Shown here: positions 1 to 64,000 of the stretch, piece after piece
How the letters are laid out: the number at the start of each line of letters is the position of its first letter
How positions within the stretch are numbered: the first letter of the stretch is position 1
Assembly: GCA_965655625.1 (NCBI GenBank)
Contig: CBFHHA010000008.1
Span: 3,742 to 67,741 of the forward strand
Source of the DNA: Flavobacteriales bacterium
GTDB taxonomy: Bacteria; Bacteroidota; Bacteroidia; Flavobacteriales_D; CAJJDF01
DNA length: 64,000 nt
Reading direction: 5' to 3'
Position numbers and translations under genes: made by a program
The notes under the pieces: model-generated
What the model was told of the DNA's origin: nothing
The model's input: the letters and a program-made list of their open reading frames with translations, nothing else
Databases searched by the model: none

Positions 1-942
1 TGCGGCATTCAGTGAATCATTGGAAGCAGAATCTGGAGCATTTACATATTCTGTCAAATTAATTCCTGTAAAAGTAAAAGATGCTTCACTTGAACCAACA
101 TTAAAATTATTTGATTTCCAATTAATAAACCCAACATCCACAAGGCTCGCATTCAAATTAATTTTGTTGGATAGCTGATAAGTAATCCCTAGGTCAATTA
201 CTCCACCTAAATTTGAGTTATTAAGTAGATAATCGACTACTTGACCGTTATTGATGTCACTAGCTGTATCAAACCCCGAAGATCTGACGTCAATCTCTCC
301 ATTAAGTTTCCAGTCATAGTTGTTTGGATTTGTTTGTAACTGAATGGTATTTATTTTTGTCCAAACATTCGATTTACCGACTAAAAATTTAACCTTAGCA
401 CCTAAACTTAATTTATCAGAAAACTGTCTTTGCCAGCCTACTCCAAATTCTCGATAATGAGAAAAGTTAATTCCCGTATTGCTAAAATCCAATTCACCGT
501 TATGTTCTGCAAAATTGGCATTTCCGTAGAGAGGAAGCTCCAAAAATCCGCGAGAAAAATTCATTCTTGTGAATATATTCTCAGTGATATTAAAACTGAA
601 ATAATTCTTTTTTATTTGAAACCCCAAAGAGAACAAATCTAATCTGACAGAAGCTCCTAAGTAATTATTGTTTTTAATTTTTTTCTTGAATTCATCTATC
701 GCCAAATAGGTTGTTCCGTCTCTTGTGTCGAATAGATTAGCGGGAGTAAATGTTGTATTGAGGTGATCAAAATAAAGAGAAGAAATACCAGGCAAACCAA
801 TGTTTACTTTTGCTTTTGGTTTAAATGCGGGATTTAGATACAAGTTCTGTGGTACATTTTCCATGTAGTACAACGTTAAATCTTGTTGTCCGTAACTCAA
901 ACATGTAATTAAAATAGATAGGTTAACTAATATCTTTTTCAT
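1..942 (-). CDS. Outer-membrane beta-barrel protein, PorP/SprF-like; its 3' end lies outside the window
   Basis: Minus-strand frame with ATG at 942-940 stays open to position 1 (314 codons, checked codon by codon). It is missing from the ORF track because it leaves the window. The N-terminus MKKILVNLSILITCLSYGQQDLTLYYMENVPQNLYLNPAF has a signal peptide followed by a QQD..Y..N...NPA(F/Y) pattern like PorP/SprF barrels. The rest has alternating, beta-strand-like composition. Confidence 0.5.
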   Translation of the reverse strand, partial: MKKILVNLSILITCLSYGQQDLTLYYMENVPQNLYLNPAFKPKAKVNIGLPGISSLYFDHLNTTFTPANLFDTRDGTTYLAIDEFKKKIKNNNYLGASVRLDLFSLGFQIKKNYFSFNITENIFTRMNFSRGFLELPLYGNANFAEHNGELDFSNTGINFSHYREFGVGWQRQFSDKLSLGAKVKFLVGKSNVWTKINTIQLQTNPNNYDWKLNGEIDVRSSGFDTASDINNGQVVDYLLNNSNLGGVIDLGITYQLSNKINLNASLVDVGFINWKSNNFNVGSSEASFTFTGINLTEYVNAPDSASNDSLNAA

Positions 943-960
943 AATTCTTATTTTCAGGTA

Positions 961-2616
961 CTAGTTTAAAGAAAGGGTTAAATCAACTTTTGCCGATACT
1001 TTGATATCAATATAATCTTGAGGGAAAAACTTAACATTTTTTAAAGCAGCGTTCTCGATGGTATTGAATTTTGCAGAATACAAAATCTTAGCTTGATTAT
1101 TAGCTAATAATCCCTTGTATTGCTCCTTCGTAAGAATTACATCCAAGGTTTTCTTACCGGGAGAGGTAACTCTTCCATAATTAACATCAGAAGTTGGAAC
1201 CGAAAAGTTGACCGTTCCCGCTTCCAGTATTTCTTTTGAGCCTGCCACAAAAAGAGAATCCAATACATTGTTGTTGTCATCCAAAAAGTAGGCTTGAATG
1301 GAAGTTGAAACGGGGATTCCATTTGTAACCAAAAGCCTTAGGGTTAGTTTATTCAGATTATCAGCATCGCTAGAATCTATACCTAAGACATCTTGGAGTT
1401 TGGTTGAATTGGTATCATTAAGTTCGAAACCGTCTGCTCTCCCATCCAATGGAACCAAAAATTTAGTATTTGCCCAAAGTCGAGAGTCCTCTGAAAAAAA
1501 GTTTTTAGTAATCCCTCCAGGATTTAATTCAACCGAGGATGTAAAAGCTAATTTACTTGGCATTTCATTCAATACATCTGTAATGGTAGGAGAGGTATTT
1601 GAATTATCTATCGTGTGATTGGTTATGGTAGAATCTCCTCTGAAGTTTGCCTTTGTAATGGTTGGGAAAGAGGTCAAACCTGGTCCGCCAATATTTTGAT
1701 TTACCGTATTGTCTGGGGCAGAAATTGAAGTGAATTGGGCATCAAAAGTAACTCCGGTGGAATTAAAAAGCTCTAATTCTATTCTCGGATTGGCTAAACT
1801 GACAGATCCACCAAATGAATTTTTAAAAATATCGTATTCCACCGTATCTGATTCTGTGATTGTTCGATTACCAAAATACCCATGTACGATATCAATTTCT
1901 GACAAAACAAATCCGCTATTAAATGAAATTGATTCAGCAGTTGTAGCGATGGCAGCTCCTTTGGTTAACGTAGTATTGAAATTAAATCTCAATGTATTAT
2001 TAGTAGTACCGCCATCCGTCAAATCAATTTTATATCCCGAAAGAGAGAGATTAATTACCTGCGTGATTGGTGTTGTACCTGTATAGGTTAAAGGTATTGT
2101 GTCTGTATAAATTCGACCACTTTTTATCAAAGAAGGAATAGTTAACACAATAGAAATATCATGTGAGTAAGAGGAAGAAACTTGTATGGATAAACTTCCA
2201 TTTTTTATCAGGATTGAATCGATTTGTTCGGATGCCGGAACTGTGAAAGCCTCTGCATTACTGCTAGAAAAACTGTAAGTTGTTCCTGTTGGAACAATAT
2301 TAAAAGCTGACACCTCAGTTGCACTCATAGAAGTAGAAGAGGAAACTGATTGGTTGGCAATATTAAAAAAATCGCTAAGTCTTAAATCTACTGATTCGCT
2401 TTGAAAAACAAATTCTAGTAGCCCAGTGGTTGGATTTACCATTAAAAAACGATTTGATTGATTAGTTAACCTACTCAATGGCATGGTTACATTTCCTATG
2501 GGTAAGGCAAAACTTGGATCAAAGGGATCTGAATTAACTTTTTGTAACTCGATTTCTTCTTTGATGCAACTAGATAATAAAAGAAGAAGAATTAAAAATT
2601 TTATCGTTTTTTTCAT
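961..2616 (-). CDS. Lipoprotein of unknown function (551 aa)
   Basis: Long ORF with a signal peptide and lipobox (LLLLLSSC). It is rich in Ser/Thr/Asn and beta-type sequence, and ends 18 nt upstream of the barrel gene, so the two are probably co-transcribed. Confidence 0.6.
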   Translation of the reverse strand: MKKTIKFLILLLLLSSCIKEEIELQKVNSDPFDPSFALPIGNVTMPLSRLTNQSNRFLMVNPTTGLLEFVFQSESVDLRLSDFFNIANQSVSSSTSMSATEVSAFNIVPTGTTYSFSSSNAEAFTVPASEQIDSILIKNGSLSIQVSSSYSHDISIVLTIPSLIKSGRIYTDTIPLTYTGTTPITQVINLSLSGYKIDLTDGGTTNNTLRFNFNTTLTKGAAIATTAESISFNSGFVLSEIDIVHGYFGNRTITESDTVEYDIFKNSFGGSVSLANPRIELELFNSTGVTFDAQFTSISAPDNTVNQNIGGPGLTSFPTITKANFRGDSTITNHTIDNSNTSPTITDVLNEMPSKLAFTSSVELNPGGITKNFFSEDSRLWANTKFLVPLDGRADGFELNDTNSTKLQDVLGIDSSDADNLNKLTLRLLVTNGIPVSTSIQAYFLDDNNNVLDSLFVAGSKEILEAGTVNFSVPTSDVNYGRVTSPGKKTLDVILTKEQYKGLLANNQAKILYSAKFNTIENAALKNVKFFPQDYIDIKVSAKVDLTLSLN

Positions 2617-2930
2617 ATTAAAAATATTGGTTTAGCTCATATTTGGCAAGACAATTGGAATCTAAAAGATCTATTTCAAAAACATTAATGGTACAAAACT
2701 AAAAATATTTTTAGTTGAACAATTGAAAATGAATCAAATTAATAACGCATGAATTGACACTATAAAGATAGTTCTATTTTAGCGCCCAATTGAACAATAA
2801 AAAAGAAATGAAAACGCTGTTGAGTGAATTATAATTAAAAACGAAGACTCTAAATAAATGCTGACAAACAGAGAAAAAAATAGCTGTTAGAACAAGTAAC
2901 ATTGAGTTGAAATTACCAATCAAAATGTGA

Positions 2931-2963
2931 TACTAAAAATTAGAATCACATGGGTAACATAGC
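2931..2963 (+). repeat. Short, internally deleted copy of the intergenic E-element family (E0)
   Basis: CTAAAAATTAG followed directly by TCACATGGGTAACATAGC. The second box matches TCACATGGGTAGCACA of copy E3 at 14 of 16 positions. Confidence 0.35.
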
Positions 2964-3224
2964 AATTAGTTGATTTAGCGCTTATTAAACTTCACAGTTC
3001 TGTTATATAAAAGCTCTCTCCTTTCATCGATAGGTATAATTCCCAGATTTTAAATTAGAAACATCTATAACACTCTCGTTCTTAAATGGAATTACAGTTT
3101 AACCTTATGCCTTGATTTCAATTCCAAAAGAATAAAAAATCAAAGATTCAATGTTGAATTGTGAAGTTGGATTTGGATAAATGATTAGGTTATTGTATTT
3201 TGTACAATAATTAAATTTACCCCT

Positions 3225-4988
3225 ATGAAAATAAAACTTTCACTTTTCAGCCTTTTTTTGATTTCTCTCGGATTTGGCCAAAGTCTGCCCATTAATTTTG
3301 AGAGCACTGTCACTACCTCAAATTTTATAAACTTCGATGGAGGAACATCGATTGTCGTTGCTAACCCCAGTAAAACGGGAATTAATCTTAGTGATTCTGT
3401 AGGCCGAATGGTCCGAGATAGCGGCCAAATATGGGCAGGAAGCAAAATTGCCTTAAGTTCAAATCTTAGTTTTTCCGTACTAACCAAATTATCCATGAAG
3501 GTATACACAACAGCTCCTGTAGGAACCTTGGTTAAACTCAAATTAGAAAGTACTACTGGAAGCGGTTCTGCGGAGGTAAATACTTTAACCACTGTTTCGG
3601 GAACATGGGAAACACTGGAATGGATTTTTGCAGGAACTCCTAATACTTTCAACGAAGTCGTTTTTATGTTTGATTTTGGTAATTTGGGTGATGGATCTGC
3701 CAACTCCACATTTTATTTTGATGATATAGAGCAAGTTGTTGGGCCACCAGCTCCAAGCTTACTTTCATTACCACTCACTTTTCAGACAGGAGAAGTAAGT
3801 TCCGATTTTCTTGATTTTTCAGGTGCTGTTGGTTCAGTTATTAACAATCCGCAAATGTCTGGTATCAATACCAGTTCCAAAGTTGGAGAAATCGTTCGTT
3901 ACGGAGGAGATATCTGGGCAGGTAGTAAAATTATACTTGCAACACCTATCAATTTTGCCACCAATTGGATTATTTCAATGAAAATATATACCACTGCCCC
4001 TGTGGGAACTAGACTTAAATTAGAATTAGAGGGAGCTTCTGGGATGATAACTTTGGATGCACTTACAACACAAACTGGTGCATGGGAAACGATAACCTGG
4101 AATTTTCATAATCAAACAGGAACATATAATAGAATGGCTTTTTTATTCGATTTTGGTGTTGTTGGCAATGGAACTGCCGCCTCAACATTTTTATTTGATG
4201 ATATAGAACAACTTTCAGGACCAGCTTTGCCAATCCCCTCACCGGCAACACTGCCAATAGATTTTGAATCTAGTGTTATTACCTCTGATTTTCAAAACTT
4301 CTTTGGCGGGTATTCTACAGTAATTCCAAACCCTCAAATGACAGGAACAAATACGAGTGCCACAGTAGGAGAGTTCGTTAGAAGTGGAGGACAATCTTGG
4401 GCTCAGAGTAAATTGATTTTGAGTGATAGTATGGACCTATCAACAAAAAGCGCAATTTCGATGAAAGTGTTTACACATGCTCCCGTGGGTACTCTATTAA
4501 AACTAAAAGTTGAGAGCACAGGTTCTGGAGCTGCCAATGAAAAAAATGTGTTAACTACGGTTTCTGGAAGTTGGGCAACTTATGAATGGGATTTTTCTGG
4601 AGACCCACCTGTGTATAATGTTTTAACCTTTATGTTAGGTTATGGAACACCAAATACAGCTGATTCTTTAGCTACCTATTTAATAGATGACATCAAGCAA
4701 ACTGCTCCTGGAGGAACTTTAAGTTTGAATAATTTAAATAAGGATGAATTGATTCAGATTTATCCAAATCCCTCAAATTACTTAGTAAACTTTAGGTCAC
4801 AAGAGGAAAAAATAGCCTCTGTGGTTTTATATAATGTATTGGGCAATCAAGTTGTTTCGGTAAATCCAACAAATAAGCTGTATGTAAATGTAGATGTATC
4901 CGATCTACCAAATGGATTATATATTGCAAAAGTAACGATGCAAAACAATAGCGCTGTGAGAAGTTATAAATTATCCGTAGAACATTAA
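3225..4988 (+). CDS. T9SS-secreted protein with three tandem CBM-like beta-sandwich modules
   Basis: Signal peptide, then three modules of about 150 aa (nt 3285-3734, 3768-4214, 4251-4700). Each runs LP(I/L)xF(E/Q) ... NP(S/Q)..G(I/T)N.S ... WAGSK ... Y(T)TAPVGT.(L)KLK(L)E ... (F)DDI(E/K)Q. The C-terminus IYPNPSNYLVNF...LPNGLYIAKV is a T9SS sorting domain. Confidence 0.8.
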   Translation: MKIKLSLFSLFLISLGFGQSLPINFESTVTTSNFINFDGGTSIVVANPSKTGINLSDSVGRMVRDSGQIWAGSKIALSSNLSFSVLTKLSMKVYTTAPVGTLVKLKLESTTGSGSAEVNTLTTVSGTWETLEWIFAGTPNTFNEVVFMFDFGNLGDGSANSTFYFDDIEQVVGPPAPSLLSLPLTFQTGEVSSDFLDFSGAVGSVINNPQMSGINTSSKVGEIVRYGGDIWAGSKIILATPINFATNWIISMKIYTTAPVGTRLKLELEGASGMITLDALTTQTGAWETITWNFHNQTGTYNRMAFLFDFGVVGNGTAASTFLFDDIEQLSGPALPIPSPATLPIDFESSVITSDFQNFFGGYSTVIPNPQMTGTNTSATVGEFVRSGGQSWAQSKLILSDSMDLSTKSAISMKVFTHAPVGTLLKLKVESTGSGAANEKNVLTTVSGSWATYEWDFSGDPPVYNVLTFMLGYGTPNTADSLATYLIDDIKQTAPGGTLSLNNLNKDELIQIYPNPSNYLVNFRSQEEKIASVVLYNVLGNQVVSVNPTNKLYVNVDVSDLPNGLYIAKVTMQNNSAVRSYKLSVEH

Positions 4989-5097
4989 GAAAACGTATAA
5001 TTATTGACTGAGTATAAAATTATTACAAAAAAAACCAAACTTACATCAAGGTTATTGTAAAATTTACATTAACTTGTGTACTTAAAAAACTATTATT

Positions 5098-5946
5098 ATG
5101 AAAAATACATTGACAAACAAACTATTGGCTTTGGCCTTTCTTACCATTACTGGTAATCTTTGTGCGCAAAATGTTCCTATTGATTTTGAAACGAGTGGGA
5201 ACGGAGCATCTTGGACTTGGACGGTTTTTGAGAACACAACAAACCCTCCCCTTTTGATTATAGATAATCCTGATAAAAGTGGAATCAATACTTCGTGTAA
5301 AGTTGCTCAATTCACTGCACTTCAATCAGGAAATCCATGGGCTGGATGTGAAAGCTCACACGGATCTGGTCTTGGTTCCTTTATGTTGGATACGAACACA
5401 AGCACCATAAAAATAATGGTTTGGAAATCAGTTATTAGTGATGTAGGTATTAAGTTAGTTACTCCTACGGCAGCAGCACTTCCAGAAATTAAAATTCCAA
5501 ATACATTAACCAATCAGTGGGAACTGATAACTTTCGATTTTTCTGGCTACATCGGACAAGGTCCTTATGCTACAGAAATGGTGGATCAAGTAGTGATTTT
5601 TCCTGATTTTAACTTGGCGGGAAGAACCCAAGACAACATTTGTTATTTCGATAATGTTTGGGGGGTAGATTCTGTTACTCAATTATGCAGTGGAGTTTCA
5701 ATTAATGAGTCAGAAAAAATGAACTTCAACTTTTACCCTAATCCTACCACAGATGCAATAACAATAGAATCTGAATCAGTAATCGATGGAATATCCATTT
5801 ATGACATAAAAGGAGCTGTTGTAGCAACAGAAAAAACGTCTAGCAAAGTGGTTTCAATTGATGTAAATGAATTGATAAGCGGTGTGTATTTTGTGGAAGC
5901 TAAGATTAATGACCAATTAGTCAGAAAAAAACTTATCAAAGAATAA
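5098..5946 (+). CDS. T9SS-secreted protein with one CBM-like module
   Basis: Signal peptide. VPIDFETSG...NPDKSGINTS...NPWAG is the same module type as in 3225..4988. The C-terminal sorting domain is FYPNPTTDAITIES...SGVYFVEAKI. Confidence 0.8.
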   Translation: MKNTLTNKLLALAFLTITGNLCAQNVPIDFETSGNGASWTWTVFENTTNPPLLIIDNPDKSGINTSCKVAQFTALQSGNPWAGCESSHGSGLGSFMLDTNTSTIKIMVWKSVISDVGIKLVTPTAAALPEIKIPNTLTNQWELITFDFSGYIGQGPYATEMVDQVVIFPDFNLAGRTQDNICYFDNVWGVDSVTQLCSGVSINESEKMNFNFYPNPTTDAITIESESVIDGISIYDIKGAVVATEKTSSKVVSIDVNELISGVYFVEAKINDQLVRKKLIKE

Positions 5947-6023
5947 CATAAATAAGCTGTTCTCTCACATTATTTCAATAGAGAAAATCATGAAATGATT
6001 ACAGTGGAACAAAACATGTATTG

Positions 6024-6058
6024 AAAAAGGCCAATCTCTTCAGATTGGCCTTTTTTTT
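6024..6058. terminator. Bidirectional rho-independent terminator between convergent genes
   Basis: AAAAAGGCCAATCT-CTTC-AGATTGGCCTTTTTTTT: a perfect 10-bp stem flanked by an A-run and a T-run. Confidence 0.8.
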
Positions 6059-6165
6059 ATGCTATCGGGAAATCATCGATAAAAGAATCACAAAGGAAGT
6101 TAGAATAAAAGTGAACTAAAGTAAAATGAGTCTATTGAATAGAAACAGAAGAATCTTACTATCAA

Positions 6166-7788
6166 TTATGACTTCACAAATTTAACTGAATAACTTTTAC
6201 CTTCTATCTGATAATTTAGAAAATATAGTCCTTTTGGCAGTGTATTCAATCCATTTATTTTCAATTTATTGTGTTGAGTATACGTTGGGAAACTTTTAAT
6301 CCATTTTCCTTCTTTTGAAAATAAATTAAACACAACTTGATTTGTATTAGTTGCCTTAGTTTCTATAGTTAGCTCATCCATAACCGGATTTGGGTAAAAC
6401 ACGGGGGAGTAGTTTATATTTTTTTCCGAAATAGAAAGCCGAGGTTCTTGGTATATTCTAATATAATCTACACTCATTGTATCTTCCGAAAAGCTAGAAG
6501 CAATTCTGGGTTCAATAGCGATATTCAACAATATATATTGTTCAGCATCAAAAGGCCACGTACTAGCATCCTTTACACCAGGATTATATACATAATGAAC
6601 TACACTATCTACGCTAAATACCATTTTCTCGCTTGTCCACTCTAATGCATACACATGAAAATCTGTTGAGACCGTACTAATTGTCTGTCCACCATGATTT
6701 ACAGTAGCACCAAAACTAGAGGGAGTGTGTAGGGCACTTTGAACAAAATTTTGATTTGCTCCCCAGTGCTCCATGATATCAATTTCGCCACAAGCTGGCC
6801 ACCCAGTTGTGCCATATCCTTGAGTTTGCCAATAGGCACCTGTCTCTGAAATATTTTTTCCCAACATCCAAATTGCTGGCCAAGTTCCAACACCAGTAGG
6901 TAATTTTGCTCTTACTTCTACCCTTCCATATTTAAACGCAAATTTTGAATTAAGCCTTGCTGATGTAAATTGCTTGGTGTGACCTTGGTCTGTAAAAGTT
7001 TCTCTTTTTGCTATTAAATTCAATTTCCCCCCTTCCATTGATGAATTTACCATCCTGTTGGTGTAATGTTGTATCTCTCCGTTAAACCAACTTCCACCAG
7101 AAGGTAGCTGAGTTTGATGAAACCACTTCAAATTACTTATTGCACCGTTCCCATTAAATTCATCCGACCAAACTAATTGACTAAAAATAGAGGTAGGAAC
7201 AGTATCGTAATATTCAAAATCATCAAAATAAGCTAGTGCTTGATCGGTATTATTTTCACCATTTACTTGAATAAGAATTCTATTTAAATCTGTCCGTAAC
7301 ACGGGAGCAGGCGAAGCAGCATCCAAATTGATGTAGGGATCTGTATCAAAATTAAACGTAACAGTTTGCCACTGGTTAAGGGAAATGTTTTTTATGATTT
7401 CTGTTTGAGTTGACCAAGGAGTAGAAGAAGAACCATTTTGTAATTTTAAAGACACCTGGTTATTTTGAGTTCCAGTAATCCCGGAAGAAGGAACATATAT
7501 TTTAATTGAAAAAATATGATTAATGGACAAATTAAGATTTCTTCCTACATCCAACCTTACATTTGCGAATTGACCTCCAACATCGTGATATTTTAATACT
7601 TTACTAGATGTATTTATACCTGTAGAATAAGGATTGTTAAAATTTGTGTCGATCTGACAGTTATCGCCTACCCAAGTTGAAATCCCTGTTCCAGTCTCAA
7701 AATTATCGATGATACTTTGAGAGTAAGAAAAATTGTTAAATAGGAATAGAAAAACGAATTGAAATAAAAATATGGATTTTTTAATCAT
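6166..7788 (-). CDS. GH16 endo-beta-1,3-glucanase (laminarinase-like) with N-terminal CBM-like module and T9SS sorting domain
   Basis: GH16 catalytic signature GEIDIMEH preceded by WPAIWMLG. The N-terminal IIDNFETG...NPYSTGINTSSKV module is related to the two neighbouring genes. The C-terminus is FYPNPVMDELTIET...KGLYFLNYQI. Confidence 0.85.
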   Translation of the reverse strand: MIKKSIFLFQFVFLFLFNNFSYSQSIIDNFETGTGISTWVGDNCQIDTNFNNPYSTGINTSSKVLKYHDVGGQFANVRLDVGRNLNLSINHIFSIKIYVPSSGITGTQNNQVSLKLQNGSSSTPWSTQTEIIKNISLNQWQTVTFNFDTDPYINLDAASPAPVLRTDLNRILIQVNGENNTDQALAYFDDFEYYDTVPTSIFSQLVWSDEFNGNGAISNLKWFHQTQLPSGGSWFNGEIQHYTNRMVNSSMEGGKLNLIAKRETFTDQGHTKQFTSARLNSKFAFKYGRVEVRAKLPTGVGTWPAIWMLGKNISETGAYWQTQGYGTTGWPACGEIDIMEHWGANQNFVQSALHTPSSFGATVNHGGQTISTVSTDFHVYALEWTSEKMVFSVDSVVHYVYNPGVKDASTWPFDAEQYILLNIAIEPRIASSFSEDTMSVDYIRIYQEPRLSISEKNINYSPVFYPNPVMDELTIETKATNTNQVVFNLFSKEGKWIKSFPTYTQHNKLKINGLNTLPKGLYFLNYQIEGKSYSVKFVKS

Positions 7789-8234
7789 GTGGAATATAGT
7801 TATTGTCTAAAATACAAAAACCTAAATTACAAAAAAATAAATGAATTTTCTCTCCTCCTACCACTTTAGAAAATAATTTTAATTTCTAATTCGAGATAGT
7901 TCATTAATAAAAATTATGATTCATTATTCTTTGCCAAACCTCATCTTGTTTGAAGTTTAAACCCGCATATTTTTTATGTAACTTATTCCCATTTTACTAA
8001 TAAAAAAAAATAACAGGATTAGACACTTTATTGTACGTTTTCATAAGTGCCTTTAACTCTTAAAAAATTATCATATACTCCTAGTCCAATATAAATTTAT
8101 TCCAAATTCCTCAAGCCAAATGAACATCCACTTTAATTAAAAAAATCATCTTTTAATGTTTTTTGGCTCAAAATATTCGCTAATAATTACATCATTCCAT
8201 TTTATTTAGTACCTTAAAGTAAAAATTACAATAA

Positions 8235-9233
<999 letters not shown>

Positions 9234-9351
9234 GGCAAAGTGCTAATTTCTATAATTAGTAATTCAATTCCTTCCAACTATTAAGTTTATTTTCAATATT
9301 TTTTTTTTCAAAGTAGCTCTAACAGCTAAATCTAACAGCTAAAAACAAAAA

Positions 9352-9380
9352 ACTCCAAGAGTTTAAACTCTTGGAGTTTT
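9352..9380 (+). terminator. Rho-independent terminator after gap
   Basis: ACTCCAAGAG-TTTAAA-CTCTTGGAGT followed by TTT. Confidence 0.75.
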
Positions 9381-9420
9381 AAATATATCTTTATAAAAAT
9401 CTGTAATGGTTTTTTAGGAC

Positions 9421-9500
9421 GTCACACTAGAACAATCAAAAATTAGGTTGTAACGATTATTAATATTCTATTTTTGGAGCCTTTTTGGTAACACAGATCT
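9421..9500 (+). repeat. Intergenic E-element copy E1
   Basis: GTCACACTAGAACAATCAAAAATTAGGTTGTAACGATT ... TTTTTGGAGCCTTTTTGGTAACACAGATC. Both boxes are shared with copies E2 to E5. Confidence 0.7.
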
Positions 9501-9676
9501 GTTTCTAAAAAATTAAGATTTTCTTTTTTCGTCCTATTCCTCTTTAATGAATTTTTTTTATTCCTACTGTTCTATTGTTTTTACCTTCGAATAAAATCAA
9601 ATAATAATTATTTCCTACATTAAGATTATCATACAGCCGAAAACAAAAAAGACCTAATTTAAAATAAGGAAAATAA

Positions 9677-10951
9677 TCATTCGAATGTTATCGTAACTTG
9701 ACCATCTCCGTTAGCAAAACTATATCCTTGAGTATGTGTAACATTTGTTGCAGATGGATCTGTATAAGATGATCCTCCTCCTCCTCCTCCTCCGGCATCT
9801 GAACCGTTAGAGTCTCCTCCTCCTCCTCCTCCATAATAACCTCCTCCTCCTCCACCTCCGAATCTACCGTTGTTACCTCCAGTACCACCTATACCAAATA
9901 TACCACTAGTACTATTGTAATTTACACTCACACCACCAGTAGTTTGATTTCCACCATTACCGCCTATAGCACCACTGCTTCCATTTCCATTTGGCCCTCT
10001 TGTTAGTCCAGGATTTGAAGCACTTTGATTTGTTCCGCCTGCTCCACCTGTTGATCCGTTACCTGCAGTAGTTCCTCCGCCATGTCCTCCATCACCTCCA
10101 GGTTGAGATTCTCTTCTTTGAACACCTCCGCCTCCGCCTCCGCCAGCTACATAAATTCTATTTGACAACGCAGTTGCGTTAATTCTAATATCAGTTGCAC
10201 CTCCACCTCCACCTCCACTGGTACCTCCCGGATCACCACCTCCGTTCCAACCACCCTGCCCATTCCCGGGCGTCCAAGGATTATATACAGGTTGATAAGT
10301 TGTACCTCCTGAATTTACAGTAGAACCACCTTTTCCACCTACATAAACATAAAATGTAGTCCCACTAGTAACATTATAAGTTGCCTGAACTCTTCCACCT
10401 AAACCACCACGACCATTCCATGAAGTTGATCCATGTCCTCCTTTTCCTCCATAACCATCTACCACAATTTTTGTTACTCCTAATGGAACCGTAAAACTTT
10501 GAACTGATCCTGTGTAGTTAAAAGTTATGGCTGCACTGGACACGTTTACAGTTAGGTTACCACTCTGTCCTCCAAAAGAAACAGCAAATACAGCAGAACC
10601 ACTTGTGGCGGGTGTTCCCGAAATCGTAAACAACAAAGAATCACTTCCATTAGCCAAAGTACCGCTTGACAAAGTGGCTGTCATTCCAGTAACGCCAGTT
10701 GATGAAAAACTTTGAGATGTATAGTCTCCACTATTTCCTCCTGTGTAAGGTATGTTTACAGTAACACCACTTGCTACTTGATTTTCTATAAGACCCCCTA
10801 ACTGATTACCAGAACTAAAGTTTAAAGAAGTAACAGTAGCTACTCTACTCTGATTACTGCCTCTACATTTGCAAGGAATTGTAAATGTAGTTTGAGAATA
10901 AAATAATTGTACTGATGTTAAAAAAAGAACTGATAATAAAAGGTGTTTCAT
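9677..10951 (-). CDS. Secreted glycine-rich protein
   Basis: Signal peptide. The N-terminal third is Ser/Thr-rich and beta-like; the C-terminal two thirds are dominated by GGxGG, GGGGGG and NG runs. No T9SS sorting domain is recognisable at the C-terminus (…GDGQVTITFE). Confidence 0.7.
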   Translation of the reverse strand: MKHLLLSVLFLTSVQLFYSQTTFTIPCKCRGSNQSRVATVTSLNFSSGNQLGGLIENQVASGVTVNIPYTGGNSGDYTSQSFSSTGVTGMTATLSSGTLANGSDSLLFTISGTPATSGSAVFAVSFGGQSGNLTVNVSSAAITFNYTGSVQSFTVPLGVTKIVVDGYGGKGGHGSTSWNGRGGLGGRVQATYNVTSGTTFYVYVGGKGGSTVNSGGTTYQPVYNPWTPGNGQGGWNGGGDPGGTSGGGGGGATDIRINATALSNRIYVAGGGGGGGVQRRESQPGGDGGHGGGTTAGNGSTGGAGGTNQSASNPGLTRGPNGNGSSGAIGGNGGNQTTGGVSVNYNSTSGIFGIGGTGGNNGRFGGGGGGGYYGGGGGGDSNGSDAGGGGGGGSSYTDPSATNVTHTQGYSFANGDGQVTITFE

Positions 10952-11253
10952 TGGGTTTAAGGTTTATTTTTTTGATTTGCCAAAAACAAAATTATCATAA
11001 ATATAGCTTTATTTTTGTTAATCACCTACTCCCAAAAGGAAATTAATAAAAAAGTTAGTATGTTACCTACAATAAAAAAAAATTACAAAAAAATGATATT
11101 TCATTCCAATTTAATAAAACTAACCATTTTTATTCGGTCTTTTATTGGAATAAAAAATTCTTTAATTGCGCAAGCTTGGAGTAAGTCTTTTACCGCTGGG
11201 GTTATCGATTCTAACGGAAGTTTACTTGGGGGTTCGGAGGTTTTACAATTAGT

Positions 11254-11340
11254 GTCTCACTAGAACGATCAAAAATTAGGGTGTAACTATTGTAAATCCT
11301 CAGATTCTATATTTTTGGTATTACTTTGGTAACACAAAAA
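11254..11340 (+). repeat. Intergenic E-element copy E2
   Basis: GTCTCACTAGAACGATCAAAAATTAGGGTGTAACTATT ... TTTTTGGTATTACTTTGGTAACACAAAAATC. Confidence 0.7.
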
Positions 11341-11503
11341 TCACTTTTCCCTCTAACCAAAAACCACTCTACCCAACTATCCATTTGTTTTACCGAATTA
11401 TATTTTGACAATAAATTCGATAATATTGATGTAAAAGAACGAAGAAGAACAAAAGACGGATAAGAATAAAATTGAATTTGGAATATTTTCAACATGGAGG
11501 TAA

Positions 11504-11848
11504 TTATTGATTTGCCTTATTTAATGAGTAGGCAGTTAGAGCAAAAATCAATAATAAGATTCCATTAATTATTATATAACTTGGAATTGAAAATGTAAAA
11601 GAAGAAAATATTAAATTACTTATTAGTGCTATTGTAAAGAAAATCCCTGAAACAACGCGAATATTTGTGGTTGTTCGTGGTTGTTCAAAATTAACTCCAA
11701 TTGCAATTACTAAAGTCATGGCAAGAAAAACAAAGCTTCCCAAACTCAATATTATTTTGTTTTCGCTATTGTGAAAACTATATAAACCGTAAGCAATAAG
11801 TCCGCTTATCGCTATGGCTATAATTGTTTGTACAACATTTAATTTCAT
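11504..11848 (-). CDS. Small integral membrane protein (about 4 TM segments)
   Basis: 114 aa, almost entirely hydrophobic helices. It is the last gene of the 15676-11504 operon, with a 4-nt gap to the preceding gene. Confidence 0.6.
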   Translation of the reverse strand: MKLNVVQTIIAIAISGLIAYGLYSFHNSENKIILSLGSFVFLAMTLVIAIGVNFEQPRTTTNIRVVSGIFFTIALISNLIFSSFTFSIPSYIIINGILLLIFALTAYSLNKANQ

Positions 11849-11852
11849 AATC

Positions 11853-12206
11853 TTATTTTTTTTGTTGAAAAGGTGGAGGTGCTAATGCGACCAATTTTAA
11901 AACCTCAGGAACTTGTTCTGCCATTTTCCAACTTGGCAAAGAAGGCATCCAAACATAAGTTTCTTTTAAAACTTTCTTTTCGGCTATTAAACGGGCTAAT
12001 TCCTGTTCAGAAAAAGGTCCTGCTTGCTTGCCTTCAATCATTGCATAGAAAAAATTTTCTTTTGACTTTTCCATTGAGTTCATTGCACCTGGAATGTGCA
12101 TATTCGACATTGATTGGTTCATGGTTTTAACCATTTGCTGAGCTACCGCCATACCCATACCAAATTCAACTAATCGATCCATCGAAAAAAAACTGCTATC
12201 GTCCAT
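11853..12206 (-). CDS. GYF_2-type domain protein with Met-rich N-terminus and Pro-rich tail
   Basis: GKQAGPFSEQELARLIAEKKVLKETYVWMPSLPSWKMAEQVPEV matches the bacterial GYF_2 pattern (G..GP.s..el..l...g.i...t.vW..gm..W..a..v.el). The tail is APPPFQQKK. Confidence 0.65.
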   Translation of the reverse strand: MDDSSFFSMDRLVEFGMGMAVAQQMVKTMNQSMSNMHIPGAMNSMEKSKENFFYAMIEGKQAGPFSEQELARLIAEKKVLKETYVWMPSLPSWKMAEQVPEVLKLVALAPPPFQQKK

Positions 12207-12228
12207 AATTTTGAAATATTATTTTATT

Positions 12229-12441
12229 TTAAGGCATATCTTCTGTGCCGTACAAGTGAATATGTCCCATGTCACACCTATTAAATCTATTTCTTATTTT
12301 TTTGTAGCCTTTTATTAAACCATATTTTTGTAATGCAATAACTGCGTATTCTGAACAACTTGGCTTATAAATGCAATCAGGAGTAAATTTTGTAAAATAC
12401 TTTTGATAAATACGAATTAAAAATATTAGTAAAGCTTTCAT
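12229..12441 (-). CDS. YidD-like membrane protein insertion efficiency factor paralogue
   Basis: LIRIYQKYFTKFTPDCIYKPSCSEYAVIALQKYGLIKG...RCD aligns with the YidD signature (L..YQ...SP....C.F.PTCS.Y...A...G..KG......R..RC). It is 70 aa and overlaps the upstream gene by 1 nt. Confidence 0.7.
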   Translation of the reverse strand: MKALLIFLIRIYQKYFTKFTPDCIYKPSCSEYAVIALQKYGLIKGYKKIRNRFNRCDMGHIHLYGTEDMP

Positions 12442-13559
12442 TATTTCATGCCATTAGTATAAACTGTTTTGTAAGAATATTCCTGACCATATAATAATTT
12501 ATCTAACCATGACATCTTACGTTTTAAAGCAAATGTAACAGGAACTTTGGTTATAAAGTCTTCCTTAAACTTCTTCAATCTTTCTCTTTCTTCCTCCGTT
12601 CTTGATTCTTGTGAATTATAATCATCCGAATAGATTAATTCTAGTTTTTCAATATTTTCCTTTGTAAGAATATTCGAACCAATAATAATTTCTTTATTCT
12701 TTTTGAATAAAAAACCAATTACAGGAATTGAAGCAAGTAAATCTCGTATAATAGCTAATAACCCCTTGACTTCTGGGAAATACCATAAATCAAAACGGCT
12801 TAAATAAGTCTTGTTACCCTTGTTTTCTCCGTGTAATTGATTGATTTTTAAGTCACTATTACTTGAAAACAATAAACCTTGAGAATACATTTCTTTAAAA
12901 GACGGTATATCGATCATCTTTTCGAAGCCTAAATGACTATCAACTATTCTATCAATATCTTCCGAAAATTTTTCTTGAATTATCTCTTTGTTTTCTTTTA
13001 TTAGATTACTTAAAGATATCGATTCTAATGATTCAAAAATATAGTCGTCCGTCTCTCTATTGAAGATGTTTCTCAATTTGAAGTGTTTGTTTAATGCTTG
13101 AACGTCCGATTCGTTTTTTTCGTTATTCAAAAAATTAAGTTTTTGAGAATTGTCACCACCTTTTGAAGAACATCCCAAACCTTTTACATTCTTACAGCCA
13201 GGTAGTTTCACGTTGCAGCCAGGTAGGCCAACTTTACAACCAAGTTTTTTAGGGTCGAGTTTAATTAGTGGACCCAAGTAAACTTGATACTGTGTTTTTT
13301 TGTCTGTCTTGGTGAAGCTGTAAACGCCATGTAAACCACCTAAATCTTCGACGTTCTCAACATACAGATTGTGACCAAACACTTTGTCTGTTTCAATTTT
13401 ATAACTCTGTTCTCCAAGTACGTTAAATTTTTCCGAAATATTTTTTTCGATAAATTCTTTTTTAGATAATTTTTTGTTGAATTCTTCGACTCTTTTGAAA
13501 GAATTGCAACATGATCGAGTAATTTCTTCTTGTCTATTTAATACAATTATTTTCTTCAT
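12441..13559 (-). CDS. Hypothetical protein with a (LP)GC-repeat segment
   Basis: 372-aa ORF in the operon with no family recognised. It contains GCKVGLPGCNVKLPGCKNVKGLGC (nt 13170-13238). Confidence 0.5.
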   Translation of the reverse strand: MKKIIVLNRQEEITRSCCNSFKRVEEFNKKLSKKEFIEKNISEKFNVLGEQSYKIETDKVFGHNLYVENVEDLGGLHGVYSFTKTDKKTQYQVYLGPLIKLDPKKLGCKVGLPGCNVKLPGCKNVKGLGCSSKGGDNSQKLNFLNNEKNESDVQALNKHFKLRNIFNRETDDYIFESLESISLSNLIKENKEIIQEKFSEDIDRIVDSHLGFEKMIDIPSFKEMYSQGLLFSSNSDLKINQLHGENKGNKTYLSRFDLWYFPEVKGLLAIIRDLLASIPVIGFLFKKNKEIIIGSNILTKENIEKLELIYSDDYNSQESRTEEERERLKKFKEDFITKVPVTFALKRKMSWLDKLLYGQEYSYKTVYTNGMK

Positions 13560-13588
13560 AGCGATTATATTTATTTTTTATTGATTTT

Positions 13589-14935
13589 TTATTGATTGAA
13601 AGGAGGTGGTGGTGGCGGAACTACTCCAAACAATGAGGATAATTCCTGTACATTACCTGCCAATTCCCAACCTGCCATACCTTGTTTCCATACATAAGTG
13701 TCTCTTGTAATTTGACCACTTTGTACCATCTGTTGCAATTGTTGCCAACCAAACGGACCGCTTTGCTGACCATTTACTGAAACATTATATTGAACTTGAG
13801 GTGGAGGAGGCGGAGTTTGTTTTTGCTCATTCATTCCTTGCATCATCCCACCGACAGCACCTGCCATACCAGAGCCAACTGCACCACCCATTGCCATGCT
13901 TGCCATCATAGAACCAGGATCCATCATTCCACCACCTGTGCCTGTTCCGCCACCAGAACCCATTTTACCCATACTTTCGGCAGCAGTTTTAGCTACTTCT
14001 GTTTGTTGATTTAATTGATGAACAGATATATTTTGACCTTCTGTTTGAAGTTTTTGTGCCCGTTGCGCTTCTTCTCTCTGAATACGGAGTGTTTCCTCCA
14101 TATTCGTGGCGTTAATCTCTTGAGTATCTTGTAAATTCTTAATATTTACGTCTGTCTGTGCTCCAACAGTTTTTGTCGTTTGTTCCGCTGTAACTTTTCT
14201 TAATTCGGCATAACCTTCAGCTTCTTTGTCAACTTCAAGTGTTGCAATATCCAAACCTTTCATATTCACTCCAAAATCAGTTTCAAGACGACTGCCTAAA
14301 TACTTAGCAACTAAATCATTTATTTCAAGGATTTTTCTTTCCATTTGCAAAACAGGCATTCCATTATCAGCAGGAATATTTGTCACAACACCCTTAATGT
14401 ATTTGGTTACAGCATCTTTAATTTGCTTTTTAAAGTCGTCTAACTCAAAGTTAATTAAACGGTTCAGCTTTATAAATCCCTTGTAGTCTGTGATATTAAA
14501 GGTTATAGTTCCACGTACAGCCATTGGAACTGCAAAATCCAAAAATCTTGGGTCAAATACATCAAAATAGGGAATTCCAAACTTGATTTGCACGTTCCCA
14601 GATAGATTAATAAAATAAATTTCTGCTTGAAATGGTGATGCTCCGCCAAATGCAGAGCCTACAATGCTTGTTAATATTGGAAAGTTTGCAGTTTTTATAG
14701 TTTGGTCATGAGGACCCAAAATAAAATCCTGATTTTCGCCATCTTTTTGTTTATAAACAAAAACTGCAAGTTCTCCGTCTTTTACACGAAGACTACTACC
14801 GAAGCGTATTGCATTCTCTTTTTTTGTACTATTAGCCTCCCCCGAAGGTCGCCATTTCCAAACAAGATATTCTTGTTCGTCACAGCGGATTACATCCATT
14901 AATCCACCTTCTGATTTTTTTCCAAATAGTCCCAT
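13589..14935 (-). CDS. SPFH-superfamily YdjI-like protein fused to a C-terminal GYF_2 domain
   Basis: The N-terminal 270 aa or so resemble B. subtilis YdjI-type proteins (MGLFGKK...IRCDEQEYLVWKW...). Next come a coiled region and a Met/Gly-rich linker (GGMMDPGSMMASMAMGG...GGMMQGMNEQ) like the one in YdjI. Then PPPPQ, a GYF_2 domain (NGQQSGPFGWQQLQQMVQSGQITRDTYVWKQGMAGWELAGNVQEL) and the tail PPPPPPFNQ. Confidence 0.7.
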   Translation of the reverse strand: MGLFGKKSEGGLMDVIRCDEQEYLVWKWRPSGEANSTKKENAIRFGSSLRVKDGELAVFVYKQKDGENQDFILGPHDQTIKTANFPILTSIVGSAFGGASPFQAEIYFINLSGNVQIKFGIPYFDVFDPRFLDFAVPMAVRGTITFNITDYKGFIKLNRLINFELDDFKKQIKDAVTKYIKGVVTNIPADNGMPVLQMERKILEINDLVAKYLGSRLETDFGVNMKGLDIATLEVDKEAEGYAELRKVTAEQTTKTVGAQTDVNIKNLQDTQEINATNMEETLRIQREEAQRAQKLQTEGQNISVHQLNQQTEVAKTAAESMGKMGSGGGTGTGGGMMDPGSMMASMAMGGAVGSGMAGAVGGMMQGMNEQKQTPPPPPQVQYNVSVNGQQSGPFGWQQLQQMVQSGQITRDTYVWKQGMAGWELAGNVQELSSLFGVVPPPPPPFNQ

Positions 14936-14965
14936 GTTTTATTATTTTATGTCGCTTTAAATAAA

Positions 14966-15676
14966 TTACTTGATTCCGAGTTCATTTGCGTAGGCCATAA
15001 TTTCCTCGAGTGTTTTTTTATCTTCTTTCATTGAAAATTTGGCTTTCATTATTATCTGTTCGCATTTAGATTTCCAAGTTGGTGCTAAATCATTGTGTGA
15101 TTTGTTTTCTTCGTTTCCTTTTGTAAACATATTCCCTTTCTTTTTTGCATTAGGAATGGCAGTTGACAAAAACTCAAGAATGTCATCTTTTGTATTTGGA
15201 ATTGGGAAGCCAGAAATAATTGATTTCTTTTTTTCCATTATTTTATCACCGCCGCCTAGAGCTTCGGCAAACATTGCTCCAAGAGCACTTCCGACTGACA
15301 TATCTTGATCTTTACGCTCATTTTCACATGCATTAAGCATTTCAAAAAGTTTACCTATTGAAACATTTGCACCAATATTTTTAAACTCATGACCACAATC
15401 AGAACATTTTGTCTGAAAGGACTGAACCATTGCTCCACAAGCAGGACATTTCTTAACCTCACCAAACTTGTCAGATTTAGGAGCAGCAGTTGTTTGTGTA
15501 GTCTGTTGCATTGATTGCTGTTTTTCGAAAAGTTTTGCCTCCAAAACCATTTCAAACTCATCAAGATCAACTCCCATTGCTTCTGCTTTCTTAAAAAGCA
15601 CTTGTTTTTCCTTTTCTGTCAACTCTCCATCCATAAGAGCCATTTCCATTAATTTTTCTAAGTTTTCATTGTACAT
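14966..15676 (-). CDS. TerB-like N-terminal domain plus zinc-ribbon protein
   Basis: MEMALMDGELTEKEKQVLFKKAEAMGVDLDEFEMVLE follows the TerB/DjlA-N-like pattern. CPACGAMVQSFQTKCSDCGHEF is a CxxC-x11-CxxC ribbon. It is the first gene of the operon. Confidence 0.55.
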   Translation of the reverse strand: MYNENLEKLMEMALMDGELTEKEKQVLFKKAEAMGVDLDEFEMVLEAKLFEKQQSMQQTTQTTAAPKSDKFGEVKKCPACGAMVQSFQTKCSDCGHEFKNIGANVSIGKLFEMLNACENERKDQDMSVGSALGAMFAEALGGGDKIMEKKKSIISGFPIPNTKDDILEFLSTAIPNAKKKGNMFTKGNEENKSHNDLAPTWKSKCEQIIMKAKFSMKEDKKTLEEIMAYANELGIK

Positions 15677-15881
15677 ATAATATGAGAATTTTGTGTTAAT
15701 ATAAAGTTTTACATTTTCAAATTTATGAAGATAGATAAATACAACACATTAAACAATGTAAATTTGTTATTTAACTCTAGTACTTTAAACACTGTAGGTA
15801 CTATTAAACACGATTACATGTTTGTATTGTTTAAATTATATCTTAAATAGATATGAAAACTTATTTCTGTTAAAATATTAA

Positions 15882-15907
15882 ATCTCAATAATAAAGATTA
15901 TTGAGAT
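15882..15907 (-). terminator. Hairpin terminator downstream of the 20184-15939 operon
   Basis: ATCTCAATAAT-AAAG-ATTATTGAGAT: an 11-bp perfect stem, 32 nt after the stop of 15939..16916. Confidence 0.6.
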
Positions 15908-15938
15908 CTAATATGTGTTTAAAAAAACAACTACAGTG

Positions 15939-16916
15939 TTACCACCAACCATAAACTAATGTTGTGTTATATACTGCTTTAGGTTGATTTTTTGCTTCAG
16001 CAACACCAATATCTCTTGCAGCTTTTATTTCTGCAGCCTCTTTATTCACCTGATCTTGTTGTTTTTTTAATTTAAAATCCCATTCTCTTTGATCTAATTC
16101 TTTTATTCTTTTAGCTATTTTATTAGCTAATAATTGAGCATCATCATAACAATCAGAATTAGGATCAATATTCGCTAAACTTTCAGCTGCATTTTTTGCT
16201 GCTTCACTATCTTGGGATGCATTCCATGCGTTATTTGCCTTGGTCATAGAAACCTTACATTCTTTATTAATTTTTAATTTATAAATAGGGGTAATATTAT
16301 CCATAGCCTTCATATAACAATCTTTACACACATCAGGTATTGAGGCAAGAACTGCGATAGCCTCTTCAAATTGGTCAGAGTCCTTTAAAGTTTCTGCATC
16401 TTTTAAGTAAAAGTCACAATTAGCATTGTAATATTCAATAATCTTCGTTTTAGCGTCATCCATGAACTCTTTATATTTAGAACTTTTAGATTTTATTTTT
16501 TTGATTGCTGACATGTATGCTTTTGTTTCACTTTTCCCTGCTCCCTTAGTTTCGAATGATAGACTAGAAAATAAATTTCCCGAAACAGCATCACCAATCA
16601 TTAAGGTAATTTCCAAAGTATATGCGTACGAAATAGGAGTGGTAGGTAACACATCTTTAGTCAGTTCAACAATCTTTGCTGTTAAGACAAATCTATTTCC
16701 AGGACTTCCAGCGATTCCATTTGAAGTAACAATCCGTTGAAGTCTAACTTTTAGTGCATCTTGAGCTGTTGAAGTAAGATCTCCAACCTGTGAAGGAACA
16801 TATGCATTTAATGCAATTCTTCCAGCATCATCAGTTTTGCCATTTGTGTTTTGACCGAAAAAATTTGAATAACTGATTGTTAGAGTTAGCAGCAAAGTAA
16901 TTAATTTCTTATTCAT
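15939..16916 (-). CDS. Exported protein of unknown function (325 aa), operon gene 4
   Basis: Signal peptide. A beta-rich N-domain is followed by a Cys-containing helical region (CDFY...CKDC...C...C) and a Lys/Gln-rich coiled tail ending YGWW. It overlaps the upstream gene by 4 nt. Confidence 0.6.
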   Translation of the reverse strand: MNKKLITLLLTLTISYSNFFGQNTNGKTDDAGRIALNAYVPSQVGDLTSTAQDALKVRLQRIVTSNGIAGSPGNRFVLTAKIVELTKDVLPTTPISYAYTLEITLMIGDAVSGNLFSSLSFETKGAGKSETKAYMSAIKKIKSKSSKYKEFMDDAKTKIIEYYNANCDFYLKDAETLKDSDQFEEAIAVLASIPDVCKDCYMKAMDNITPIYKLKINKECKVSMTKANNAWNASQDSEAAKNAAESLANIDPNSDCYDDAQLLANKIAKRIKELDQREWDFKLKKQQDQVNKEAAEIKAARDIGVAEAKNQPKAVYNTTLVYGWW

Positions 16917-17389
16917 ATTATTTTATTTTTTTTCATTAAAAGTTTAATTTTTAATACATTGACATTTACGATGACTTTCCTTTGTTGAATATTTTTTGAT
17001 TTTTTTGAGTCACGGCTTATCTTATTGTCAATTCGTTCGTCCGAGACGTCAACATAATCTAAAAAAGGACCTTTGTCAGCAAAGAAAGTTGCGAAAAATT
17101 CTGCGTTATTTTTCCTTGTTACCTCACTAATCAATGGATTTCTGTCGCAACCTGAATTCCCTTGTTTTATTCCACTAAAAAGAACAGCAGATACAGCATT
17201 TTTTTTTGCCTGGGTTGAAGCATCTAAATAATTTCTTCCTCTCCCATAGGATTCAAGTGTGACAGTTCCATCAAGCTCAGAGCCTAAACATCTTACTTCA
17301 AAATCGTAATAACTTCCACTATACTTATTTCGGTTTGCACAGGAAACCATTAAGGCAAGAGTAAATGTGCAGAAAAATATTTTTTTCAT
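16913..17389 (-). CDS. Small lipoprotein of unknown function (158 aa), operon gene 3
   Basis: Signal peptide with lipobox (LALMVSC). The upstream stop is 1 nt from its start. Confidence 0.6.
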   Translation of the reverse strand: MKKIFFCTFTLALMVSCANRNKYSGSYYDFEVRCLGSELDGTVTLESYGRGRNYLDASTQAKKNAVSAVLFSGIKQGNSGCDRNPLISEVTRKNNAEFFATFFADKGPFLDYVDVSDERIDNKISRDSKKSKNIQQRKVIVNVNVLKIKLLMKKNKII

Positions 17390-17390
17390 T

Positions 17391-18800
17391 TTATTGTTCT
17401 TCTATAAATAATATTGTTATTTCGCCAACACCCACTTGTTCTGTAATTATGGTGAAATCTCCCGTTTTTTTAATTTCATTAATTACATCTAAAGCAAAAT
17501 CATTAAATCTGTATGGCATCATTTCTCCACTGAATGGATCTTCACTTTTTGTTGGTATAGTTACACCAAAACTCATGTTTGTCTCATTACCCGCACCGAT
17601 AGGAGCGGCAGGCTTTTTCGTTAGTTTTGTAATCATACCAGGTAAGACTCTCTCTAAAGGATAATCCCTTCCACCAAAATTACCCGTGGTCATTTTGAAA
17701 TCAACTTCTTCATTCGCAGATATAAAATTAATAACTCCATTTAAGCCGTTCTTCTCCCTTTCTAAAAAGTAATTAATAACTCGAGGTCTGAAGTTGTCGC
17801 AAGTAGAGTTTATTGCATTCTGTAGCAGGGATTTAGTATCATCACCAGCTGTTTTCAAAGTTACTGGCTCGGTAGTTATCACATTGGATTTGGTGTAAGG
17901 ATCTAACGCAGTAAATGTAAGGGAATATTGTTCTTCGGTTCCTCCAGCAATTTTATTTTTAGTTAAATTAACTTTAAGCCATAAATCAGCCGAAGCAGAC
18001 CTCGCAAATACATCAAAATCGCTCTCTACTTTAGTCCCATATTTAGACCTCATATTATCACGAGCATCAAGGTTTGCCCCTCCATCTACAATTGATTTAA
18101 GATTTTTAATATCAAAAACGTCTCCAAATCTCGCTTCAATAAAGGATTGAATTTGATTTAGCTGTTCATCTGTAGAGGCTCCAACGTAATCTGGTCTCTT
18201 TTCCTTTAAGCCTTGATTATCAATTTCTTTCATAAATCCTAAAGCTTCCATCCAACCATCATCTGGAACAATTAAAAGGGAGGGTTTCCCTCCTAAATTG
18301 GCAACTAAGTCAGCGGCAGATTCAATAAAACCTTGTTTTTCTAAATCTTCTCTTAATTTGGATTTCAATACGTAAACCGTTGTTGTTGATTCAATTAATT
18401 TCTTTTTTATTTTTTTTCCAGGTTTTCTTGTGTTGGTAGTTGCTTTGCTTACGTATGCCAGACCTCCTGTGTTTGAAGCTAAATAATTCTTGAAAAATTC
18501 CAAGTTTTGACTATATTTAGCCATATCAGCTAATGGTGTGGAAGCTGACGCTTTTGCAGTTTTACCATAACCTTTAAATATAATTGTGTAAATAGCTTGT
18601 GATCTCGCCTTGTTTATACATTCATTTATATCCTTTCCTTGGTTTGTAATATCCACTGCTACTGAACCTCCATCTTTCAGATCCATTAATGCTTCAAATT
18701 GGTAATTTTCTTCCCAAATAGTTGACGTGTTATCCTGTCCCTTGGCTATAAATCCAAAGAAACAGTTAATGATTATTGTTGTAATTATTAATTTCTTCAT
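17391..18800 (-). CDS. Exported protein of unknown function (469 aa), operon gene 2
   Basis: Signal peptide and long ORF with no family recognised by eye. The start codon abuts the ATCAA repeat. Confidence 0.6.
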   Translation of the reverse strand: MKKLIITTIIINCFFGFIAKGQDNTSTIWEENYQFEALMDLKDGGSVAVDITNQGKDINECINKARSQAIYTIIFKGYGKTAKASASTPLADMAKYSQNLEFFKNYLASNTGGLAYVSKATTNTRKPGKKIKKKLIESTTTVYVLKSKLREDLEKQGFIESAADLVANLGGKPSLLIVPDDGWMEALGFMKEIDNQGLKEKRPDYVGASTDEQLNQIQSFIEARFGDVFDIKNLKSIVDGGANLDARDNMRSKYGTKVESDFDVFARSASADLWLKVNLTKNKIAGGTEEQYSLTFTALDPYTKSNVITTEPVTLKTAGDDTKSLLQNAINSTCDNFRPRVINYFLEREKNGLNGVINFISANEEVDFKMTTGNFGGRDYPLERVLPGMITKLTKKPAAPIGAGNETNMSFGVTIPTKSEDPFSGEMMPYRFNDFALDVINEIKKTGDFTIITEQVGVGEITILFIEEQ

Positions 18801-18830
18801 TTGATTTGATTTGATTTGATTTGATTTGAT
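18801..18830. repeat. Pentanucleotide microsatellite (TTGAT)x6, which reads (ATCAA)x6 on the coding strand
   Basis: Six perfect tandem TTGAT units fill all but 1 nt of the 31-nt spacer between the stop of 18832..20184 and the ATG of 17391..18800. Confidence 0.95.
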
Positions 18831-18831
18831 C

Positions 18832-20184
18832 CTATTTAATTAGGCGAATGTAGTTCATACCTGGTACAGCTTTTTTTCCACCAGAAAATATTGTAAATGG
18901 TGGGACTTCATTTCCATCAGAATCTAGTTGTTTTTCTGTACCTTGCCTGTTATCCCAAATTGAAAGTTTTTTTGAAGTTTTAACCTTTCCTACCGCTTTC
19001 CAATAAGGTATACCTAATTCATTAGTCTTTAATTCTAATATTTCATATTTCTGTTTTGGCTCAACCCCTTCTTTCAATCCAATTTGAACTGAAAAAGGAT
19101 CATTTGATAAAATAGGAGAAACAGGTCTAAATTGAACAAATTCTTTTTGAAGTTTTGCCATTGCATTATCTAATGTTCTACGAACTTGTAAATCAATGAT
19201 TTCATTTAAAGTTCTTTTTTCGCCAATTTTAAAGGTTACAATTGAGCTAGAAACTGTTTTTCCCAAATATTCCATTTCCATGAATGAAGCTGTGTCCCAA
19301 GCTAATTTTTTGTTTGTAATTGAATTATTGAAAAATGTGTTGTAAATTTTATCTCCAGTAGATTCGTTCCATTTAATTTTATAAAGAAAAGAATTACACT
19401 TTACGGTATATCCCTCTTTAGTTTTTTCATAAATTGTATCCAGAGCAGCCATTGATTTGTCGATAATAACCTGAGGTTTTCCAGCCAGTTTTTTCATGGC
19501 TTCTGCTTTTGCTAAATCTCTTACTATTCTTGCAACTGGTTCATTTTTGTAAAATTCCATGGAATTAATTACAGTGTATGTGTTTCCCAATAGTTCTACA
19601 TCTTTGAACATATCTTTGGGATCCGAAATAGAGAACATGGTGTCTGCCATATCAGCTGCAGAAGCAGAATACATTCCTCTTTCGATAATCAAATCTTGGT
19701 CTACTTCAAAGTTTTCCTTTTTGTTTAACCAAACTCCTATTACCTTTTTTGCAACATCATTTGACCTTATTATTTTATCGGCATAAATTTTTTGCATTTC
19801 CTTTTCTGAAGGTTCAATAATTGCCAATGTGCTATCTTCATTTAAGTATCGAAGTTTTTTCAGTGGATTTAGACTTGCCTTCATAATAGCCATTGGAGTC
19901 GAAAGTGTATCTTTCAGGTAACCTGAAAAAATTAAATCCTCATCTGTAAGGGTCATTGATTCAGTACTTGTGTTTTTTACACTAATGTTGTGTTGGTTAT
20001 ATTTATCAGGGAAAGGATTGTTATTGTAAGCATTAAGAATTAACTCTTTATTTTCTCCTAATCCCGGAGTTTCCATTAAAATCATGGATATAGAACTTCT
20101 TCTGTACTTAGTACTCACCTGAGAAGATAAATCATTTGAAATAATTAATGTTAATAACATCAATGTTAAGGTTATATTTTTCAT
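18832..20184 (-). CDS. Exported protein of unknown function (450 aa), operon gene 1
   Basis: Signal peptide and long ORF; no family recognised. Confidence 0.6.
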   Translation of the reverse strand: MKNITLTLMLLTLIISNDLSSQVSTKYRRSSISMILMETPGLGENKELILNAYNNNPFPDKYNQHNISVKNTSTESMTLTDEDLIFSGYLKDTLSTPMAIMKASLNPLKKLRYLNEDSTLAIIEPSEKEMQKIYADKIIRSNDVAKKVIGVWLNKKENFEVDQDLIIERGMYSASAADMADTMFSISDPKDMFKDVELLGNTYTVINSMEFYKNEPVARIVRDLAKAEAMKKLAGKPQVIIDKSMAALDTIYEKTKEGYTVKCNSFLYKIKWNESTGDKIYNTFFNNSITNKKLAWDTASFMEMEYLGKTVSSSIVTFKIGEKRTLNEIIDLQVRRTLDNAMAKLQKEFVQFRPVSPILSNDPFSVQIGLKEGVEPKQKYEILELKTNELGIPYWKAVGKVKTSKKLSIWDNRQGTEKQLDSDGNEVPPFTIFSGGKKAVPGMNYIRLIK

Positions 20185-20371
20185 AGTTTATTTGGTTTTG
20201 TTTTGGTTCTTTACAATTTTATAAAATTATCTTATATAAATTGGCTCATTTTTGATACATAAAATAACAGTATACCATATTTGTACTTCATTTTTTTATA
20301 TCAATATAATTTAATTTTAAACCAATTTTATTAATATTATTGTTTAAATTTGATACATAATTGATACTTTA

Positions 20372-21637
20372 ATGATAGAAAAACTCAAAAGCGAAATTGA
20401 AAAGAAAGTAGGCAAAAAAGTTACTTCTCGTGGAGATTGTGAATTCGTCTCTTTGGCTATTCTAGAAATGATTGATGAAACTATTAGTTACAACACTATT
20501 AGGAGGCTTTTTGGACTATCACCCTATGTAAAACCAAACAAAAATACGCTGAATGTATTATCTAGATTTATTGGTTATAAAAATTACTATGATTTTACAG
20601 ACAATTATGAGTTCAAAGAAAGAACTAAATTACTAGAAACAACCTATGTGTATTTATTTGAGGAAAACGATGAAAAAACCTTGGAATTAGTTATTAGTGC
20701 AAAAAAACGTCACGAGGATTTTCCTGGTTTTATAACTATCTTAATTAGGGAGCTTATTTATGAGGAAAAGTATTCGTTAATTAATGAAATATTTAATTTG
20801 GAGGAAATGAAATTTTCAAACTTCAGTTATACAGATATAGTTTTTATTGGAAATTCAATTGGTTTATTGTTACGAAAAAAACAAGAGGTTAACGAATTAC
20901 TTCAAACAAATATTAATTTTTTGAATTGCGTTTATTTAACCTTTGTTGATTATTCCTCACTTAACTCATATTATGGAAATTGGACGCTAAATATAAATGA
21001 ATCAAAATCTACTAAGGAAATTGAAATCTTCTCAACTGCATTATTAAAGTTTAGAAGTTTTTTGAATAATACAGATATCAAAGAAATGGATGAAAAATTG
21101 ATTTTTTCCAGAGAATTGAATCCTATATTATACAGTAGACTTGTTTCTATATTATTTATTTCGAATAAAGACATAGATATTCCAAAGGTTTTGACTAAAT
21201 ATTATTCCTTTCATGTAAAAAATAAATTCTCGATAGATTATTTTTTTGAGTTATTTACAACATCTATCCTATTAAAAAATAAAGATATAATGAATTATAT
21301 TATGGAAAAAATGGAATTAAACATTAAGTTCTATTATCAAAAATACCATCTTAATTCTTATTATTTAATGAGCGCCTTTTATTACAAGTTATCAAAAAAT
21401 AAAAAAGATGCTAAAAACGTGTTTAAAAAATTTCATTTAAATGTAGTTCGTCCTAGTTATTTGGATTACATCAAGCTATTATACTTAATATACCTATTTG
21501 ATGACACAAATGAAATGAAGAAAAAATATGAAATCAAAAATGAATATTTAAAAATTAGTCGCAAATTAAACTATTCTTTCTTCTCTGAAGATTACCTAAT
21601 AAATTATTTTACTTCAAACAATCTCGAGAATAACTAA
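20372..21637 (+). CDS. Putative regulator, all-helical; paralogue of 28780..30081
   Basis: The N-terminal segment ISYNTIRRLFGLSPYVKPNKNTLNVLSRFIGYKNYYDF is about 55 percent identical to VSLSTIRRFWGLIPQRKPNQHTLNELSKFIQYQSFYHY in the paralogue and looks like an HTH recognition helix. The remainder is a helical repeat and both share a C-terminal YL.NYF. It is divergent from the 4-gene operon. Confidence 0.5.
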   Translation: MIEKLKSEIEKKVGKKVTSRGDCEFVSLAILEMIDETISYNTIRRLFGLSPYVKPNKNTLNVLSRFIGYKNYYDFTDNYEFKERTKLLETTYVYLFEENDEKTLELVISAKKRHEDFPGFITILIRELIYEEKYSLINEIFNLEEMKFSNFSYTDIVFIGNSIGLLLRKKQEVNELLQTNINFLNCVYLTFVDYSSLNSYYGNWTLNINESKSTKEIEIFSTALLKFRSFLNNTDIKEMDEKLIFSRELNPILYSRLVSILFISNKDIDIPKVLTKYYSFHVKNKFSIDYFFELFTTSILLKNKDIMNYIMEKMELNIKFYYQKYHLNSYYLMSAFYYKLSKNKKDAKNVFKKFHLNVVRPSYLDYIKLLYLIYLFDDTNEMKKKYEIKNEYLKISRKLNYSFFSEDYLINYFTSNNLENN

Positions 21638-21640
21638 AAA

Positions 21641-21670
21641 AAGCCGTTCGTGATTTCACGAATGGCTTTA
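21641..21670 (+). terminator. Rho-independent terminator
   Basis: AAGCCGTTCGTG-ATTT-CACGAATGGCTT followed by T; it starts 4 nt after the stop codon. Confidence 0.75.
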
Positions 21671-21683
21671 TATTAACTTCATT

Positions 21684-21762
21684 TAATAATCAAAAATTAG
21701 GGTGTAACTATTATTAATACGGAGTTTACTCATTTTTGGTGTCACATGGGTAGCACAAAAAC
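21684..21762 (+). repeat. Intergenic E-element copy E3
   Basis: TAATAATCAAAAATTAGGGTGTAACTATT ... TTTTTGGTGTCACATGGGTAGCACAAAAAC. Confidence 0.7.
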
Positions 21763-22092
21763 TACAAAAGAATTAAAACATAATCTTGATTGGTTTGTTC
21801 CAATTCTCTTTTTTTATTTTGAAACTTTTAGTTAGTATACATTGTTTAAAAAGATTCTTTTAAGAATTGTTCTAATTGATTCAAGTCACTCAGAAATTTA
21901 GAACCCTCAACATAATTACTCTTGGATATCGGTGAAGCTCAATCATAATTTCGATTTAAGATAAAGTTAATTCTAAACATTTATTAGTTACTTCATGTTA
22001 ATGAGACTGGACCATATTATGAAATAAAAAAACTTAAACTTTGGTAAAAGAAAAGGAAAGACGTATTTTTAATCAGACAAAAAATACCTAAC

Positions 22093-23448
22093 ATGAAAAT
22101 AACTTTATCGATCATACTAACCCTAGTAATTACATTTTTAGCTAATTCTCAAACGTATCCTTCATTAGAGATAAGTGCAGACATTGTCACTACATCAACT
22201 GGTGTTACAGTGGACGTACCGATAAAAGCAGGGACAAATTGGCAAAACATAACAAGTTTAAGAGGAACAATAACGTTTGACACGAACGTTATAACTTGGA
22301 ACCAAATGTCATTCTGGGGATTATCAAATCCTGGTGGCGCTGTTTTTACCTATCAGGGAAATGGTCGTATAACTTTTACTTGGATGTCAGTATTTTCAAT
22401 AGGTCCAACTTTAAGCGCGGGAAGTACGGTGTTTACACTCAGGTTTAATGCAGTCGGAAGTGGTGGACAAATTTCTCCAATAACTTTTTCGAATACACCT
22501 CAAATTCTTTTTTGGAATAATGGATTCGGTTGGTCTGGAAATAATTTTAACTCAACAAATGGATCTGTAACCATAATTGGCTGTAACAATCCAGTGGCTA
22601 TTTGGTCAGATACGACTAATCAATTAAATGTCAACTTCAATGATCTAACCACAGCTGCTATTACTTCATGGGCATGGGATTTTGGTGACGGAAATACAAG
22701 TAATGTACAAAACCCGAGTCATACATACTCTTCATCTGGAACTTATAACGTTTGCCTAATCGTAACTGATACATGTGGAAGTGATACGTTGTGTAAAAAC
22801 GTAACAGTTACCAATTGCACCGTAGCATTAGGTACCAACACAAGAACGGAATGTGATTCACTGTTATGGATAGATGGGAATATTTATTATTCAAATAATA
22901 ATTCTGCCACTTTTAATATAGTTGGAGGCGCTGCGAATTCTTGTGATAGTATTGTTACTTTAAATCTAACAGTTATTAATAACGATAAAACGATAACTAA
23001 AACAAATACTACTCTAACATCCAATCAATTAGTTGGAACCTATCAATGGATAGATTGTAACGGAAACCAACCTATTCCTGGAGAGACCAATCAATCTTTT
23101 ACTGCAACTTCAAACGGCAGCTATGCTGTTATTTTAAGCAATAATGGGTGTACAGATACGTCAGCTTGTGAAAGTGTTTTTTCGGTAGGAATTAAAAATC
23201 AAGAGTTAGAAACTGATATCAATATTTATCCTAATCCTTTCGAAAATCAAATCAATATATCATTTAATGAAAAAATAATTTCATCCCATTCAGTGAAAAT
23301 TTATAATTCTATTGGGAAATTAGTCCTGAGTGAGAACCTTTCCAACCAATTAACCAAAATAGATCTATCAGATTTAGATGACGGCTTCTATTATATAACC
23401 ATAAATGATTTTAGAAATTCTAGAAAATTTAAGGTTATAAAGAAATGA
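22093..23448 (+). CDS. T9SS-secreted PKD-domain protein
   Basis: Signal peptide. PKD signature WAWDFGDGNTSNVQNPSHTYSSSGTYNVCLIVTDTCGSD. C-terminal sorting domain IYPNPFENQINISF...DDGFYYITIN. Confidence 0.8.
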   Translation: MKITLSIILTLVITFLANSQTYPSLEISADIVTTSTGVTVDVPIKAGTNWQNITSLRGTITFDTNVITWNQMSFWGLSNPGGAVFTYQGNGRITFTWMSVFSIGPTLSAGSTVFTLRFNAVGSGGQISPITFSNTPQILFWNNGFGWSGNNFNSTNGSVTIIGCNNPVAIWSDTTNQLNVNFNDLTTAAITSWAWDFGDGNTSNVQNPSHTYSSSGTYNVCLIVTDTCGSDTLCKNVTVTNCTVALGTNTRTECDSLLWIDGNIYYSNNNSATFNIVGGAANSCDSIVTLNLTVINNDKTITKTNTTLTSNQLVGTYQWIDCNGNQPIPGETNQSFTATSNGSYAVILSNNGCTDTSACESVFSVGIKNQELETDINIYPNPFENQINISFNEKIISSHSVKIYNSIGKLVLSENLSNQLTKIDLSDLDDGFYYITINDFRNSRKFKVIKK

Positions 23449-23603
23449 TATGAACTATTATTTTAAATAAATGAGATTTTTATGAATTGAATTATTTTGG
23501 AAAAATTAAATACTTTAAATAAGTACCCGAAACAACAGCATTAAGTATCGATTAACTATTAAAATTAATAGGTTCTAATAGAATCTACCAGCTTAAAACA
23601 AAA

Positions 23604-23634
23604 AAGCCATTCGTTAGTTCACGAATGGCTTTTC
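23604..23634 (+). terminator. Rho-independent terminator, near-duplicate of the one at 21641
   Basis: AAGCCATTCGT-TAGTTC-ACGAATGGCTT followed by TT. The stem sequence is almost identical to 21641-21668. Confidence 0.7.
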
Positions 23635-23640
23635 AATCTT

Positions 23641-23722
23641 TCACTTAACGATCAAAAATTTGGCCGTAACTATTTTTTTTACAGATTTTTAGGACTAATG
23701 GAGTCTTTTTGGTATAACAGAT
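23641..23722 (+). repeat. Intergenic E-element copy E4
   Basis: TCACTTAACGATCAAAAATTTGGCCGTAACTATT ... CTTTTTGGTATAACAGATTTTC. Confidence 0.65.
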
Positions 23723-23794
23723 TTTCCCTAATTTATTATTAACTATTTTATTTGTATTCTTGGCAAAGTAGAACAACATATTATTTTTTTAATT

Positions 23795-24679
23795 TCAGGT
23801 GTTAGGGAAAGTGTTATTTTTAAACTTATTATGAATTGTAATTATTAGTAATCCAAAAATAACTGCTACCAAAATCAAAATTGTACTAGTTAATCCTTGA
23901 ACACCAAATGATATACGTATTAAAATCGTTGAAACTACAAATCCTGAATTCCTCATTATTCTATGAAATTCATCGGTATAAAAAAATGAAATTAATAATA
24001 AGACAACATCCACTAAAATAAGGACTGTAAAGAATTCATCAAAAAACAGATTGTTAATTGTTTCAAAACTAGGTAAATTATCCGCTCTAAATGAAATGCT
24101 AGAAGACCAATTAAACAGTGTAATTGAGGCCATTGAAAAGAATATTGGAACTAAGACCAAAGCTATTCTTCTCTTCCTGCGTATGAATTTATCAAATTGA
24201 ATTTTATTTTCACTAGATACTTTAGTTTTATTTGACCCTTGTTTTACAAACAAATAAATCAAATAAAAAAGAATAATTGATGCAATCAAATCATAAGTGA
24301 ATTGTACATCTCCCTTTATGTTAAACCAATCTGATGACAATTCTAAACTAGACAAATCTTTAAATAATTTTCTAATTATGATCAGTGTAATTATTTCATA
24401 TTGCTTAGTAATGTATGTAGTGAATGATCTTGGTAAATAATAAATTAATAAGTAGACCTCGTAAATAAGAATAAATGAGAAAGGAGTGTAAATTGCAGAT
24501 ATTGGATTTTTGAACAATTCTGATGATGAAAAAAAAATTACAATATTCTGTTTTGATAAAAAAATCAAAAATAAATGAATAAAAAATCCAGTCAGTGCCA
24601 AGTACAATATGATTTTTTCAATTCGCTTTTTAGAGTGATGAGACAAAAAAAACACATCCAGTTTGTTTAGTAAATTCAT
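23795..24679 (-). CDS. Polytopic membrane protein of unknown function
   Basis: 294 aa with about 7 hydrophobic segments; very AT-rich codon usage. Confidence 0.55.
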   Translation of the reverse strand: MNLLNKLDVFFLSHHSKKRIEKIILYLALTGFFIHLFLIFLSKQNIVIFFSSSELFKNPISAIYTPFSFILIYEVYLLIYYLPRSFTTYITKQYEIITLIIIRKLFKDLSSLELSSDWFNIKGDVQFTYDLIASIILFYLIYLFVKQGSNKTKVSSENKIQFDKFIRRKRRIALVLVPIFFSMASITLFNWSSSISFRADNLPSFETINNLFFDEFFTVLILVDVVLLLISFFYTDEFHRIMRNSGFVVSTILIRISFGVQGLTSTILILVAVIFGLLIITIHNKFKNNTFPNT

Positions 24680-25040
24680 TTTTTATGTGTGTAATTATTT
24701 GTTTTTTAAAATTTAACTCATTTCCATACATCTTAAATATACAATTTTATTCATATATTTTAATATTACTATTAAAATGAGTGGGTTAAAGTAGCGATTA
24801 GGTGAAACATATAATCGTGTAGTTTAACTAAAAACAAACTGAATCAGGGTTTACCTTGTTTAATAGAAGTTATTTGAAAAATTATTTTCATTAGGATTAT
24901 AATTCAAAAATATCTCCTGGAGCCGGATAAAATCCTCCTCCATAAATGATTATAACTAAAGGCTAACATATATAAACCTTTAAGGAAACTCCGAAGAATT
25001 AAAAAAAACCTGAGAATCAATTTTTAGTTCTGATAGAATC

Positions 25041-25122
25041 TAACTGCTAAAAATAAAAATTAGGTTGTAACAAATGTTTATACTGTGACTCACTATTTTT
25101 CGTTTTTTTTGGTATCATAGAT
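25041..25122 (+). repeat. Intergenic E-element copy E5
   Basis: TAACTGCTAAAAATAAAAATTAGGTTGTAACAAAT ... TTTTTTTTGGTATCATAGATTGG. Confidence 0.6.
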
Positions 25123-25204
25123 TGGTAATAGACGTTTTGTAAAATCATTTATTCTAATTCAAAATTAATGATTCTCAAATTTAAAAACTTTTTTAATTCA
25201 AATT

Positions 25205-27469
25205 TTAACGCGATAAAAGAAAACCCGATAGGTTGAAATTTCCCCCAGAGCCTCTTGCATCGGGTATAGATTTAGATTGAATTATTATTTTTTGTACACT
25301 TTGTTCAAACATCAGTTTTTGATTATATCCGCCACCATACCCAAAGTTATTTGTTGTTGTATGGATGTTAGTGTTAAGATACGAAACATACCTCGGTAGA
25401 TTAAAATGTTGACTTGTTGATCCCACTACAGTATTAGCAATTGACTCAACTGCAATCATAACAGTATCACCCACTGAATCCAATGCTATAATTTGAATAA
25501 ATGATTTTTGACCAGTATTGGATGTGGCATGAGAATTGTAAAAATATAAATACAATCCAATCAAAGGTTTAGATATTGACAAAGTGTCTATTCTGTCACA
25601 TAGATTACAGTAAATTTGAGTAAATCCATTATAAAAAATATATTCATTAACACCCGCGGTTCCCTGGATTCCCTGAGGACCTTGTAGACCTGTCAGTCCT
25701 ATTGGCCCCTGTAATCCCTGAGGACCCATTGCTCCTGTATCTCCTTTGGGGCCCTGGATTCCCTGCGGACCTTGGGGACCTGTCAATCCAATTGGTCCCT
25801 GAACTCCTTGAATTCCTTGTAACCCTTGAGGACCTGTTGCTCCTGTATCTCCTTTGGGGCCCTGAATTCCCTGTGGGCCTTGTGGGCCTGTTGCTCCAGT
25901 CAGTCCAACTGAACCTTGAACACCTTGAATTCCTTGTATTCCCTGAGGACCAATTGCACCAGTATCACCTTTAGGGCCTTGGATTCCTTGTGGGCCTTGT
26001 GGACCTGTTGCTCCGGTCAATCCAATTGGCCCTTGAATTCCTTGAATACCTTGTAACCCCTGAGGACCAATTGCTCCTGTATCTCCTTTGGGTCCTTGAA
26101 TTCCTTGTGGACCTTGTGGTCCTGTTGCTCCAGTCAATCCAATTGGTCCCTGCGGTCCCTGAGGACCTGTCAATCCAATGGAACCCTGAATTCCCTGAAT
26201 TCCTTGAGGACCAATTGCTCCTGTATCTCCTTTGGGACCCTGAATTCCCTGCAAACCTTGTGGACCTGTTGCTCCAGTTAATCCTATTGGCCCTTGAACT
26301 CCCTGAATCCCTTGAGGACCCATCGCTCCGGTATCTCCTTTGGGACCCTGAGGACCGGTTGCTCCTGTTAATCCTATTGGCCCTTGTAGCCCTTGTGGAC
26401 CAATTGCTCCGGTATCTCCTTTTGGCCCTTGAGCTCCTTGTAGCCCTTGCGGTCCCTGAGGACCTGTTAATCCAATGGAACCCTGAATACCCTGAATTCC
26501 TTGTGGACCTTGTGGACCAATTGCTCCGGTATCTCCTTTCGGACCTTGAATTCCTTGTGGTCCCATTGCTCCTGTTAATCCTATTGGACCTTGAATCCCT
26601 TGTGGACCCTGAGGACCGGTTGCTCCAGTCAATCCTATTGGTCCTTGAACTCCCTGAATCCCTTGAGGACCCATCGCTCCGGTATCTCCTTTGTGACCCT
26701 GAATTCCTTGTGGACCTTGTGGACCTATTGCACCAGTTAAACCTTGGATTCCTTGCGGACCCTGTGGACCCATTACTCCAGTATCTCCTTTGGGGCCTTG
26801 AATTCCCTGTGAACCTGTCAATCCAATCGGTCCTTGAATTCCTTGCGGACCTATTGCTCCGGTATCTCCTTTGGATCCTTGTGGACCAGTTAGTCCTATT
26901 GGTCCTTGAGGTCCGGTTAATCCTGTGAGTACAGGTGTTGTGTAGCTTGAACTATCTAAATAGGTGAATGTAATGGTTCCATCTCCGTTATCCATTACAC
27001 TCTTGATTCCATTTCCTGCTTTGTTGGCATATTTACTATACAAAGCATAAGGCACACTCCATAGCTGTTGTGTTCCCATGTCTCTGTATCCTTTTCCTTT
27101 TTTTAAGTCTATTTCTACTTTCAGGTAAAAGTCCACTTTTCCCCAATCAATTTGGCTAAACAATCCTGAACTTGGTTCTTTTGTTCCTTGTCCAATAATT
27201 GTATTAAATAATCCGAACTCATCTGTCATTAAATTATGTGTTTCACTATAGGCAATATTTCCTGTGGGTGTGGTTTCGATAATTGAAAACCTTACCTCTA
27301 TTTCTTCCTCTGATATAGGCTGATTCGATACATCTACTCCTGGTGTTTCATTTCCTTCAGTATCGATTGCCACCGCCTGATAATTAATTCCTTCTGGCGG
27401 TGGAGTTGTTTGTGCTTTTATTGTTAGCGTGGTAGCTATGAGCGAGATTAGGATAAGTACTTTTTTCAT
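25205..27469 (-). CDS. Collagen-like triple-helix-repeat surface protein
   Basis: The likely start is [10 protein letters not shown] (ATG at 27469); the track's 27508 start adds 13 aa before the signal peptide. A globular N-domain of about 180 aa is followed by 425 aa of uninterrupted Gly-X-Y, then a 147-aa non-collagen C-domain. Confidence 0.85.
25649..26923 (-). repeat. Gly-X-Y coding repeat (about 141 triplets) with a higher-order period
   Basis: [17 protein letters not shown] and (P)KGDTGA(I/M)G recur. The KGDTG block occurs 11 times, about every 30-40 residues. The DNA is highly self-similar. Confidence 0.9.
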
Positions 27470-27497
27470 AATGTTCTTTTTTTCTTTGTGGATTGGA

Positions 27498-28121
27498 TTA
27501 TAGCTCAATAGTCAATCCTACTTTGATGGCTTGATTTCTGTTTCTTGTTTGTTGGTCGGTTTTGTCATTTTCTATCTGGCTTAGTCCATATCCAAATTGA
27601 TATTCTCCAAACACACTCATCGTTTTCGTAATAGAAAACCGAATGTTAGTCATTGCTCTTGCTCCAAAGTCTATGGGATTAAATGCTTCTTCTTCGTTTA
27701 AAGAATATGTCTTAGTTCCTATGGTTTGTTCTCCTCCTATTAAATAACCTCCATAAAATCCTGCCCCAAGTGATACGCCTAGTGACTTCTTTTGAATAGC
27801 TTCGTACAAGTATGTTGCTTCCAAATCAAGGTAATTCAGTGACCATGTCATGGGAGTAGTTCCTATCGTTGATTTTGCTCCTGCTTGTCTGAGGCTTAAT
27901 GAAGGTCTTAGGATGTGTTTTGAATTTTCAATATTTAGTTGAATTCCAAACGTAGATTGGCTAATAATCTCATAGTTAGAGCTTTCATCTACTCCCTGGC
28001 TATTTACAAAACTAAAAGTTGAATAAGTAGGTCCTCCAAAAATTCCGACACTTAGTGTCTTTTGAGAAAAAGTAATAGAAGCTATTGACACCGCTAAAAG
28101 TGTGATTAATGTGTTTTTCAT
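27498..28121 (-). CDS. Small outer-membrane beta-barrel protein (OmpA-beta/porin-like)
   Basis: Signal peptide, alternating hydrophobic beta-strand pattern, G/Y-rich strands and terminal aromatic-type strand ([10 protein letters not shown]); 207 aa. Confidence 0.65.
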
Positions 28122-28125
28122 AGTT

Positions 28126-28611
28126 TTAATATTTTATTAGTCTTGAATTTCCAAGTTTACCTGATGGTGTGGATAATCTTATGAGGTAGGTTCCACTGGC
28201 TAACGAAGTAGGCAACGTAACTTGAATTGAATTGAATTTTCGGTATTGGTTGGTGTACAATAGTTTACCCGCTAGGCTATAAATGGTCAAATCCAAATAC
28301 TCCTCTTCTGTGAGGTTTGTTTGAATTGTAAACTCCCTTCTTGTTGGGTTAGGAAACAACTCAAACTCAATCTTATTTGTTAAGGTCTTTTTCTTACCAA
28401 AAGAAAAGACGTTCTTTTCAAAGCCTTGTTGCAAAGAAAGGTTGTCCTTTTTCTTTGCATCTACTCTTCCCTCTTGTCCTGCTGTATGGGATAAATAAAT
28501 CCCCTTAGTGTTCGTACTTCCTCCAAAACTGGATAAAGTGGAACTCATTAGTCGCTGGCTTGAGGCTGATAGGGTTACTAAGAGTAATAATACTGTTAAA
28601 TGTATTTTCAT
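28126..28611 (-). CDS. Minimal T9SS cargo: signal peptide, a segment of about 60 aa, then the C-terminal sorting domain
   Basis: 161 aa. LFPNPTRREFTIQT...SGTYLIRLSTPSGK is a T9SS sorting domain. Confidence 0.7.
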   Translation of the reverse strand: MKIHLTVLLLLVTLSASSQRLMSSTLSSFGGSTNTKGIYLSHTAGQEGRVDAKKKDNLSLQQGFEKNVFSFGKKKTLTNKIEFELFPNPTRREFTIQTNLTEEEYLDLTIYSLAGKLLYTNQYRKFNSIQVTLPTSLASGTYLIRLSTPSGKLGNSRLIKY

Positions 28612-28779
28612 AATTTGATTCTCATTTCTTATTTCGGTTTTTAGTATCTCTTCGACTTTGTCAATTAAATCTTACTGCATCGTATTTTATTACTTAAAGT
28701 TAATTTGAAACAAAAAGAAAACATGTTCATACTAAGTTCATTTTTTTTATAGCTTTGTTTTGTATTAATATACAAGAGT

Positions 28780-30081
28780 ATGAATGAGACGATAGGGCTA
28801 CTTAAAGTAGATGTGGAACGGGCCATTGGGTTTAAAATTAAAACCACAACCGAAGCAAAAGCTTTTCATCAGTTATTAGTTGAAAAAACTAATAGCACAG
28901 TTAGCTTAAGTACAATCAGAAGGTTCTGGGGACTTATTCCTCAAAGAAAACCGAATCAGCATACATTGAATGAATTATCCAAGTTTATTCAGTATCAGTC
29001 GTTTTATCACTATTCAAAAAACAAAAGTCAGTTTGCAACATGGTTTGATGTAATGGAGATTCACAAACTGAAATTCAAAAAAAAATTAAAAACAGAAGAT
29101 TTTGATTTAATTGAAAGGCATTACAATATTCACGGATCTACACTTTTTGTCATGAATTTGATAGAAGTGGCAATTTTTAATAAAAATTGGCCTTATGTTT
29201 TTGACCTTTTTAATCCCCGTAAATTAAATATCATAGAAAACAAGGGCGTTATAAGTAACTTTACCGCAAAGCTTGCCAATCTAACCCTGTTGTTTTTAAA
29301 ACATTTACCTGAGCATGAATTTAATACTGCTGTAAACCAATTAATTCTCAACAAGAATTTCAAGAACTATTGTGTGTATGTATTTGTAGATGTCATCAAT
29401 TTAAACAACTTTTACGGGGACATTCTACACAACATTAAGAATACTAATGTTGATGTTCAAGAGAACACCTTTCTTGACTTAATTCTAGGCTTGCGTTCTT
29501 TTTTATGTGAAAAACCCATACAGAGAGTTTCAGTGAGCGAAACCGATATTAAACTATTTCCCGAGGTACTTATTGGAAGATATTATGGGTATCTAATTAT
29601 TTACAATTCTATTCATTCTAATGAAGAAGCTGAAGAATTGGCCTGGAAACAGTACTTAAACAAAATAAACAGTTCGAATAAAAAGAGAGATCTTCTTCAT
29701 GAGTTTGTACTTCATTTATTATTGATAAGGCAATTTGATAAACTGGAATACATACTCGAAAACTTTCATGATGACATATTTGATTATGTTCACATACACA
29801 GTTATCTCGATGGATTTATTTTTAATTTGATAGATGTAATAATTAGCCTTAAAACTAAAGATAAATCAAGGGCCAAAAACATATTCTCTCACTTGGATAT
29901 TCATAAAATAACCGATAGTTCTTACTGTGATTACTATTTGATTTTTTATTACTTAGTAGGTTTTAATTTTAACCAAAATACAGCGCATCAAAAACACTGT
30001 AAGGATCAGTATGAGAAAATAGCTGACCAATCAGGGTTTATTTTGTTTAACGAAGGTTATTTGAAGAATTACTTTAAGTAA
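28780..30081 (+). CDS. Putative regulator, paralogue of 20372..21637
   Basis: See 20372..21637. It is divergent (168-nt spacer) from the operon that ends in the collagen-like gene. Confidence 0.5.
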   Translation: MNETIGLLKVDVERAIGFKIKTTTEAKAFHQLLVEKTNSTVSLSTIRRFWGLIPQRKPNQHTLNELSKFIQYQSFYHYSKNKSQFATWFDVMEIHKLKFKKKLKTEDFDLIERHYNIHGSTLFVMNLIEVAIFNKNWPYVFDLFNPRKLNIIENKGVISNFTAKLANLTLLFLKHLPEHEFNTAVNQLILNKNFKNYCVYVFVDVINLNNFYGDILHNIKNTNVDVQENTFLDLILGLRSFLCEKPIQRVSVSETDIKLFPEVLIGRYYGYLIIYNSIHSNEEAEELAWKQYLNKINSSNKKRDLLHEFVLHLLLIRQFDKLEYILENFHDDIFDYVHIHSYLDGFIFNLIDVIISLKTKDKSRAKNIFSHLDIHKITDSSYCDYYLIFYYLVGFNFNQNTAHQKHCKDQYEKIADQSGFILFNEGYLKNYFK

Positions 30082-30155
30082 TTTAAACAAGGATTGCACA
30101 AACCAAAAGACTTTGTGTCTGTTGCCACAAGGTTAATTAAAAACAGAAATTAAGT

Positions 30156-30216
30156 GGTTCTGTCGCATTAACTTCATTAAAAATAATCAATTTAATTTTT
30201 AATACATTGTTAAGCA
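30156..30216 (+). repeat. 61-bp inverted-repeat arm L, beginning with the IS6-like terminus
   Basis: GGTTCTGTCGCATTAACTTCATTAAAAATAATCAATTTAATTTTTAATACATTGTTAAGCA matches the reverse complement of 48604-48664 at 59 of 61 positions. Confidence 0.9.
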
Positions 30217-30581
30217 ACTATCAAACAAAATATTTTGAACGAAGTAAAATAAGAATTCATGGTTTGTCTACCGGTGAAGTTAAGATCTAAATACGTCCAT
30301 TACCAATCATTAAAAGCTAATTTAAATCCTAAAATGTTTTACCTATGTTTTACCTAGCTCGATTTAAGAGAAAGTTTTCGAGTAAAAATTCGATGGAATT
30401 CGGTTAAAATTTTAGCCGAAACACACAGTGATTAAACCTCTCACACCCCTTAATTTTACTCATAAAAAAGCCTCTAATCAATGATTAGAGGCTTTTTTTT
30501 GTACTCAAGGACGGACAAATATCGAACTTTTTGAAAGAGGATATCCTATTAGTTCTGAGTATTATTTAAGATCCTTATCCT

Positions 30582-30732
30582 GGTTCTGTCGCATCTACCA
30601 AATTTAACCGATTTAAATTGATAAAATTCAAATGTCATAAAATAAATTCAATTGAAAATCAGCACTTTAGTTTTTTATCTGATTCCATTTTTCTTAAAAA
30701 AAAGCAAAAAAATAGACAGATGCGACAGAACC
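30582..30732. mobile_element. 151-bp MITE-like unit with 15-17-bp terminal inverted repeats
   Basis: Starts GGTTCTGTCGCATCT and ends AGATGCGACAGAACC. It has no coding capacity, and the 63-aa ORF 30618..30809 looks spurious. Confidence 0.7.
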
Positions 30733-30961
30733 TTAAACGGTGTTTAGAGATGCTAAAATCGAAGAGTATTCATGTTAATAGTTTTCTGGTCATTTACCGT
30801 ATCAAATAATATTTCACTTTGATCGAAGTTAAAGTAGAGTAAAATCAATTTGCCCTCATTTTTTGTAAAAGTAATTATACTTCAAAAGTTGTTTAAAACT
30901 TGCGGTCATTATTAGAATCTTTCTTTTTTTTATACTTAATTTATGTTTAGTTTTGGGAAAT

Positions 30962-31837
30962 ATGAGAAGGTATAAGTTTTCTGGGCACGAAACATTTCAA
31001 TGTAGACACTTTTGGTTGAAGAAAGGATACGATTTCGTTAAGAGTGGCGAGGCATTTAAATCTAAAGAAGCGCTTGTGAAGTTGGGTGTAGGTAAGAATA
31101 TGATTACCTCGATAAGTCATTGGATGAAAGCTTTTAAGGTGGCTGATAATGAATCAGGAGAGCTCACTAAATTTGGTCACTACGTTTTTGGTGAGGAGGG
31201 AAAGGATCCCTACTTGGAGGATATAGGAACACTGTTTTTATTGCATTACAACATCATGACAAATCCTCAGCAAGCATCAATTTATCAGATGACTTTTGAG
31301 GAGTTCAGAAAGACGAGAATTGATTCTGAATTCACAGCAGAATTAATATTTGATTTTGTTACGCGTAAGCTAAAGAAGGAACAAGAAGCTTTCAGTGAGA
31401 AGTCACTTCAGAATGATGTCAAGGTGTTTCTTAGAACATATGAGACTTCTTCAAAACGTGGATCAAAGAGTATAGAAGATGATTTTTCTTCTGTGTTAAT
31501 CGAGCTTGATTTAATAGACCCAATACAGAATACTTTCATAAACGGAGAACAGGTTTGTCGCATTAAATATAACGAGCGCGATGATCTCGATAAGCTTATT
31601 TATCTATATGCGATCTTGGATCAGTTCGAAGGAAGCGAATCTGTTTCGGTGAAGGAAATACAATCAGCCGTCTCCGATAAATTCTTGTGTAATAGAGAGG
31701 GGACAGAAGAGAAGTTAAATGCTTTGAGCGAAGCAGGGTATATTGTTTACAAGCAAGATGCCGGAAGGAAAGAAGTTCAGTTGAAGAATAAACTGAGTAA
31801 GTGGGATGTTCTAAATAAGTATTATGGCAACGTTTAA
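30962..31837 (+). CDS. sspB: DUF4007-like protein, SspB-like component of Ssp-type DNA phosphorothioation
   Basis: MRRYKFSGHETFQCRHFWLKKGYDF is the characteristic DUF4007 N-terminus. ATG 30962 is preferred over the TTG at 30953. It overlaps the next gene by 14 nt. Confidence 0.6.
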   Translation: MRRYKFSGHETFQCRHFWLKKGYDFVKSGEAFKSKEALVKLGVGKNMITSISHWMKAFKVADNESGELTKFGHYVFGEEGKDPYLEDIGTLFLLHYNIMTNPQQASIYQMTFEEFRKTRIDSEFTAELIFDFVTRKLKKEQEAFSEKSLQNDVKVFLRTYETSSKRGSKSIEDDFSSVLIELDLIDPIQNTFINGEQVCRIKYNERDDLDKLIYLYAILDQFEGSESVSVKEIQSAVSDKFLCNREGTEEKLNALSEAGYIVYKQDAGRKEVQLKNKLSKWDVLNKYYGNV

Positions 31838-34800
31838 GATTTCAACGAATATCAACAGGGATGCCGATGCTCAATTAGATTACATCGTAACCAAGAATGC
31901 GAATGAGGTATATAATCGCATCATTCATAACTATTCTAGAGGACAGAATTCATTTACAATCATTGGTTCGTATGGAACTGGTAAGTCTACTTTTCTCTGG
32001 GCGCTAGAGCACCACCTGAGAGGGAATACGAAATTCGATAATCCGGTTAATGGTGAATTTAAAGGAGTCAAGAATTTTGACTTCAAACGAATTGTAGGAG
32101 AATCGACTTCATTCAAGGAGAGGTTCTGTATCGAGTTTGGTTTGTCGAAATATATTTTCTCTTCGAATAAAGAAATTCTGAAGGAATTTGCTGCCCTTTG
32201 TGAAGATATTAATTCAAGGAAACGTGCTTTGGTCATTCTGGTTGATGAGTTTGGAAAGCACTTGGAGTATATCGCGAAGAATAACCCTGAGGAGATGTAT
32301 TTCATTCAGGAACTTGCCGAGTTTTGTAATGATGCCAAACGTCAAGTCATTTTAATTACAACGCTTCATCAAAACTTTTCGGTTTATGCGAAGGGTTTAA
32401 CGAAAGCAGAAAAGAGTGAGTGGGATAAGGTAAGGGGAAGACTTATAGATATAGCATTTGATGAGCCGGTAGAGCAACTATTATTCTTCGCAGCACAGCG
32501 TTTGAAAAGTATTGCGGTTCCCGGGAATCTTCAAAAGATCTACAAAGAAACGGTACACATTATCGCTAATTCTCAACTTCTTGGTAAAGGTTTAGAGAGT
32601 CGATTGGATACATTAGAGGAATTGTTTCCTTTAGAGCCACTTGCAGCAGATGTACTCACAAAATCTTTACAGCGTTACGGACAGAATGAACGCTCTCTGT
32701 TTACATTTCTTGAGTCACCGGAATTATCTAGAAAGATCCATAACCAGCAAGCGTTCAATGTTGCCGATTGTTTTGATTATTTGATAGAAAACTTATCCGC
32801 TGAAATTGAAGATGGAGAGAAGAATCCGTTCAAGCCTCAGTGGAAAGCAGCTGTACTAGCTTTAGAAAAAGCTGAATTCATGTTTGAAGAGTATTATCAA
32901 GCGGTTGCAGATATCGTGAAAACGATTTGCTTGGTCAATATCTTCTCGAACAACGCTGGTCGACTAGATGATAACGTTCTTGTGAGTTATGGAGAGAATG
33001 TTCTTGGAATTAAGAACACGGATTCATTACTCAAAGGACTCGTGGAAAAGCGAATCATTAAATTCTCTAATTACAGATCGAAATACAATTTTATAGATGG
33101 TACGGATGTAGATGTAGAGCAAGAGTTAATCAAGGCAGCGCAACATGTTGACCAGGAGATAAACCTGATTAGCAGACTGGAGTCTTATTTTGATTTTGGG
33201 ATCATCCCTGCAAAGCGAATTCAATTTGAATTGGGTACGCCACGTTTCTTTCAGTTCAACTTTACGAATGAGTTCACATATGAGGAGCCTACAAATGAAA
33301 TTGATGGATATATCAATTTAATATTCACTAAAAAGCGGATATTAAAATTAGTTGAAGAGGGGGGTGAAAATGCTCCTGCTTCTCAAATATTTGTTCTTTT
33401 CATGGAGATAGATAAAATTCAAGAAACCATTTTTGAGATCGACAAGATCAACTATGTAATCCAAAAGTTTGTTGATGACAAGGTTGCAATGAGAATTCTT
33501 AACGAAGAGAAGCTACATCGAACAAATCAGTTAAAGGATTTTGTGGAGGGCGCGTTGTTCTCAAAAGAAGCGAAAGTCACATGGATCTGGAATTCTAAAT
33601 TAGACACACTGTATAGCGGGAAAAAGCGCTCGATTAATTCTTACAGGGATTTGAATCGTCTATTATCGGATGCTGCTCAAATTGCTTATCCTGAGACTCC
33701 TTGTTACCGTAATGAAATGGTGAACAAGGAATACTTGTCTTCACCAATACTTACGGCGCGAAAGGCCTTGATTAGGCAAATTGTAGCCCATGGTGATGAG
33801 AAAGATTTAGGATTCGAGGAGAAACGTTTTCCACCGCAGAAAACAATTTACTTATCCTTATTAAAGGAGACGGGTATTCACCAAGAGGAGAACGGTCGCT
33901 ATTTCTTTGGTAAACCCTCTGATCCGAGCTTCGCTCCACTTTGGGAAAAGAGTGAAGAAGTTCTGAGTAAATCTACCCAATCAAAAATGGCAGTGATTCA
34001 ATTCTATGATGATTTGAAATCTGGAGGGTTCAAATTGAAACAGGGGTTTTTAGATTTTTGGGTTCATTTGTTCTTGGTTATTAAGAAAGAGGACTATGGA
34101 TTGTATTACCAGGATGGAGAATATGTTCCGCACCTGACACCGGAGGTAATGGATCTTGTTTACAAGCATCCCACGAAATACTTTATCAAAGCACTTTCTG
34201 CGGAAGGCGTTCGTTCAGACTATCTAGGGTACTACAAAGAACTAGTAGGATACAACGAATCAAATATTAAAGGTCTAGAATCAAGCTATATTACGATCTA
34301 CGGTAACTTCTTAAGGTTCTATAGAGGCTTAGAGGATTTTACAAAGAAGACGAAGACAGATCTTTCAAAATCTAGCCTTGGTGTAAGAGATGCTATTGCG
34401 AATGCAAAGGACCCAGAAACAGCTTTGTTTACGAGTATACCTGAGGCATTAGGTTATTACGGATTGGAAGAATCTGATCCACGTCTTCAAAATTTCTTAA
34501 TGGATTTACAAGGTGCGATCCGAGAGATCCGAAGTGCTTACGATTGTCTTGTAGATAAGATTGAATTGAACATTAAAGAACATTTGTCAATTGATGTTGA
34601 CAGTTTCGATGAACTCAAAGAACAACTATTCAAGCTATTCCGTGGAGTGAATAAGAATATGATCGCTAATGATAAATTGAAAATATTCTATACACGTGTT
34701 GTTTCCCCTTTGGACGTTAAAAATGCGTATTGGGAATCCCTTTGTGATGCTGCGATAGGTAAGAAGTTAGACAAGGTAACTGATGATGAAGTTCAGTTGC

Positions 34801-35069
34801 TCATTGATAGGATGAAAGGGGAATTCAGTACCCTTATAGACCTCGTTGATATTCATAAGGTTGATCTTGCGGATGACGAAGAAATCATACAGTTTAGTAT
34901 ATTAGACCAATCAGGTGATAAAAATGTTCGTAAAAACCTTATTGTATCTCCTGAAAAGATAAAAGCATCAGAAAAACTGCAAGAGCGATTGGAAGGAATA
35001 CTAGGGGAGGATACAGAAGCAAATAGAATTGCACTATTGCAATTGCTTGAGAAAGAGATTAAAAAATAA
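31824..35069 (+). CDS. sspC: Large P-loop ATPase (1081 aa), SspC-like
   Basis: Walker A GSYGTGKST and Walker B LVILVDEFGKH, followed by a long helical C-terminal region. It lies between the DUF4007 and PAPS-reductase genes as in Ssp loci. Confidence 0.55.
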   Translation: MATFKISTNINRDADAQLDYIVTKNANEVYNRIIHNYSRGQNSFTIIGSYGTGKSTFLWALEHHLRGNTKFDNPVNGEFKGVKNFDFKRIVGESTSFKERFCIEFGLSKYIFSSNKEILKEFAALCEDINSRKRALVILVDEFGKHLEYIAKNNPEEMYFIQELAEFCNDAKRQVILITTLHQNFSVYAKGLTKAEKSEWDKVRGRLIDIAFDEPVEQLLFFAAQRLKSIAVPGNLQKIYKETVHIIANSQLLGKGLESRLDTLEELFPLEPLAADVLTKSLQRYGQNERSLFTFLESPELSRKIHNQQAFNVADCFDYLIENLSAEIEDGEKNPFKPQWKAAVLALEKAEFMFEEYYQAVADIVKTICLVNIFSNNAGRLDDNVLVSYGENVLGIKNTDSLLKGLVEKRIIKFSNYRSKYNFIDGTDVDVEQELIKAAQHVDQEINLISRLESYFDFGIIPAKRIQFELGTPRFFQFNFTNEFTYEEPTNEIDGYINLIFTKKRILKLVEEGGENAPASQIFVLFMEIDKIQETIFEIDKINYVIQKFVDDKVAMRILNEEKLHRTNQLKDFVEGALFSKEAKVTWIWNSKLDTLYSGKKRSINSYRDLNRLLSDAAQIAYPETPCYRNEMVNKEYLSSPILTARKALIRQIVAHGDEKDLGFEEKRFPPQKTIYLSLLKETGIHQEENGRYFFGKPSDPSFAPLWEKSEEVLSKSTQSKMAVIQFYDDLKSGGFKLKQGFLDFWVHLFLVIKKEDYGLYYQDGEYVPHLTPEVMDLVYKHPTKYFIKALSAEGVRSDYLGYYKELVGYNESNIKGLESSYITIYGNFLRFYRGLEDFTKKTKTDLSKSSLGVRDAIANAKDPETALFTSIPEALGYYGLEESDPRLQNFLMDLQGAIREIRSAYDCLVDKIELNIKEHLSIDVDSFDELKEQLFKLFRGVNKNMIANDKLKIFYTRVVSPLDVKNAYWESLCDAAIGKKLDKVTDDEVQLLIDRMKGEFSTLIDLVDIHKVDLADDEEIIQFSILDQSGDKNVRKNLIVSPEKIKASEKLQERLEGILGEDTEANRIALLQLLEKEIKK

Positions 35070-36187
35070 TGACAGAAGTAAAGCACATATTGGGAATATC
35101 AGGAGGGAAGGATAGTGCTGCCTTGGCATTGTACCTTAACCAAATGTATCCAGAAATAAATGTTGAATATTATACGTGTGATACAGGACGGGAACTAAAT
35201 GAGACATATAAACTCATTGAGCGCCTAGAGAGTAGAATGGGACAGAGGATTAAGCTGCTAGATGCGGTAGATCTAGACAATGTCGCAGATAGTTCTCCAT
35301 TTGATCATTTCTTATCATTGTACGGAGGCTATTTACCTTCCTCTACTTCTCGTTGGTGCACAAAGAAACTAAAGTTAGAGCCTTTTGAGAATTACATCGG
35401 AGATGAATCTACGATTTCATATGTTGGAATCCGTGGAGATGAAGATCGTGATGGTTATATTTCAAAGAAGCAAACAGTTCAATCAATCTTTCCATTCAGA
35501 AAGAATATCTGGAGTGAGGATGTGAACAGACTAATCTTGAGTAACACTAATCAGGATCGATTTATTGAAGTTGCGAAAGAAGTTGTAGATCCCATTTACT
35601 TGGATCGATTTATAGGGTATGCGGAAACGCCTATTTCTTCAACTTTTAATCTAAAGCAAAAACTAAATGCGTTGTTGGATGTAAGCATTAAGTCATACAA
35701 CCATGTGGTATTTCAATTATTGAAAGACACTGATTACCCTGTTGGGCAGTTAGAATCATTTCCTCTTATAGATAATGAAGAAAATCTTGTATTAGAAGAC
35801 ATCTTCAACTTATTAGAGGATTCTGGTGTCGGTATTCCAGCCTACTACAAACCACTCGAATATGAAGTGGAAATTGATGGCGAAATCAAAAAGGGCACAT
35901 ACAGTCGCAGTCGTTCAGGATGTTTCTTTTGTTTCTACCAACAAAAAATCGAATGGGTTTGGTTATTAGAACATCATCCCGATTTGTTTGAAAAGGCAAT
36001 CGAATACGAAAAGGATGGTTACTCTTGGATGGATACAGAAACCTTAGAAGAGTTGCGTCAGTCTGACCGCGTAGCGGCTATAAAGAAAGAACACTATTTA
36101 CGAATGAACCGAAACAACCAACAAAAGTCTTGGAAGGACCAAATCCTTGATGCAGATGGTGAGGGTTGTGCAAGTTGTTTTATTTAA
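35069..36187 (+). CDS. sspD: PAPS-reductase/PP-loop ATP pyrophosphatase family protein, SspD-like
   Basis: PP-loop ILGISGGKDSAALALYL; C-terminal Cys motifs GCFFCFY and GEGCASC. The start overlaps the sspC stop (TAATG). Confidence 0.7.
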   Translation: MTEVKHILGISGGKDSAALALYLNQMYPEINVEYYTCDTGRELNETYKLIERLESRMGQRIKLLDAVDLDNVADSSPFDHFLSLYGGYLPSSTSRWCTKKLKLEPFENYIGDESTISYVGIRGDEDRDGYISKKQTVQSIFPFRKNIWSEDVNRLILSNTNQDRFIEVAKEVVDPIYLDRFIGYAETPISSTFNLKQKLNALLDVSIKSYNHVVFQLLKDTDYPVGQLESFPLIDNEENLVLEDIFNLLEDSGVGIPAYYKPLEYEVEIDGEIKKGTYSRSRSGCFFCFYQQKIEWVWLLEHHPDLFEKAIEYEKDGYSWMDTETLEELRQSDRVAAIKKEHYLRMNRNNQQKSWKDQILDADGEGCASCFI

Positions 36188-36210
36188 GAGTTAGATGTCA
36201 AGAATAGATC

Positions 36211-37010
36211 ATGTACATTGACAAATTAAAATTAAAATCTTTTGGCCCCTTTGAAGAACTTTGCTTAAACTTTCATCAAAGAAGTTTAAATCTAGTTTTT
36301 GGCAATAATGGAGCCGGAAAAATCCAAATAGTAGCTGGAATAATTGGAGCAGTTTCTCCGTCTCATGAGCTTTTTATATAATCGAATCCACAAGTTACAC
36401 TGATAGTGAGTTAAACATTTCTCTAATAGAAAATAATCAGGTTGAGAACACATTAATTGCAAGATCATCTGAGACCGAAAGCGGTCTTTTTGTTAGAACA
36501 ACCAATGCTGGAAAAATATCTAAGAAACTTTATGAAGTTGCTAAAAATGAGAAGATGCCTTCACTTCTTTTAAACTTTTCGCTTCATTCTGAAACACTAG
36601 ATAAACGCTCAATTCTATATATTCTTAAGAAAGTGCCAAAAGATATTCCATTAGAACTATGGAATACCATACGTGATATTATAATTGATGGAATGAATTC
36701 TCCAACTCTATCGGTATGGCCATATGTTTTCTTACTTGCAAAGGAAATACATCTAAGACGCAAATACTCGAACTCAATCCCCCTATTGGTTGACCTACCT
36801 ACTTTATTTAATTCTGATTTTGTTCCACTTTTGCTAGATATTTTGAACGAGTTAGCAAAATATGACCAAGTAATTCTATTCTTAAAAGAAGAAGGTAAAA
36901 TCCAAGAGTCAATAGACGAATATCAAGTCCTTTATACATTGCCAAACAAAATTTCAACTCAAAAGCATTATTTATTTGGAGACTCCAACTTGATTTTATT
37001 TCCACAATAA
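36211..37010 (+). pseudogene. Frameshifted, catalytically degenerate SMC/ABC-like mini-ATPase
   Basis: The ORF 36211-36381 (MYIDKLKLKSFGPFEEL...VFGNNGAGKIQ) stops at TAA. A second frame is open from 36369 to 37010 and carries a Walker-B-like PLLVDLPTLFNSD. The two frames overlap at a T5 run (36371-36375). The Walker A has GKI rather than GK[ST], and the Walker B has DL rather than DE. Confidence 0.55.
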
Positions 37011-37269
37011 AATCGTCAGCTAAGAAAACCAAATTTGCAAAACTAAACGGTTATGCAAATGAATCTCTAAACTACTTGTAAGGCTGAACAGTAGATCATT
37101 TATACTTATTAAAGGAAGTACTCAATTGGAAACTTTATAGGTTTGACTCTCTGTAGAATTTTATCACTGAACAATAACGTGTCTCTGGACGATTGTTGAA
37201 CAATTATTTTTTTGTTGAGTTTGCGAATTACAGTGCATCACTCAAGTCTTCTTTAAATAGAAATTCAAT

Positions 37270-37773
37270 TTATTTCAACACCATATCCAAAAACGAAGTT
37301 GGATTTAAAAAGTGATTTGGGTTATCGTTGATTTTATCTCTAATCAAATTCAACCCACCATTCGTATAGGACTCCATTGTTGTTATTAACTGCTTCACGG
37401 CATCATCTTCACTAACCTCACCTTTTTCCAATTGAATTAGGTCAATGTCCGTTTTAGCAAGCACCGCCATAAACATAAACTCCTGTAGATTACTAAAGTC
37501 CTTGCGCAACGAAGACTTATTCCCCCAGTACTGAATATGATGACTAAAGTCTGTTTTCTTCTCATCCTTCTCAATAGGAGTGAATTCATTCTCATACAAC
37601 CCCAAAAAGAAAGCGTACATGTACAACTCGTAATTAGTACTATAATGCTTTCCTAAATTCAGCTTCTTTTCTCCTTCAGCACCATATTTTTGTGATAATG
37701 CTGTAAATAAATCTTTGTGGTGAACACTATATTTAGGAATTCTTGTTTTCCACTTATCAAATAAACTTTCCAT
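37270..37773 (-). CDS. Small protein resembling 'DNA phosphorothioation-associated protein 4'
   Basis: 167 aa. YELYMYAFFLGLYENEF ... MESYTNGGLNLI matches, as far as I recall it, that Dnd-linked family (..fAa.lG ... EeYaNGGl..l). It is the last gene of the minus-strand operon, 1 nt after the ATPase stop. Confidence 0.45.
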   Translation of the reverse strand: MESLFDKWKTRIPKYSVHHKDLFTALSQKYGAEGEKKLNLGKHYSTNYELYMYAFFLGLYENEFTPIEKDEKKTDFSHHIQYWGNKSSLRKDFSNLQEFMFMAVLAKTDIDLIQLEKGEVSEDDAVKQLITTMESYTNGGLNLIRDKINDNPNHFLNPTSFLDMVLK

Positions 37774-37774
37774 A

Positions 37775-39922
37775 TTACAATGAAATTACTTCAGTATTAA
37801 TCGTTTCTAGGTTCTTTGGATCAAATGGTCTTTCCAGTCTAATCCAGAACGCCTTGTTTCTTTTAACATCTTCAAAATCCTTCTTAATTTCCAACGCATT
37901 TGATGAATCACTAGTTGCTAAGAAATCCTTTAACAATAAAATCTTTTGGTTTCCAGTCTCGTAAATTAAGTTTAGAAATTCTGTTGTTTTGTTATCTCCA
38001 AATGATGATGTTGGAGCATCGAAAATTAACGGATATTTTTCTTCTCTAGCTTCTGAGGCTAATTCAGAAATAGCAAACAAAATCGATATATGCATTGACG
38101 TTAAAAGAGAAGTGTTTGGCTTATAGAATATACGCCCATTCTCTTCCAATTCTGCATCAATAGTTAAACTGTCCTGTCGTTGTAGCTTTGTAAAAACGAT
38201 CGTCCCTGTGAATGAATCCACATTAATTCGACCAAAGAATTCATTAGATTTATCTTGCAGTTTTTGAATGAATTCGTCAAACTTTTGAGATTTCGTTTCA
38301 TTAAAAATTGTCTCAATATCTCTGAGAATCTCACGAGTCTTGACTAGGAAGTTGTTCGCTGACTCTAAATCTATTTTATCCTTTTCGGCTTTCATCCTCT
38401 TAAGCTGAGCTTCAACGTCTTCTAAAGAAGCGCCTTCTCTCAATAAAAGTTTGTTCTTTATGGTCAAATCATCTTGCCAGGCCGTATAGTTCTTGAGTAC
38501 ATCATCTAAATCATCTTCCTTAAGTTTGGAGTCACCCAAAACTTTATCACGCTCCTCCTTTTCTTTCTCAAGATCTTTTTCGAGTTGAGCAATATCCTCT
38601 TTGCGCTTTTCATTAAACTCAAAAAGATCCTTTATATCTGTTTTAACCGAACGTAGATCTTTCAAGCTATCTTCGTGCATTGTGTTCAGTGTTACAAGCC
38701 GTGAGGTATAATCAAACTCAAACAGCTCCTCCTCATCCTCCTCGTCTTCTGCTTCTTGAGATGCAAGGTAATTCTTCAAACGAGTTATCATAAACTCATA
38801 CGCTTCAGATCCTTTTGGCGCTTCTCGATTGCACACCTTACACAATTCAGCATCTAGCATCTCTTCCATCACTGCCTTTGACGGTACAGTGACTGGGAGT
38901 GGAATAGCATTCTTCAATAATTCATCCTTGAGCTTCTTCTCCCCCTCTTTCTTTCCTTTCTCTTTGTCAAATTCAGTCTGAAGACGTCTCTTTTCTTTAC
39001 TCAATTCGTTGATCTTATCCGCAAACTCTTTCTGAATCGATTCGAAATTCACCAAAATCCAATTCTCATCAAAGAGGCTTTCAGTGTAATTTTCATTAAT
39101 CAACCCATTCGTGTCATGAATTTTCTTCTGAATTTTATCAATACGCTCATTGATCGTTTTTAACGCCTTAGAATTATTCACAAACTTCCCTGCCGCTTTG
39201 ATCAAATCCTTTAATTTATCAATCTCTTTTTCCGCCGCACCTATTTGGACCTCAATTTGTTTTTTCTTCCTTTCAAGTAATTTAATGTCGGCATCTAATA
39301 CGTTGTATTGAGCAAATTTCTTCTTGTCCTTCTTGGTGGAATCTTCCACTGCCTTTTGAGCCTTTGCCTCAAGGAACTCACCTTTCTTTGAATATTTCTC
39401 GTAATACTTGGCTGCTTGAGAAAAATTATTGATCAGTATTTCAAGAGCAGTCGTATTCTGAAAAATATCTAACTCACTTTCACCCTTAAACATTGAATAC
39501 CTTCTTATTTCACTTGGAAATACTCTGTCGAGTAAATTTTGACCATCCACTGGTGTTCTACTACCGTCGCGAGTTTCTTCCGCACCTTGCAATGTCAAAT
39601 TCGAAGTTTCAAAATCACCACCTGACAACTTTTTAACGTTGAAACTTTTGGATACAACTTGCTTTTCATTGAATTGTTCAGTTGTAATCGATACTTTCAC
39701 TTTTAGCTCTTCCCCTTCATCCAATTCTCCAAGTGCTTTAGCTGAAACTAAACTATTCAAGTCATCGCTTGTTCTTTTAAACAACCATTCAAGCGCTTCA
39801 AAGAATTTCGTTTTACCTTCTCCATTTTCACCTAGCACAATATTCAACCCATCACAAAGCTCAAATTCTTTGACACCGTAGTAGCATAGGAAATTCTCTA
39901 TTGATATCTTTTTTATTATCAT
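37775..39922 (-). CDS. SMC/Rad50/DndD-like ATPase with central CxxC hook
   Basis: The N-terminus IKKISIENFLCYYG...GENGEGKTKFFEALEWLF carries the Walker A. About 450 aa of coiled coil follow, with LCKVCN at residues 360-365 of 715 (nt 38831-38842). The C-terminus has PLIFDAPTSSFGD (Walker B/D-loop). Confidence 0.7.
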   Translation of the reverse strand: MIIKKISIENFLCYYGVKEFELCDGLNIVLGENGEGKTKFFEALEWLFKRTSDDLNSLVSAKALGELDEGEELKVKVSITTEQFNEKQVVSKSFNVKKLSGGDFETSNLTLQGAEETRDGSRTPVDGQNLLDRVFPSEIRRYSMFKGESELDIFQNTTALEILINNFSQAAKYYEKYSKKGEFLEAKAQKAVEDSTKKDKKKFAQYNVLDADIKLLERKKKQIEVQIGAAEKEIDKLKDLIKAAGKFVNNSKALKTINERIDKIQKKIHDTNGLINENYTESLFDENWILVNFESIQKEFADKINELSKEKRRLQTEFDKEKGKKEGEKKLKDELLKNAIPLPVTVPSKAVMEEMLDAELCKVCNREAPKGSEAYEFMITRLKNYLASQEAEDEEDEEELFEFDYTSRLVTLNTMHEDSLKDLRSVKTDIKDLFEFNEKRKEDIAQLEKDLEKEKEERDKVLGDSKLKEDDLDDVLKNYTAWQDDLTIKNKLLLREGASLEDVEAQLKRMKAEKDKIDLESANNFLVKTREILRDIETIFNETKSQKFDEFIQKLQDKSNEFFGRINVDSFTGTIVFTKLQRQDSLTIDAELEENGRIFYKPNTSLLTSMHISILFAISELASEAREEKYPLIFDAPTSSFGDNKTTEFLNLIYETGNQKILLLKDFLATSDSSNALEIKKDFEDVKRNKAFWIRLERPFDPKNLETINTEVISL

Positions 39923-40152
39923 ACCGCTTCCTGATTTAAAAATTGAATTATCTTTTTCTGTAATGCTGAGTCTGACTCTGCCGGAACCTTTTCTTGCGAT
40001 TCAACAATCAGTGCAATTGTCTGAATAATCACATGGTTTGAAGAAAGTCCTTCCCTCAAGTTGTTGGGTAAATCAGATTGATCAATCCCATATTTATCCT
40101 TAACAATGGGGTGTTTTACAAAACTTACAAAAATGTCATCTTTTCTAGCCAT
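39919..40152 (-). CDS. 77-aa hypothetical protein within the restriction-like operon
   Basis: The ORF overlaps the downstream ATPase gene by 4 nt (ATGA) and starts 6 nt after the helicase stop. No family recognised. Confidence 0.45.
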   Translation of the reverse strand: MARKDDIFVSFVKHPIVKDKYGIDQSDLPNNLREGLSSNHVIIQTIALIVESQEKVPAESDSALQKKIIQFLNQEAV

Positions 40153-40158
40153 AGTATG

Positions 40159-42375
40159 TTATTTGCAAAATTCGTTGATGTTCAAATTATAAAATTCCAG
40201 AATCTCTTTCAGGGAATTATAAGTGTCAGTTTTATTGATTGCTAAACACGCAAAGTCTGCGACACGCAAAAGTTCGGTTTTAACTAAATTTCTTTCCATT
40301 TCATAACTAGTGTCTGTTGAATCAGAATTTGGAATTACTACCAAATCATGAATCGTTGCATGTGTCTTGTCCTTGTGTAACCTCAACACTCTTCCTCTTC
40401 TTTGAATAAACTGTCTTGGGTTTCCTGTACTTGCACAGAATATTGCAAGCTCTGAACGTGGTACATCTACACCTTCATCCAAACACTTCATTGAAGTGAG
40501 AACGTGTAGATCTCCCTTTTCATACTTCTCTAATACACTCGAACGATCGGAAGATCCTGATGTAAATGGGTTAACCATTACGAAATCATCCACATCTCTA
40601 ACCGCTCTTGTGTACTCGTGGATCAATCTAATATCATCGTCATCTTCCTCATCAACATCAACCTGACTGTAATCAGGTTCTAGGCCCTCGGGCACATAAA
40701 CCAAAGTATATTTCAAGTTGTCACGTTTTCTAAACTCCTCTTTCAATATCTGCTTAAAGACATCTAGTTTGTTTGCTGCTTTATGAATAATTCTTTTGCG
40801 CTTCAACAACAAGCGCTCAACCATTTCGTCCTTTTTATAAGTTCCTGTCTTAGGGTCCAAATAGTTCATTAATTGCTTGGAAATCTTGGCGTATTCTACT
40901 TGTTCTTCATCATTCAAATGAACAACATGAGGGTGGTATTCATAAGGACACAGCCACTTCATTTCAAGAGCTTTCTTCATAGAGAAAGAAACTATATATG
41001 GTGGTTCATCATTGAAGAACTCATTAATCGCAAAATTCCCAGCATCATCATATTTTCGATCGGGTGTAGCAGAAAGTCCTATTCTCTTCTGAAGATGGAT
41101 TTCTGGTAAAATCCTTAAGATACTTGACGACCCTAAATTGTGCGCTTCATCCGCAATAAACAGAGTAGAATCTGGCAGTTGTTTGAAGTGGGTTTGAAAC
41201 TTCCTCCTGGTCAAAGAAGCATAAGTGACAATTACAATGAAAGATGTATCAATCAACTTGGACGCTGTGTTGAAGAATGCTAAATTCTTATCCCAACTTT
41301 CTCTAGAACTAACTGTAATTACATTTCTAAAATTGAACTTTGCACATTCTTCCTTCCACTGCTCTACTAATGCTAATGTAGGAACAACTACTACAGCTTT
41401 ATACGTTTTTTTATCCCCACTTTTCTGATATTCGTTCAGCAAGCAATTCAGCGAGGTAATTGTCTTTCCAGTTCCGGTTGCCATTGCAAAGACACCTTTA
41501 TATCCATTCTTGACCCAATTTTCATACGCTTCTTGCTGGTATTCGCGAGGACCTGTTGGGTATGGGAATTTAGGTTCACGCATTACTCGTTCGAACTCAG
41601 TATGAATGTATTTAATGGTCTTTTGAAGTTTCTTATTATCGAAAGAACTTGCTTTTCGTTGAATAAGGTCGTCTTCTTGTATTATCAGTTCATCGATATC
41701 AGGACTTCCAAATTCACTCTTTATTGCAACTTTTACTTGATCAATATCTAAGTAGTTTACTATTTCAGATTTACCTGAAAAGATATCCTCAAAATCCTTC
41801 TTCTGACGAGCAATCATTTTACTCGATCGTGAGTTTTCCCAGCTAAGAAAAGCGTCGAGTTCTTCAAGGTTCTCCAATAATCCAAATGCAGTAAAATTGC
41901 ATGAAGCCTTAAACCCAACAACGTCATTACCATCTGAGAAAATTCCACTTTTATAATGAACAATCCCTTTTCGCCCCTTTGGGGTAACAACTTTAATTTG
42001 AATTCGGTCTTGTGAAATCAAATAAGATAAACATTGAAAGAAATGGGTCCCATAATCGTCCAACGAATCTTTTAGTCTTCGAATATCTCTTAAATCGATC
42101 GGAGCATTTTCAACTTCACTTTCTTGTCCTAGCTTAATTGCTTCTTTGTCTTGTTCTGAAAGAATATTGTTCACTACAAGCCTTAAAACTCCTCCGTTAT
42201 GGATGAATTTTGCGAACCCCAAAGAAAGAACGTTGATCGCAGCTGAACTGAAGTAACCGAGTAGTAGATCAATTGATGTACTGTTGTTTAAACCATTCAA
42301 ATAGAATTCTAGGGGTTCATTTTCTGAACCTGTTCTGTAAGACCTATCTTCCGACCAACCTACTTCTTTAAGCAT
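40159..42375 (-). CDS. PLD(HKD)-nuclease / SF2 DEAH helicase fusion, phosphorothioation-system restriction-enzyme-like
   Basis: HKD-like motif HYKSGIFSD...GFKASCNFT. Helicase motifs: I AMATGTGKT, II FIADEAHNL, III GLSATPDR, VI QRRGRVLR. The start overlaps the cysteine desulfurase stop by 8 nt. Confidence 0.75.
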   Translation of the reverse strand: MLKEVGWSEDRSYRTGSENEPLEFYLNGLNNSTSIDLLLGYFSSAAINVLSLGFAKFIHNGGVLRLVVNNILSEQDKEAIKLGQESEVENAPIDLRDIRRLKDSLDDYGTHFFQCLSYLISQDRIQIKVVTPKGRKGIVHYKSGIFSDGNDVVGFKASCNFTAFGLLENLEELDAFLSWENSRSSKMIARQKKDFEDIFSGKSEIVNYLDIDQVKVAIKSEFGSPDIDELIIQEDDLIQRKASSFDNKKLQKTIKYIHTEFERVMREPKFPYPTGPREYQQEAYENWVKNGYKGVFAMATGTGKTITSLNCLLNEYQKSGDKKTYKAVVVVPTLALVEQWKEECAKFNFRNVITVSSRESWDKNLAFFNTASKLIDTSFIVIVTYASLTRRKFQTHFKQLPDSTLFIADEAHNLGSSSILRILPEIHLQKRIGLSATPDRKYDDAGNFAINEFFNDEPPYIVSFSMKKALEMKWLCPYEYHPHVVHLNDEEQVEYAKISKQLMNYLDPKTGTYKKDEMVERLLLKRKRIIHKAANKLDVFKQILKEEFRKRDNLKYTLVYVPEGLEPDYSQVDVDEEDDDDIRLIHEYTRAVRDVDDFVMVNPFTSGSSDRSSVLEKYEKGDLHVLTSMKCLDEGVDVPRSELAIFCASTGNPRQFIQRRGRVLRLHKDKTHATIHDLVVIPNSDSTDTSYEMERNLVKTELLRVADFACLAINKTDTYNSLKEILEFYNLNINEFCK

Positions 42376-43549
42376 TGAGTGAAATTCTAATTAAACTATA
42401 TGGTTTCAATCTGAGAGCCTTGACAACATGTGATACGTCCATAATACTTGCATTACAAGCGCTTCCAGTAGCAGCAGCGAGTTCTTTAGCTTTCATGATC
42501 AAGAAATCTTCAGCATCTTGTTTGTTCAACGTAATACTTAAAATATGAGGTGCTGTCTTCACATTTCTAAAGTTAATAATTCCAATATTCTTCTCTTCAA
42601 AATAGGCTTGCCATTCTTTGCGTAAAGTGTTTAGTTGGGCGAAATGCTCACCGAATTCTTCAAGTGAAATCCTACATGCCTCTCCGAAGCCTACAATTCC
42701 TGGTGTATTATAGGTTCCTCCTCGCATTCCATTTTCCTGTCCGCCACCGTGCATTAAAGATTCAAGCTTTACACCACTTTTAACATAGAGGGCACCGACA
42801 CCTTTTGGGCCTTTCATTTTATGTCCGGATATACAGAGCATATCAATGTTTTCCTTTGATACACTTACTGCGATCTTTCCAACTGCCTGTGAAGCATCAC
42901 AGAAAAAACAAACATCATTTTCTCTTGCTATTTCACCAATTGCCTGAATATCTTGAATAATACCCGTTTCATTGTTTACAAACATCACACTAATCAATGC
43001 AGTTGTTTCTTTGATTGCTCCTTTGAGATCCTCTAATGAGATCAGTCCATTTTTATCGACATTTAGATAGGTTACCTCGTATCCCTTAGATTCTAAATAC
43101 TCGCAAGTTTTTAAAACTGCCTTATGTTCTGTTGTGACCGTGATGATATGATTTCCTTTTTCCGGATTGGCTTCTAAATAGCCTTTTAATGCCCAGTTAA
43201 TAGCTTCCGTGGCACCAGAAGTGAAATAGATTTCTTTTGAATCTGCATTAATGATGTTGGCTACATGTCCACGAGCCGTTTCAATAGCTCGTTTTGCTTC
43301 TTTACCATATACGTGATTGCTGCTCGCGTTCCCAAAGATCTCATCGAAATAAGGTAGCATAGCTTCTTTCACTCTAGGGTCAACTGGAGTGGTCGCTGCG
43401 TTGTCAAGGTATTTAGGTTGGTTAATCAATTCTCGGAATAAATAAAACTTTGTACTTCTTATAAGTTCTTCATCTGCTGCTCGTGATAGTTGTTTTGCAG
43501 AATATATTAATGAAATAAAACAACGTAAGATATAAAATAGAAACCACAT
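42368..43549 (-). CDS. sspA: Cysteine desulfurase (NifS/IscS class), SspA/DndA-like
   Basis: YLDNAATTPVDPRV, the PLP-lysine loop SGHKMKGPKGVGALY and GGGQENGMRGGT. The first 40 or so codons of the track ORF are atypical, so a TTG at 43429 (giving MINQPKYLDNAATT) may be the real start. Confidence 0.8.
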   Translation of the reverse strand: MWFLFYILRCFISLIYSAKQLSRAADEELIRSTKFYLFRELINQPKYLDNAATTPVDPRVKEAMLPYFDEIFGNASSNHVYGKEAKRAIETARGHVANIINADSKEIYFTSGATEAINWALKGYLEANPEKGNHIITVTTEHKAVLKTCEYLESKGYEVTYLNVDKNGLISLEDLKGAIKETTALISVMFVNNETGIIQDIQAIGEIARENDVCFFCDASQAVGKIAVSVSKENIDMLCISGHKMKGPKGVGALYVKSGVKLESLMHGGGQENGMRGGTYNTPGIVGFGEACRISLEEFGEHFAQLNTLRKEWQAYFEEKNIGIINFRNVKTAPHILSITLNKQDAEDFLIMKAKELAAATGSACNASIMDVSHVVKALRLKPYSLIRISLNA

Positions 43550-43634
43550 TTCAAATGTTAATTATAAGTATTTACCAATTAGCCTATTTTCTTAAACAAT
43601 CAGTAAAAATAAACTTTGTAATGTTTGGTTAAAC

Positions 43635-43647
43635 GGTTCTGTCGCAT
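43635..43647 (+). repeat. Solo IS6-like terminus
   Basis: GGTTCTGTCGCATCTGT is a perfect 17-nt inverted copy of the right end of the 30582-30732 unit. Confidence 0.8.
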
Positions 43648-43690
43648 CTGTTTTTAAATTTACACAAAATAGTTGTTATTAAAAAAAATT

Positions 43691-43841
43691 GGTTCTGTCG
43701 CATTAATTATTTTTTAAACGTTTTTCACTAAAATCGCCCTTCCTTCAAAAAGTTAAATCACCAATAAACAAAGCTTTAGGTTTTTCAATCTTTACCAAAA
43801 ACGGCAAAAATCAGTCGGTTTTTGTTTAATGCGACAGAACC
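43691..43841. mobile_element. 151-bp MITE-like unit
   Basis: GGTTCTGTCGCATTAA ... TTAATGCGACAGAACC. Its interior is related to the 49839-49989 unit. Confidence 0.7.
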
Positions 43842-44284
43842 TAGAAAAGAAGTTAGCAAGACTTGAGGAACGATTCGTTTTTGAAGAAATAAATAAGGCT
43901 CAATACGAAAAATTCAAATCTAAACTCACCCAAGAAAAAAATGAAAAACTAAACTTTTCTGAAAAAGTTGGATATAATTTATCGAACCTAGAAAAAGCGC
44001 TAGAAATAGCTCTCAACAAAGCTCCGGAACTACCTTCATTGTGGACAAATGGAAATTTAGCAGAAAAAAGAAAGATTCAAAAAATGGTATTCCCTGATGG
44101 AATTGAATATGACCATAAAAATGATGAATATCGAACTTTTAGAGTGAATTCCTTTTTCTCCTACATCCCAGTAATATCAAAAGAATTAGGCCATAAAAAA
44201 ACCGGAAAGTTTCGTGAGAAAACGAAAAATTCCGGTTTAGTACTCGAGACGGGACTTGAAACTATATATTTATCCTTATTGTAG
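43829..44284 (+). pseudogene. 3' remnant of a large serine recombinase gene
   Basis: LEKKLARLEERFVFEEINKAQYEKFKSKL...NLEKALEIAL...LWTNGNLAEKRKIQKMVFPDGIEYDHKNDEYRTFRVNSFF resembles the coiled-coil and C-terminal region of Bacteroidota large serine recombinases. There is no resolvase catalytic domain upstream, and the apparent ATG lies inside the MITE terminus. Confidence 0.5.
44237..44260. repeat. attL: 24-bp copy of the tRNA-Leu 3' end
   Basis: TTAGTACTCGAGACGGGACTTGAA is identical (24 of 24) to 51349-51372. Confidence 0.9.
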
Positions 44285-44448
44285 AACATCAAGAAACATT
44301 GAGAAAAACCTTTGTAAACAATGGAATAGTTACTATAATTAACAAGTAGAGGCATTGTGTAAAATAGTATAACATTGTAATAAATTCATTTTTACTGTTC
44401 AATTACTGTTCAATTTTTATATCTTTAATTATTCAAATATCAAATTCA

Positions 44449-45768
44449 ATGGCGACAATTAAATTTTACTATCGGTCAACAAAAGAAACGGCAAATATTA
44501 CCCTTAGATTAATGCATCAAGTTTCAAAAGAAGAAATAATAAGCATTTACGGAAGAACTAACTTCAGAATAGAGAAATCGACTTGGAATGAAACAAGAAA
44601 AAAAACTATAAAAGATGCCGAATTAAGAAATTCAAAAGTTGACATAGAAAAAGAATTAACCAATTTAGAAAATTTTGTTCTCACAAACACTCCTGCTGAT
44701 ATAACAGAGATTAACAAAGAATGGTTAACCGATACAATTAATGAGTATTATAATCCTATAAAAGAACACAAAAACACGGTTGAATATTGGGTACAACATT
44801 TTATTGATAACTCACATACATTTGACAATCCAAAAGGAGGAATCGGACTTGGTAAAAGTAGAGTTGACAGTTATAAGGCATTAAAAAAAACGTTAATTTC
44901 TTTTAATAGTAAATTGACATTGATAGACTGTAATAAAAAAACATTTGACGACTTTAAAAAATGGTTAATTAAGAAACAATATTCGCCTACTACACTATAT
45001 AAAAAACAATCGGACTTAAAAACTATTTGTATTTATGCTCAATCGGAGGGTATGGAGGTATCTCAACAAATTCACTCAATCAAAATCAAAAAAGGGAATC
45101 CATACGAAGACGATATGGACGTTATTACATTAACCGAATTAGAGATTGGTAAGATAGAAAAACTTAATCTTAAAAGGTTATCCTTAATAAATGCGAGAAA
45201 GTGGTTAATATTGGCATGTTATACTGGGCAAAGAGGGCAAAGACTATTAAACAATATCAAAAAGGAAAATTTTAAACCATATAAAGACGATTTAATTATC
45301 AGGTTTCAACAATCAAAAGGAAACAAAACGGTAACAATTCCGGTTTTACCAAAAGTAAAGGATATCTACAATAATGGTTTACCTTATGAAATTAGTCTTC
45401 AGAAACTTAATACCTATTTTAAAGAATTAGGAGAAAAGGCAGAAATAAACGAACCGACTATTGGAACAATTAGAGAAAGTATAGAAGTCTCAAAAGGTAA
45501 GAGTATTCAAAGAAATGTAAAAAAAGAACGTGAAAAATGGAGGTATATCTGCTCACACATAGGAAGAAGAACATTTGCGACTAATCACTATAATAAACTA
45601 CCTACTACACTAATTATGAGGGTTACGGGTCACGGGAAAGAATCCGACCTACTTACATACATAAACCAAAAGAATGACGACCACTTGGACGTATTTTTTG
45701 ACTACTATAAAACCAAAGAAGAAGAAAAAGAAACTCCAATAAAGCAATTAAAAACAGTAAACAAATAG
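44449..45768 (+). CDS. int: Tyrosine-type site-specific integrase
   Basis: Bacteroidota integrase architecture: N-terminus MATIKFYYRS.. (Arm-binding type) and a catalytic region with ...LACYTGQRG..., HIGRRTFATN and VTGHGKESDLLTYI. Confidence 0.85.
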   Translation: MATIKFYYRSTKETANITLRLMHQVSKEEIISIYGRTNFRIEKSTWNETRKKTIKDAELRNSKVDIEKELTNLENFVLTNTPADITEINKEWLTDTINEYYNPIKEHKNTVEYWVQHFIDNSHTFDNPKGGIGLGKSRVDSYKALKKTLISFNSKLTLIDCNKKTFDDFKKWLIKKQYSPTTLYKKQSDLKTICIYAQSEGMEVSQQIHSIKIKKGNPYEDDMDVITLTELEIGKIEKLNLKRLSLINARKWLILACYTGQRGQRLLNNIKKENFKPYKDDLIIRFQQSKGNKTVTIPVLPKVKDIYNNGLPYEISLQKLNTYFKELGEKAEINEPTIGTIRESIEVSKGKSIQRNVKKEREKWRYICSHIGRRTFATNHYNKLPTTLIMRVTGHGKESDLLTYINQKNDDHLDVFFDYYKTKEEEKETPIKQLKTVNK

Positions 45769-45864
45769 ACTTCTTGGGGTATCTGCTTTGCGTGTGTAAA
45801 GGTTAAAACAACTAATTGTTGAGGATTTTATATATTTATCACTGCAACGTGAATAAAATTTCAA

Positions 45865-46794
45865 ATGAACAACAAATTATACGTTATCAATTGTGAAAAA
45901 CCAAAAGAAACAAGAGCCCAAACTTTGTTACTAAAAACTTGCGTTGAACAGCATATTTTAAAAAATGTTCAATTCAAGATTGAAAACTTAAGATATCGAT
46001 TGAAATTTGAAAAAGACCAAAATGTATTCATAGAGCGAATAGTTGACAATTTAAAAGTGAATTTCATTAGTGAAAATTTTAAGTCATTTAAGTACAGTTT
46101 TGATTCAAACACTAACATACTGAATTTAGCATCAGGTACAATATTAGATTATATTTTTAACTCTACAGAAAAAGGTTATCCCAGATACTGTATCAGAAAA
46201 GACTTTTTTATTGTGGTTAACAACTACGTCAAACTGTTTGACTCCGAAGAACATGAGATTGTCGAACTTGATAATGAAGTTGAAATAAAAAAAACATTTT
46301 TGAAATTACATTCAAAAGAATTGAGCGAAATATCAAATTTCATACAATTAGAATACTGGTTAAAAGAACTAAACTCTAATAAAGACATGCTACCCTCAAA
46401 TTGTCAGGATAAACAAATAGATAACTCCCTATTAAAGGATTATTGTAAAACCAATAATTCAATACCAAAAGAAAATTCAACGACTACAAATGTTAAATTT
46501 ACAAAAGAGATAGATGGCGTTGTTTGCCCCGACTGGATGACTTTAAAAGGGTTTTACATTTTCAATGAATATCTTAATGTAACAACAAAAAAAAGTGAAA
46601 TGGCACTATCTTACATTATCAAACAACTAATTGAAGACAATGAAATAAGTAAAGATAAAGGATATACAGATTTTTCGTTTTCAAATTGGTTAATGGAATC
46701 ATACAATTTAGAATTAACGAAAGTTAGAAGTTTTAATGAATGTAATATCGATAGTAGAAAGTTAATATATAATACTATTGTCAAAGATTTGTAA
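45865..46794 (+). CDS. Hypothetical protein of the integrative element
   Basis: 309-aa ORF; no family recognised. Confidence 0.45.
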   Translation: MNNKLYVINCEKPKETRAQTLLLKTCVEQHILKNVQFKIENLRYRLKFEKDQNVFIERIVDNLKVNFISENFKSFKYSFDSNTNILNLASGTILDYIFNSTEKGYPRYCIRKDFFIVVNNYVKLFDSEEHEIVELDNEVEIKKTFLKLHSKELSEISNFIQLEYWLKELNSNKDMLPSNCQDKQIDNSLLKDYCKTNNSIPKENSTTTNVKFTKEIDGVVCPDWMTLKGFYIFNEYLNVTTKKSEMALSYIIKQLIEDNEISKDKGYTDFSFSNWLMESYNLELTKVRSFNECNIDSRKLIYNTIVKDL

Positions 46795-46881
46795 ACTCGG
46801 GTTAAGTACCCGAAAACCCGACCAATAGACCCTAAACTAACAATATAAATTTGGATATTATTAATTTAAATATCTAAATAT

Positions 46882-47163
46882 ATGAATGGACAAATCCAAC
46901 TAATACAATTAACCCCTAACGAATTGCAAAACGCAATTATCGAGGGTATCAATCAAAAGTTTGACGAACTAAGAAAGTCATTCCAACCCAAAGAACCGAC
47001 AGAACTATTAACGAGGTCGGAAACATCCGCACTACTAAAAATTAATCTGTCAAGTTTATGGAGTTGGACAAAGCAAGGTAAACTTGTTTCTTATTCAATC
47101 GGGAATAGGGTTTATTACAAAAGAAGTGAAGTGTTACAATCTCTTATTGAACTTAAACACTAA
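46882..47163 (+). CDS. Excisionase-family / MerR-like helix-turn-helix protein
   Basis: LLTRSETSALLKINLSSLWSWTKQGKLVSYSIGNRVYYKRSEV follows the HTH_17-type pattern; 93 aa. Confidence 0.65.
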   Translation: MNGQIQLIQLTPNELQNAIIEGINQKFDELRKSFQPKEPTELLTRSETSALLKINLSSLWSWTKQGKLVSYSIGNRVYYKRSEVLQSLIELKH

Positions 47164-47367
47164 GAATAATGAGAGCAACGCAACCACAACCCACTTATTA
47201 CAATCCCAAACTTTAAAAATTGTATTCTATAACGGTTATCACCCCGATTATAAGACGATACAAACACTTTTAAAGAATATCTAACCAAACACAGCCACAA
47301 ACAATAAAAGAGGGTGTTAAAACCCTCCTTTATTTATTCAAATGTAGTATTCAACTGCAACGCAAAA

Positions 47368-47395
47368 CCTACACCTACACCTACACCTACACCTA
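47368..47395 (+). repeat. Hexanucleotide tandem repeat (CCTACA)x4 plus a partial unit
   Basis: CCTACACCTACACCTACACCTACACCTA lies 18 nt upstream of the 47413 ORF start. Confidence 0.9.
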
Positions 47396-47412
47396 AAGAT
47401 ACAAATAATTAA

Positions 47413-48474
47413 TTGATTGACGGTTTAAACATATCGAACGAAGACAAAGTAATTATTAAAAAAATACTTTCTGTTTCTGACTTGGTTTTTCAAAAAGAAG
47501 TTGAACTATTACGAAAGGACGGAACACTATTTCAGCAACAAATACACACCTACAAAAAACTACAATTTATTTTTACTGGATGCTACATTGACGGATGTTT
47601 TGTTCCTAATAAATTAAAAATAAAAGGAAGTCTACACTACTACTGGAATAATGGCATACACAACTATAATAATTTCAATTTTAATGGTCTAAAAACGGTA
47701 GTAAATGAGTTAAAAAACAAATTCTATATAAACCCAACTGACTGGAAAATTCATTCCTTAGAGTATGGCATTAACCTAAACACAGATATAGAGGTTAATA
47801 ATTTTCTCAATCATTGTTTTTATAATGGAAATGAAAAATTTTTACGACCAATAAACAAACCATTTTTACAAGCAGGAAACACCCGAAACAATGATGTTTT
47901 ATATAAATTGTATAACAAAGGTTTTCAATTCAATAAACTAACAAATATTAACATTCTAAGGTATGAGATAAGGATAAACAACTCGAGAGCCTTAAAACGT
48001 TTGACTGAAATTTATAATCTATCCGACCTTCTAAATATAGATAAATTAATAAAATTACATTCTTTACTTATAGATAGTTTTAACGAAATATTATTTTCTG
48101 ACTTCACAATTAAATATAGTGGTTTAACTAAGGTTGAAAGAAAAAATCTAATCAAATATCAAAATCAAATTACTTGGGATAATTATAAGAATTACAGTAG
48201 TAGAAATACCTTTAACAACAACAAAAAAAAGTTCAATACACTAATTGAAAACCATTCAAAAAACATACTGAAAACTCTTTCTGACGATGTCAAAAAACAA
48301 AGTTTCAGCAACCTTAATTTAAACACTTATAAATTAGAACCATACGACAAAAATTTGTACGTATACCGAACAAGTACAGAATCAAAAATTTGTGCATATA
48401 CCTACTTATATATATACGGTAATTGCACAACTCAAAGCAAACGTAAATGTTTAGTATCTGATTCGAAACATTAA
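47413..48474 (+). CDS. Possible replication-initiation (Rep_trans-like) protein
   Basis: TTG start. IHSLEYGINLN, VLYKLYNKG and ILRYEIRINN loosely follow the Rep_trans pattern (v.rlDia.D; riYdK; vRiEl.l). It is preceded by an iteron-like repeat. Confidence 0.35.
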   Translation: MIDGLNISNEDKVIIKKILSVSDLVFQKEVELLRKDGTLFQQQIHTYKKLQFIFTGCYIDGCFVPNKLKIKGSLHYYWNNGIHNYNNFNFNGLKTVVNELKNKFYINPTDWKIHSLEYGINLNTDIEVNNFLNHCFYNGNEKFLRPINKPFLQAGNTRNNDVLYKLYNKGFQFNKLTNINILRYEIRINNSRALKRLTEIYNLSDLLNIDKLIKLHSLLIDSFNEILFSDFTIKYSGLTKVERKNLIKYQNQITWDNYKNYSSRNTFNNNKKKFNTLIENHSKNILKTLSDDVKKQSFSNLNLNTYKLEPYDKNLYVYRTSTESKICAYTYLYIYGNCTTQSKRKCLVSDSKH

Positions 48475-48603
48475 TACATTACAGAGAAGAAATCAGAGAA
48501 GTAACAGAGAGAGACAAAGCAGTTACGTTTATCAAATCATCAAGAAGCGCTTTTGAACGAGAAAGAGTTTAATAAATAGCATGAAAACACTCTGTTCGTT
48601 AAA

Positions 48604-48664
48604 TGCTTAACAATGTATTAAAAATTAAATTTATTATCTTTAATGAAGTTAATGCGACAGAACC
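48604..48664 (-). repeat. 61-bp inverted-repeat arm R, ending with the IS6-like terminus
   Basis: Its reverse complement matches 30156-30216 at 59 of 61 positions. Confidence 0.9.
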
Positions 48665-48828
48665 AATTGAAGTAACTTTTGCTAACAATGTATAAGCGGC
48701 ATTAAAACGCCTGCTTATAATAACCGTTATGGGCAAGTTTGAAACCATATCGTAAGACAAAAGATTTTACTGACAAACGAACAAGTTCATAACTATTTTG
48801 GTAAGTTAATAATATTAAAATTAGAAAA

Positions 48829-49812
48829 ATGAAACAAAAATTATTTACTTTATTATTGGTAACACTTTTCTTTATAAACAAAGGTAAAGCTCAATATTCA
48901 ACGAGTTATATTTCATATGAGTATACTGAAATTATGGCTTATTCAATAGAAATAACTTATTCTTCTTCAAATGGATATTATCAACCATATTCTCCTTATG
49001 TTTCTTATGGTAATGCTTTGGCAACTATGCAGGCAAGATATGATAAAAACCATGCAATTATCTCAAAAGAATGGGGTAAGCTTTTGAGTTTAAACTTAAT
49101 CAATATTCATAACAAAGCAACATTAAAGCACCATCAAGAGGAGATTAGTGCAAAAGTGAAAATGAATTGTAAAGGAGATTTAGGAAATCAGGCGTATGCA
49201 GATTCATGGATAGATTATGTTACTCAAACATTTAGAATTCAATCGATTAAAGATGAAATATTAGTACTACAAAGTTGCCAAAGTGAATTAAATCGAATAA
49301 AATATAAAGACCCCGATAATTATATTTATTCTAAAAGGTATAAATCCATTTTGAAAACACTTGAATTATTAAAAAATTGTAGTTCTTCTAAAATAAAATA
49401 TCTGAGTTGGGAAAAAACAGAACTTGAAAATAAGGAAATATATAATTACTCAAGTACTAAAGCCAACTTAAATTATTCTTACACAAGTAATTCTCAAAAA
49501 CTCAAAATAGTAAATATTTCAAAACTATCAAAATATACTGTTATTTCTTTGCAATATGATAACATTCAACTTTGCTCTGATTGCTGGATAAATTATTCAC
49601 CAAAAACATATTTAGAACAGAATGGAAAAAAATATTATCTAAAAAAGGTTGAAGGCATTCCTTTAAGTCCTAATAAATACTATTTTAAAACTAAGAGTAT
49701 TTTGTCTTTTGATCTTTACTTTGATAAATCAATTAATCTAAATGAGAAATTTGATTTGATTGAAACCCAAGGAAGTACTACCGCTTTTAATGTCTATAAT
49801 ATATCAAAATAA
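48829..49812 (+). CDS. Secreted protein of unknown function
   Basis: Signal peptide MKQKLFTLLLVTLFFINKGKAQ; 327 aa; no family recognised. Confidence 0.5.
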   Translation: MKQKLFTLLLVTLFFINKGKAQYSTSYISYEYTEIMAYSIEITYSSSNGYYQPYSPYVSYGNALATMQARYDKNHAIISKEWGKLLSLNLINIHNKATLKHHQEEISAKVKMNCKGDLGNQAYADSWIDYVTQTFRIQSIKDEILVLQSCQSELNRIKYKDPDNYIYSKRYKSILKTLELLKNCSSSKIKYLSWEKTELENKEIYNYSSTKANLNYSYTSNSQKLKIVNISKLSKYTVISLQYDNIQLCSDCWINYSPKTYLEQNGKKYYLKKVEGIPLSPNKYYFKTKSILSFDLYFDKSINLNEKFDLIETQGSTTAFNVYNISK

Positions 49813-49838
49813 AATATTGTGTACACAAAAGCAATTTC

Positions 49839-49989
49839 GGTTCTGTCGCATTAATTATTTTTCGACCATTTTTCATCAAATTCTTTGAATGTTTAAAAAG
49901 TTATCGCACATTAGTTCAACGGTTTATGATTTTTTGTTTTGTATGAATTATGCTTCAAATAGTGATTGTTTAGTTAATGCGACAGAACC
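49839..49989. mobile_element. 151-bp MITE-like unit
   Basis: GGTTCTGTCGCATTAATTATTTTT ... TAGTTAATGCGACAGAACC. Confidence 0.7.
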
Positions 49990-50134
49990 CTCGATTACTA
50001 TCAATAGACCTTAGTAGTACTGAATTAACACTATCTAATTTATTAGTTAGTGTTTCTATTTGTTGTTTCTTGCTTTGAGAAAAGGAGATGCTTACACAAA
50101 TAAGCAATAAAAAGACGGTAATTAATTTTTTCAT
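49990..50134 (-). pseudogene. Truncated 5' fragment (48 codons) of a paralogue of 50274..51080
   Basis: MKKLITVFLLLICVSISFSQSKKQQIETLTNKLDSVNSVLLRSIDSNR aligns with MKKLITVSLLFICVSISFSQSKKKQIETLTYKLDSINSLLLKAIDSNR. Homology stops exactly at the MITE terminus at 49989. Confidence 0.75.
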
Positions 50135-50273
50135 AATCATAGTTAAAATTTATTGAAAAATATCAGTAAATTATTTTAGTCAAGGTTCATTCTCATTAAG
50201 TAATAAAAACACCTTGTTGATGTTAACAAATAATATCAGCGAACGTTTTAATGCCGTCTATTTGTAAAAGCTT

Positions 50274-51080
50274 TTATTTGTTTACACTACCTATAGCCTT
50301 ATAAAAATCTTTTTCGTTGAATTTCTCTAATCCTTCATATTCGGCAACTTCCATTTTTTTTACTTTGTTGTCTTTCCACTTATTTATTATTAAATCACCA
50401 TAGTTTATGTTGATCGATAAATTTTCTGAATTTTGAAATGTACCCAATTCATAAATGGAGTATTCAACTGTTGTAGACACCTCAATAAATTTATCATCAG
50501 ATTCAATTAAATCAATACTTACTAACATTATATTATATCTATCATGGTAATCACCCGTTAAATTTAATACCCGTTCTTTCGAATAGATTGAGCGGCAATC
50601 TATAAAATCATTTATTATAGCTGTATTAAATTTTACTCCTCCTTCTATATAGTGTTTTTCATTTAATTCAGGCGACAATTCAAGTGAAGAATAAAATTTA
50701 GAAACAAATGCCTTTATTTTGCCTTCATCAACTTGAGTTTTTAGTATTTCTATACTATCAGATTTTAATATTAAATCAGCAACTACTAATTGGTAGTCTT
50801 GCTCCAAAGACTTAACTTCCTTTGTTAAAGATTCTATTTTCTCATTGTTCAAGCTTATTTCACCATTTTTTGATGCATTCTCTTTTTTCAATAAGCTAAT
50901 TTTAGATTCAAGAGCTATTTTAGTTGTATTAAGTTCTCGATTACTATCAATAGCCTTTAGTAGTAATGAGTTAATACTATCTAACTTATAAGTTAGAGTT
51001 TCTATTTGTTTTTTCTTGCTTTGAGAAAAGGAGATGCTTACACAAATAAACAATAAAGAGACGGTGATTAATTTTTTCAT
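50274..51080 (-). CDS. Exported coiled-coil protein of unknown function
   Basis: The likely start is MKKLITVSLLFICVSISFSQ (ATG at 51080); the track start at 51140 adds 20 aa before the signal peptide. Confidence 0.6.
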   Translation of the reverse strand: MKKLITVSLLFICVSISFSQSKKKQIETLTYKLDSINSLLLKAIDSNRELNTTKIALESKISLLKKENASKNGEISLNNEKIESLTKEVKSLEQDYQLVVADLILKSDSIEILKTQVDEGKIKAFVSKFYSSLELSPELNEKHYIEGGVKFNTAIINDFIDCRSIYSKERVLNLTGDYHDRYNIMLVSIDLIESDDKFIEVSTTVEYSIYELGTFQNSENLSININYGDLIINKWKDNKVKKMEVAEYEGLEKFNEKDFYKAIGSVNK

Positions 51081-51348
51081 AATTGTTTTTTTAAAATTAA
51101 AGAAATTATTTTGTTTACCAAAGATTAACGCCTCAAACACGTAAAGATTTAAATAACAGTTTTATAATCTTAAACAATTAAAAAAGTTACACTATAAAAA
51201 AGGACACTATAAAAAAAGGATGCAATAAATTAGTTAACAGAATTAAACTAAAAAAAGGAGGGTAAAATTAGAGTGCTGTTCAATAGTTGTTCAAGTTCTA
51301 AACTAAAAAAACCTCAATTCACTAATAATTAGTAGATTGAGGTTTTCA

Positions 51349-51372
51349 TTAGTACTCGAGACGGGACTTGAA
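51349..51372. repeat. attR: 24-bp repeat overlapping the 3' end of tRNA-Leu
   Basis: Identical to 44237-44260. Confidence 0.9.
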
Positions 51373-51436
51373 CCCGTACGTCCCAGAGGACACAAGATTT
51401 TAAGTCTTGCGTGTCTACCAATTCCACCACTCGAGC
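51353..51436 (-). tRNA. tRNA-Leu (anticodon UAA)
   Basis: Hand-folded. Acceptor GCTCGAG/CTCGAGT, D-arm GTGG..CAC, anticodon stem CAAGA/TCTTG with loop CTTAAAA, long variable arm, T-arm ACGGG-TTCAAGT-CCCGT. 84 nt; CCA is not encoded. Confidence 0.85.
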
Positions 51437-51522
51437 ATCTCTAGTCCCGAATAATCGGGGCTAGATTCACAATACTTCTGCCGACATGCAGAAGCTGTGG
51501 TTTGGCATCTTAAATATATAAG

Positions 51523-51594
51523 AGCGAAAGACGGGATTCAAACCCGCGACCCTCACCTTGGCAAGGTGATGCTCTATCACTGAGCTACTTTCGC
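51523..51594 (-). tRNA. tRNA-Gly (anticodon GCC)
   Basis: Hand-folded. Acceptor GCGAAAG/CTTTCGC, D-arm GCTC..GAGC, anticodon stem TCACC/GGTGA with loop TTGCCAA, T-arm GCGGG-TTTGAAT-CCCGT. 72 nt. Confidence 0.85.
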
Positions 51595-51657
51595 TTTTTT
51601 CGCTTTGAACGGATGCAAAACTACACATTTTTTCTATTTATAAAAAAATTGTGAGTA

Positions 51658-52929
51658 TTATTTCTTGTATTCTGTGATTGTTTTTTTAATTATATCTATA
51701 CACTCCATCAATTGGTCTTTAGAAATAACTAAAGGTGGAGCAAAACGAATAATATTTCCATGAGTCGGTTTAGCTAACAGTCCATTGTCACTTAGTTTCA
51801 TACAAATATTCCAGGCTGTTTGACTAGTTTCGGTATCGTTAATAACGATTGCATTCAACAATCCTTTACCTCTCACTAGTGTTACAAGATTGTTTGTAGC
51901 AATAAACTTTTCCAGCTCCGATCTAAAAATATTTCCTAACTCAAAAGCTCGTTCTGATAGTTTTTCTTCTTTTACCACTTCCAAAGCTGCAACTGCAACT
52001 TCACACGCCAAAGGATTTCCTCCATAGGTCGAACCATGTTCTCCCGGCTTAATAGACAGCATCACTTCATCATCTGCCAACACAGCCGAAACAGGCATCG
52101 CTCCTCCAGACAAGGCTTTTCCTAAAATTAAAATATCTGCGCGTGTTTGTTTTTTATCTTCACAAAAACTAGAGCAGTTACAATTTCCACAAGTAGCCAA
52201 TAATTTTCCTGTTCGTGCAATCCCTGTTTGAACTTCATCGGCAATAAACAAGGCTTCGTTGTCTTTACAAATTTGGTAACAATCACTTAGGTAATTTTCA
52301 TCGGGAACTACTACTCCGGCTTCTCCTTGAATAGGCTCTACCATGAACCCTACCACATTCGAGTTATTAGCAAAGGCGTCTTTCAGAGCGTTCACATCGT
52401 TGTAAGGAACTCTAATAAAACCTGGTGTAAATGGGCCAAAACCGGTGTAGGAATCTGGATCACTTGAAAAAGAAACGATAGTAGTTGTACGACCATGAAA
52501 GTTTTGATCACATACAATTATTTGTGCCTGATTCTCAGGAATATTCTTGTGGGTGTAAGCCCATTTTCTAGCCAATTTAATGGCTGTCTCCACAGCCTCG
52601 GCGCCAGTGTTCATTGGCAAAACCTTGTCATACCCGAAATACTCGCTCATGTATTTGGAAAACTTCCCCAACGAAGTATTGTAAAAAGCTCTAGAAGTAA
52701 GGGTTAGTTTTTGGGCCTGATCTACTAATACTTTTGTGATTTTTGGGTGACAATGCCCTTGATTTACAGCAGAATACGCTGATAAAAAATCAAAATACTT
52801 TTTACCCTCTGCATCCCATACAAATACTCCTTCACCTTTATCCAACACTACAGGAAGCGGGTGATAGTTATGAGCTCCATATTTATCTTCTAAAGAAATT
52901 GACTCTGCTGATGTTATTGTTTTATTCAT
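51658..52929 (-). CDS. rocD: Ornithine--oxo-acid aminotransferase
   Basis: [43 protein letters not shown] and the [11 protein letters not shown]-lysine motif; class-III aminotransferase length. Confidence 0.9.
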
Positions 52930-53357
52930 AATATGAATTAATTCGAAATTTGATTAGGAATCTAAAGTATAAAAATCCCAAAGAACAATCAAACATACGA
53001 ACCATTATCCCAAAAAATGCCGCCTCAAAATAATGAGGCGGCATTTTTTATTTTTGTTAGATAGTAATGTTTTCTATGATTCAGATTTTTAAAGTTTTTA
53101 AACCAAAAATCCTTTCCAAAAGTATTTCCTTTTATGAGTTTCCAACGAAGAGATAGTTTTATTCTGCTTAAGATGCAGGTTTCCTTTATTTAAATGCATA
53201 TCATACCCTTACTTCATTTAACAAAACAATGATTTAGAAGAAGATAATAAACTTTAATTACCTGCAAACAACACAATTCACTCTATAAATTTGGTCTGTT
53301 TTATGTGAAAACGATAAAGCAATTTAGTAGATACTAAAATTTTCACTACATTCAAGA

Positions 53358-54260
53358 ATGAAAGCATTAGTCATCTCGGGAGGAGGTAGCAAAGGGGCTT
53401 TTGCCGGAGGCATAGCTCAATACCTCATTGAAGAAAAGCAGCAAAAGTATGACATTTTTGTAGGCTCTTCTACCGGCAGTTTATTGGTTCCTTTATTGGC
53501 CTCTAACAATGTCCTGAAAGCAAAAAAAGTATATACTGAAATAAAAAATTCGGATATTTTTTCTCTAAGTCCATACAAACTAAAAAAAAGAAGGGGAATA
53601 GAATTTATTCGAATGCATCACTTAAATGTTTTAAGGTCGTTTTTGCGAGGCAATAAAACATTTGGCTCCTCCAAAAACCTTAGAAAAACCATTGAACAAA
53701 ATTTTTCTAAAACCGACTTTGATTTCATCAGACAGAAAAAAATCGATGTCGTAGTTACCGTCTCTAATTTATCTACTCAAGAACTTGAGTACAAATCTAT
53801 TCACGATTATTCCTACAGTGATTTTTGTGATTGGATTTGGGCGTCTGCTAACTTTGTTCCTTTCATGAGTTTGATGATAAAAAACAACATGGAATATGGA
53901 GATGGAGGATTTGGAAACAATATTCCTGTACAAGCAGCTATTGATGCTGGAGCTACAGAAGTTGATGTAATTATTCTTGATCCGATAAATCGACTAACTA
54001 ACAAAATAAAATCAACTAACGCCTTTGATTTAACTTTTAAATTACTGGACTACTTACTGGAACAAAACAACCAAAGTAAGCTGGAAATTTCGAAACTAAA
54101 AGCTCAGTACAAAAAAGTAAAAATCAATCGATTTCACACCCCAACCCAACTGACAGAAAACTCACTTATTTTCAATCAAAAAAAGATGAAAAAATGGTGG
54201 GCAGAAGGGTATCAATTTGCTAAAAAACAAGGGCCAAAAAAAGCAACCATTATCCCATAA
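53358..54260 (+). CDS. Patatin-like phospholipase
   Basis: Oxyanion GGGSKGAFAGG, nucleophile elbow GSSTGS (GxSxG) and the catalytic Asp in YGDGGFGNN. Confidence 0.85.
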   Translation: MKALVISGGGSKGAFAGGIAQYLIEEKQQKYDIFVGSSTGSLLVPLLASNNVLKAKKVYTEIKNSDIFSLSPYKLKKRRGIEFIRMHHLNVLRSFLRGNKTFGSSKNLRKTIEQNFSKTDFDFIRQKKIDVVVTVSNLSTQELEYKSIHDYSYSDFCDWIWASANFVPFMSLMIKNNMEYGDGGFGNNIPVQAAIDAGATEVDVIILDPINRLTNKIKSTNAFDLTFKLLDYLLEQNNQSKLEISKLKAQYKKVKINRFHTPTQLTENSLIFNQKKMKKWWAEGYQFAKKQGPKKATIIP

Positions 54261-54383
54261 ATCGACATATATTTTTATTCAAAAGAGATTGTTAACATAA
54301 ATAACACATTTATACTTCGAAGTGTATTGATAAAATTGTATTTTTGAGAAATTCCAATACATTTACCACCAACCAAAAACCTT

Positions 54384-56651
54384 ATGGGATATCTTGACGA
54401 GCTAAACAGTCAACAATACGAGGCCGTGACCAACACCGAAGGTCCGTGCATGGTAATTGCTGGAGCTGGCTCAGGAAAAACGAGAGTTCTTACCTACAGA
54501 ATTGCCCATTTGATTGAGAAAGGCGTGGACCCTTTCAGCATTCTTTCTTTAACTTTTACCAATAAAGCGGCCAAAGAAATGAAAGAACGTATCTCAAAAA
54601 TAATTGGTGGAAATGAAGCAAAAAACTTGTGGATGGGAACTTTTCACTCGGTTTTTGCTCGAATCCTAAGAACGGAAGCTGAAATAATCGGCTACCCCAA
54701 AAACTTTACCATTTACGATACCCAAGACTCAAAAAATCTGCTGAAATCAATCGTAAAGGAAATGGGACTAGATGAAAAACTATACAAACCTGGAGTGGTT
54801 TATGGTAGAATTTCATCTGCAAAAAATAATTTAATTTCTGCGGATAGCTACCTGCAAAACGTCACCATTATGGCTGACGACCGAAGCGCTGGCCGCCCAC
54901 GAATTGGTGAAATATATAAAATCTACCAACGAAGATGCTTCAAAGCTGGAGCCATGGATTTTGATGATTTGTTATACAAAACCAACGTATTGTTTCGCGA
55001 CCATCTGGAGGTATTGTACAAATACCAGCATAGGTTTAAGTACCTGCTTGTGGATGAGTACCAAGACACTAACTACTCTCAATATTTGATTGTAAAAAAA
55101 TTGGCCTCCGCGACTGAAAATTTAGTTGTTGTTGGAGATGACGCCCAAAGTATTTATGCTTTTAGGGGAGCAAACATTCAAAACATATTAAATTTCAAAA
55201 AAGATTACCCTGATTATAAATTATTCAAACTAGAGCAAAACTACCGATCTACGAAAGTCATTGTGCAGGCTGCCAATAGTATCATAAAAAAGAACAAAGA
55301 CCAAATTGAAAAAAAGGTTTGGACTGATAACGACCAAGGTGATAAAATAAAAATAGTGCGAACATTGTCCGACAATGAAGAGGGCAAAGTAACCGCACAT
55401 TCAATTTTTGACATCAAGCAGAATAATGCAGCCGCAAACAGTGATTTTGCTATCCTTTACAGAACCAATGCTCAATCACGTTCGTTTGAAGAAGCATTAA
55501 GAAGACTGAATATTCCCTACAGAATATATGGCGGACTCTCTTTTTACCAGCGGAAAGAAATAAAAGACCTCCTCTCCTATTTCAGATTGATTGCCAATCA
55601 CAATGATGAAGAAGCATTCAAAAGAGTAATAAACTACCCAAAAAGAGGAATAGGAAAAACAAGTATTGAGTCCCTTACCATTGTCTCTAATGAGGAAAAT
55701 AAAACCTTGTGGGAGGTAGCTAATAATTTGGCAGGCAATGGAGTTAAAATAAACTCGGGTACTCAACGAAAAATAACAGATTTCTGTACAATGATACAGA
55801 GTTTCAGTGTGAGGCTGGACAAAGAAAATGCTTTCGATTTAGCAAAAGAAATCGCTACTTCAACAGGCATCATGCGTGATTTACATGCCGACAAAACTCC
55901 AGAAGGAGTAAGTAGATATGACAACATTCAGGAGTTACTGAACGGAATCTCTGAGTTTGTAGCAAAAAATCAAACGGAAGAAAATCTTCCTACATTAAGT
56001 GACTTCTTATTGGATGTTGCCTTATTGACCGATGCCGACAACGATGATAAAGAAGACAACAATAAGGTGGTAATGATGACAATTCATGCTGCAAAAGGAC
56101 TGGAGTTCCCTTACGTTTACATTGTAGGAATGGAAGAGAATTTATTCCCTTCTCAGATGTCGTTGACTACACGAAACGACTTGGAAGAAGAACGAAGACT
56201 TTTTTATGTAGCGCTAACTAGAGCAGAAAAGAAAGCTACACTCTCTTATGCTACTAGCCGCTACAGATGGGGAAGTTTAATCTCATGTGAACCCAGTAGA
56301 TTTTTAGAAGAAATAGACGAAGAATTTATAGATGAAGAAACTCCCATGCCTAGCGCACCCTTAAGATCTTCTGTAGATAGAAAGGCTGGATTTGAAATGA
56401 AGTTTAACAAACCCATGCAGGAAAAACAACTTAGCCAAATGAAAAAAGTTTCTTCTGCTGCCACTGCAGGTGGCGGATCAGACAATAAAGAAATCGTGGT
56501 TGGAGTGAATGTACGCCATGCAAAATTTGGAAAAGGAAAGATAATAAACATAGAAGGAGCTCACCCGAATAGAAAGGCAACTGCCTTTTTCCCTTCGGTT
56601 GGGCAAAAACAGCTTTTGCTGAAATTCGCCAAGCTAGAAATAATTGATTAA
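54384..56651 (+). CDS. uvrD: ATP-dependent DNA helicase, UvrD/PcrA/Rep family
   Basis: LNSQQYEAV, AGAGSGKTRVLTYRIAHL, LVDEYQDTN, VGDDAQSIYAFRGA, TIHAAKGLEF and LFYVALTRA. Confidence 0.9.
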   Translation: MGYLDELNSQQYEAVTNTEGPCMVIAGAGSGKTRVLTYRIAHLIEKGVDPFSILSLTFTNKAAKEMKERISKIIGGNEAKNLWMGTFHSVFARILRTEAEIIGYPKNFTIYDTQDSKNLLKSIVKEMGLDEKLYKPGVVYGRISSAKNNLISADSYLQNVTIMADDRSAGRPRIGEIYKIYQRRCFKAGAMDFDDLLYKTNVLFRDHLEVLYKYQHRFKYLLVDEYQDTNYSQYLIVKKLASATENLVVVGDDAQSIYAFRGANIQNILNFKKDYPDYKLFKLEQNYRSTKVIVQAANSIIKKNKDQIEKKVWTDNDQGDKIKIVRTLSDNEEGKVTAHSIFDIKQNNAAANSDFAILYRTNAQSRSFEEALRRLNIPYRIYGGLSFYQRKEIKDLLSYFRLIANHNDEEAFKRVINYPKRGIGKTSIESLTIVSNEENKTLWEVANNLAGNGVKINSGTQRKITDFCTMIQSFSVRLDKENAFDLAKEIATSTGIMRDLHADKTPEGVSRYDNIQELLNGISEFVAKNQTEENLPTLSDFLLDVALLTDADNDDKEDNNKVVMMTIHAAKGLEFPYVYIVGMEENLFPSQMSLTTRNDLEEERRLFYVALTRAEKKATLSYATSRYRWGSLISCEPSRFLEEIDEEFIDEETPMPSAPLRSSVDRKAGFEMKFNKPMQEKQLSQMKKVSSAATAGGGSDNKEIVVGVNVRHAKFGKGKIINIEGAHPNRKATAFFPSVGQKQLLLKFAKLEIID

Positions 56652-56662
56652 AAACAACATAT

Positions 56663-57319
56663 ATGTCAGAAGGACTAGAATATAATACTTCGAGAGAAGA
56701 ACTAAAGATACCGGAGTACGGAAGAAATGTGAGAAACATGGTAGAATATGCCATCAGTGTAAGCGACCGGGAAGAAAGACAAAAGGTTGCAAATGCCATT
56801 ATATCTGTAATGGGACAACTAAATCCTCATCTCCGTGATATTACTGATTTTACCCACAAACTTTGGGATCATTTATTTATAATTTCTGAGAACAAACTGG
56901 ACGTAGATTCTCCCTATCCAAAACCAGAATTGGAAGAAGCCACCAGAAAGCCAGAAAAAATGAATTACTCTGAAGGGAAAAGAAAAATCAAATACGCCTA
57001 CTACGGTAAAACTGTTTCCCTATTTATAAGAGAAGCTATTTCCAAAGAAGATGAAAAGGAAAAAGAAATTTTGGTGGAGGCAATTGCCAACTTAATGAAA
57101 AAACTTTTTATTACCTGGAACAAAGACTTTGTAGAAGACGAGGTTATCTGGAGACATCTTGATGAATTATCAAATGGAAAACTAATACCTAACAAAGAAA
57201 AACCACTTACTTCTGTTGAAGAATTGGCTAAATCGATACCAAAGGTAAAGCCAATGAAAAACAACAGAAAAAAAGGTAAAAAACAAACAAACGGGAAACA
57301 TAGATTTTCAAAAAAATAA
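56663..57319 (+). CDS. DUF4290 family protein
   Basis: LEYNTSREELKIPEYGRNVRNMVEYA... is the typical DUF4290 N-terminus. The position immediately upstream of murA is conserved in Bacteroidota. Confidence 0.75.
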   Translation: MSEGLEYNTSREELKIPEYGRNVRNMVEYAISVSDREERQKVANAIISVMGQLNPHLRDITDFTHKLWDHLFIISENKLDVDSPYPKPELEEATRKPEKMNYSEGKRKIKYAYYGKTVSLFIREAISKEDEKEKEILVEAIANLMKKLFITWNKDFVEDEVIWRHLDELSNGKLIPNKEKPLTSVEELAKSIPKVKPMKNNRKKGKKQTNGKHRFSKK

Positions 57320-57324
57320 AAAAT

Positions 57325-58629
57325 ATGAACATTTTTGAAATAAACGGAGGTAAAAAATTAAGTGGAGAGTTAGTTCCACAAGGAGCAAAAAACGAAGCAT
57401 TACAAGTATTGTGCGCTGTACTTCTTACGCCAGAGAAAGTAATCATAGACAACGTACCAAATATTATTGATGTAAATAAATTGATCGATTTACTTTCCTC
57501 AATGGGAGTGAAAGTAGAAAAACTAGGTAACGAAAAATACTCTTTTCAGGCGAACGAAGTTGACGTAGATTACCTTATTTCCGAGGAATTTAAAGAAAAA
57601 GGATCCAGTTTGAGAGGATCTATCATGATATTAGGACCACTTTTGGCAAGATTTGGAAAAGGCTACATGCCAAAACCAGGCGGAGACAAAATTGGAAGAA
57701 GAAGACTAGACACTCATTTTATTGGTTTCGAAAAATTGGGTGCAAATTTTCATTATGACAGCAAAAAATTCTTCTATGAAGTAAAAGCTGACAGACTGAA
57801 AGGAACTTACATGCACTTGGATGAAGCCTCGGTAACAGGAACGGCAAACATTGTAATGGCCGCAGCCTTGGCAGAGGGCACAACCACTATTTACAATGCG
57901 GCTTGCGAACCATACTTACAACAGTTGTGTAAAATGATCAATGCGATGGGAGGAAAAATCTCAGGTATAGGATCCAACATGATTGTGATAGAAGGAGTTG
58001 ACGAACTAAGTGGATGCGAACATAGAATCCTACCTGACATGATTGAGATAGGAAGTTTTATTGGGCTTGCAGCTATGACTGGATCTGAAATTACGATAAA
58101 AAACGTGTCGTATCCAGATTTGGGAATAATTCCAGATACTTTCAGAAAATTAGGAATTAAGATTGAACTCAAGGGTGATGATTTGTTTATTCCATCTCAA
58201 GATCACTACGAAATTGAGTCCTACATTGACGGAAGCATCATGACAATTTCTGATGCACCTTGGCCAGGTTTCACTCCAGATTTATTGAGCATTATTTTAG
58301 TTGTCGCGACACAGGCGAGAGGAAGCGTGTTGATTCACCAAAAAATGTTTGAAAGCAGATTATTCTTTGTAGATAAATTGATAGACATGGGTGCGAAAAT
58401 TATATTGTGCGACCCGCACAGAGCCACAGTAATTGGCATTGACAAAGAATACCCATTAAGAGGAATTAGTATGAGCTCGCCAGATATTAGAGCAGGTGTC
58501 TCTTTGCTAATCGCAGCACTCTCGGCCGAAGGAAAAAGTCAAATCAGCAATATCTCACAAATAGATAGAGGATACCAAAACATAGACACACGACTCAAAA
58601 ATATTGGAGCTGATATAACTAGGCTATAA
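57325..58629 (+). CDS. murA: UDP-N-acetylglucosamine 1-carboxyvinyltransferase
   Basis: GGKKLSGEL.PQGAKNEALQVLCA and PGGDKIGRRRLDTH (active-site loop with Asp at the Cys115 position); 434 aa. Confidence 0.95.
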   Translation: MNIFEINGGKKLSGELVPQGAKNEALQVLCAVLLTPEKVIIDNVPNIIDVNKLIDLLSSMGVKVEKLGNEKYSFQANEVDVDYLISEEFKEKGSSLRGSIMILGPLLARFGKGYMPKPGGDKIGRRRLDTHFIGFEKLGANFHYDSKKFFYEVKADRLKGTYMHLDEASVTGTANIVMAAALAEGTTTIYNAACEPYLQQLCKMINAMGGKISGIGSNMIVIEGVDELSGCEHRILPDMIEIGSFIGLAAMTGSEITIKNVSYPDLGIIPDTFRKLGIKIELKGDDLFIPSQDHYEIESYIDGSIMTISDAPWPGFTPDLLSIILVVATQARGSVLIHQKMFESRLFFVDKLIDMGAKIILCDPHRATVIGIDKEYPLRGISMSSPDIRAGVSLLIAALSAEGKSQISNISQIDRGYQNIDTRLKNIGADITRL

Positions 58630-58685
58630 ACTGGCACTATTGTTGCTTCTTGAGGAAGCATAAACACTATGATTTAACACACATT

Positions 58686-59243
58686 ATGAAAAAAATATTA
58701 TTTACACTAGCTCTTGTTGGCGCAGGATTCGTTCTCTCTAGCTTTACCGAACACAAAGTTGCACGGAAAAGTAGTGTATTTGTAACAGATACCGGAATAG
58801 AAATTGGCGACTTAGCTCCAGAATTAGAGTTTAATAATCCAGATGGAAAATCAATTAAACTCTCCTCATTGAGAGGCAAGTATGTTTTGATTGATTTTTG
58901 GGCAAGCTGGTGCGGACCGTGTCGAAAAGAGAATCCCAATTTAGTAAATGCCTACGAAAAATATAAAAAGGCCACTTTTCACAAAGGGAAAGGCTTTGAA
59001 ATTTACAGTGTGTCGTTAGATACAGACAAGGCTAAATGGAATACTGCCATAGACAAGGACAACCTTTCGTGGAAGTTTCATGTAAGTGACTTGAAAGGAT
59101 GGAACTCTGCGGCAGCAAGATTATACAAAATCAACTCTATTCCGCAAAGTTTCTTGCTAGACCCGAATGGAAAAATCATAGCTAAAAACTTACGAGGCAT
59201 AAAACTACATACAACTTTAGATAAGTATGTGAAGAAGTTTTAG
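58686..59243 (+). CDS. TlpA/ResA-like thiol-disulfide oxidoreductase
   Basis: Signal peptide from MKKILFTLALVG (ATG 58686 preferred over 58650), WASWCGPC active site and the AhpC/TSA-thioredoxin fold pattern. Confidence 0.85.
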   Translation: MKKILFTLALVGAGFVLSSFTEHKVARKSSVFVTDTGIEIGDLAPELEFNNPDGKSIKLSSLRGKYVLIDFWASWCGPCRKENPNLVNAYEKYKKATFHKGKGFEIYSVSLDTDKAKWNTAIDKDNLSWKFHVSDLKGWNSAAARLYKINSIPQSFLLDPNGKIIAKNLRGIKLHTTLDKYVKKF

Positions 59244-59342
59244 GAATTAAATCGAACTACAAAAGCCTATTAATCTGTCAGGAAACTGCCAAATTAATAG
59301 GCATTTTTAATTATTCTATGTCAGTTTGACTTAGATTTGTAA

Positions 59343-59951
59343 ATGGCAAAAAAATTGAATGTGTTCAAACGAAAAAATAAAAGAGGAAACATGAATAGTG
59401 AAAACGAATCAAGAGAAGAATTGAACGAAGAGAATATTGCGGAAGAGACCGTTCAAAACGAAGAAGGGACGACTGAGGAAACAACTCAAGAGTCCGAAAA
59501 AAGCGAATTGGAACTAGCCCAAGAAGCGGCAGCGGCAGCAAATGACAAATACTTAAGACTCTATTCGGAGTTTGACAATTTTAGAAGAAGAACTGCAAAA
59601 GAAAAGTTGGACATTATTAAGTCTGCCAGCGAAGACGTTATTAAGAATATGCTACCTATCGTAGACGATTTTCAGCGAGCGATGACGCACAACACCGAAG
59701 TGCAAGACCCAGAAAGTCTTAAACAGGGCTTTGAATTGATTTACAACAAATTACTAAAGTCTCTTGAAGCCAAAGGTCTTAAACCAATCGAAGCGGCAGG
59801 AGAAGTATTTAACGCAGACATACATGAAGCTATCACCAATATTCCTGCACCAAGTGAGGATATGAAAGGAAAAATAGTAGATGTGGTGGAACAAGGGTAC
59901 TATTTGGGTGAAAAAATTATACGATTTCCCAAAGTAGTCGTGGGGCAGTAA
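59343..59951 (+). CDS. grpE: Nucleotide exchange factor GrpE
   Basis: Acidic N-terminus; DKYLRLYSEFDNFRRRTAKE and the C-terminal ...G(Y)..GEKIIRFPKVVV. The start may instead be the internal Met at 59391. Confidence 0.9.
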   Translation: MAKKLNVFKRKNKRGNMNSENESREELNEENIAEETVQNEEGTTEETTQESEKSELELAQEAAAAANDKYLRLYSEFDNFRRRTAKEKLDIIKSASEDVIKNMLPIVDDFQRAMTHNTEVQDPESLKQGFELIYNKLLKSLEAKGLKPIEAAGEVFNADIHEAITNIPAPSEDMKGKIVDVVEQGYYLGEKIIRFPKVVVGQ

Positions 59952-59978
59952 GTCTCGAACAAAACAAAACAACAAAAC

Positions 59979-61103
59979 ATGTCGAAAAGAGATTATTACG
60001 AAGTATTAGGAGTAAGTAAAAATGCGGATGCTAGCGAGATAAAGAAAGCCTACCGAAAACTTGCAATTAAATTTCATCCAGATAAGAACCCAGACAATCC
60101 AGATGCCGAAGTAAAATTTAAAGAAGCTGCAGAAGCCTACGAAATACTGAGCAATCCAGAAAAAAAACAACGTTATGATCAATTTGGACATGCCGGTGTT
60201 GATGGAAGCGCTGGTGGTGGTGGATTTGGCGGTGGCGGCATGAATATGGATGACATATTTAGTCAATTTGGAGATATTTTTGGGGGCGGAGGCGGAGGCT
60301 TCGGTGGTGGTTTTGGAAGAAGCCAAGGAAGAAGAACTGTTAAAGGAACCAATTTGAGAGTAAGGCTTAACCTTACGCTAGAAGAAATAGCCAACGGAGT
60401 AGAAAAAAAGATTAAAGTAAACAAACTAGTTCAAGCTGAAGGGGTAGAATACAAAACATGCTCTACTTGCAAAGGTCAAGGTCAAGTAACGCGTGTTGTA
60501 AATAGCTTCCTTGGGCAGATGCAAACAGCTAGTACTTGCCCTACTTGTAATGGTTCTGGGCAATCTATTGGTAAGAAACCAGCAGGAAGTGACCAAAACG
60601 GAATGGTGAGAAAAGAGGTGGTAATTCCAATAGAAATTCCTGCAGGAGTAGAAGACGGAATGCAACTGAACGTGAGAGGCAAAGGAAATGATGCGCCAGG
60701 AAATGGCGTAGCCGGTGATCTTCTTGTGGTAATATCAGAAGTAGAACACGAAACATTAAAAAGAGAAGGCCAAAACTTACACTACGACTTGTACTTGAAT
60801 TTTGCTGATGTAGCGATGGGAACTTCAGTAGAAATCCCAGCAGTTGGTGGGTCGGTTAAATTTAAAATTACCCCGGGGACTCAAAGTGGTAAAACATTGA
60901 GATTAAAAGGAAAAGGACTTCCTTCGGTAAACTCATACGGAAAAGGAGATATATTGGTGCACGTGAATGTATGGACGCCTCAAACTCTCACTAAAGAGGA
61001 AAAGAAAGCATTGGAAGTTCTGCAAAAATCTGAAAACTTTGCCCCTAACCCAACCAGTAAGGACAAAGGTTTTTTTGACAGAGTGAAAGATGTATTTAGT
61101 TAA
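59979..61103 (+). CDS. dnaJ: Molecular chaperone DnaJ
   Basis: J-domain with HPDKN, a G/F-rich region, CxxCxGxG motifs and the C-terminal substrate-binding domains. Confidence 0.95.
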   Translation: MSKRDYYEVLGVSKNADASEIKKAYRKLAIKFHPDKNPDNPDAEVKFKEAAEAYEILSNPEKKQRYDQFGHAGVDGSAGGGGFGGGGMNMDDIFSQFGDIFGGGGGGFGGGFGRSQGRRTVKGTNLRVRLNLTLEEIANGVEKKIKVNKLVQAEGVEYKTCSTCKGQGQVTRVVNSFLGQMQTASTCPTCNGSGQSIGKKPAGSDQNGMVRKEVVIPIEIPAGVEDGMQLNVRGKGNDAPGNGVAGDLLVVISEVEHETLKREGQNLHYDLYLNFADVAMGTSVEIPAVGGSVKFKITPGTQSGKTLRLKGKGLPSVNSYGKGDILVHVNVWTPQTLTKEEKKALEVLQKSENFAPNPTSKDKGFFDRVKDVFS

Positions 61104-61167
61104 ACTAAAAAGAACTATCGCCTAATTATTTTGGCCGGATTTACACAAGTAGATTCGGCTATTTTTT

Positions 61168-62196
61168 TTATATTTTCATCCTTGGATTAGCGGTTACCTC
61201 CTGCCCTACAAACTCTTTATTCAAAAAATGATAATACCCCGCAATGGCAATCATTCCGGCATTATCTGTACAGTATTGAAATTCGGGAATAAATACATCC
61301 CACCTCTTTTTCTCTCCTAATTTTTTCAATTCAGTTCGCAAATGACTGTTGGCCGATACACCTCCAGCTATCGCTACTTGATTTATATTCATGTCATCAG
61401 CCACTTTTTTTAGCTTCGAAAAAAGTGTTTTTACTATTGTATCCTGTATGGAAGCGCAAATATCTGCTTTGTTTTTCTCCACAAAATTAGGGTCATCTCT
61501 TTCACAGTTTCTAATAAAGTTCAAAAACTGAGTTTTCAGTCCGCTAAAACTGTAATTGTACTGGGTAGTTCGAGGATGGGTAAAGTGAAATCGAGTGGAA
61601 TCACCTTCTTTGGCATACTTATCAATTAAAGGGCCTCCCGGGTAAGGAAAGTGGAGAACTTTTGCCATTTTATCAAAGGCTTCGCCCGCTGCATCATCTA
61701 GGGTTTCTCCGAGCACTTCCATCTTAAAATAATCTGTTACCTTAACTAGCTGAGTGTGGCCACCACTAACTGTTAGACAAATAAAAGGAAACTTCGGCAA
61801 TTTCCTTTTTTCTTTTGGTTTCTGAATAAAGTGAGCCAACACGTGACCTTGCATATGATTTACCTGAATAAGCGGAATATCTAGGCTCAATGCCAATGAC
61901 TTGGCGAAAGAAACGCCAACAAGCAAAGCTCCCATGAGACCTGGACCAGCAGTAAACGAAATTCCTGTCAATTCCTCTTTTGTAACTCCTGCCTCTTTGA
62001 GCGCGGCTTCCACAACCGGAATAATATTTTGCTGATGAGCGCGAGAAGCCAATTCGGGAACAACTCCTCCATACTGCTCATGTATTGATTGACGCGCAAT
62101 AAGATTGGACAAAATTCGCCCGTCCTTAATTACCGCTGCAGAAGTATCATCGCATGAAGATTCTATGCCCAGTATTATTCCTTTTTTATCACTCAT
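61168..62196 (-). CDS. tsaD: tRNA N6-adenosine threonylcarbamoyltransferase
   Basis: ILGIESSCDDTSAAV, NHMQGHV and the C-terminal ...CTDNAGMIA. ATG 62196 (MSDKKGIILGIESSCDD) is preferred over the track start at 62259. Confidence 0.9.
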   Translation of the reverse strand: MSDKKGIILGIESSCDDTSAAVIKDGRILSNLIARQSIHEQYGGVVPELASRAHQQNIIPVVEAALKEAGVTKEELTGISFTAGPGLMGALLVGVSFAKSLALSLDIPLIQVNHMQGHVLAHFIQKPKEKRKLPKFPFICLTVSGGHTQLVKVTDYFKMEVLGETLDDAAGEAFDKMAKVLHFPYPGGPLIDKYAKEGDSTRFHFTHPRTTQYNYSFSGLKTQFLNFIRNCERDDPNFVEKNKADICASIQDTIVKTLFSKLKKVADDMNINQVAIAGGVSANSHLRTELKKLGEKKRWDVFIPEFQYCTDNAGMIAIAGYYHFLNKEFVGQEVTANPRMKI

Positions 62197-62349
62197 TCTA
62201 TTCGGTATTAACTTTCCTCTATCAGTAAGTATCGTACAATCCTTCCCGGAAACGATCAAAATTAATTAATTTAGCTAACTTATACCTTGAAAGGCTTAAT
62301 TTTTGTAGAAACCTAGTAAACTCGCTTCATCAATAACAAACTAAAAATA

Positions 62350-64000
62350 TTGGGTCATCTGTGTCTATTTCTTCTCGAAATTGCATTGATTTTGACGTTG
62401 CTTTGTTTTATGGCCGTTCGATTTAATACTGTGCAAACAAGTTTAGCGAAATATGCCACTGAAAGACTTTCTAAAGACCTAAAAACCAAAATACACATTG
62501 GCAAAGTATCCATAACTCCCATCAAATCGATTGAATTGTTGGATTTCTATGTGCTCGATGAAGAAAATGACACAGTGATAAAAACACAGAGCATATCAAT
62601 TCAAGCCAAAAACATTAACCTTAAGAAAAACAAAATTGATATTACTTCCTTAAAATTAAACGAAGCGGATATTCAATTAATAAAAAGAAAGGGCAAAAAT
62701 GGGTTTAGTTTTCAATTCATTTTGGATTATTTTGATTCAGACAAAGAAACTAATTCCAGTTCCAATAATTTACTTATTGGAGTGCAATCAATTGAGCTAA
62801 CCAATAGCCGTTTTCGTTTCATAGATTATAGAACCTCAGCCTCTTATTATGGGATGGATTTTGCCGATTTAGACGCAAAACCTATCAACTTCACCTTTTC
62901 GGGCTTCCGAAACGAGGGTAGCAACATCAAAGTAACAATTGAACATCTATCTACCGTTGAAAAAAGCAACTTTGATTTAAGAAATTTAACTGGAGAAGTA
63001 GAAATTGACTCAAACTTTGTGCACATAAATAATCTAGAGATTACAACACCCAACTCACACGTATCCACAGAGTTTTTTAGATTTGAATTTGATAAACCCT
63101 CCTACTTCGAGGACGACTTTGAAAACAAAGTCACGATGAAAACGAATTTTACAAAAACCAGCTTGAACTTATCTGACTTGGCTTATTTCACTTCTTTTTT
63201 TGAGGGAATTGACCGAGTGGTAGACTTATCTGGCGAGTTTGATGGAACGGTGGCAGATTTTAAAACCAGAAATCTGGAATTGCAACTGGACAAGCATACA
63301 AAATTCAGAGGAAACCTGGCAATGAAAGGATTACCCGATACCGAAAACACCACCTTCAGCGTACTTATTAGGGAATTAAAATCAACCGAACAAGAGCTAA
63401 ACAAGATAGACATCCCTCCTTTTGACAAAAAACAAAAATTACAATTGCCCACCGAAATACAAGGGATTGGTAGCGTAAGTCTTTCAGGAACTATGTCCGG
63501 AAAATTTGATGACTTTGTAAGTGACCTGGCTGTCTCTACGTCTCAAGGTAAAATAATGGTGGATGCGCGCTATTGGAACAAAAACCAAACAGATTACCTG
63601 AAAGGAAGCATACTTGCCGACAGGTTGAATTTAGGCGTATTTGCCAACAATCCAGATCTTGCCGAAGTGGATGCAAATTTTGAGACAGAACTAGCTTGGA
63701 ATGCTAAAACGGGTATCAACCTTCTGGCAAAAGGAGAACTCCCTCAGTTTACCTACAAGGGTCATTCATACAAAAACATCAAAGTGGACGGGGCCTTCAC
63801 CGAGAAATCTTTTGATGGAAAAGCGTCAATCAAAGATGCATATGGAGAAGTCCTCTTTTTGGGATTCATAGACTTTGAATCACAAACTCCAGCATTTGAT
63901 TTTCAATCGAAAGTGGTAAAAATGAATTTGAGTAAACTCAATATTTTGAATGACTCGAATCAACACATCGTGTCAGGAGAAATTAGTTTAAAAGGGAATG
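62350..64000 (+). CDS. TamB/AsmA-like translocation and assembly module protein; 5' part only, continues past the window
   Basis: The frame is open from 62320 to the window end and is absent from the ORF track. It has an N-terminal TM anchor (LCLFLLEIALILTLLCFMAV) followed by ...TSLAKYATERLSKDLKTKIHIGKVSITPIKSIEL.. and repetitive beta-rich sequence. Candidate starts are TTG 62350 and ATG 62410. It is divergent from tsaD, as is common in Flavobacteriia. Confidence 0.65.
   Translation, partial: MGHLCLFLLEIALILTLLCFMAVRFNTVQTSLAKYATERLSKDLKTKIHIGKVSITPIKSIELLDFYVLDEENDTVIKTQSISIQAKNINLKKNKIDITSLKLNEADIQLIKRKGKNGFSFQFILDYFDSDKETNSSSNNLLIGVQSIELTNSRFRFIDYRTSASYYGMDFADLDAKPINFTFSGFRNEGSNIKVTIEHLSTVEKSNFDLRNLTGEVEIDSNFVHINNLEITTPNSHVSTEFFRFEFDKPSYFEDDFENKVTMKTNFTKTSLNLSDLAYFTSFFEGIDRVVDLSGEFDGTVADFKTRNLELQLDKHTKFRGNLAMKGLPDTENTTFSVLIRELKSTEQELNKIDIPPFDKKQKLQLPTEIQGIGSVSLSGTMSGKFDDFVSDLAVSTSQGKIMVDARYWNKNQTDYLKGSILADRLNLGVFANNPDLAEVDANFETELAWNAKTGINLLAKGELPQFTYKGHSYKNIKVDGAFTEKSFDGKASIKDAYGEVLFLGFIDFESQTPAFDFQSKVVKMNLSKLNILNDSNQHIVSGEISLKGN

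Follow-up and report, generated by a model that had tools for sequence, protein, structure and literature searches.

What are the nine copies of a 13-mer, GGTTCTGTCGCAT, that punctuate a defence and mobile region of a Flavobacteriales genome, and how did they come to lie at its joints? The 64-kb stretch of DNA analysed (the window) holds nine exact occurrences where 0.82 are expected by chance; none of 100 shuffles reached nine, and a search of the window at up to two mismatches returned no further copy, which bears out the count in the initial annotation, made from the sequence alone. The copies fall into two subtypes, ...GCATTAA (n = 6) and ...GCATCT (n = 3), have a sharp element boundary at GG, and resolve into three intact MITEs, one 56-bp MITE fragment and two IS right-end stubs (Table 1). 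The three units are exactly 151 bp long, as had been claimed; their terminal inverted repeats, put at 15-17 bp, are indeed perfect but measure 15, 16 and 16 bp. The interiors of the last two had been called related, and units 2 and 3 are in fact the most alike (106 identities over 154 alignment columns; 84% identity across the first 45 nt). The arms at 30156 and 48664, on the other hand, had been given as 61 bp and are longer, forming an 85-nt inverted repeat at 88% identity, and the description of the termini as MITE-like ends suits the three pairs but not the others, two of which belong to stubs of full-length IS and one to the 56-bp fragment. The nine termini cluster within 30156-49989; a tenth, decayed terminus, GGTCCAGTCTCAT at 21998-22013, sits outside the range first considered.

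The answer to the first half of the question lies in full-length elements with the same ends, which the initial annotation had proposed to look for. Such IS, 765-791 bp long and with identical GGTTCTGTCGCATTAA ends, are present in related marine Flavobacteriales genomes (L005/L167, L030, L032, L041, L067 with two copies, L070 and L169-L196), alongside a second subgroup of 772-775 bp that ends in GGTTCTGTCGCATCT[A/G]. They encode a single IS6-family DDE transposase of 222-230 aa, which scores 234-241 bits against the NCBIfam IS6-family model NF033587 (cutoff 125) and matches Pfam DDE_Tnp_IS240 (PF13610) at 1e-40. The transposase search returned 80 loci, with IS ends definable in about 50, and within this set each terminus subtype of the window corresponds to one of the two IS subgroups. 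The core CTGT.GCA recurs in about 50 IS6-family elements, alphaproteobacterial ones included, and the window motif matches the family-wide terminus GG..CTGT.GCA. Several assemblies (JABAYJ, CAJQHR, NVVR, NVWV, CBCYMK and JAURQI) bear both MITEs and a full-length IS with the same ends. These data show the nine 13-mers to be the outermost bases of IS6/IS26-family transposable elements, in support of the identity first suggested; the possibilities raised against it, absence of any matching IS and confinement of the motif to this one locus, are both contradicted. In the curated ISfinder set that Harmer and Hall examined (Harmer & Hall, 2019), Bacteroidetes are represented by ISCca2 alone.

No element copy in the window is autonomous. 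The initial annotation had seen no transposase there, tblastn with the cognate transposase found no match in the window, and no autonomous IS of the same genome lies within the 64 kb covered. The stubs overall are 79-96% identical to the ends of full-length IS: that at 30156-30266 matches positions 1-111 of the L030 IS and 680-790 of the L167 IS at 89-93%, its inverted counterpart at 48584-48664 matches the L030/L167 IS at 94-96%, and the left-end stub at 21886-22013 is an older remnant. The match of the 56-bp fragment to known elements is confined to its terminal 18 nt. The three MITEs represent three subfamilies, of which c22 is 100% identical to its counterpart in L043 and 99% to those in L020, L029 and L076; c6 shows 89-91% identity to L049, L051, L039 and L023, and c8 99% to L049 and 95% to L030 and L061.

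Units of this kind, bounded by the 13-mer and 131-153 bp long, occur at 84 loci in at least 44 species-level assemblies. Exactly 151 bp is the length of 57 of 95 units, with a second mode at 140-141 bp, and their likeness to full-length IS is limited to 15-19 nt. Short, non-coding, multicopy and with inverted ends, they number three in the window and at least nine in assembly JABAYJ01. The strict form of a mid-unit motif, WATCAR-N4-TTR, is found in 28/95 units (1.9 expected) and always at the centre; in c22 it reads AATCAGCACTTTA and begins at unit position 76. By its letters this motif resembles the IHF consensus, although the counts are non-independent, the subfamilies being kin by descent, and the consensus may not be that of Bacteroidota IHF/HU proteins. 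Some units are 99-100% identical between assemblies of different species. They sit in unrelated contexts, often within or adjoining other IS copies and truncated genes (a truncated Phage_integrase adjoins one in L005), and at most other loci they lie far from any terminus cluster. Comparison of the units with Rfam families gave no match. The 151-bp units make up a MITE family that is itself new but belongs to an established type of mobile element. The IS6 family has very few MITEs, with two in ISfinder as of 2019-2021, MITEBth2 and MITEHarch3, of 227 and 336 bp (PMC7986276, PMC6807381).

Table 1. Mobile-element, island and defence features of the 64-kb window
Feature	Position	Strand	Remarks
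Decayed IS stub, left (IRL) end with first ~28 transposase codons	21886-22013	-	79% identity to L167/L030 IS positions 1-128
Degenerate terminus GGTCCAGTCTCAT of the left-end stub	ends at 22013	-	
GGTTCTGTCGCAT, plus-strand copies	30156, 30582, 43635, 43691, 49839	+	
GGTTCTGTCGCAT, minus-strand copies	ends at 30732, 43841, 48664, 49989	-	
Terminus copy 1, IRR stub, 111 nt	30156-30266	+	Full-length IS match; last transposase codons; terminus faces left
Native tRNA-Leu terminator hairpin, displaced	30461-30501	-	Part of 30436-30518
att(c), degenerate tRNA-Leu 3'-end copy	30498-30518	-	Part of 30436-30518
Island A left arm, 63 bp	30519-30581		Ends ...AAGATCCTTATCCT against terminus copy 2
c22 MITE, 151 bp, terminus copies 2 and 3	30582-30732		GCATCTA / GCATCTG ends
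Passenger segment, 12.9 kb	30733-43634		Between two termini
SspB, SspC, SspD	30953-36187	+	Followed by two small ORFs
SMC-like ATPase	37775-39922	-	
PbeA-like helicase	40159-42375	-	
SspA/cysteine desulfurase	42368-43549	-	
Terminus copy 4, 56-bp fragment	43635-43690	+	GCATCTG-type element; directly adjoins next MITE
c6 MITE, 151 bp, terminus copies 5 and 6	43691-43841		GCATTAA type
Island A right arm, 395 bp	43842-44236	+	3' remnant of gene, cut by MITE
att(b), exact 24-nt tRNA-Leu 3'-end copy	44237-44260	-	
Tyrosine-integrase-like gene, island B	44449-45768	+	SAM-like N-terminal domain alone detected
309-aa ORF, HTH_17 excisionase-like ORF, 353-aa ORF	after 44449-45768 gene (HTH_17 ORF: 46882-47163)		
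Terminus copy 7, 81-nt IRR stub of full-length IS	48584-48664	-	Inverted relative to copy 1
c8 MITE, 151 bp, terminus copies 8 and 9	49839-49989		GCATTAA type
148-nt duplicate (92%) of 5' part of ORF 50274-51140	49990-50137	-	Truncated paralogue adjoining MITE
att(a), tRNA-Leu 3'-end copy	51349-51372	-	
tRNA-Leu(taa) gene, anchor of island array	51352-51436 (feature 51349-51436)	-	

How such elements moved may be reflected in their flanks. As the initial annotation had stated, none of the units in the window is flanked by an 8-bp duplication; more broadly, target-site duplications accompany 0/101 MITE/IS units, with no 2-10 bp duplication above chance, and none was seen at about 50 further full-length IS6-family copies. 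No reverse-complement flank pairs were found between neighbouring copies. The missing 8-bp duplication does not exclude membership of the IS6 family, because ISfinder enters the duplication as 'nd' (not observed) for most members (PMC6807381); repeats can be lost through intramolecular transposition, and flanks are exchanged in targeted integration (PMC7986276). The lack of target duplication is consistent with what is typical of this family.

The primary organiser of the locus, missed by the initial annotation, is a tandem array of tRNA-Leu-integrated islands, recognised by three tRNA 3'-end repeats and the integrase-like gene at 44449-45768. The segment 30436-30518 is 86-97% identical to the sequence directly 3' of tRNA-Leu in L023, and synteny with the relatives L247-L252 stops at the tRNA gene. 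The left arm of island A, together with its junction, also occurs in L029, L327 and L328, and the arm alone in L039. Its right arm is what remains of a gene named 'site-specific DNA recombinase' by one source (JGI) for 3/49 homologues; the listed ORF 43829-44284 takes its ATG from the terminus ATGCGACAGAACC. This remnant is cut beside MITEs at 43842 in the window and at window-equivalent positions 44116 in L048/L078 and 44135 in L039, and in L039 a c6 MITE also adjoins the same sequence type as 49990-50137, 45 bp further in. Between the arms lies an SspABCD/Pbe-like module, a DNA-phosphorothioation defence system, placed exactly between two termini, in agreement with the earlier remark that the copies mark the joints of the defence and mobile region.

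One of these joints is informative across genomes. What follows the junction ...AAGATCCTTATCCT/GGTT differs between contigs: c22 in the window, a c6-like MITE in both L029 and L327, a 135-bp deleted IS in L328. In the window, c6 sits 13.1 kb to the right of the junction that holds c22. As judged from these sequences, different occupants at one junction are suggestive of insertion beside a resident element, as had been put forward; the same junction joins different elements in four contigs, but in L029, L327 and L328 the terminus has decayed and contains one additional C. Different occupants might also result from recombination or gene conversion between elements, or from a locally favoured insertion site. 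The related idea of a pseudo-compound transposon stands in so far as a passenger lies between family termini, and falls short in that the elements on either side are not identical copies in direct orientation. As a canonical pseudo-compound transposon the Ssp module was rejected, its left side being formed by c22 and its right by an unrelated 56-bp GCATCTG-type fragment plus c6.

What sequence of events might connect these observations? Of the IS, the MITEs would have kept no more than the 15-19-nt ends that bind transposase, and would depend for movement on the 222-230-aa DDE transposase acting in trans from full-length copies elsewhere. IS26-type transposases form cointegrates, produce deletions or inversions next to the element, and trade flanking DNA at a terminus already in place (the 'targeted conservative' route). 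Movement of this non-clean type, which we infer here from IS26 biology, would explain the lack of 8-bp duplications together with the unrelated flanks and the genes truncated at the terminus. An ancestral arrangement of island-A left arm and c6 MITE, kept in L029 and L327, may have taken in a segment consisting of the c22 MITE, the SspABCD/Pbe-like module and the 56-bp fragment, with the left terminus of the resident c6 as the exact point of entry, and MITE-associated deletions may have trimmed the island's own recombinase gene. The IHF-consensus-like centre may bend the DNA and favour synapsis of the two ends. Taken as a whole, this account (IS6-family relics, mobilisation in trans, no clean hopping, the island history and the central motif) is very probably the best explanation of the locus, whereas the particular history of insertion, read from sequence comparison, would stand at roughly even odds. 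What counts against the account is that the targeted conservative route needs transposase from both partners (PMC7986276), and that MITEs of different subfamilies have only 13-15 nt in common and make no transposase.

Could the same layout have arisen the other way round, with SspABCD/Pbe as the original cargo of the tRNA-Leu island, MITEs arriving later at its edges, and adjacent deletions removing the remaining island DNA, including most of the recombinase gene, until selection halted them at the module borders? We give this somewhat less than an even chance. It would accommodate the nested cut points of the recombinase remnant beside MITEs across genomes, island arms worn down to 63 and 395 bp, flanking elements that are not identical copies, and the absence of the terminus from all 80 related Ssp loci examined elsewhere, there being no independent MITE-borne Ssp cassette among them. 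Yet the left arm joins a c6-type MITE in L029 and L327, and the presence of c22 at that junction in the window, with c6 displaced by 13.1 kb, finds a simpler explanation in insertion at the c6 terminus; the GC content of the module, 36.4% where the island DNA on its right has 26-29%, also sits poorly with original cargo.

Other readings question the nature of the elements themselves. If the 13-mers were sites at which a site-specific recombinase binds or makes its crossover (Xer, the tyrosine integrase of 44449-45768 or the truncated recombinase of 43842-44236), and the 151-bp units paired cassette-shuffling sites resembling pdif or attC, the clustering at module joints of a recombinase-coding island, the absent target-site duplications and the one flank-terminus junction with different occupants would all follow; but elements of 765-791 bp whose sole gene encodes an IS6-family DDE transposase have this sequence as their inverted ends, the motif fits the family terminus even in alphaproteobacteria, most units elsewhere lie away from terminus clusters, and the actual att sites of the island are copies of the tRNA-Leu 3' end instead, so that this reading is scarcely credible. 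As pdif/Xer or attC sites proper the 13-mers are contradicted by their association with a DDE transposase and by the absence of a half-site/spacer architecture. It is improbable, if less so, that the units are host elements domesticated from IS6-like ends, serving as architectural sites, insulators/terminators or a small RNA, with purifying selection accounting for their fixed length, conserved centre and cross-species near-identity. The predominance of 151 bp across diverged subfamilies, the motif at position 76 and the near-identical units in different-species assemblies speak for it, whereas the lack of an Rfam match, the parasite-like scatter through unrelated contexts, often beside IS copies and truncated genes, and the intact perfect termini, which argue for continuing use by a transposase, speak against it, and recent horizontal spread fits the near-identity equally well.

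A bolder extension of the preferred account, in which IS6 ends are relics mobilised in trans, would see them as portable crossover sites in marine Flavobacteriales: abundant 151-bp MITEs, each pre-bent by an architectural protein sitting at its exact centre, would act as docking points at which a transposase supplied in trans moves cassettes by conservative flank exchange. We consider this unlikely. If true, MITE-based cassette exchange would insert, swap and delete modules, here SspABCD/Pbe, in tRNA-linked islands with no target duplication, as a functional analogue of pdif modules or integrons, and would demonstrate efficient action of IS6 transposases in trans.

Antibiotic-resistance regions of clinical bacteria are assembled mainly by IS26-type elements, whose unusual chemistry, with cointegrates only and flank exchange beside a resident copy, is still debated. 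If 151-bp MITEs of several subfamilies are widespread in environmental Flavobacteriales, this would imply that IS6 transposases can work in trans, and would supply natural 'minimal substrates' for studies of end-targeted exchange, with the present locus as a concrete example of IS6 ends at defence-island joints. For annotation, the family explains contig breaks and truncated recombinase genes at a tRNA-Leu hotspot in these MAGs.

How does the locus compare with known systems? With the IS6/IS26 family (IS26, IS257/IS431, IS1216, IS6100) the window elements share termini that start with GG, the CTGT.GCA core, short near-perfect inverted repeats, frequently absent target duplications and copies at the joints of accessory modules, and the partner IS share a single DDE transposase within 765-791 bp (family criterion, about 700-890 bp). 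They differ in that the window holds MITEs and stubs without an autonomous copy, that the hosts are marine Flavobacteriales, and that a target duplication is seen in 0 of about 150 copies in a family that nominally makes 8 bp; the terminus GGTTCTGTCGCAT, whose positions 9 and 13 are C and T, also departs from that of IS257, GGTTCTGTTGCAA. The IS6 MITEs of ISfinder likewise keep both IS ends without a transposase and are presumed to be mobilised in trans, but MITEBth2 and MITEHarch3 are much longer than 151 bp, whereas the present units have an interior unrelated to the parent IS past 15-19 nt and a conserved central motif, and comprise several subfamilies across at least 44 species-level assemblies of a different host phylum. 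Correia elements, which are high-copy MITEs of Neisseria, about 100-155 bp long and with an IHF site in the middle, resemble them in size class, terminal inverted repeats, a mid-element architectural-protein-like site and copy number; Correia termini, however, are unrelated, Correia elements duplicate TA while no duplication is seen here, and the IHF-like site is here a sequence match only. IS26 pseudo-compound transposons and translocatable units also place a passenger between family termini, with adjoining elements and no flanking duplications, although their two identical direct IS are replaced here by MITEs of different subfamilies and a fragment. As in targeted conservative integration, comparative data would put the incoming segment precisely at the terminus of a resident element; unlike the IS26 case, that element is without a transposase and identity at the reacting ends spans 13-15 nt. 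Finally, tRNA-linked tandem islands show the same three direct copies of a tRNA-Leu 3' end, an integrase beside one att site, a native terminator shifted by 21 kb and synteny broken exactly at the tRNA; what sets this array apart is that the recombinase of island A is lost, its gene truncated beside a MITE, and that the interior of this island is bounded by IS6-type termini.

Nine exact copies of the 13-mer GGTTCTGTCGCAT are present in the 64-kb window, against a mean of 0.82 and a maximum of 4 in dinucleotide-preserving shuffles, and the window held no further copies at up to two mismatches. The initial annotation had placed nine copies at these positions and had paired six of them into units of exactly 151 bp; an exact search bears out both statements, the three units (30582/30732, 43691/43841 and 49839/49989) having perfect inverted ends of 15, 16 and 16 bp, respectively, and representing three subfamilies, c22, c6 and c8, of one large family of MITEs. 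For the c22 unit, L043 has a copy of 100% identity, and the copies in L020, L029 and L076, assemblies that represent other species, match it at 99%; the closest core DNA available for comparison shows 91% (L247) or approximately 80% identity. Directly adjoining the c6 MITE is a 56-bp fragment of the ...GCATCTG type, which begins with the copy at 43635.

The two arms of an 85-nt inverted repeat (88% identity), headed by the copies at 30156 and 48664, bracket 18.3 kb. These arms differ in kind from the 151-bp units, being stubs of the end of a full-length IS, with 89-96% identity to it. Inversion of the 18.5-kb segment between them was considered and rejected, because att(c) and att(b), the two copies of the tRNA-Leu 3' end that it contains, point the same way as att(a), which lies beyond it. 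An older stub, whose terminus has decayed to GGTCCAGTCTCAT, lies outside the 30156-49989 range initially annotated. Between this left-end stub, which ends at 22013, and the right-end stub starting at 30156 in the same orientation, 8.1 kb (22014-30155) encode a PKD/T9SS-tail protein, a collagen-repeat protein (43% GC), an OMP beta-barrel and other ORFs, a layout in which the two stubs resemble the inner ends of a pseudo-compound structure of IS6 type that has decayed; there are no matching 8-mers at this stub pair.

Features of the window and their positions
Feature	Position	Strand	Remarks
Older IRL stub	21886-22013		left IS end and first ~28 codons; 79% identity
IRR stub	30156-30266		111 nt of right IS end, including last transposase codons
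IRR stub	48584-48664		81 nt, same right (IRR) IS end
Terminus subtype ...GCATTAA	30156, 43691, 43841, 48664, 49839, 49989		
Terminus subtype ...GCATCT	30582, 30732, 43635		
Degenerate tRNA-Leu 3'-end copy	30498-30518		
Island A	30519-44236		surviving backbone: 63-bp left arm and 395-bp right arm (recombinase remnant)
SspB	30953-31837		
SspC	31824-35069		
SspD	35069-36187		
SMC/LmuB/PbeC-like ATPase	37775-39922		
PbeA-like helicase	40159-42375		PADLOC PbeA, 1089 bits
SspA	42368-43549		
Exact tRNA-Leu 3'-end copy	44237-44260		
Island B	44261-51348		integrase-like gene, HTH_17 gene, several uncharacterised ORFs
tRNA-Leu(taa)	51352-51436	minus	

What kind of element do these termini belong to? Within loci carrying 13-mer units there are also full-length elements in which the same termini lie 779-791 bp apart (GGTTCTGTCGCATTAA...TTAATGCGACAGAACC), each with a single ORF of 222-230 aa that scores 234-241 bits against the NCBIfam model NF033587 'IS6 family transposase' (cutoff 125 bits) and 1e-40 to 1e-43 against Pfam DDE_Tnp_IS240. 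The likeness to IS257 and IS26 ends noticed initially therefore reflects genuine membership of the IS6 family. A search with the transposase added 80 loci; after delimitation of the ends, the flavobacterial elements fell into one subgroup of 765-791 bp with ...GCATTAA ends and another of 772-775 bp with ...GCATCT[A/G] ends, which are the window's two terminus subtypes, and alphaproteobacterial relatives have GGTTCTGTCGCAAA-type ends. The window itself gave no tblastn match to the transposase, as the initial annotation had it, so that only non-autonomous copies reside there. The 13-mers might instead have been recombinase binding sites, a reading that a motif confined to this locus and lacking any matching IS would have favoured; matching full-length IS exist and the motif is widespread, both of which contradict it, and the real att of the island is a different sequence.

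When one genome per bacterial species was scanned for pairs of inverted 13-mers separated by 110-140 bp, 84 loci in at least 44 assemblies were recovered, nearly all of them in marine or freshwater Flavobacteriales (Crocinitomicaceae, Parvicellaceae, Flavobacteriaceae, Maribacter, Kordia). A few lie in MAGs assigned to other phyla or in Janthinobacterium; the units with these ends in L004, L016, L062 and L064 belong to assemblies that bear the labels Zixiibacteriota, Cellvibrionales, Janthinobacterium sp. PC23-8 and Glaciecola, PC23-8 being an isolate whose unit has a GC-rich 148-bp interior. Contamination of bins, horizontal transfer or an independent origin as MITEs of related IS6 elements could each account for such cases. 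Searches of viral contigs gave no matches to the units, those of a plasmid collection only AT-rich noise, and no unit matched Rfam.

Exactly 151 bp is the length of 57 of the 95 short units, with a second mode at 140-141 bp, and conservation breaks off abruptly outside the first G, leaving only a weak A/T periodicity in the flanks. Similarity between MITE and IS ends after 15-19 nt, which rules against simple internal-deletion derivatives and marks the units as true MITEs rather than recent deletion products; deleted IS do exist (135 bp in L328, 216 bp in L076). A sequence-level match to the IHF consensus, WATCAR-N4-TTR, occurs in 28 of the 95 units versus 1.9 expected from shuffles, and a looser form in 53 versus 9.7, in counts over subfamilies that are related by descent. 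Nearly all matches fall mid-unit, with a start at position 76 in 39 cases among the 151-bp units, and we infer from this placement that the central motif may be a bend site helping both ends to synapse in so short an element. The fixed length and conserved centre would also suit a domesticated host function, though an unlikely one; the contexts look parasitic and speak against it, with units nested in copies of other IS or lying up against genes that are truncated.

Target-site duplications of 2-10 bp were not found above chance at 101 units, nor were offset repeats within 25 bp or reverse-complement 8-mers and flank pairs between neighbouring copies, and approximately 50 further full-length IS, including alphaproteobacterial ones, likewise had no duplications. 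The window itself lacks 8-bp duplications, as noted initially. When the flanks of 125 units, left joined to right, were compared with 246 loci, no empty site was matched, the flanks being contiguous nowhere among these. All this is typical of the IS6/IS26 family, for most members of which ISfinder gives the target duplication as 'nd' and where IS26 'exclusively forms cointegrates' (PMC6807381); flanking repeats are destroyed by intramolecular replicative transposition, and targeted integration beside a resident copy exchanges flanks and makes no duplication (PMC7986276). That the flanks of one element are usually mutually unrelated is consistent with the cointegrate and flank-exchange behaviour described in these reviews.

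Genes beside these elements are cut at the terminus. The start codon of the ORF at 43829-44284 is an ATG inside the terminus ATGCGACAGAACC, and this ORF reads into the truncated recombinase gene, so the terminus can make fusion start codons; an ORF in L005 (4017-4388) likewise starts at the ATG in ATGCGACAGAACC and reads into a truncated integrase gene, the MITE there adjoining a Phage_integrase gene without its first third. A second terminus lies within 120 bp outside the unit at seven loci, a count that we give as a qualitative one. Intact MITEs abut or interrupt a truncated IS or another MITE in L036 (4378-4574), L061 (5443-6185), L024 (2455-2785), L076 (4548-4747) and L022, with a parallel in the window at 43635/43691. 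This suggests that the elements preferentially insert in or beside one another.

In the window they are embedded in an island array at tRNA-Leu. A hairpin at 30461-30501 precedes the degenerate copy of the tRNA 3' end, and in L023 the same hairpin directly follows tRNA-Leu; the repeated 3' ends and the displaced hairpin indicate that the 21 kb from 30.5 to 51.35 kb comprise at least two tandem islands. Island B is interrupted by the c8 MITE and by an IS stub. The MITE directly adjoins a 148-nt direct repeat of 92% identity (49990-50137/50936-51083) whose first copy is a truncated paralogue corresponding to the 5' portion of the ORF at 50274-51140; a further decayed terminus, GGTTCATTCTCATTAA, is possible at 50184-50199. 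Between the arms of island A lie, in order, the c22 MITE, a 12.9-kb Ssp-Pbe defence module, the 56-bp fragment and the c6 MITE. The recombinase remnant of island A is the C-terminal part of a protein that one source names 'site-specific DNA recombinase'; all 49 database homologues are short (80-249 aa) and of varied length, with no full-length version among them, and the gene apparently persists only in island arms, truncated to varying extents, beside tRNA-Leu fragments. Right arm, att copy and left arm are contiguous in L039 (3897-4070), L327 (13224-13389) and L328 (3963-4177), an attP-like or tandem junction that points to circularisation or tandem repetition of the small island A backbone. 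In relatives with 80-96% identical flanking proteins, similarity is lost exactly at tRNA-Leu, making this a hypervariable site, and synteny gave no left boundary of the array, there being no similarity to these relatives past the tRNA even between proteins. For the two nearest relatives, L247 and L248 (96% and 92% protein identity; L247 with 91% nucleotide identity over 11.6 kb), the contigs stop within ~50 bp of tRNA-Leu, where the repeat-laden array probably breaks short-read assemblies.

The module (30953-43549, with three additional small unassigned ORFs) is a complete SspABCD phosphorothioation system with a Pbe-type instead of an SspE-type effector set. How did it come to lie between two such termini? 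Three further contigs share the junction of the left arm with a terminus (...AAGATCCTTATCCT/GGTT...), and its occupant varies: an intact c22 MITE in the window, a c6-like MITE in L029 and L327, and the 135-bp internally deleted IS in L328. The window's c6 MITE sits 13.1 kb beyond this junction. The ancestral layout would then have been left arm followed by c6, and c22, Ssp-Pbe and the fragment would have been joined precisely where the resident c6 has its left terminus, as expected of flank exchange between two synapsed termini. Insertion next to a pre-existing copy, as initially proposed, thus draws support from a shared junction with differing occupants and is the simplest reading, though we give it roughly an even chance: in the other three contigs the terminus is decayed, with an additional C; the module lies between elements that are not identical copies in direct orientation, unlike in the canonical pseudo-compound picture; the terminus is absent from all 80 related Ssp loci; and targeted integration by IS26 reportedly needs identity of the reacting ends and transposase made by each of the two partners (PMC7986276).

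The main rival holds that Ssp-Pbe was original cargo, around which MITE-associated adjacent deletions trimmed the island. Such deletions do happen, since the recombinase remnant is cut beside the MITE at different points in different genomes (43842 in the window, and the equivalents of 44116 in L048 and L078 and of 44135 in L039). The nearest other Ssp modules have just ~70% nucleotide identity, so module boundaries are not comparable, and an exact-protein look-up for strain variants returned no more than two short contigs, both from the sample ERR15116867. Copy-in of an IS6 element into a circular target would be expected to leave an 8-mer repeat at the passenger's edges, and the passenger (30733-43634) does start with TTAAACGG (30733-30740) and end with TTAAAC plus the GG of the terminus (43629-43636); the repeat holds only when that GG is counted and is marginal (roughly p = 0.01-0.03), and, the flanking elements not being duplicates, a cointegrate with an Ssp circle as target was not adopted.

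The initial interpretation was essentially right. IS6 reviews list just two MITEs, of 227 and 336 bp (PMC7986276, PMC6807381), and one Bacteroidetes IS, ISCca2 (PMC6807381), and a text search for the 13-mer in one literature collection returned no relevant paper, its sole matches being unrelated Drosophila studies; on these grounds, the 151-bp units are an undescribed, widespread MITE family. Of use to IS6/IS26 specialists and for the annotation of Flavobacteriales islands, they are not a new kind of element but one of a known kind, and those in the window, lying where the parts of a defence island join, act typically for the IS6 family.

Follow-up and report, generated by a model that had tools for sequence, protein, structure and literature searches.

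A PbeABCD module linked to SspBCD phosphorothioation genes and headed by the desulfurase gene sspA in Bacteroidota

Described systems and the layout of the locus

PbeABCD is an anti-virus module described by Xiong 2019 (PMC6459918) and re-annotated by Rakesh 2024 (PMC10853773). In Haloterrigena jeotgali A29, the cassette encodes PbeA with PLD, ResIII and Helicase_C domains, a 66-aa PbeB, PbeC with an AAA_23 domain and a 152-aa PbeD. All four genes are necessary, DNA phosphorothioation (PT) is required in trans, and plasmids with single pbe deletions are described as retaining PT modification (PMC6459918). In this archaeal dndCDEA-pbeABCD cluster, dndA is located directly 5' of pbeA (PMC6459918). 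The 2019 survey classed 320 of 553 pbeAC pairs as "solitary", with no dndCD nearby, and contained only two Bacteroidetes PbeAC entries (Xiong 2019, PMC6459918), so the Bacteroidota clade considered here was essentially unsampled at that time. In the literature searched, the published partners of Pbe are Dnd or methylases. Since the published family takes in "solitary" and methylase-linked members, Dnd adjacency is not obligatory for PbeABCD.

In Rakesh 2024 (PMC10853773), the CxC ABC-ATPase-DndE conflict systems, whose original description is credited there to reference 24, Krishnan et al. 2020, combine an HKD-SF2 helicase and a zinc-hook ABC ATPase with two small proteins, one that evolves rapidly and one that is a partner, and variable additional nucleases or effectors lie nearby. 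The present locus resembles them in each of these respects. HKD-mediated cleavage is proposed for PbeA in the same paper, which couples these systems to DndD-DndE/DndAC modules and cytosine methylases and, in the passages on them, names Ssp only as a separate system. In the SspABCD-SspE and SspABCD-SspFGH systems (Xiong 2020; Wang 2021, PMC8092258), SspBCD and a desulfurase form a modification module, as here, and an adjacent effector tells self from non-self by single-strand PT. SspE is a DUF262-DUF1524 protein, and the three-gene SspFGH includes the Walker-A protein SspF and the FtsK-like SspH, with an FtsK/SpoIIIE-like C-terminus (PMC8092258); both are unrelated to the effector found here. 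Among 2,678 sspBCD clusters, 83.9% lack SspE or SspFGH (Wang 2021, PMC8092258).

The window analysed here is a 64,000-nt stretch of a Flavobacteriales genome, in which two operons converge. The plus-strand operon comprises sspB (30953–31837), sspC (31824–35069) and sspD (35069–36187). The minus-strand operon begins with sspA (42368–43549) and continues with the four pbe genes in the order A-B-C-D, forming one tightly packed putative transcription unit. The TAA stop of sspA and the ATG start of pbeA lie in an 8-nt overlap, AATGCTTAAA; a 6-nt gap separates pbeA from pbeB, pbeB and pbeC overlap by 4 nt (ATGA), and a 1-nt gap (TAA-T-ATG) separates pbeC from pbeD. These spacings in the chain of five open reading frames had been given by an earlier sequence-only reading and were reproduced to the base by the ORF listing. 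The same geometry occurs in loci L005, L006 and L001. Tight chaining is therefore not private to the source genome, as the junction geometry repeats in related loci.

A frameshifted small ABC-ATPase-like gene (36211–37010, plus strand) lies between sspD and pbeD. Its 56-aa N-terminal ORF matches the N-termini of PtuA/GajA at 4e-8, as well as AAA_23/AAA_27, and the gene runs on to 37010 in a different reading frame and has a Walker-B-like motif (LLVDLP). This gene was found in none of the other surveyed loci. The slot between the ssp and pbe genes is variable and holds other defence-like genes, and cargo genes occupy the sspD-pbeD slot in other convergent loci. A repeat of 13–16 nt, GGTTCTGTCGCAT, lies upstream of both operons and was considered as a conserved operator; since it is missing from all 86 other loci, this was rejected, and the repeat is a genome-specific MITE-like element. 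A scan for sigma-70 promoters and terminators revealed no enrichment relative to shuffled sequences, the sigma-70 model being unsuited to Bacteroidota.

The four pbe products and the Ssp proteins

PbeA (40159–42375, minus strand; 738 aa) matches the whole of the PADLOC PbeA model PDLC02706 (E = 0, 1089 bits; residues 11–729 on model positions 1–722 of 722). It also matches TIGR04095, dnd_restrict_1 (1.6e-120, 403 bits), under the 600-bit cutoff of that family, so its PGAP label would probably be just "DEAD/DEAH box helicase family protein". Most plasmid homologues of PbeA carry this label. The N-terminal region (residues 23–182) matches NF042964, phospholipD_antiphage (1.2e-8), and contains an HxK...D...SxN motif (H140, K142, D148, S158 and N160), followed by a Walker A motif (GTGKT), a DEAH motif and the ResIII and Helicase_C regions (Pfam: ResIII, 1.6e-26; DEAD; Helicase_C, 4.7e-10). 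The five motif residues are invariant, also in a sampled haloarchaeal PbeA, to which the protein is only about 29% identical. Pfam PLDc_2 matches the N-terminal domain marginally, in 2 of 13 members with E about 0.05, and no PLD-fold match to it was found among PDB sequences. The predicted PLD/HKD assignment follows from the NCBIfam match, the invariant motif and the literature. The helicase core resembles archaeal XPB/Rad25. The joining of an SF2 ResIII-type translocase to a nuclease recalls the Type I/III restriction enzymes (HsdR, Res), whereas the nuclease here is of the HKD and not the PD-(D/E)xK type.

PbeC (37775–39922, minus strand; 715 aa) is a Rad50/DndD-like ABC ATPase with coiled-coil arms. 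Its head matches AAA_23 (2e-9), AAA_15 and SMC_N in Pfam and contains the Walker A motif GENGEGKT. A central cysteine pair, CKVC (residues 361–364), is located at relative position 0.50 in a zinc-hook-like arrangement. In the reference PbeABCD copies, taken from Haloprofundus and Pseudanabaena plasmids, the CxC of PbeC likewise lies at the midpoint, although the canonical spacing is CxC and that of the window is CxxC. PADLOC places LmuB of Lamassu (1.3e-15), an SMC-like ATPase, slightly ahead of PbeC (1e-12). A Chitinophagaceae counterpart with the same gene order and 23% identity (tblastn) matches the PbeC models best, at 1.9e-29. The placement of the protein in the PbeC family relies on the PADLOC matches, this bridging homologue and the midpoint cysteine pair. 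In contrast to the Type I/III systems and Lamassu, the locus has no methyltransferase, specificity subunit or LmuA effector.

PbeD (37270–37773, minus strand; 167 aa) had been likened in the sequence-only reading to "DNA phosphorothioation-associated protein 4", and the profile comparisons uphold this. Its direct match to TIGR04062 (dnd_assoc_4) is weak (E = 0.009), and 34 of 50 diverse members of its family match this model, the best at 1.1e-11. In hhalign, PbeD aligns with a protein named "DNA phosphorothioation-associated protein 4" by PGAP (95.5%, E = 1.3e-8) and with the Haloprofundus PbeD, assigned by position (80.8%, E = 1.3e-5). An E-x-Y-[AT]-N-[GA]-G motif is common to PbeD and these partners. 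The family counts 645 close homologues, and clustering at 50% yields 231 representatives. Of the four proteins PbeD varies least, whereas PMC10853773 presents it as a diversifying specificity subunit and as a cognate of DndE. The DndE relationship was not reproduced: Foldseek paired the AF2 model (pLDDT 76.6) neither with the DndE structures 4LRV and 7X4E nor with any other structure at E < 1, the family profile matched no PDB sequence, and no family member matched Pfam DndE at E ≤ 0.1. The beta-alpha-alpha elements of the model are compatible with RHH-like units and carry no evidential weight for kinship with DndE.

The small gene between pbeA and pbeC (39919–40152, minus strand; 77 aa) had seemed to be an extra gene outside any description; in position and size it corresponds instead to the PbeB of the published cassette, and its 4-nt overlap with pbeC also fits. 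PbeB comprises 66 aa in H. jeotgali, 67 aa in Haloprofundus, 57 aa in Pseudanabaena and 75 aa in a Chitinophagaceae metagenome-assembled genome. The protein has only 31 homologues, with 46–79% identity, and the lowest conservation of the four (mean pairwise identity 0.57). Its AF2 model is a five-helix fold (pLDDT 84.8); it is thus predicted to be folded and helical, whereas the small protein of the CxC ABC-ATPase-DndE systems is given as disordered in PMC10853773. No homology to the Chitinophagaceae and Haloprofundus PbeB was detected by hhalign (probabilities of 4% and 0.3%), and a search for relatives in sequence or fold beyond its close homologues found none. This dissimilarity between clades fits a fast-evolving protein and does not prove orthology.

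The catalytic motifs of the module are kept at 95% or more in 23 loci, including the Walker A, CKVCN and FDAPTSSFG motifs of PbeC. Together with the Pfam and NCBIfam matches, this bears out the domain composition proposed from the sequence for all four products. Judged by the end-to-end PbeA match, the placements of PbeC and PbeD, and the published gene order and sizes, the four genes belong to an anti-virus module already known, PbeABCD; they had alternatively been proposed as a new PT-dependent effector architecture, and this does not hold. The caution of the same reading against equating them with SspFGH was well placed, as no SspF/G/H or DndF/G/H model matches any locus protein at E ≤ 0.01 in PADLOC 2.0, which we assume to contain the SspFGH models, and neither PADLOC nor NCBIfam reveals DndF, DndG or DndH (DptFGH) homologues among the four proteins.

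The adjacent PT genes encode SspB, SspC and SspD, and DndC, DndD and DndE were not found beside the module. SspB matches its PADLOC model over the full length (2e-83) and Pfam DUF4007 (7.4e-72). The large ATPase SspC matches at E = 0 (1077.6 bits; residues 12–1055 on model positions 2–1036 of 1039), and the PAPS-reductase-like SspD matches its model at 2.1e-84 and Pfam PAPS_reduct at 1.8e-8. The cysteine desulfurase SspA (393 aa; Pfam Aminotran_5, 1.9e-78) contains a PLP-lysine motif (SGHK) and a catalytic cysteine motif (GSAC), and scores almost equally as SspA (4.6e-140) and DndA (5.3e-138) in PADLOC. Its true start is probably 3' of the first ATG, as homology starts near residue 47. By these matches the SspABCD modification module is complete, with PT chemistry as its predicted activity.

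Linkage of ssp and pbe genes across Bacteroidota

Related loci were gathered by a metagenome scan with a PbeD alignment; a genome-contig scan with a single PbeA yielded two loci. Within the fetched flanks of 10 kb, sspB, sspC or sspD was found in 36 of the 83 related loci, 44 of which lie on contigs too short to judge linkage. Nine complete pbe modules are flanked by 10 kb on either side, and every one of them has ssp genes. Only three fully flanked loci have none, and all three contain Pbe remnants. Remnant PbeD or PbeC fragments occur in loci L004, L054 and L070. The contigs of distant PbeD representatives are too short to show their neighbourhoods. Of 26 sspA/pbeA junctions, 17 are overlaps of 8 nt and 25 span at most 10 nt, whether the layout is co-directional or convergent. 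In both layouts, sspA is apart from sspBCD and stays with pbeA. A second, remoter clade in Chitinophagaceae, with a PbeA 51% identical, is likewise convergent with sspBCD. Across loci, the identity of PbeA to its counterpart in the window does not covary significantly with that of SspD (rho 0.24, p 0.25).

Both the Ssp-Pbe linkage and the start-stop overlap of sspA and pbeA are kept in a large clade of Bacteroidota. The survey thereby confirms the association with PT modification genes and the tight coupling to the desulfurase that had been read from the single locus. Compared with H. jeotgali A29, the gene order, the domains, the tight operon beside PT genes and the desulfurase gene directly upstream of pbeA are shared. 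In contrast, the writer here is SspBCD (single-strand PT; a DUF4007 SspB and the SspC ATPase) and not DndCDE, the host is a bacterium of the Bacteroidota and not a haloarchaeon, and the modification genes sspBCD are convergent and not upstream. SspABCD as partner in place of DndCDEA, with sspA heading the pbe operon throughout a Bacteroidota clade, looks new. No description of this pairing was found in the literature searched, and a mention in Xiong 2020 (Nature Microbiology) or Krishnan 2020 (NAR) is possible. The module thus belongs to a known family, of which it appears to be a new, Ssp-coupled variant.

Proposed role and alternative explanations

We interpret the locus as a PT-based defence island in which sspBCD and sspA-pbeABCD act together and Pbe is a PT-licensed effector, with a probability of about 0.78. 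SspA would draw sulfur from cysteine and hand it to SspD, and SspA/SspD together with SspB and SspC would place single-stranded PT marks on the host DNA. PbeC and PbeD may form an ATP-driven pair that scans DNA, and PbeA would be the effector that translocates on DNA without the host PT pattern and nicks it, cleaves it or stops its replication. PbeB could be an adaptor or a regulator specific to its clade. If the H. jeotgali system is a guide, host PT would be required to license Pbe activity, in which case having sspA as the first gene of the pbe operon would match sulfur supply to effector level. The trait described for PbeABCD, a PT-dependent antiviral activity with a block of viral DNA replication, is predicted for the module here; for both the PT dependence and the act of the effector, be it cleaving DNA or blocking replication, the extrapolation starts from a single Dnd-linked archaeal system, whose PbeA shares only about 29% identity with this one.

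The strongest competitor, which we consider unlikely, is that PbeABCD is self-contained and does not read PT, its proximity to ssp genes being just defence-island clustering. Rakesh et al. (PMC10853773) describe CxC ABC-ATPase systems often without Dnd genes and question the PT restriction role, PbeABCD on a haloarchaeal plasmid lies beside a methyltransferase and none of its annotated neighbours is a PT gene, and the variable defence-like genes between the ssp and pbe blocks, as well as the missing covariation of PbeA and SspD identities, would also agree with this explanation. However, linkage within the clade is near-obligate among fully flanked complete modules and outlasts a change of orientation, and random clustering would not be expected to keep the stop of a modification gene overlapping the start of pbeA, base-exact in 17 of 26 loci.

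Somewhat less probable still is an explanation in which PbeC-PbeD form a second target-selection module like DndD-DndE, using the common sulfur pair SspA/SspD to install another PT pattern or to signal the state of modification, so that Pbe needs sspA directly. It would account for the constant company of sspA and pbeA away from sspBCD, for a desulfurase equally SspA-like and DndA-like, and for dndA directly before pbeA in the archaeal cluster (PMC6459918); in addition, PMC10853773 describes PbeC as forming the sister clade to DndD and treats PbeD as the cognate of DndE. On the other hand, the single pbe deletions of H. jeotgali are described as still PT-modified (PMC6459918), a complete SspB/SspC recognition pair is already present, no similarity of PbeD to DndE was detected by Foldseek, the PDB profile search or Pfam DndE, and the HKD-helicase fusion suggests an effector and not a writer. 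Decay of the locus into a non-functional remnant is very improbable: the frameshifted gene between the operons and the fragments in three related loci hint at decay, whereas all nine ssp/pbe ORFs are intact and full length relative to the models, with their catalytic motifs kept. An SspFGH or DndFGH module in disguise, as the adjacency of sspBCD and the presence of an ATPase might suggest, can practically be dismissed, given four genes in place of a three-gene module without homology to them, the different SspF and SspH, and a PbeA match at E = 0.

Returning to the PT-licensed defence island, a bolder extension appears possible yet rather doubtful: Pbe may read single-stranded PT written by Ssp, its licensing thus being free of Dnd proteins, double-stranded marks and any particular motif, and the desulfurase may be a direct functional or physical part of the Pbe effector complex. 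The direct role is suggested by the base-exact sspA/pbeA overlap and by the desulfurase gene upstream of pbeA in both archaeal Dnd-linked and bacterial Ssp-linked systems. If true, the desulfurase might, for instance, confer sulfur-dependent licensing, or desulfurase-pbeABCD might travel as a mobile block that changes partners between the dndCDE and sspBCD writers.

In practical terms the finding changes little: the PADLOC PbeA model already detects the module. For the biology of these systems, the Ssp-Pbe pairing in Bacteroidota joins two gaps, the solitary pbeAC pairs and the partnerless sspBCD clusters, and some of the sspBCD clusters without SspE or SspFGH may have Pbe as their partner. 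It also offers a bacterial, genetically tractable setting in which HKD cleavage can be set against replication block by Pbe. If confirmed, Pbe would join the effectors of single-strand PT as a third class and would be a portable reader of PT marks, irrespective of the writer.

Layout of the locus and its surroundings

Three plus-strand genes, sspB (30953–31837; DUF4007; PADLOC SspB, 2e-83), sspC (31824–35069; PADLOC SspC, E = 0, whole model covered), and sspD (35069–36187; PADLOC SspD, 2.1e-84), converge on a set of minus-strand genes, and the locus thus consists of sspBCD facing sspA and four further genes. The minus-strand genes in the ORF table are sspA (42368–43549, 393 aa), pbeA (40159–42375, 738 aa), the pbeB-equivalent (39919–40152, 77 aa), pbeC (37775–39922, 715 aa), and pbeD (37270–37773, 167 aa). 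The product of sspA is a cysteine desulfurase with a class-V aminotransferase fold. The tight chaining of these genes claimed from the sequence is exact in the ORF table and the junction sequences: from sspA to pbeD, successive genes overlap by 8 nt, lie 6 nt apart, overlap by 4 nt (ATGA), and lie 1 nt apart. Bacteroidia ribosomes are reported not to recognise Shine-Dalgarno sequences (PMC9976891), which bears on possible termination-reinitiation coupling in the operon. T9SS sorting-domain proteins are encoded in the window, and the close homologues come from Confluentibacter, Cryomorphaceae, and Bacteroidota MAGs; both features assign the host to Bacteroidota.

The locus adjoins, on the outer side, the left copy of a perfect 24-nt direct repeat, TTAGTACTCGAGACGGGACTTGAA (44237–44260 and 51349–51372), which duplicates the 3' end of tRNA-Leu(taa) (51352–51436, minus strand). 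Between the repeats lies an element of low GC content, about 7.1 kb long, which carries an integrase-like gene (44449–45768, plus strand) with a Phage_int_SAM_5 domain. Since the Ssp–Pbe locus lies directly outside the left repeat, it is possibly an earlier island at this tRNA site. Three MITE-like elements of about 150 bp with inverted GGTTCTGTCGCAT...ATGCGACAGAACC termini are located at 30582–30733, 43691–43841, and 49839–49989, one of them upstream of sspB and another upstream of sspA, and solo ends occur near 30156, 43635, and 48649. The terminal motif has seven matches in the window, compared with 0.01 expected by chance. Its absence from 86 other loci led us to reject a conserved Ssp–Pbe operator in favor of a genome-specific MITE-like repeat. 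The 767-aa product of the minus-strand gene at 25205–27508 contains long collagen-like Gly-X-Y repeats (Pfam Collagen, 3.9e-67), which give rise to a local peak in GC content and to large families of tandem repeats.

Assignment of the module to the PbeABCD family

In the PbeABCD cassette of H. jeotgali, PbeA combines PLD-like, ResIII, and Helicase_C domains, PbeC contains AAA_23, and PbeB (66 aa) and PbeD (152 aa) are of unknown function; the genes form one co-transcribed unit, and each of the four is required (PMC6459918). The window genes agree with this published cassette one for one in order, sizes, and domains. Judged by these sequence comparisons, the window module belongs to the known PbeABCD family. 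The domain calls of the sequence-only reading for the 738-aa, 715-aa, and 393-aa proteins hold in domain searches, whereas its proposal of a new effector architecture, if the module were not SspFGH, gives way to this known family. SspFGH was rejected as the identity, as this three-gene set (Walker-A SspF, SspG, and FtsK-like SspH) has no homology to the window proteins (PMC8092258); in the PADLOC search, no SspF/G/H or DndF/G/H model matched at E ≤ 0.01.

In PbeA, an HxK...D...SxN motif lies at the N-terminus, ahead of Walker A, DEAH, ResIII, and Helicase_C, and the helicase core resembles XPB/Rad25 translocases. Residues 11–729 align to positions 1–722 of the 722-position PADLOC PbeA model PDLC02706 (E = 0, 1089 bits). 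Against NCBIfam TIGR04095, 'DNA phosphorothioation system restriction enzyme', PbeA gives 1.6e-120, and its 403 bits fall below the 600-bit curated cutoff. In the re-annotation by Rakesh et al. (PMC10853773), PbeA is an HKD endoDNase-SF2 helicase, PbeB a small protein that evolves rapidly, PbeC an ABC ATPase with a CxC zinc hook, and PbeD a cognate of DndE. Xiong 2019 observed no cleavage of viral DNA (PMC6459918). The HKD residues are invariant between the window clade and a haloarchaeon, and this sequence conservation favors the view of Rakesh et al. that PbeA catalysis matters.

PbeC has an AAA_23/SMC_N head, and its modest PADLOC scores leave the assignment ambiguous (LmuB, 1.3e-15; PbeC, 1e-12). 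A Chitinophagaceae module with the identical gene order encodes a PbeA 51% identical to that of the window, and its ATPase finds its best match in the PbeC models (1.9e-29). The window PbeC carries a Cys pair, CKVC, at residues 361–364, exactly mid-protein; this pair, the Walker A motif, and the FDAPTSSFG Walker-B/D-loop are at least 95% conserved over 23 loci. Canonical PbeC contains CxC at the same relative position, whereas the window clade contains CxxC. The Rad50 hook is CxxC.

The 77-aa gene, described as 'extra' in the sequence-only reading, corresponds to PbeB in position and size. This naming rests on position, size, and coupling, because similarity to PbeB of other clades is undetectable and the family search gave no match. 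The protein has just 31 homologues and shows the lowest conservation among the four module proteins, while PbeD shows the highest (mean pairwise identity of 0.57 for PbeB, 0.64 for PbeC, 0.70 for PbeA, and 0.75 for PbeD). AlphaFold2 predicts with confidence that the protein folds into five helices (pLDDT 84.8); a search for PDB relatives found none. Rakesh et al. describe the small protein as 'mostly disordered' (PMC10853773), whereas PbeB of the window clade is predicted to be folded.

By itself, PbeD matches TIGR04062 at only E = 0.009. Its family comprises 645 close homologues (231 representatives after 50% clustering), and 34 of 50 diverse members match TIGR04062, the best at 1.1e-11. The family profile aligns with the PGAP 'DNA phosphorothioation-associated protein 4' of the Pseudanabaena Pbe locus (95.5% probability, E = 1.3e-8), and with the positional PbeD of the Haloprofundus plasmid (80.8%) and the Chitinophagaceae MAG (90.8%). 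A motif, E-x-Y-[AT]-N-[GA]-G, is common to the aligned proteins. The TIGR04062 matches and profile alignments bear out the resemblance of the ESYTNGGL region to the family of that name, as proposed in the sequence-only reading. The proposed relationship between PbeD and DndE was not reproduced. The high conservation of PbeD, set beside SspB and SspC that are only 32–56% identical to the window copies across the surveyed loci, argues against a role for PbeD as the diversifying specificity subunit in the window clade. Some PbeD homologues (P0006, P0010, and others) carry the precomputed Pfam accession PF27807, and family members matched no such family in the Pfam copy searched. PF27807 may have been set up recently for this protein and so be absent from that copy.

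Linkage to ssp genes across related loci

The survey comprised 80 metagenome loci retrieved with a PbeD alignment and a few genome loci, onto which all window proteins were mapped. Within the fetched flanks, sspB/C/D were present at 36 of 83 loci, with 44 of the remaining contigs too short for judging linkage. All nine complete modules for which 10 kb can be seen on either side have ssp. Among fully flanked loci only three lack ssp, and these hold Pbe remnants. At L004, one of the three, a PbeD gene 73% identical to that of the window and a PbeC C-terminal fragment (9349–10513) lie directly behind a Wadjet JetABCD operon; PbeA and ssp genes are absent, and the pair is apparently a Pbe remnant. 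At 24 of the 36 loci, the ssp genes lie upstream in the same direction (sspC-sspD-[cargo]-sspA-pbeABCD); at the other 12 they lie downstream and are convergent, like those of the window. In both layouts, the sspA stop and pbeA start are closely joined, with the identical 8-nt overlap in 17 of 26 junctions and a value of 10 nt or less in 25. This retention indicates that sspA travels with pbeA and that the layout break falls between sspD and sspA.

Across related loci, the break point is a variable slot for other defence-like genes (L017:2069–4252, L001:6572–8732, L012:2935–4268, L044:10541–12300, L006:4197–5275, and L005:507–4221). Its contents include a GmrSD_N/NsnA-like protein with a Ser/Thr kinase, a pair present in two distant clades, as well as a DEDDh exonuclease, a DndB-like protein, a nucleoside deoxyribosyltransferase-like protein, and several unknowns. 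The window slot, between sspD and pbeD (36211–37010, plus strand), holds a small ABC-ATPase-like gene frameshifted near a T-run. The N-terminal 56 aa contain a degenerate Walker A (GNNGAGKI) and match PtuA/GajA N-termini, and the remainder, in another frame, contains a Walker-B-like LLVDLP. This gene has no counterpart in the other Ssp–Pbe loci surveyed.

Ssp was reportedly first described in 2020, later than the 2019 PbeAC survey. That survey used haloarchaeal queries, contained only two Bacteroidetes entries, and found 320 of 553 pbeAC without dndCD (PMC6459918). Wang 2021 reported that 83.9% of sspBCD clusters have no known effector (PMC8092258). The introduction of a late-2024 Wang laboratory paper assigns the effector modules DndFGH and PbeABCD to Dnd, and SspE and SspFGH to Ssp. 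The Ssp–Pbe pairing was not found in the literature searched, in which the partners of PbeABCD are DndCDEA or methylases; a prior mention in Xiong 2020 or Krishnan 2020 is possible. The methylase-linked form is exemplified by Haloprofundus sp. MHR1 plasmid pMHR1-1 (L090:9872–16140), where a site-specific DNA methyltransferase comes after PbeABCD of 703, 67, 666, and 152 aa, and the annotation shows neither Dnd nor Ssp genes within 10 kb.

An Ssp-coupled Pbe variant and its proposed mechanism

The element that looks new here is a conserved Ssp-coupled variant of Pbe in Bacteroidota, in which sspA is fused to the operon, PbeC carries a CxxC hook, and PbeB is predicted to be folded. In the proposed mechanism, SspA and SspD would deliver the sulfur, and SspB/SspC would choose and prepare the single-strand PT sites. 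PbeC-PbeD would scan the DNA, and PbeA would act on DNA without the host mark. Since archaeal Pbe shows neither activity nor toxicity when PT is absent (PMC6459918), the position of sspA at the head of the pbe operon would match the effector level to the sulfur supply.
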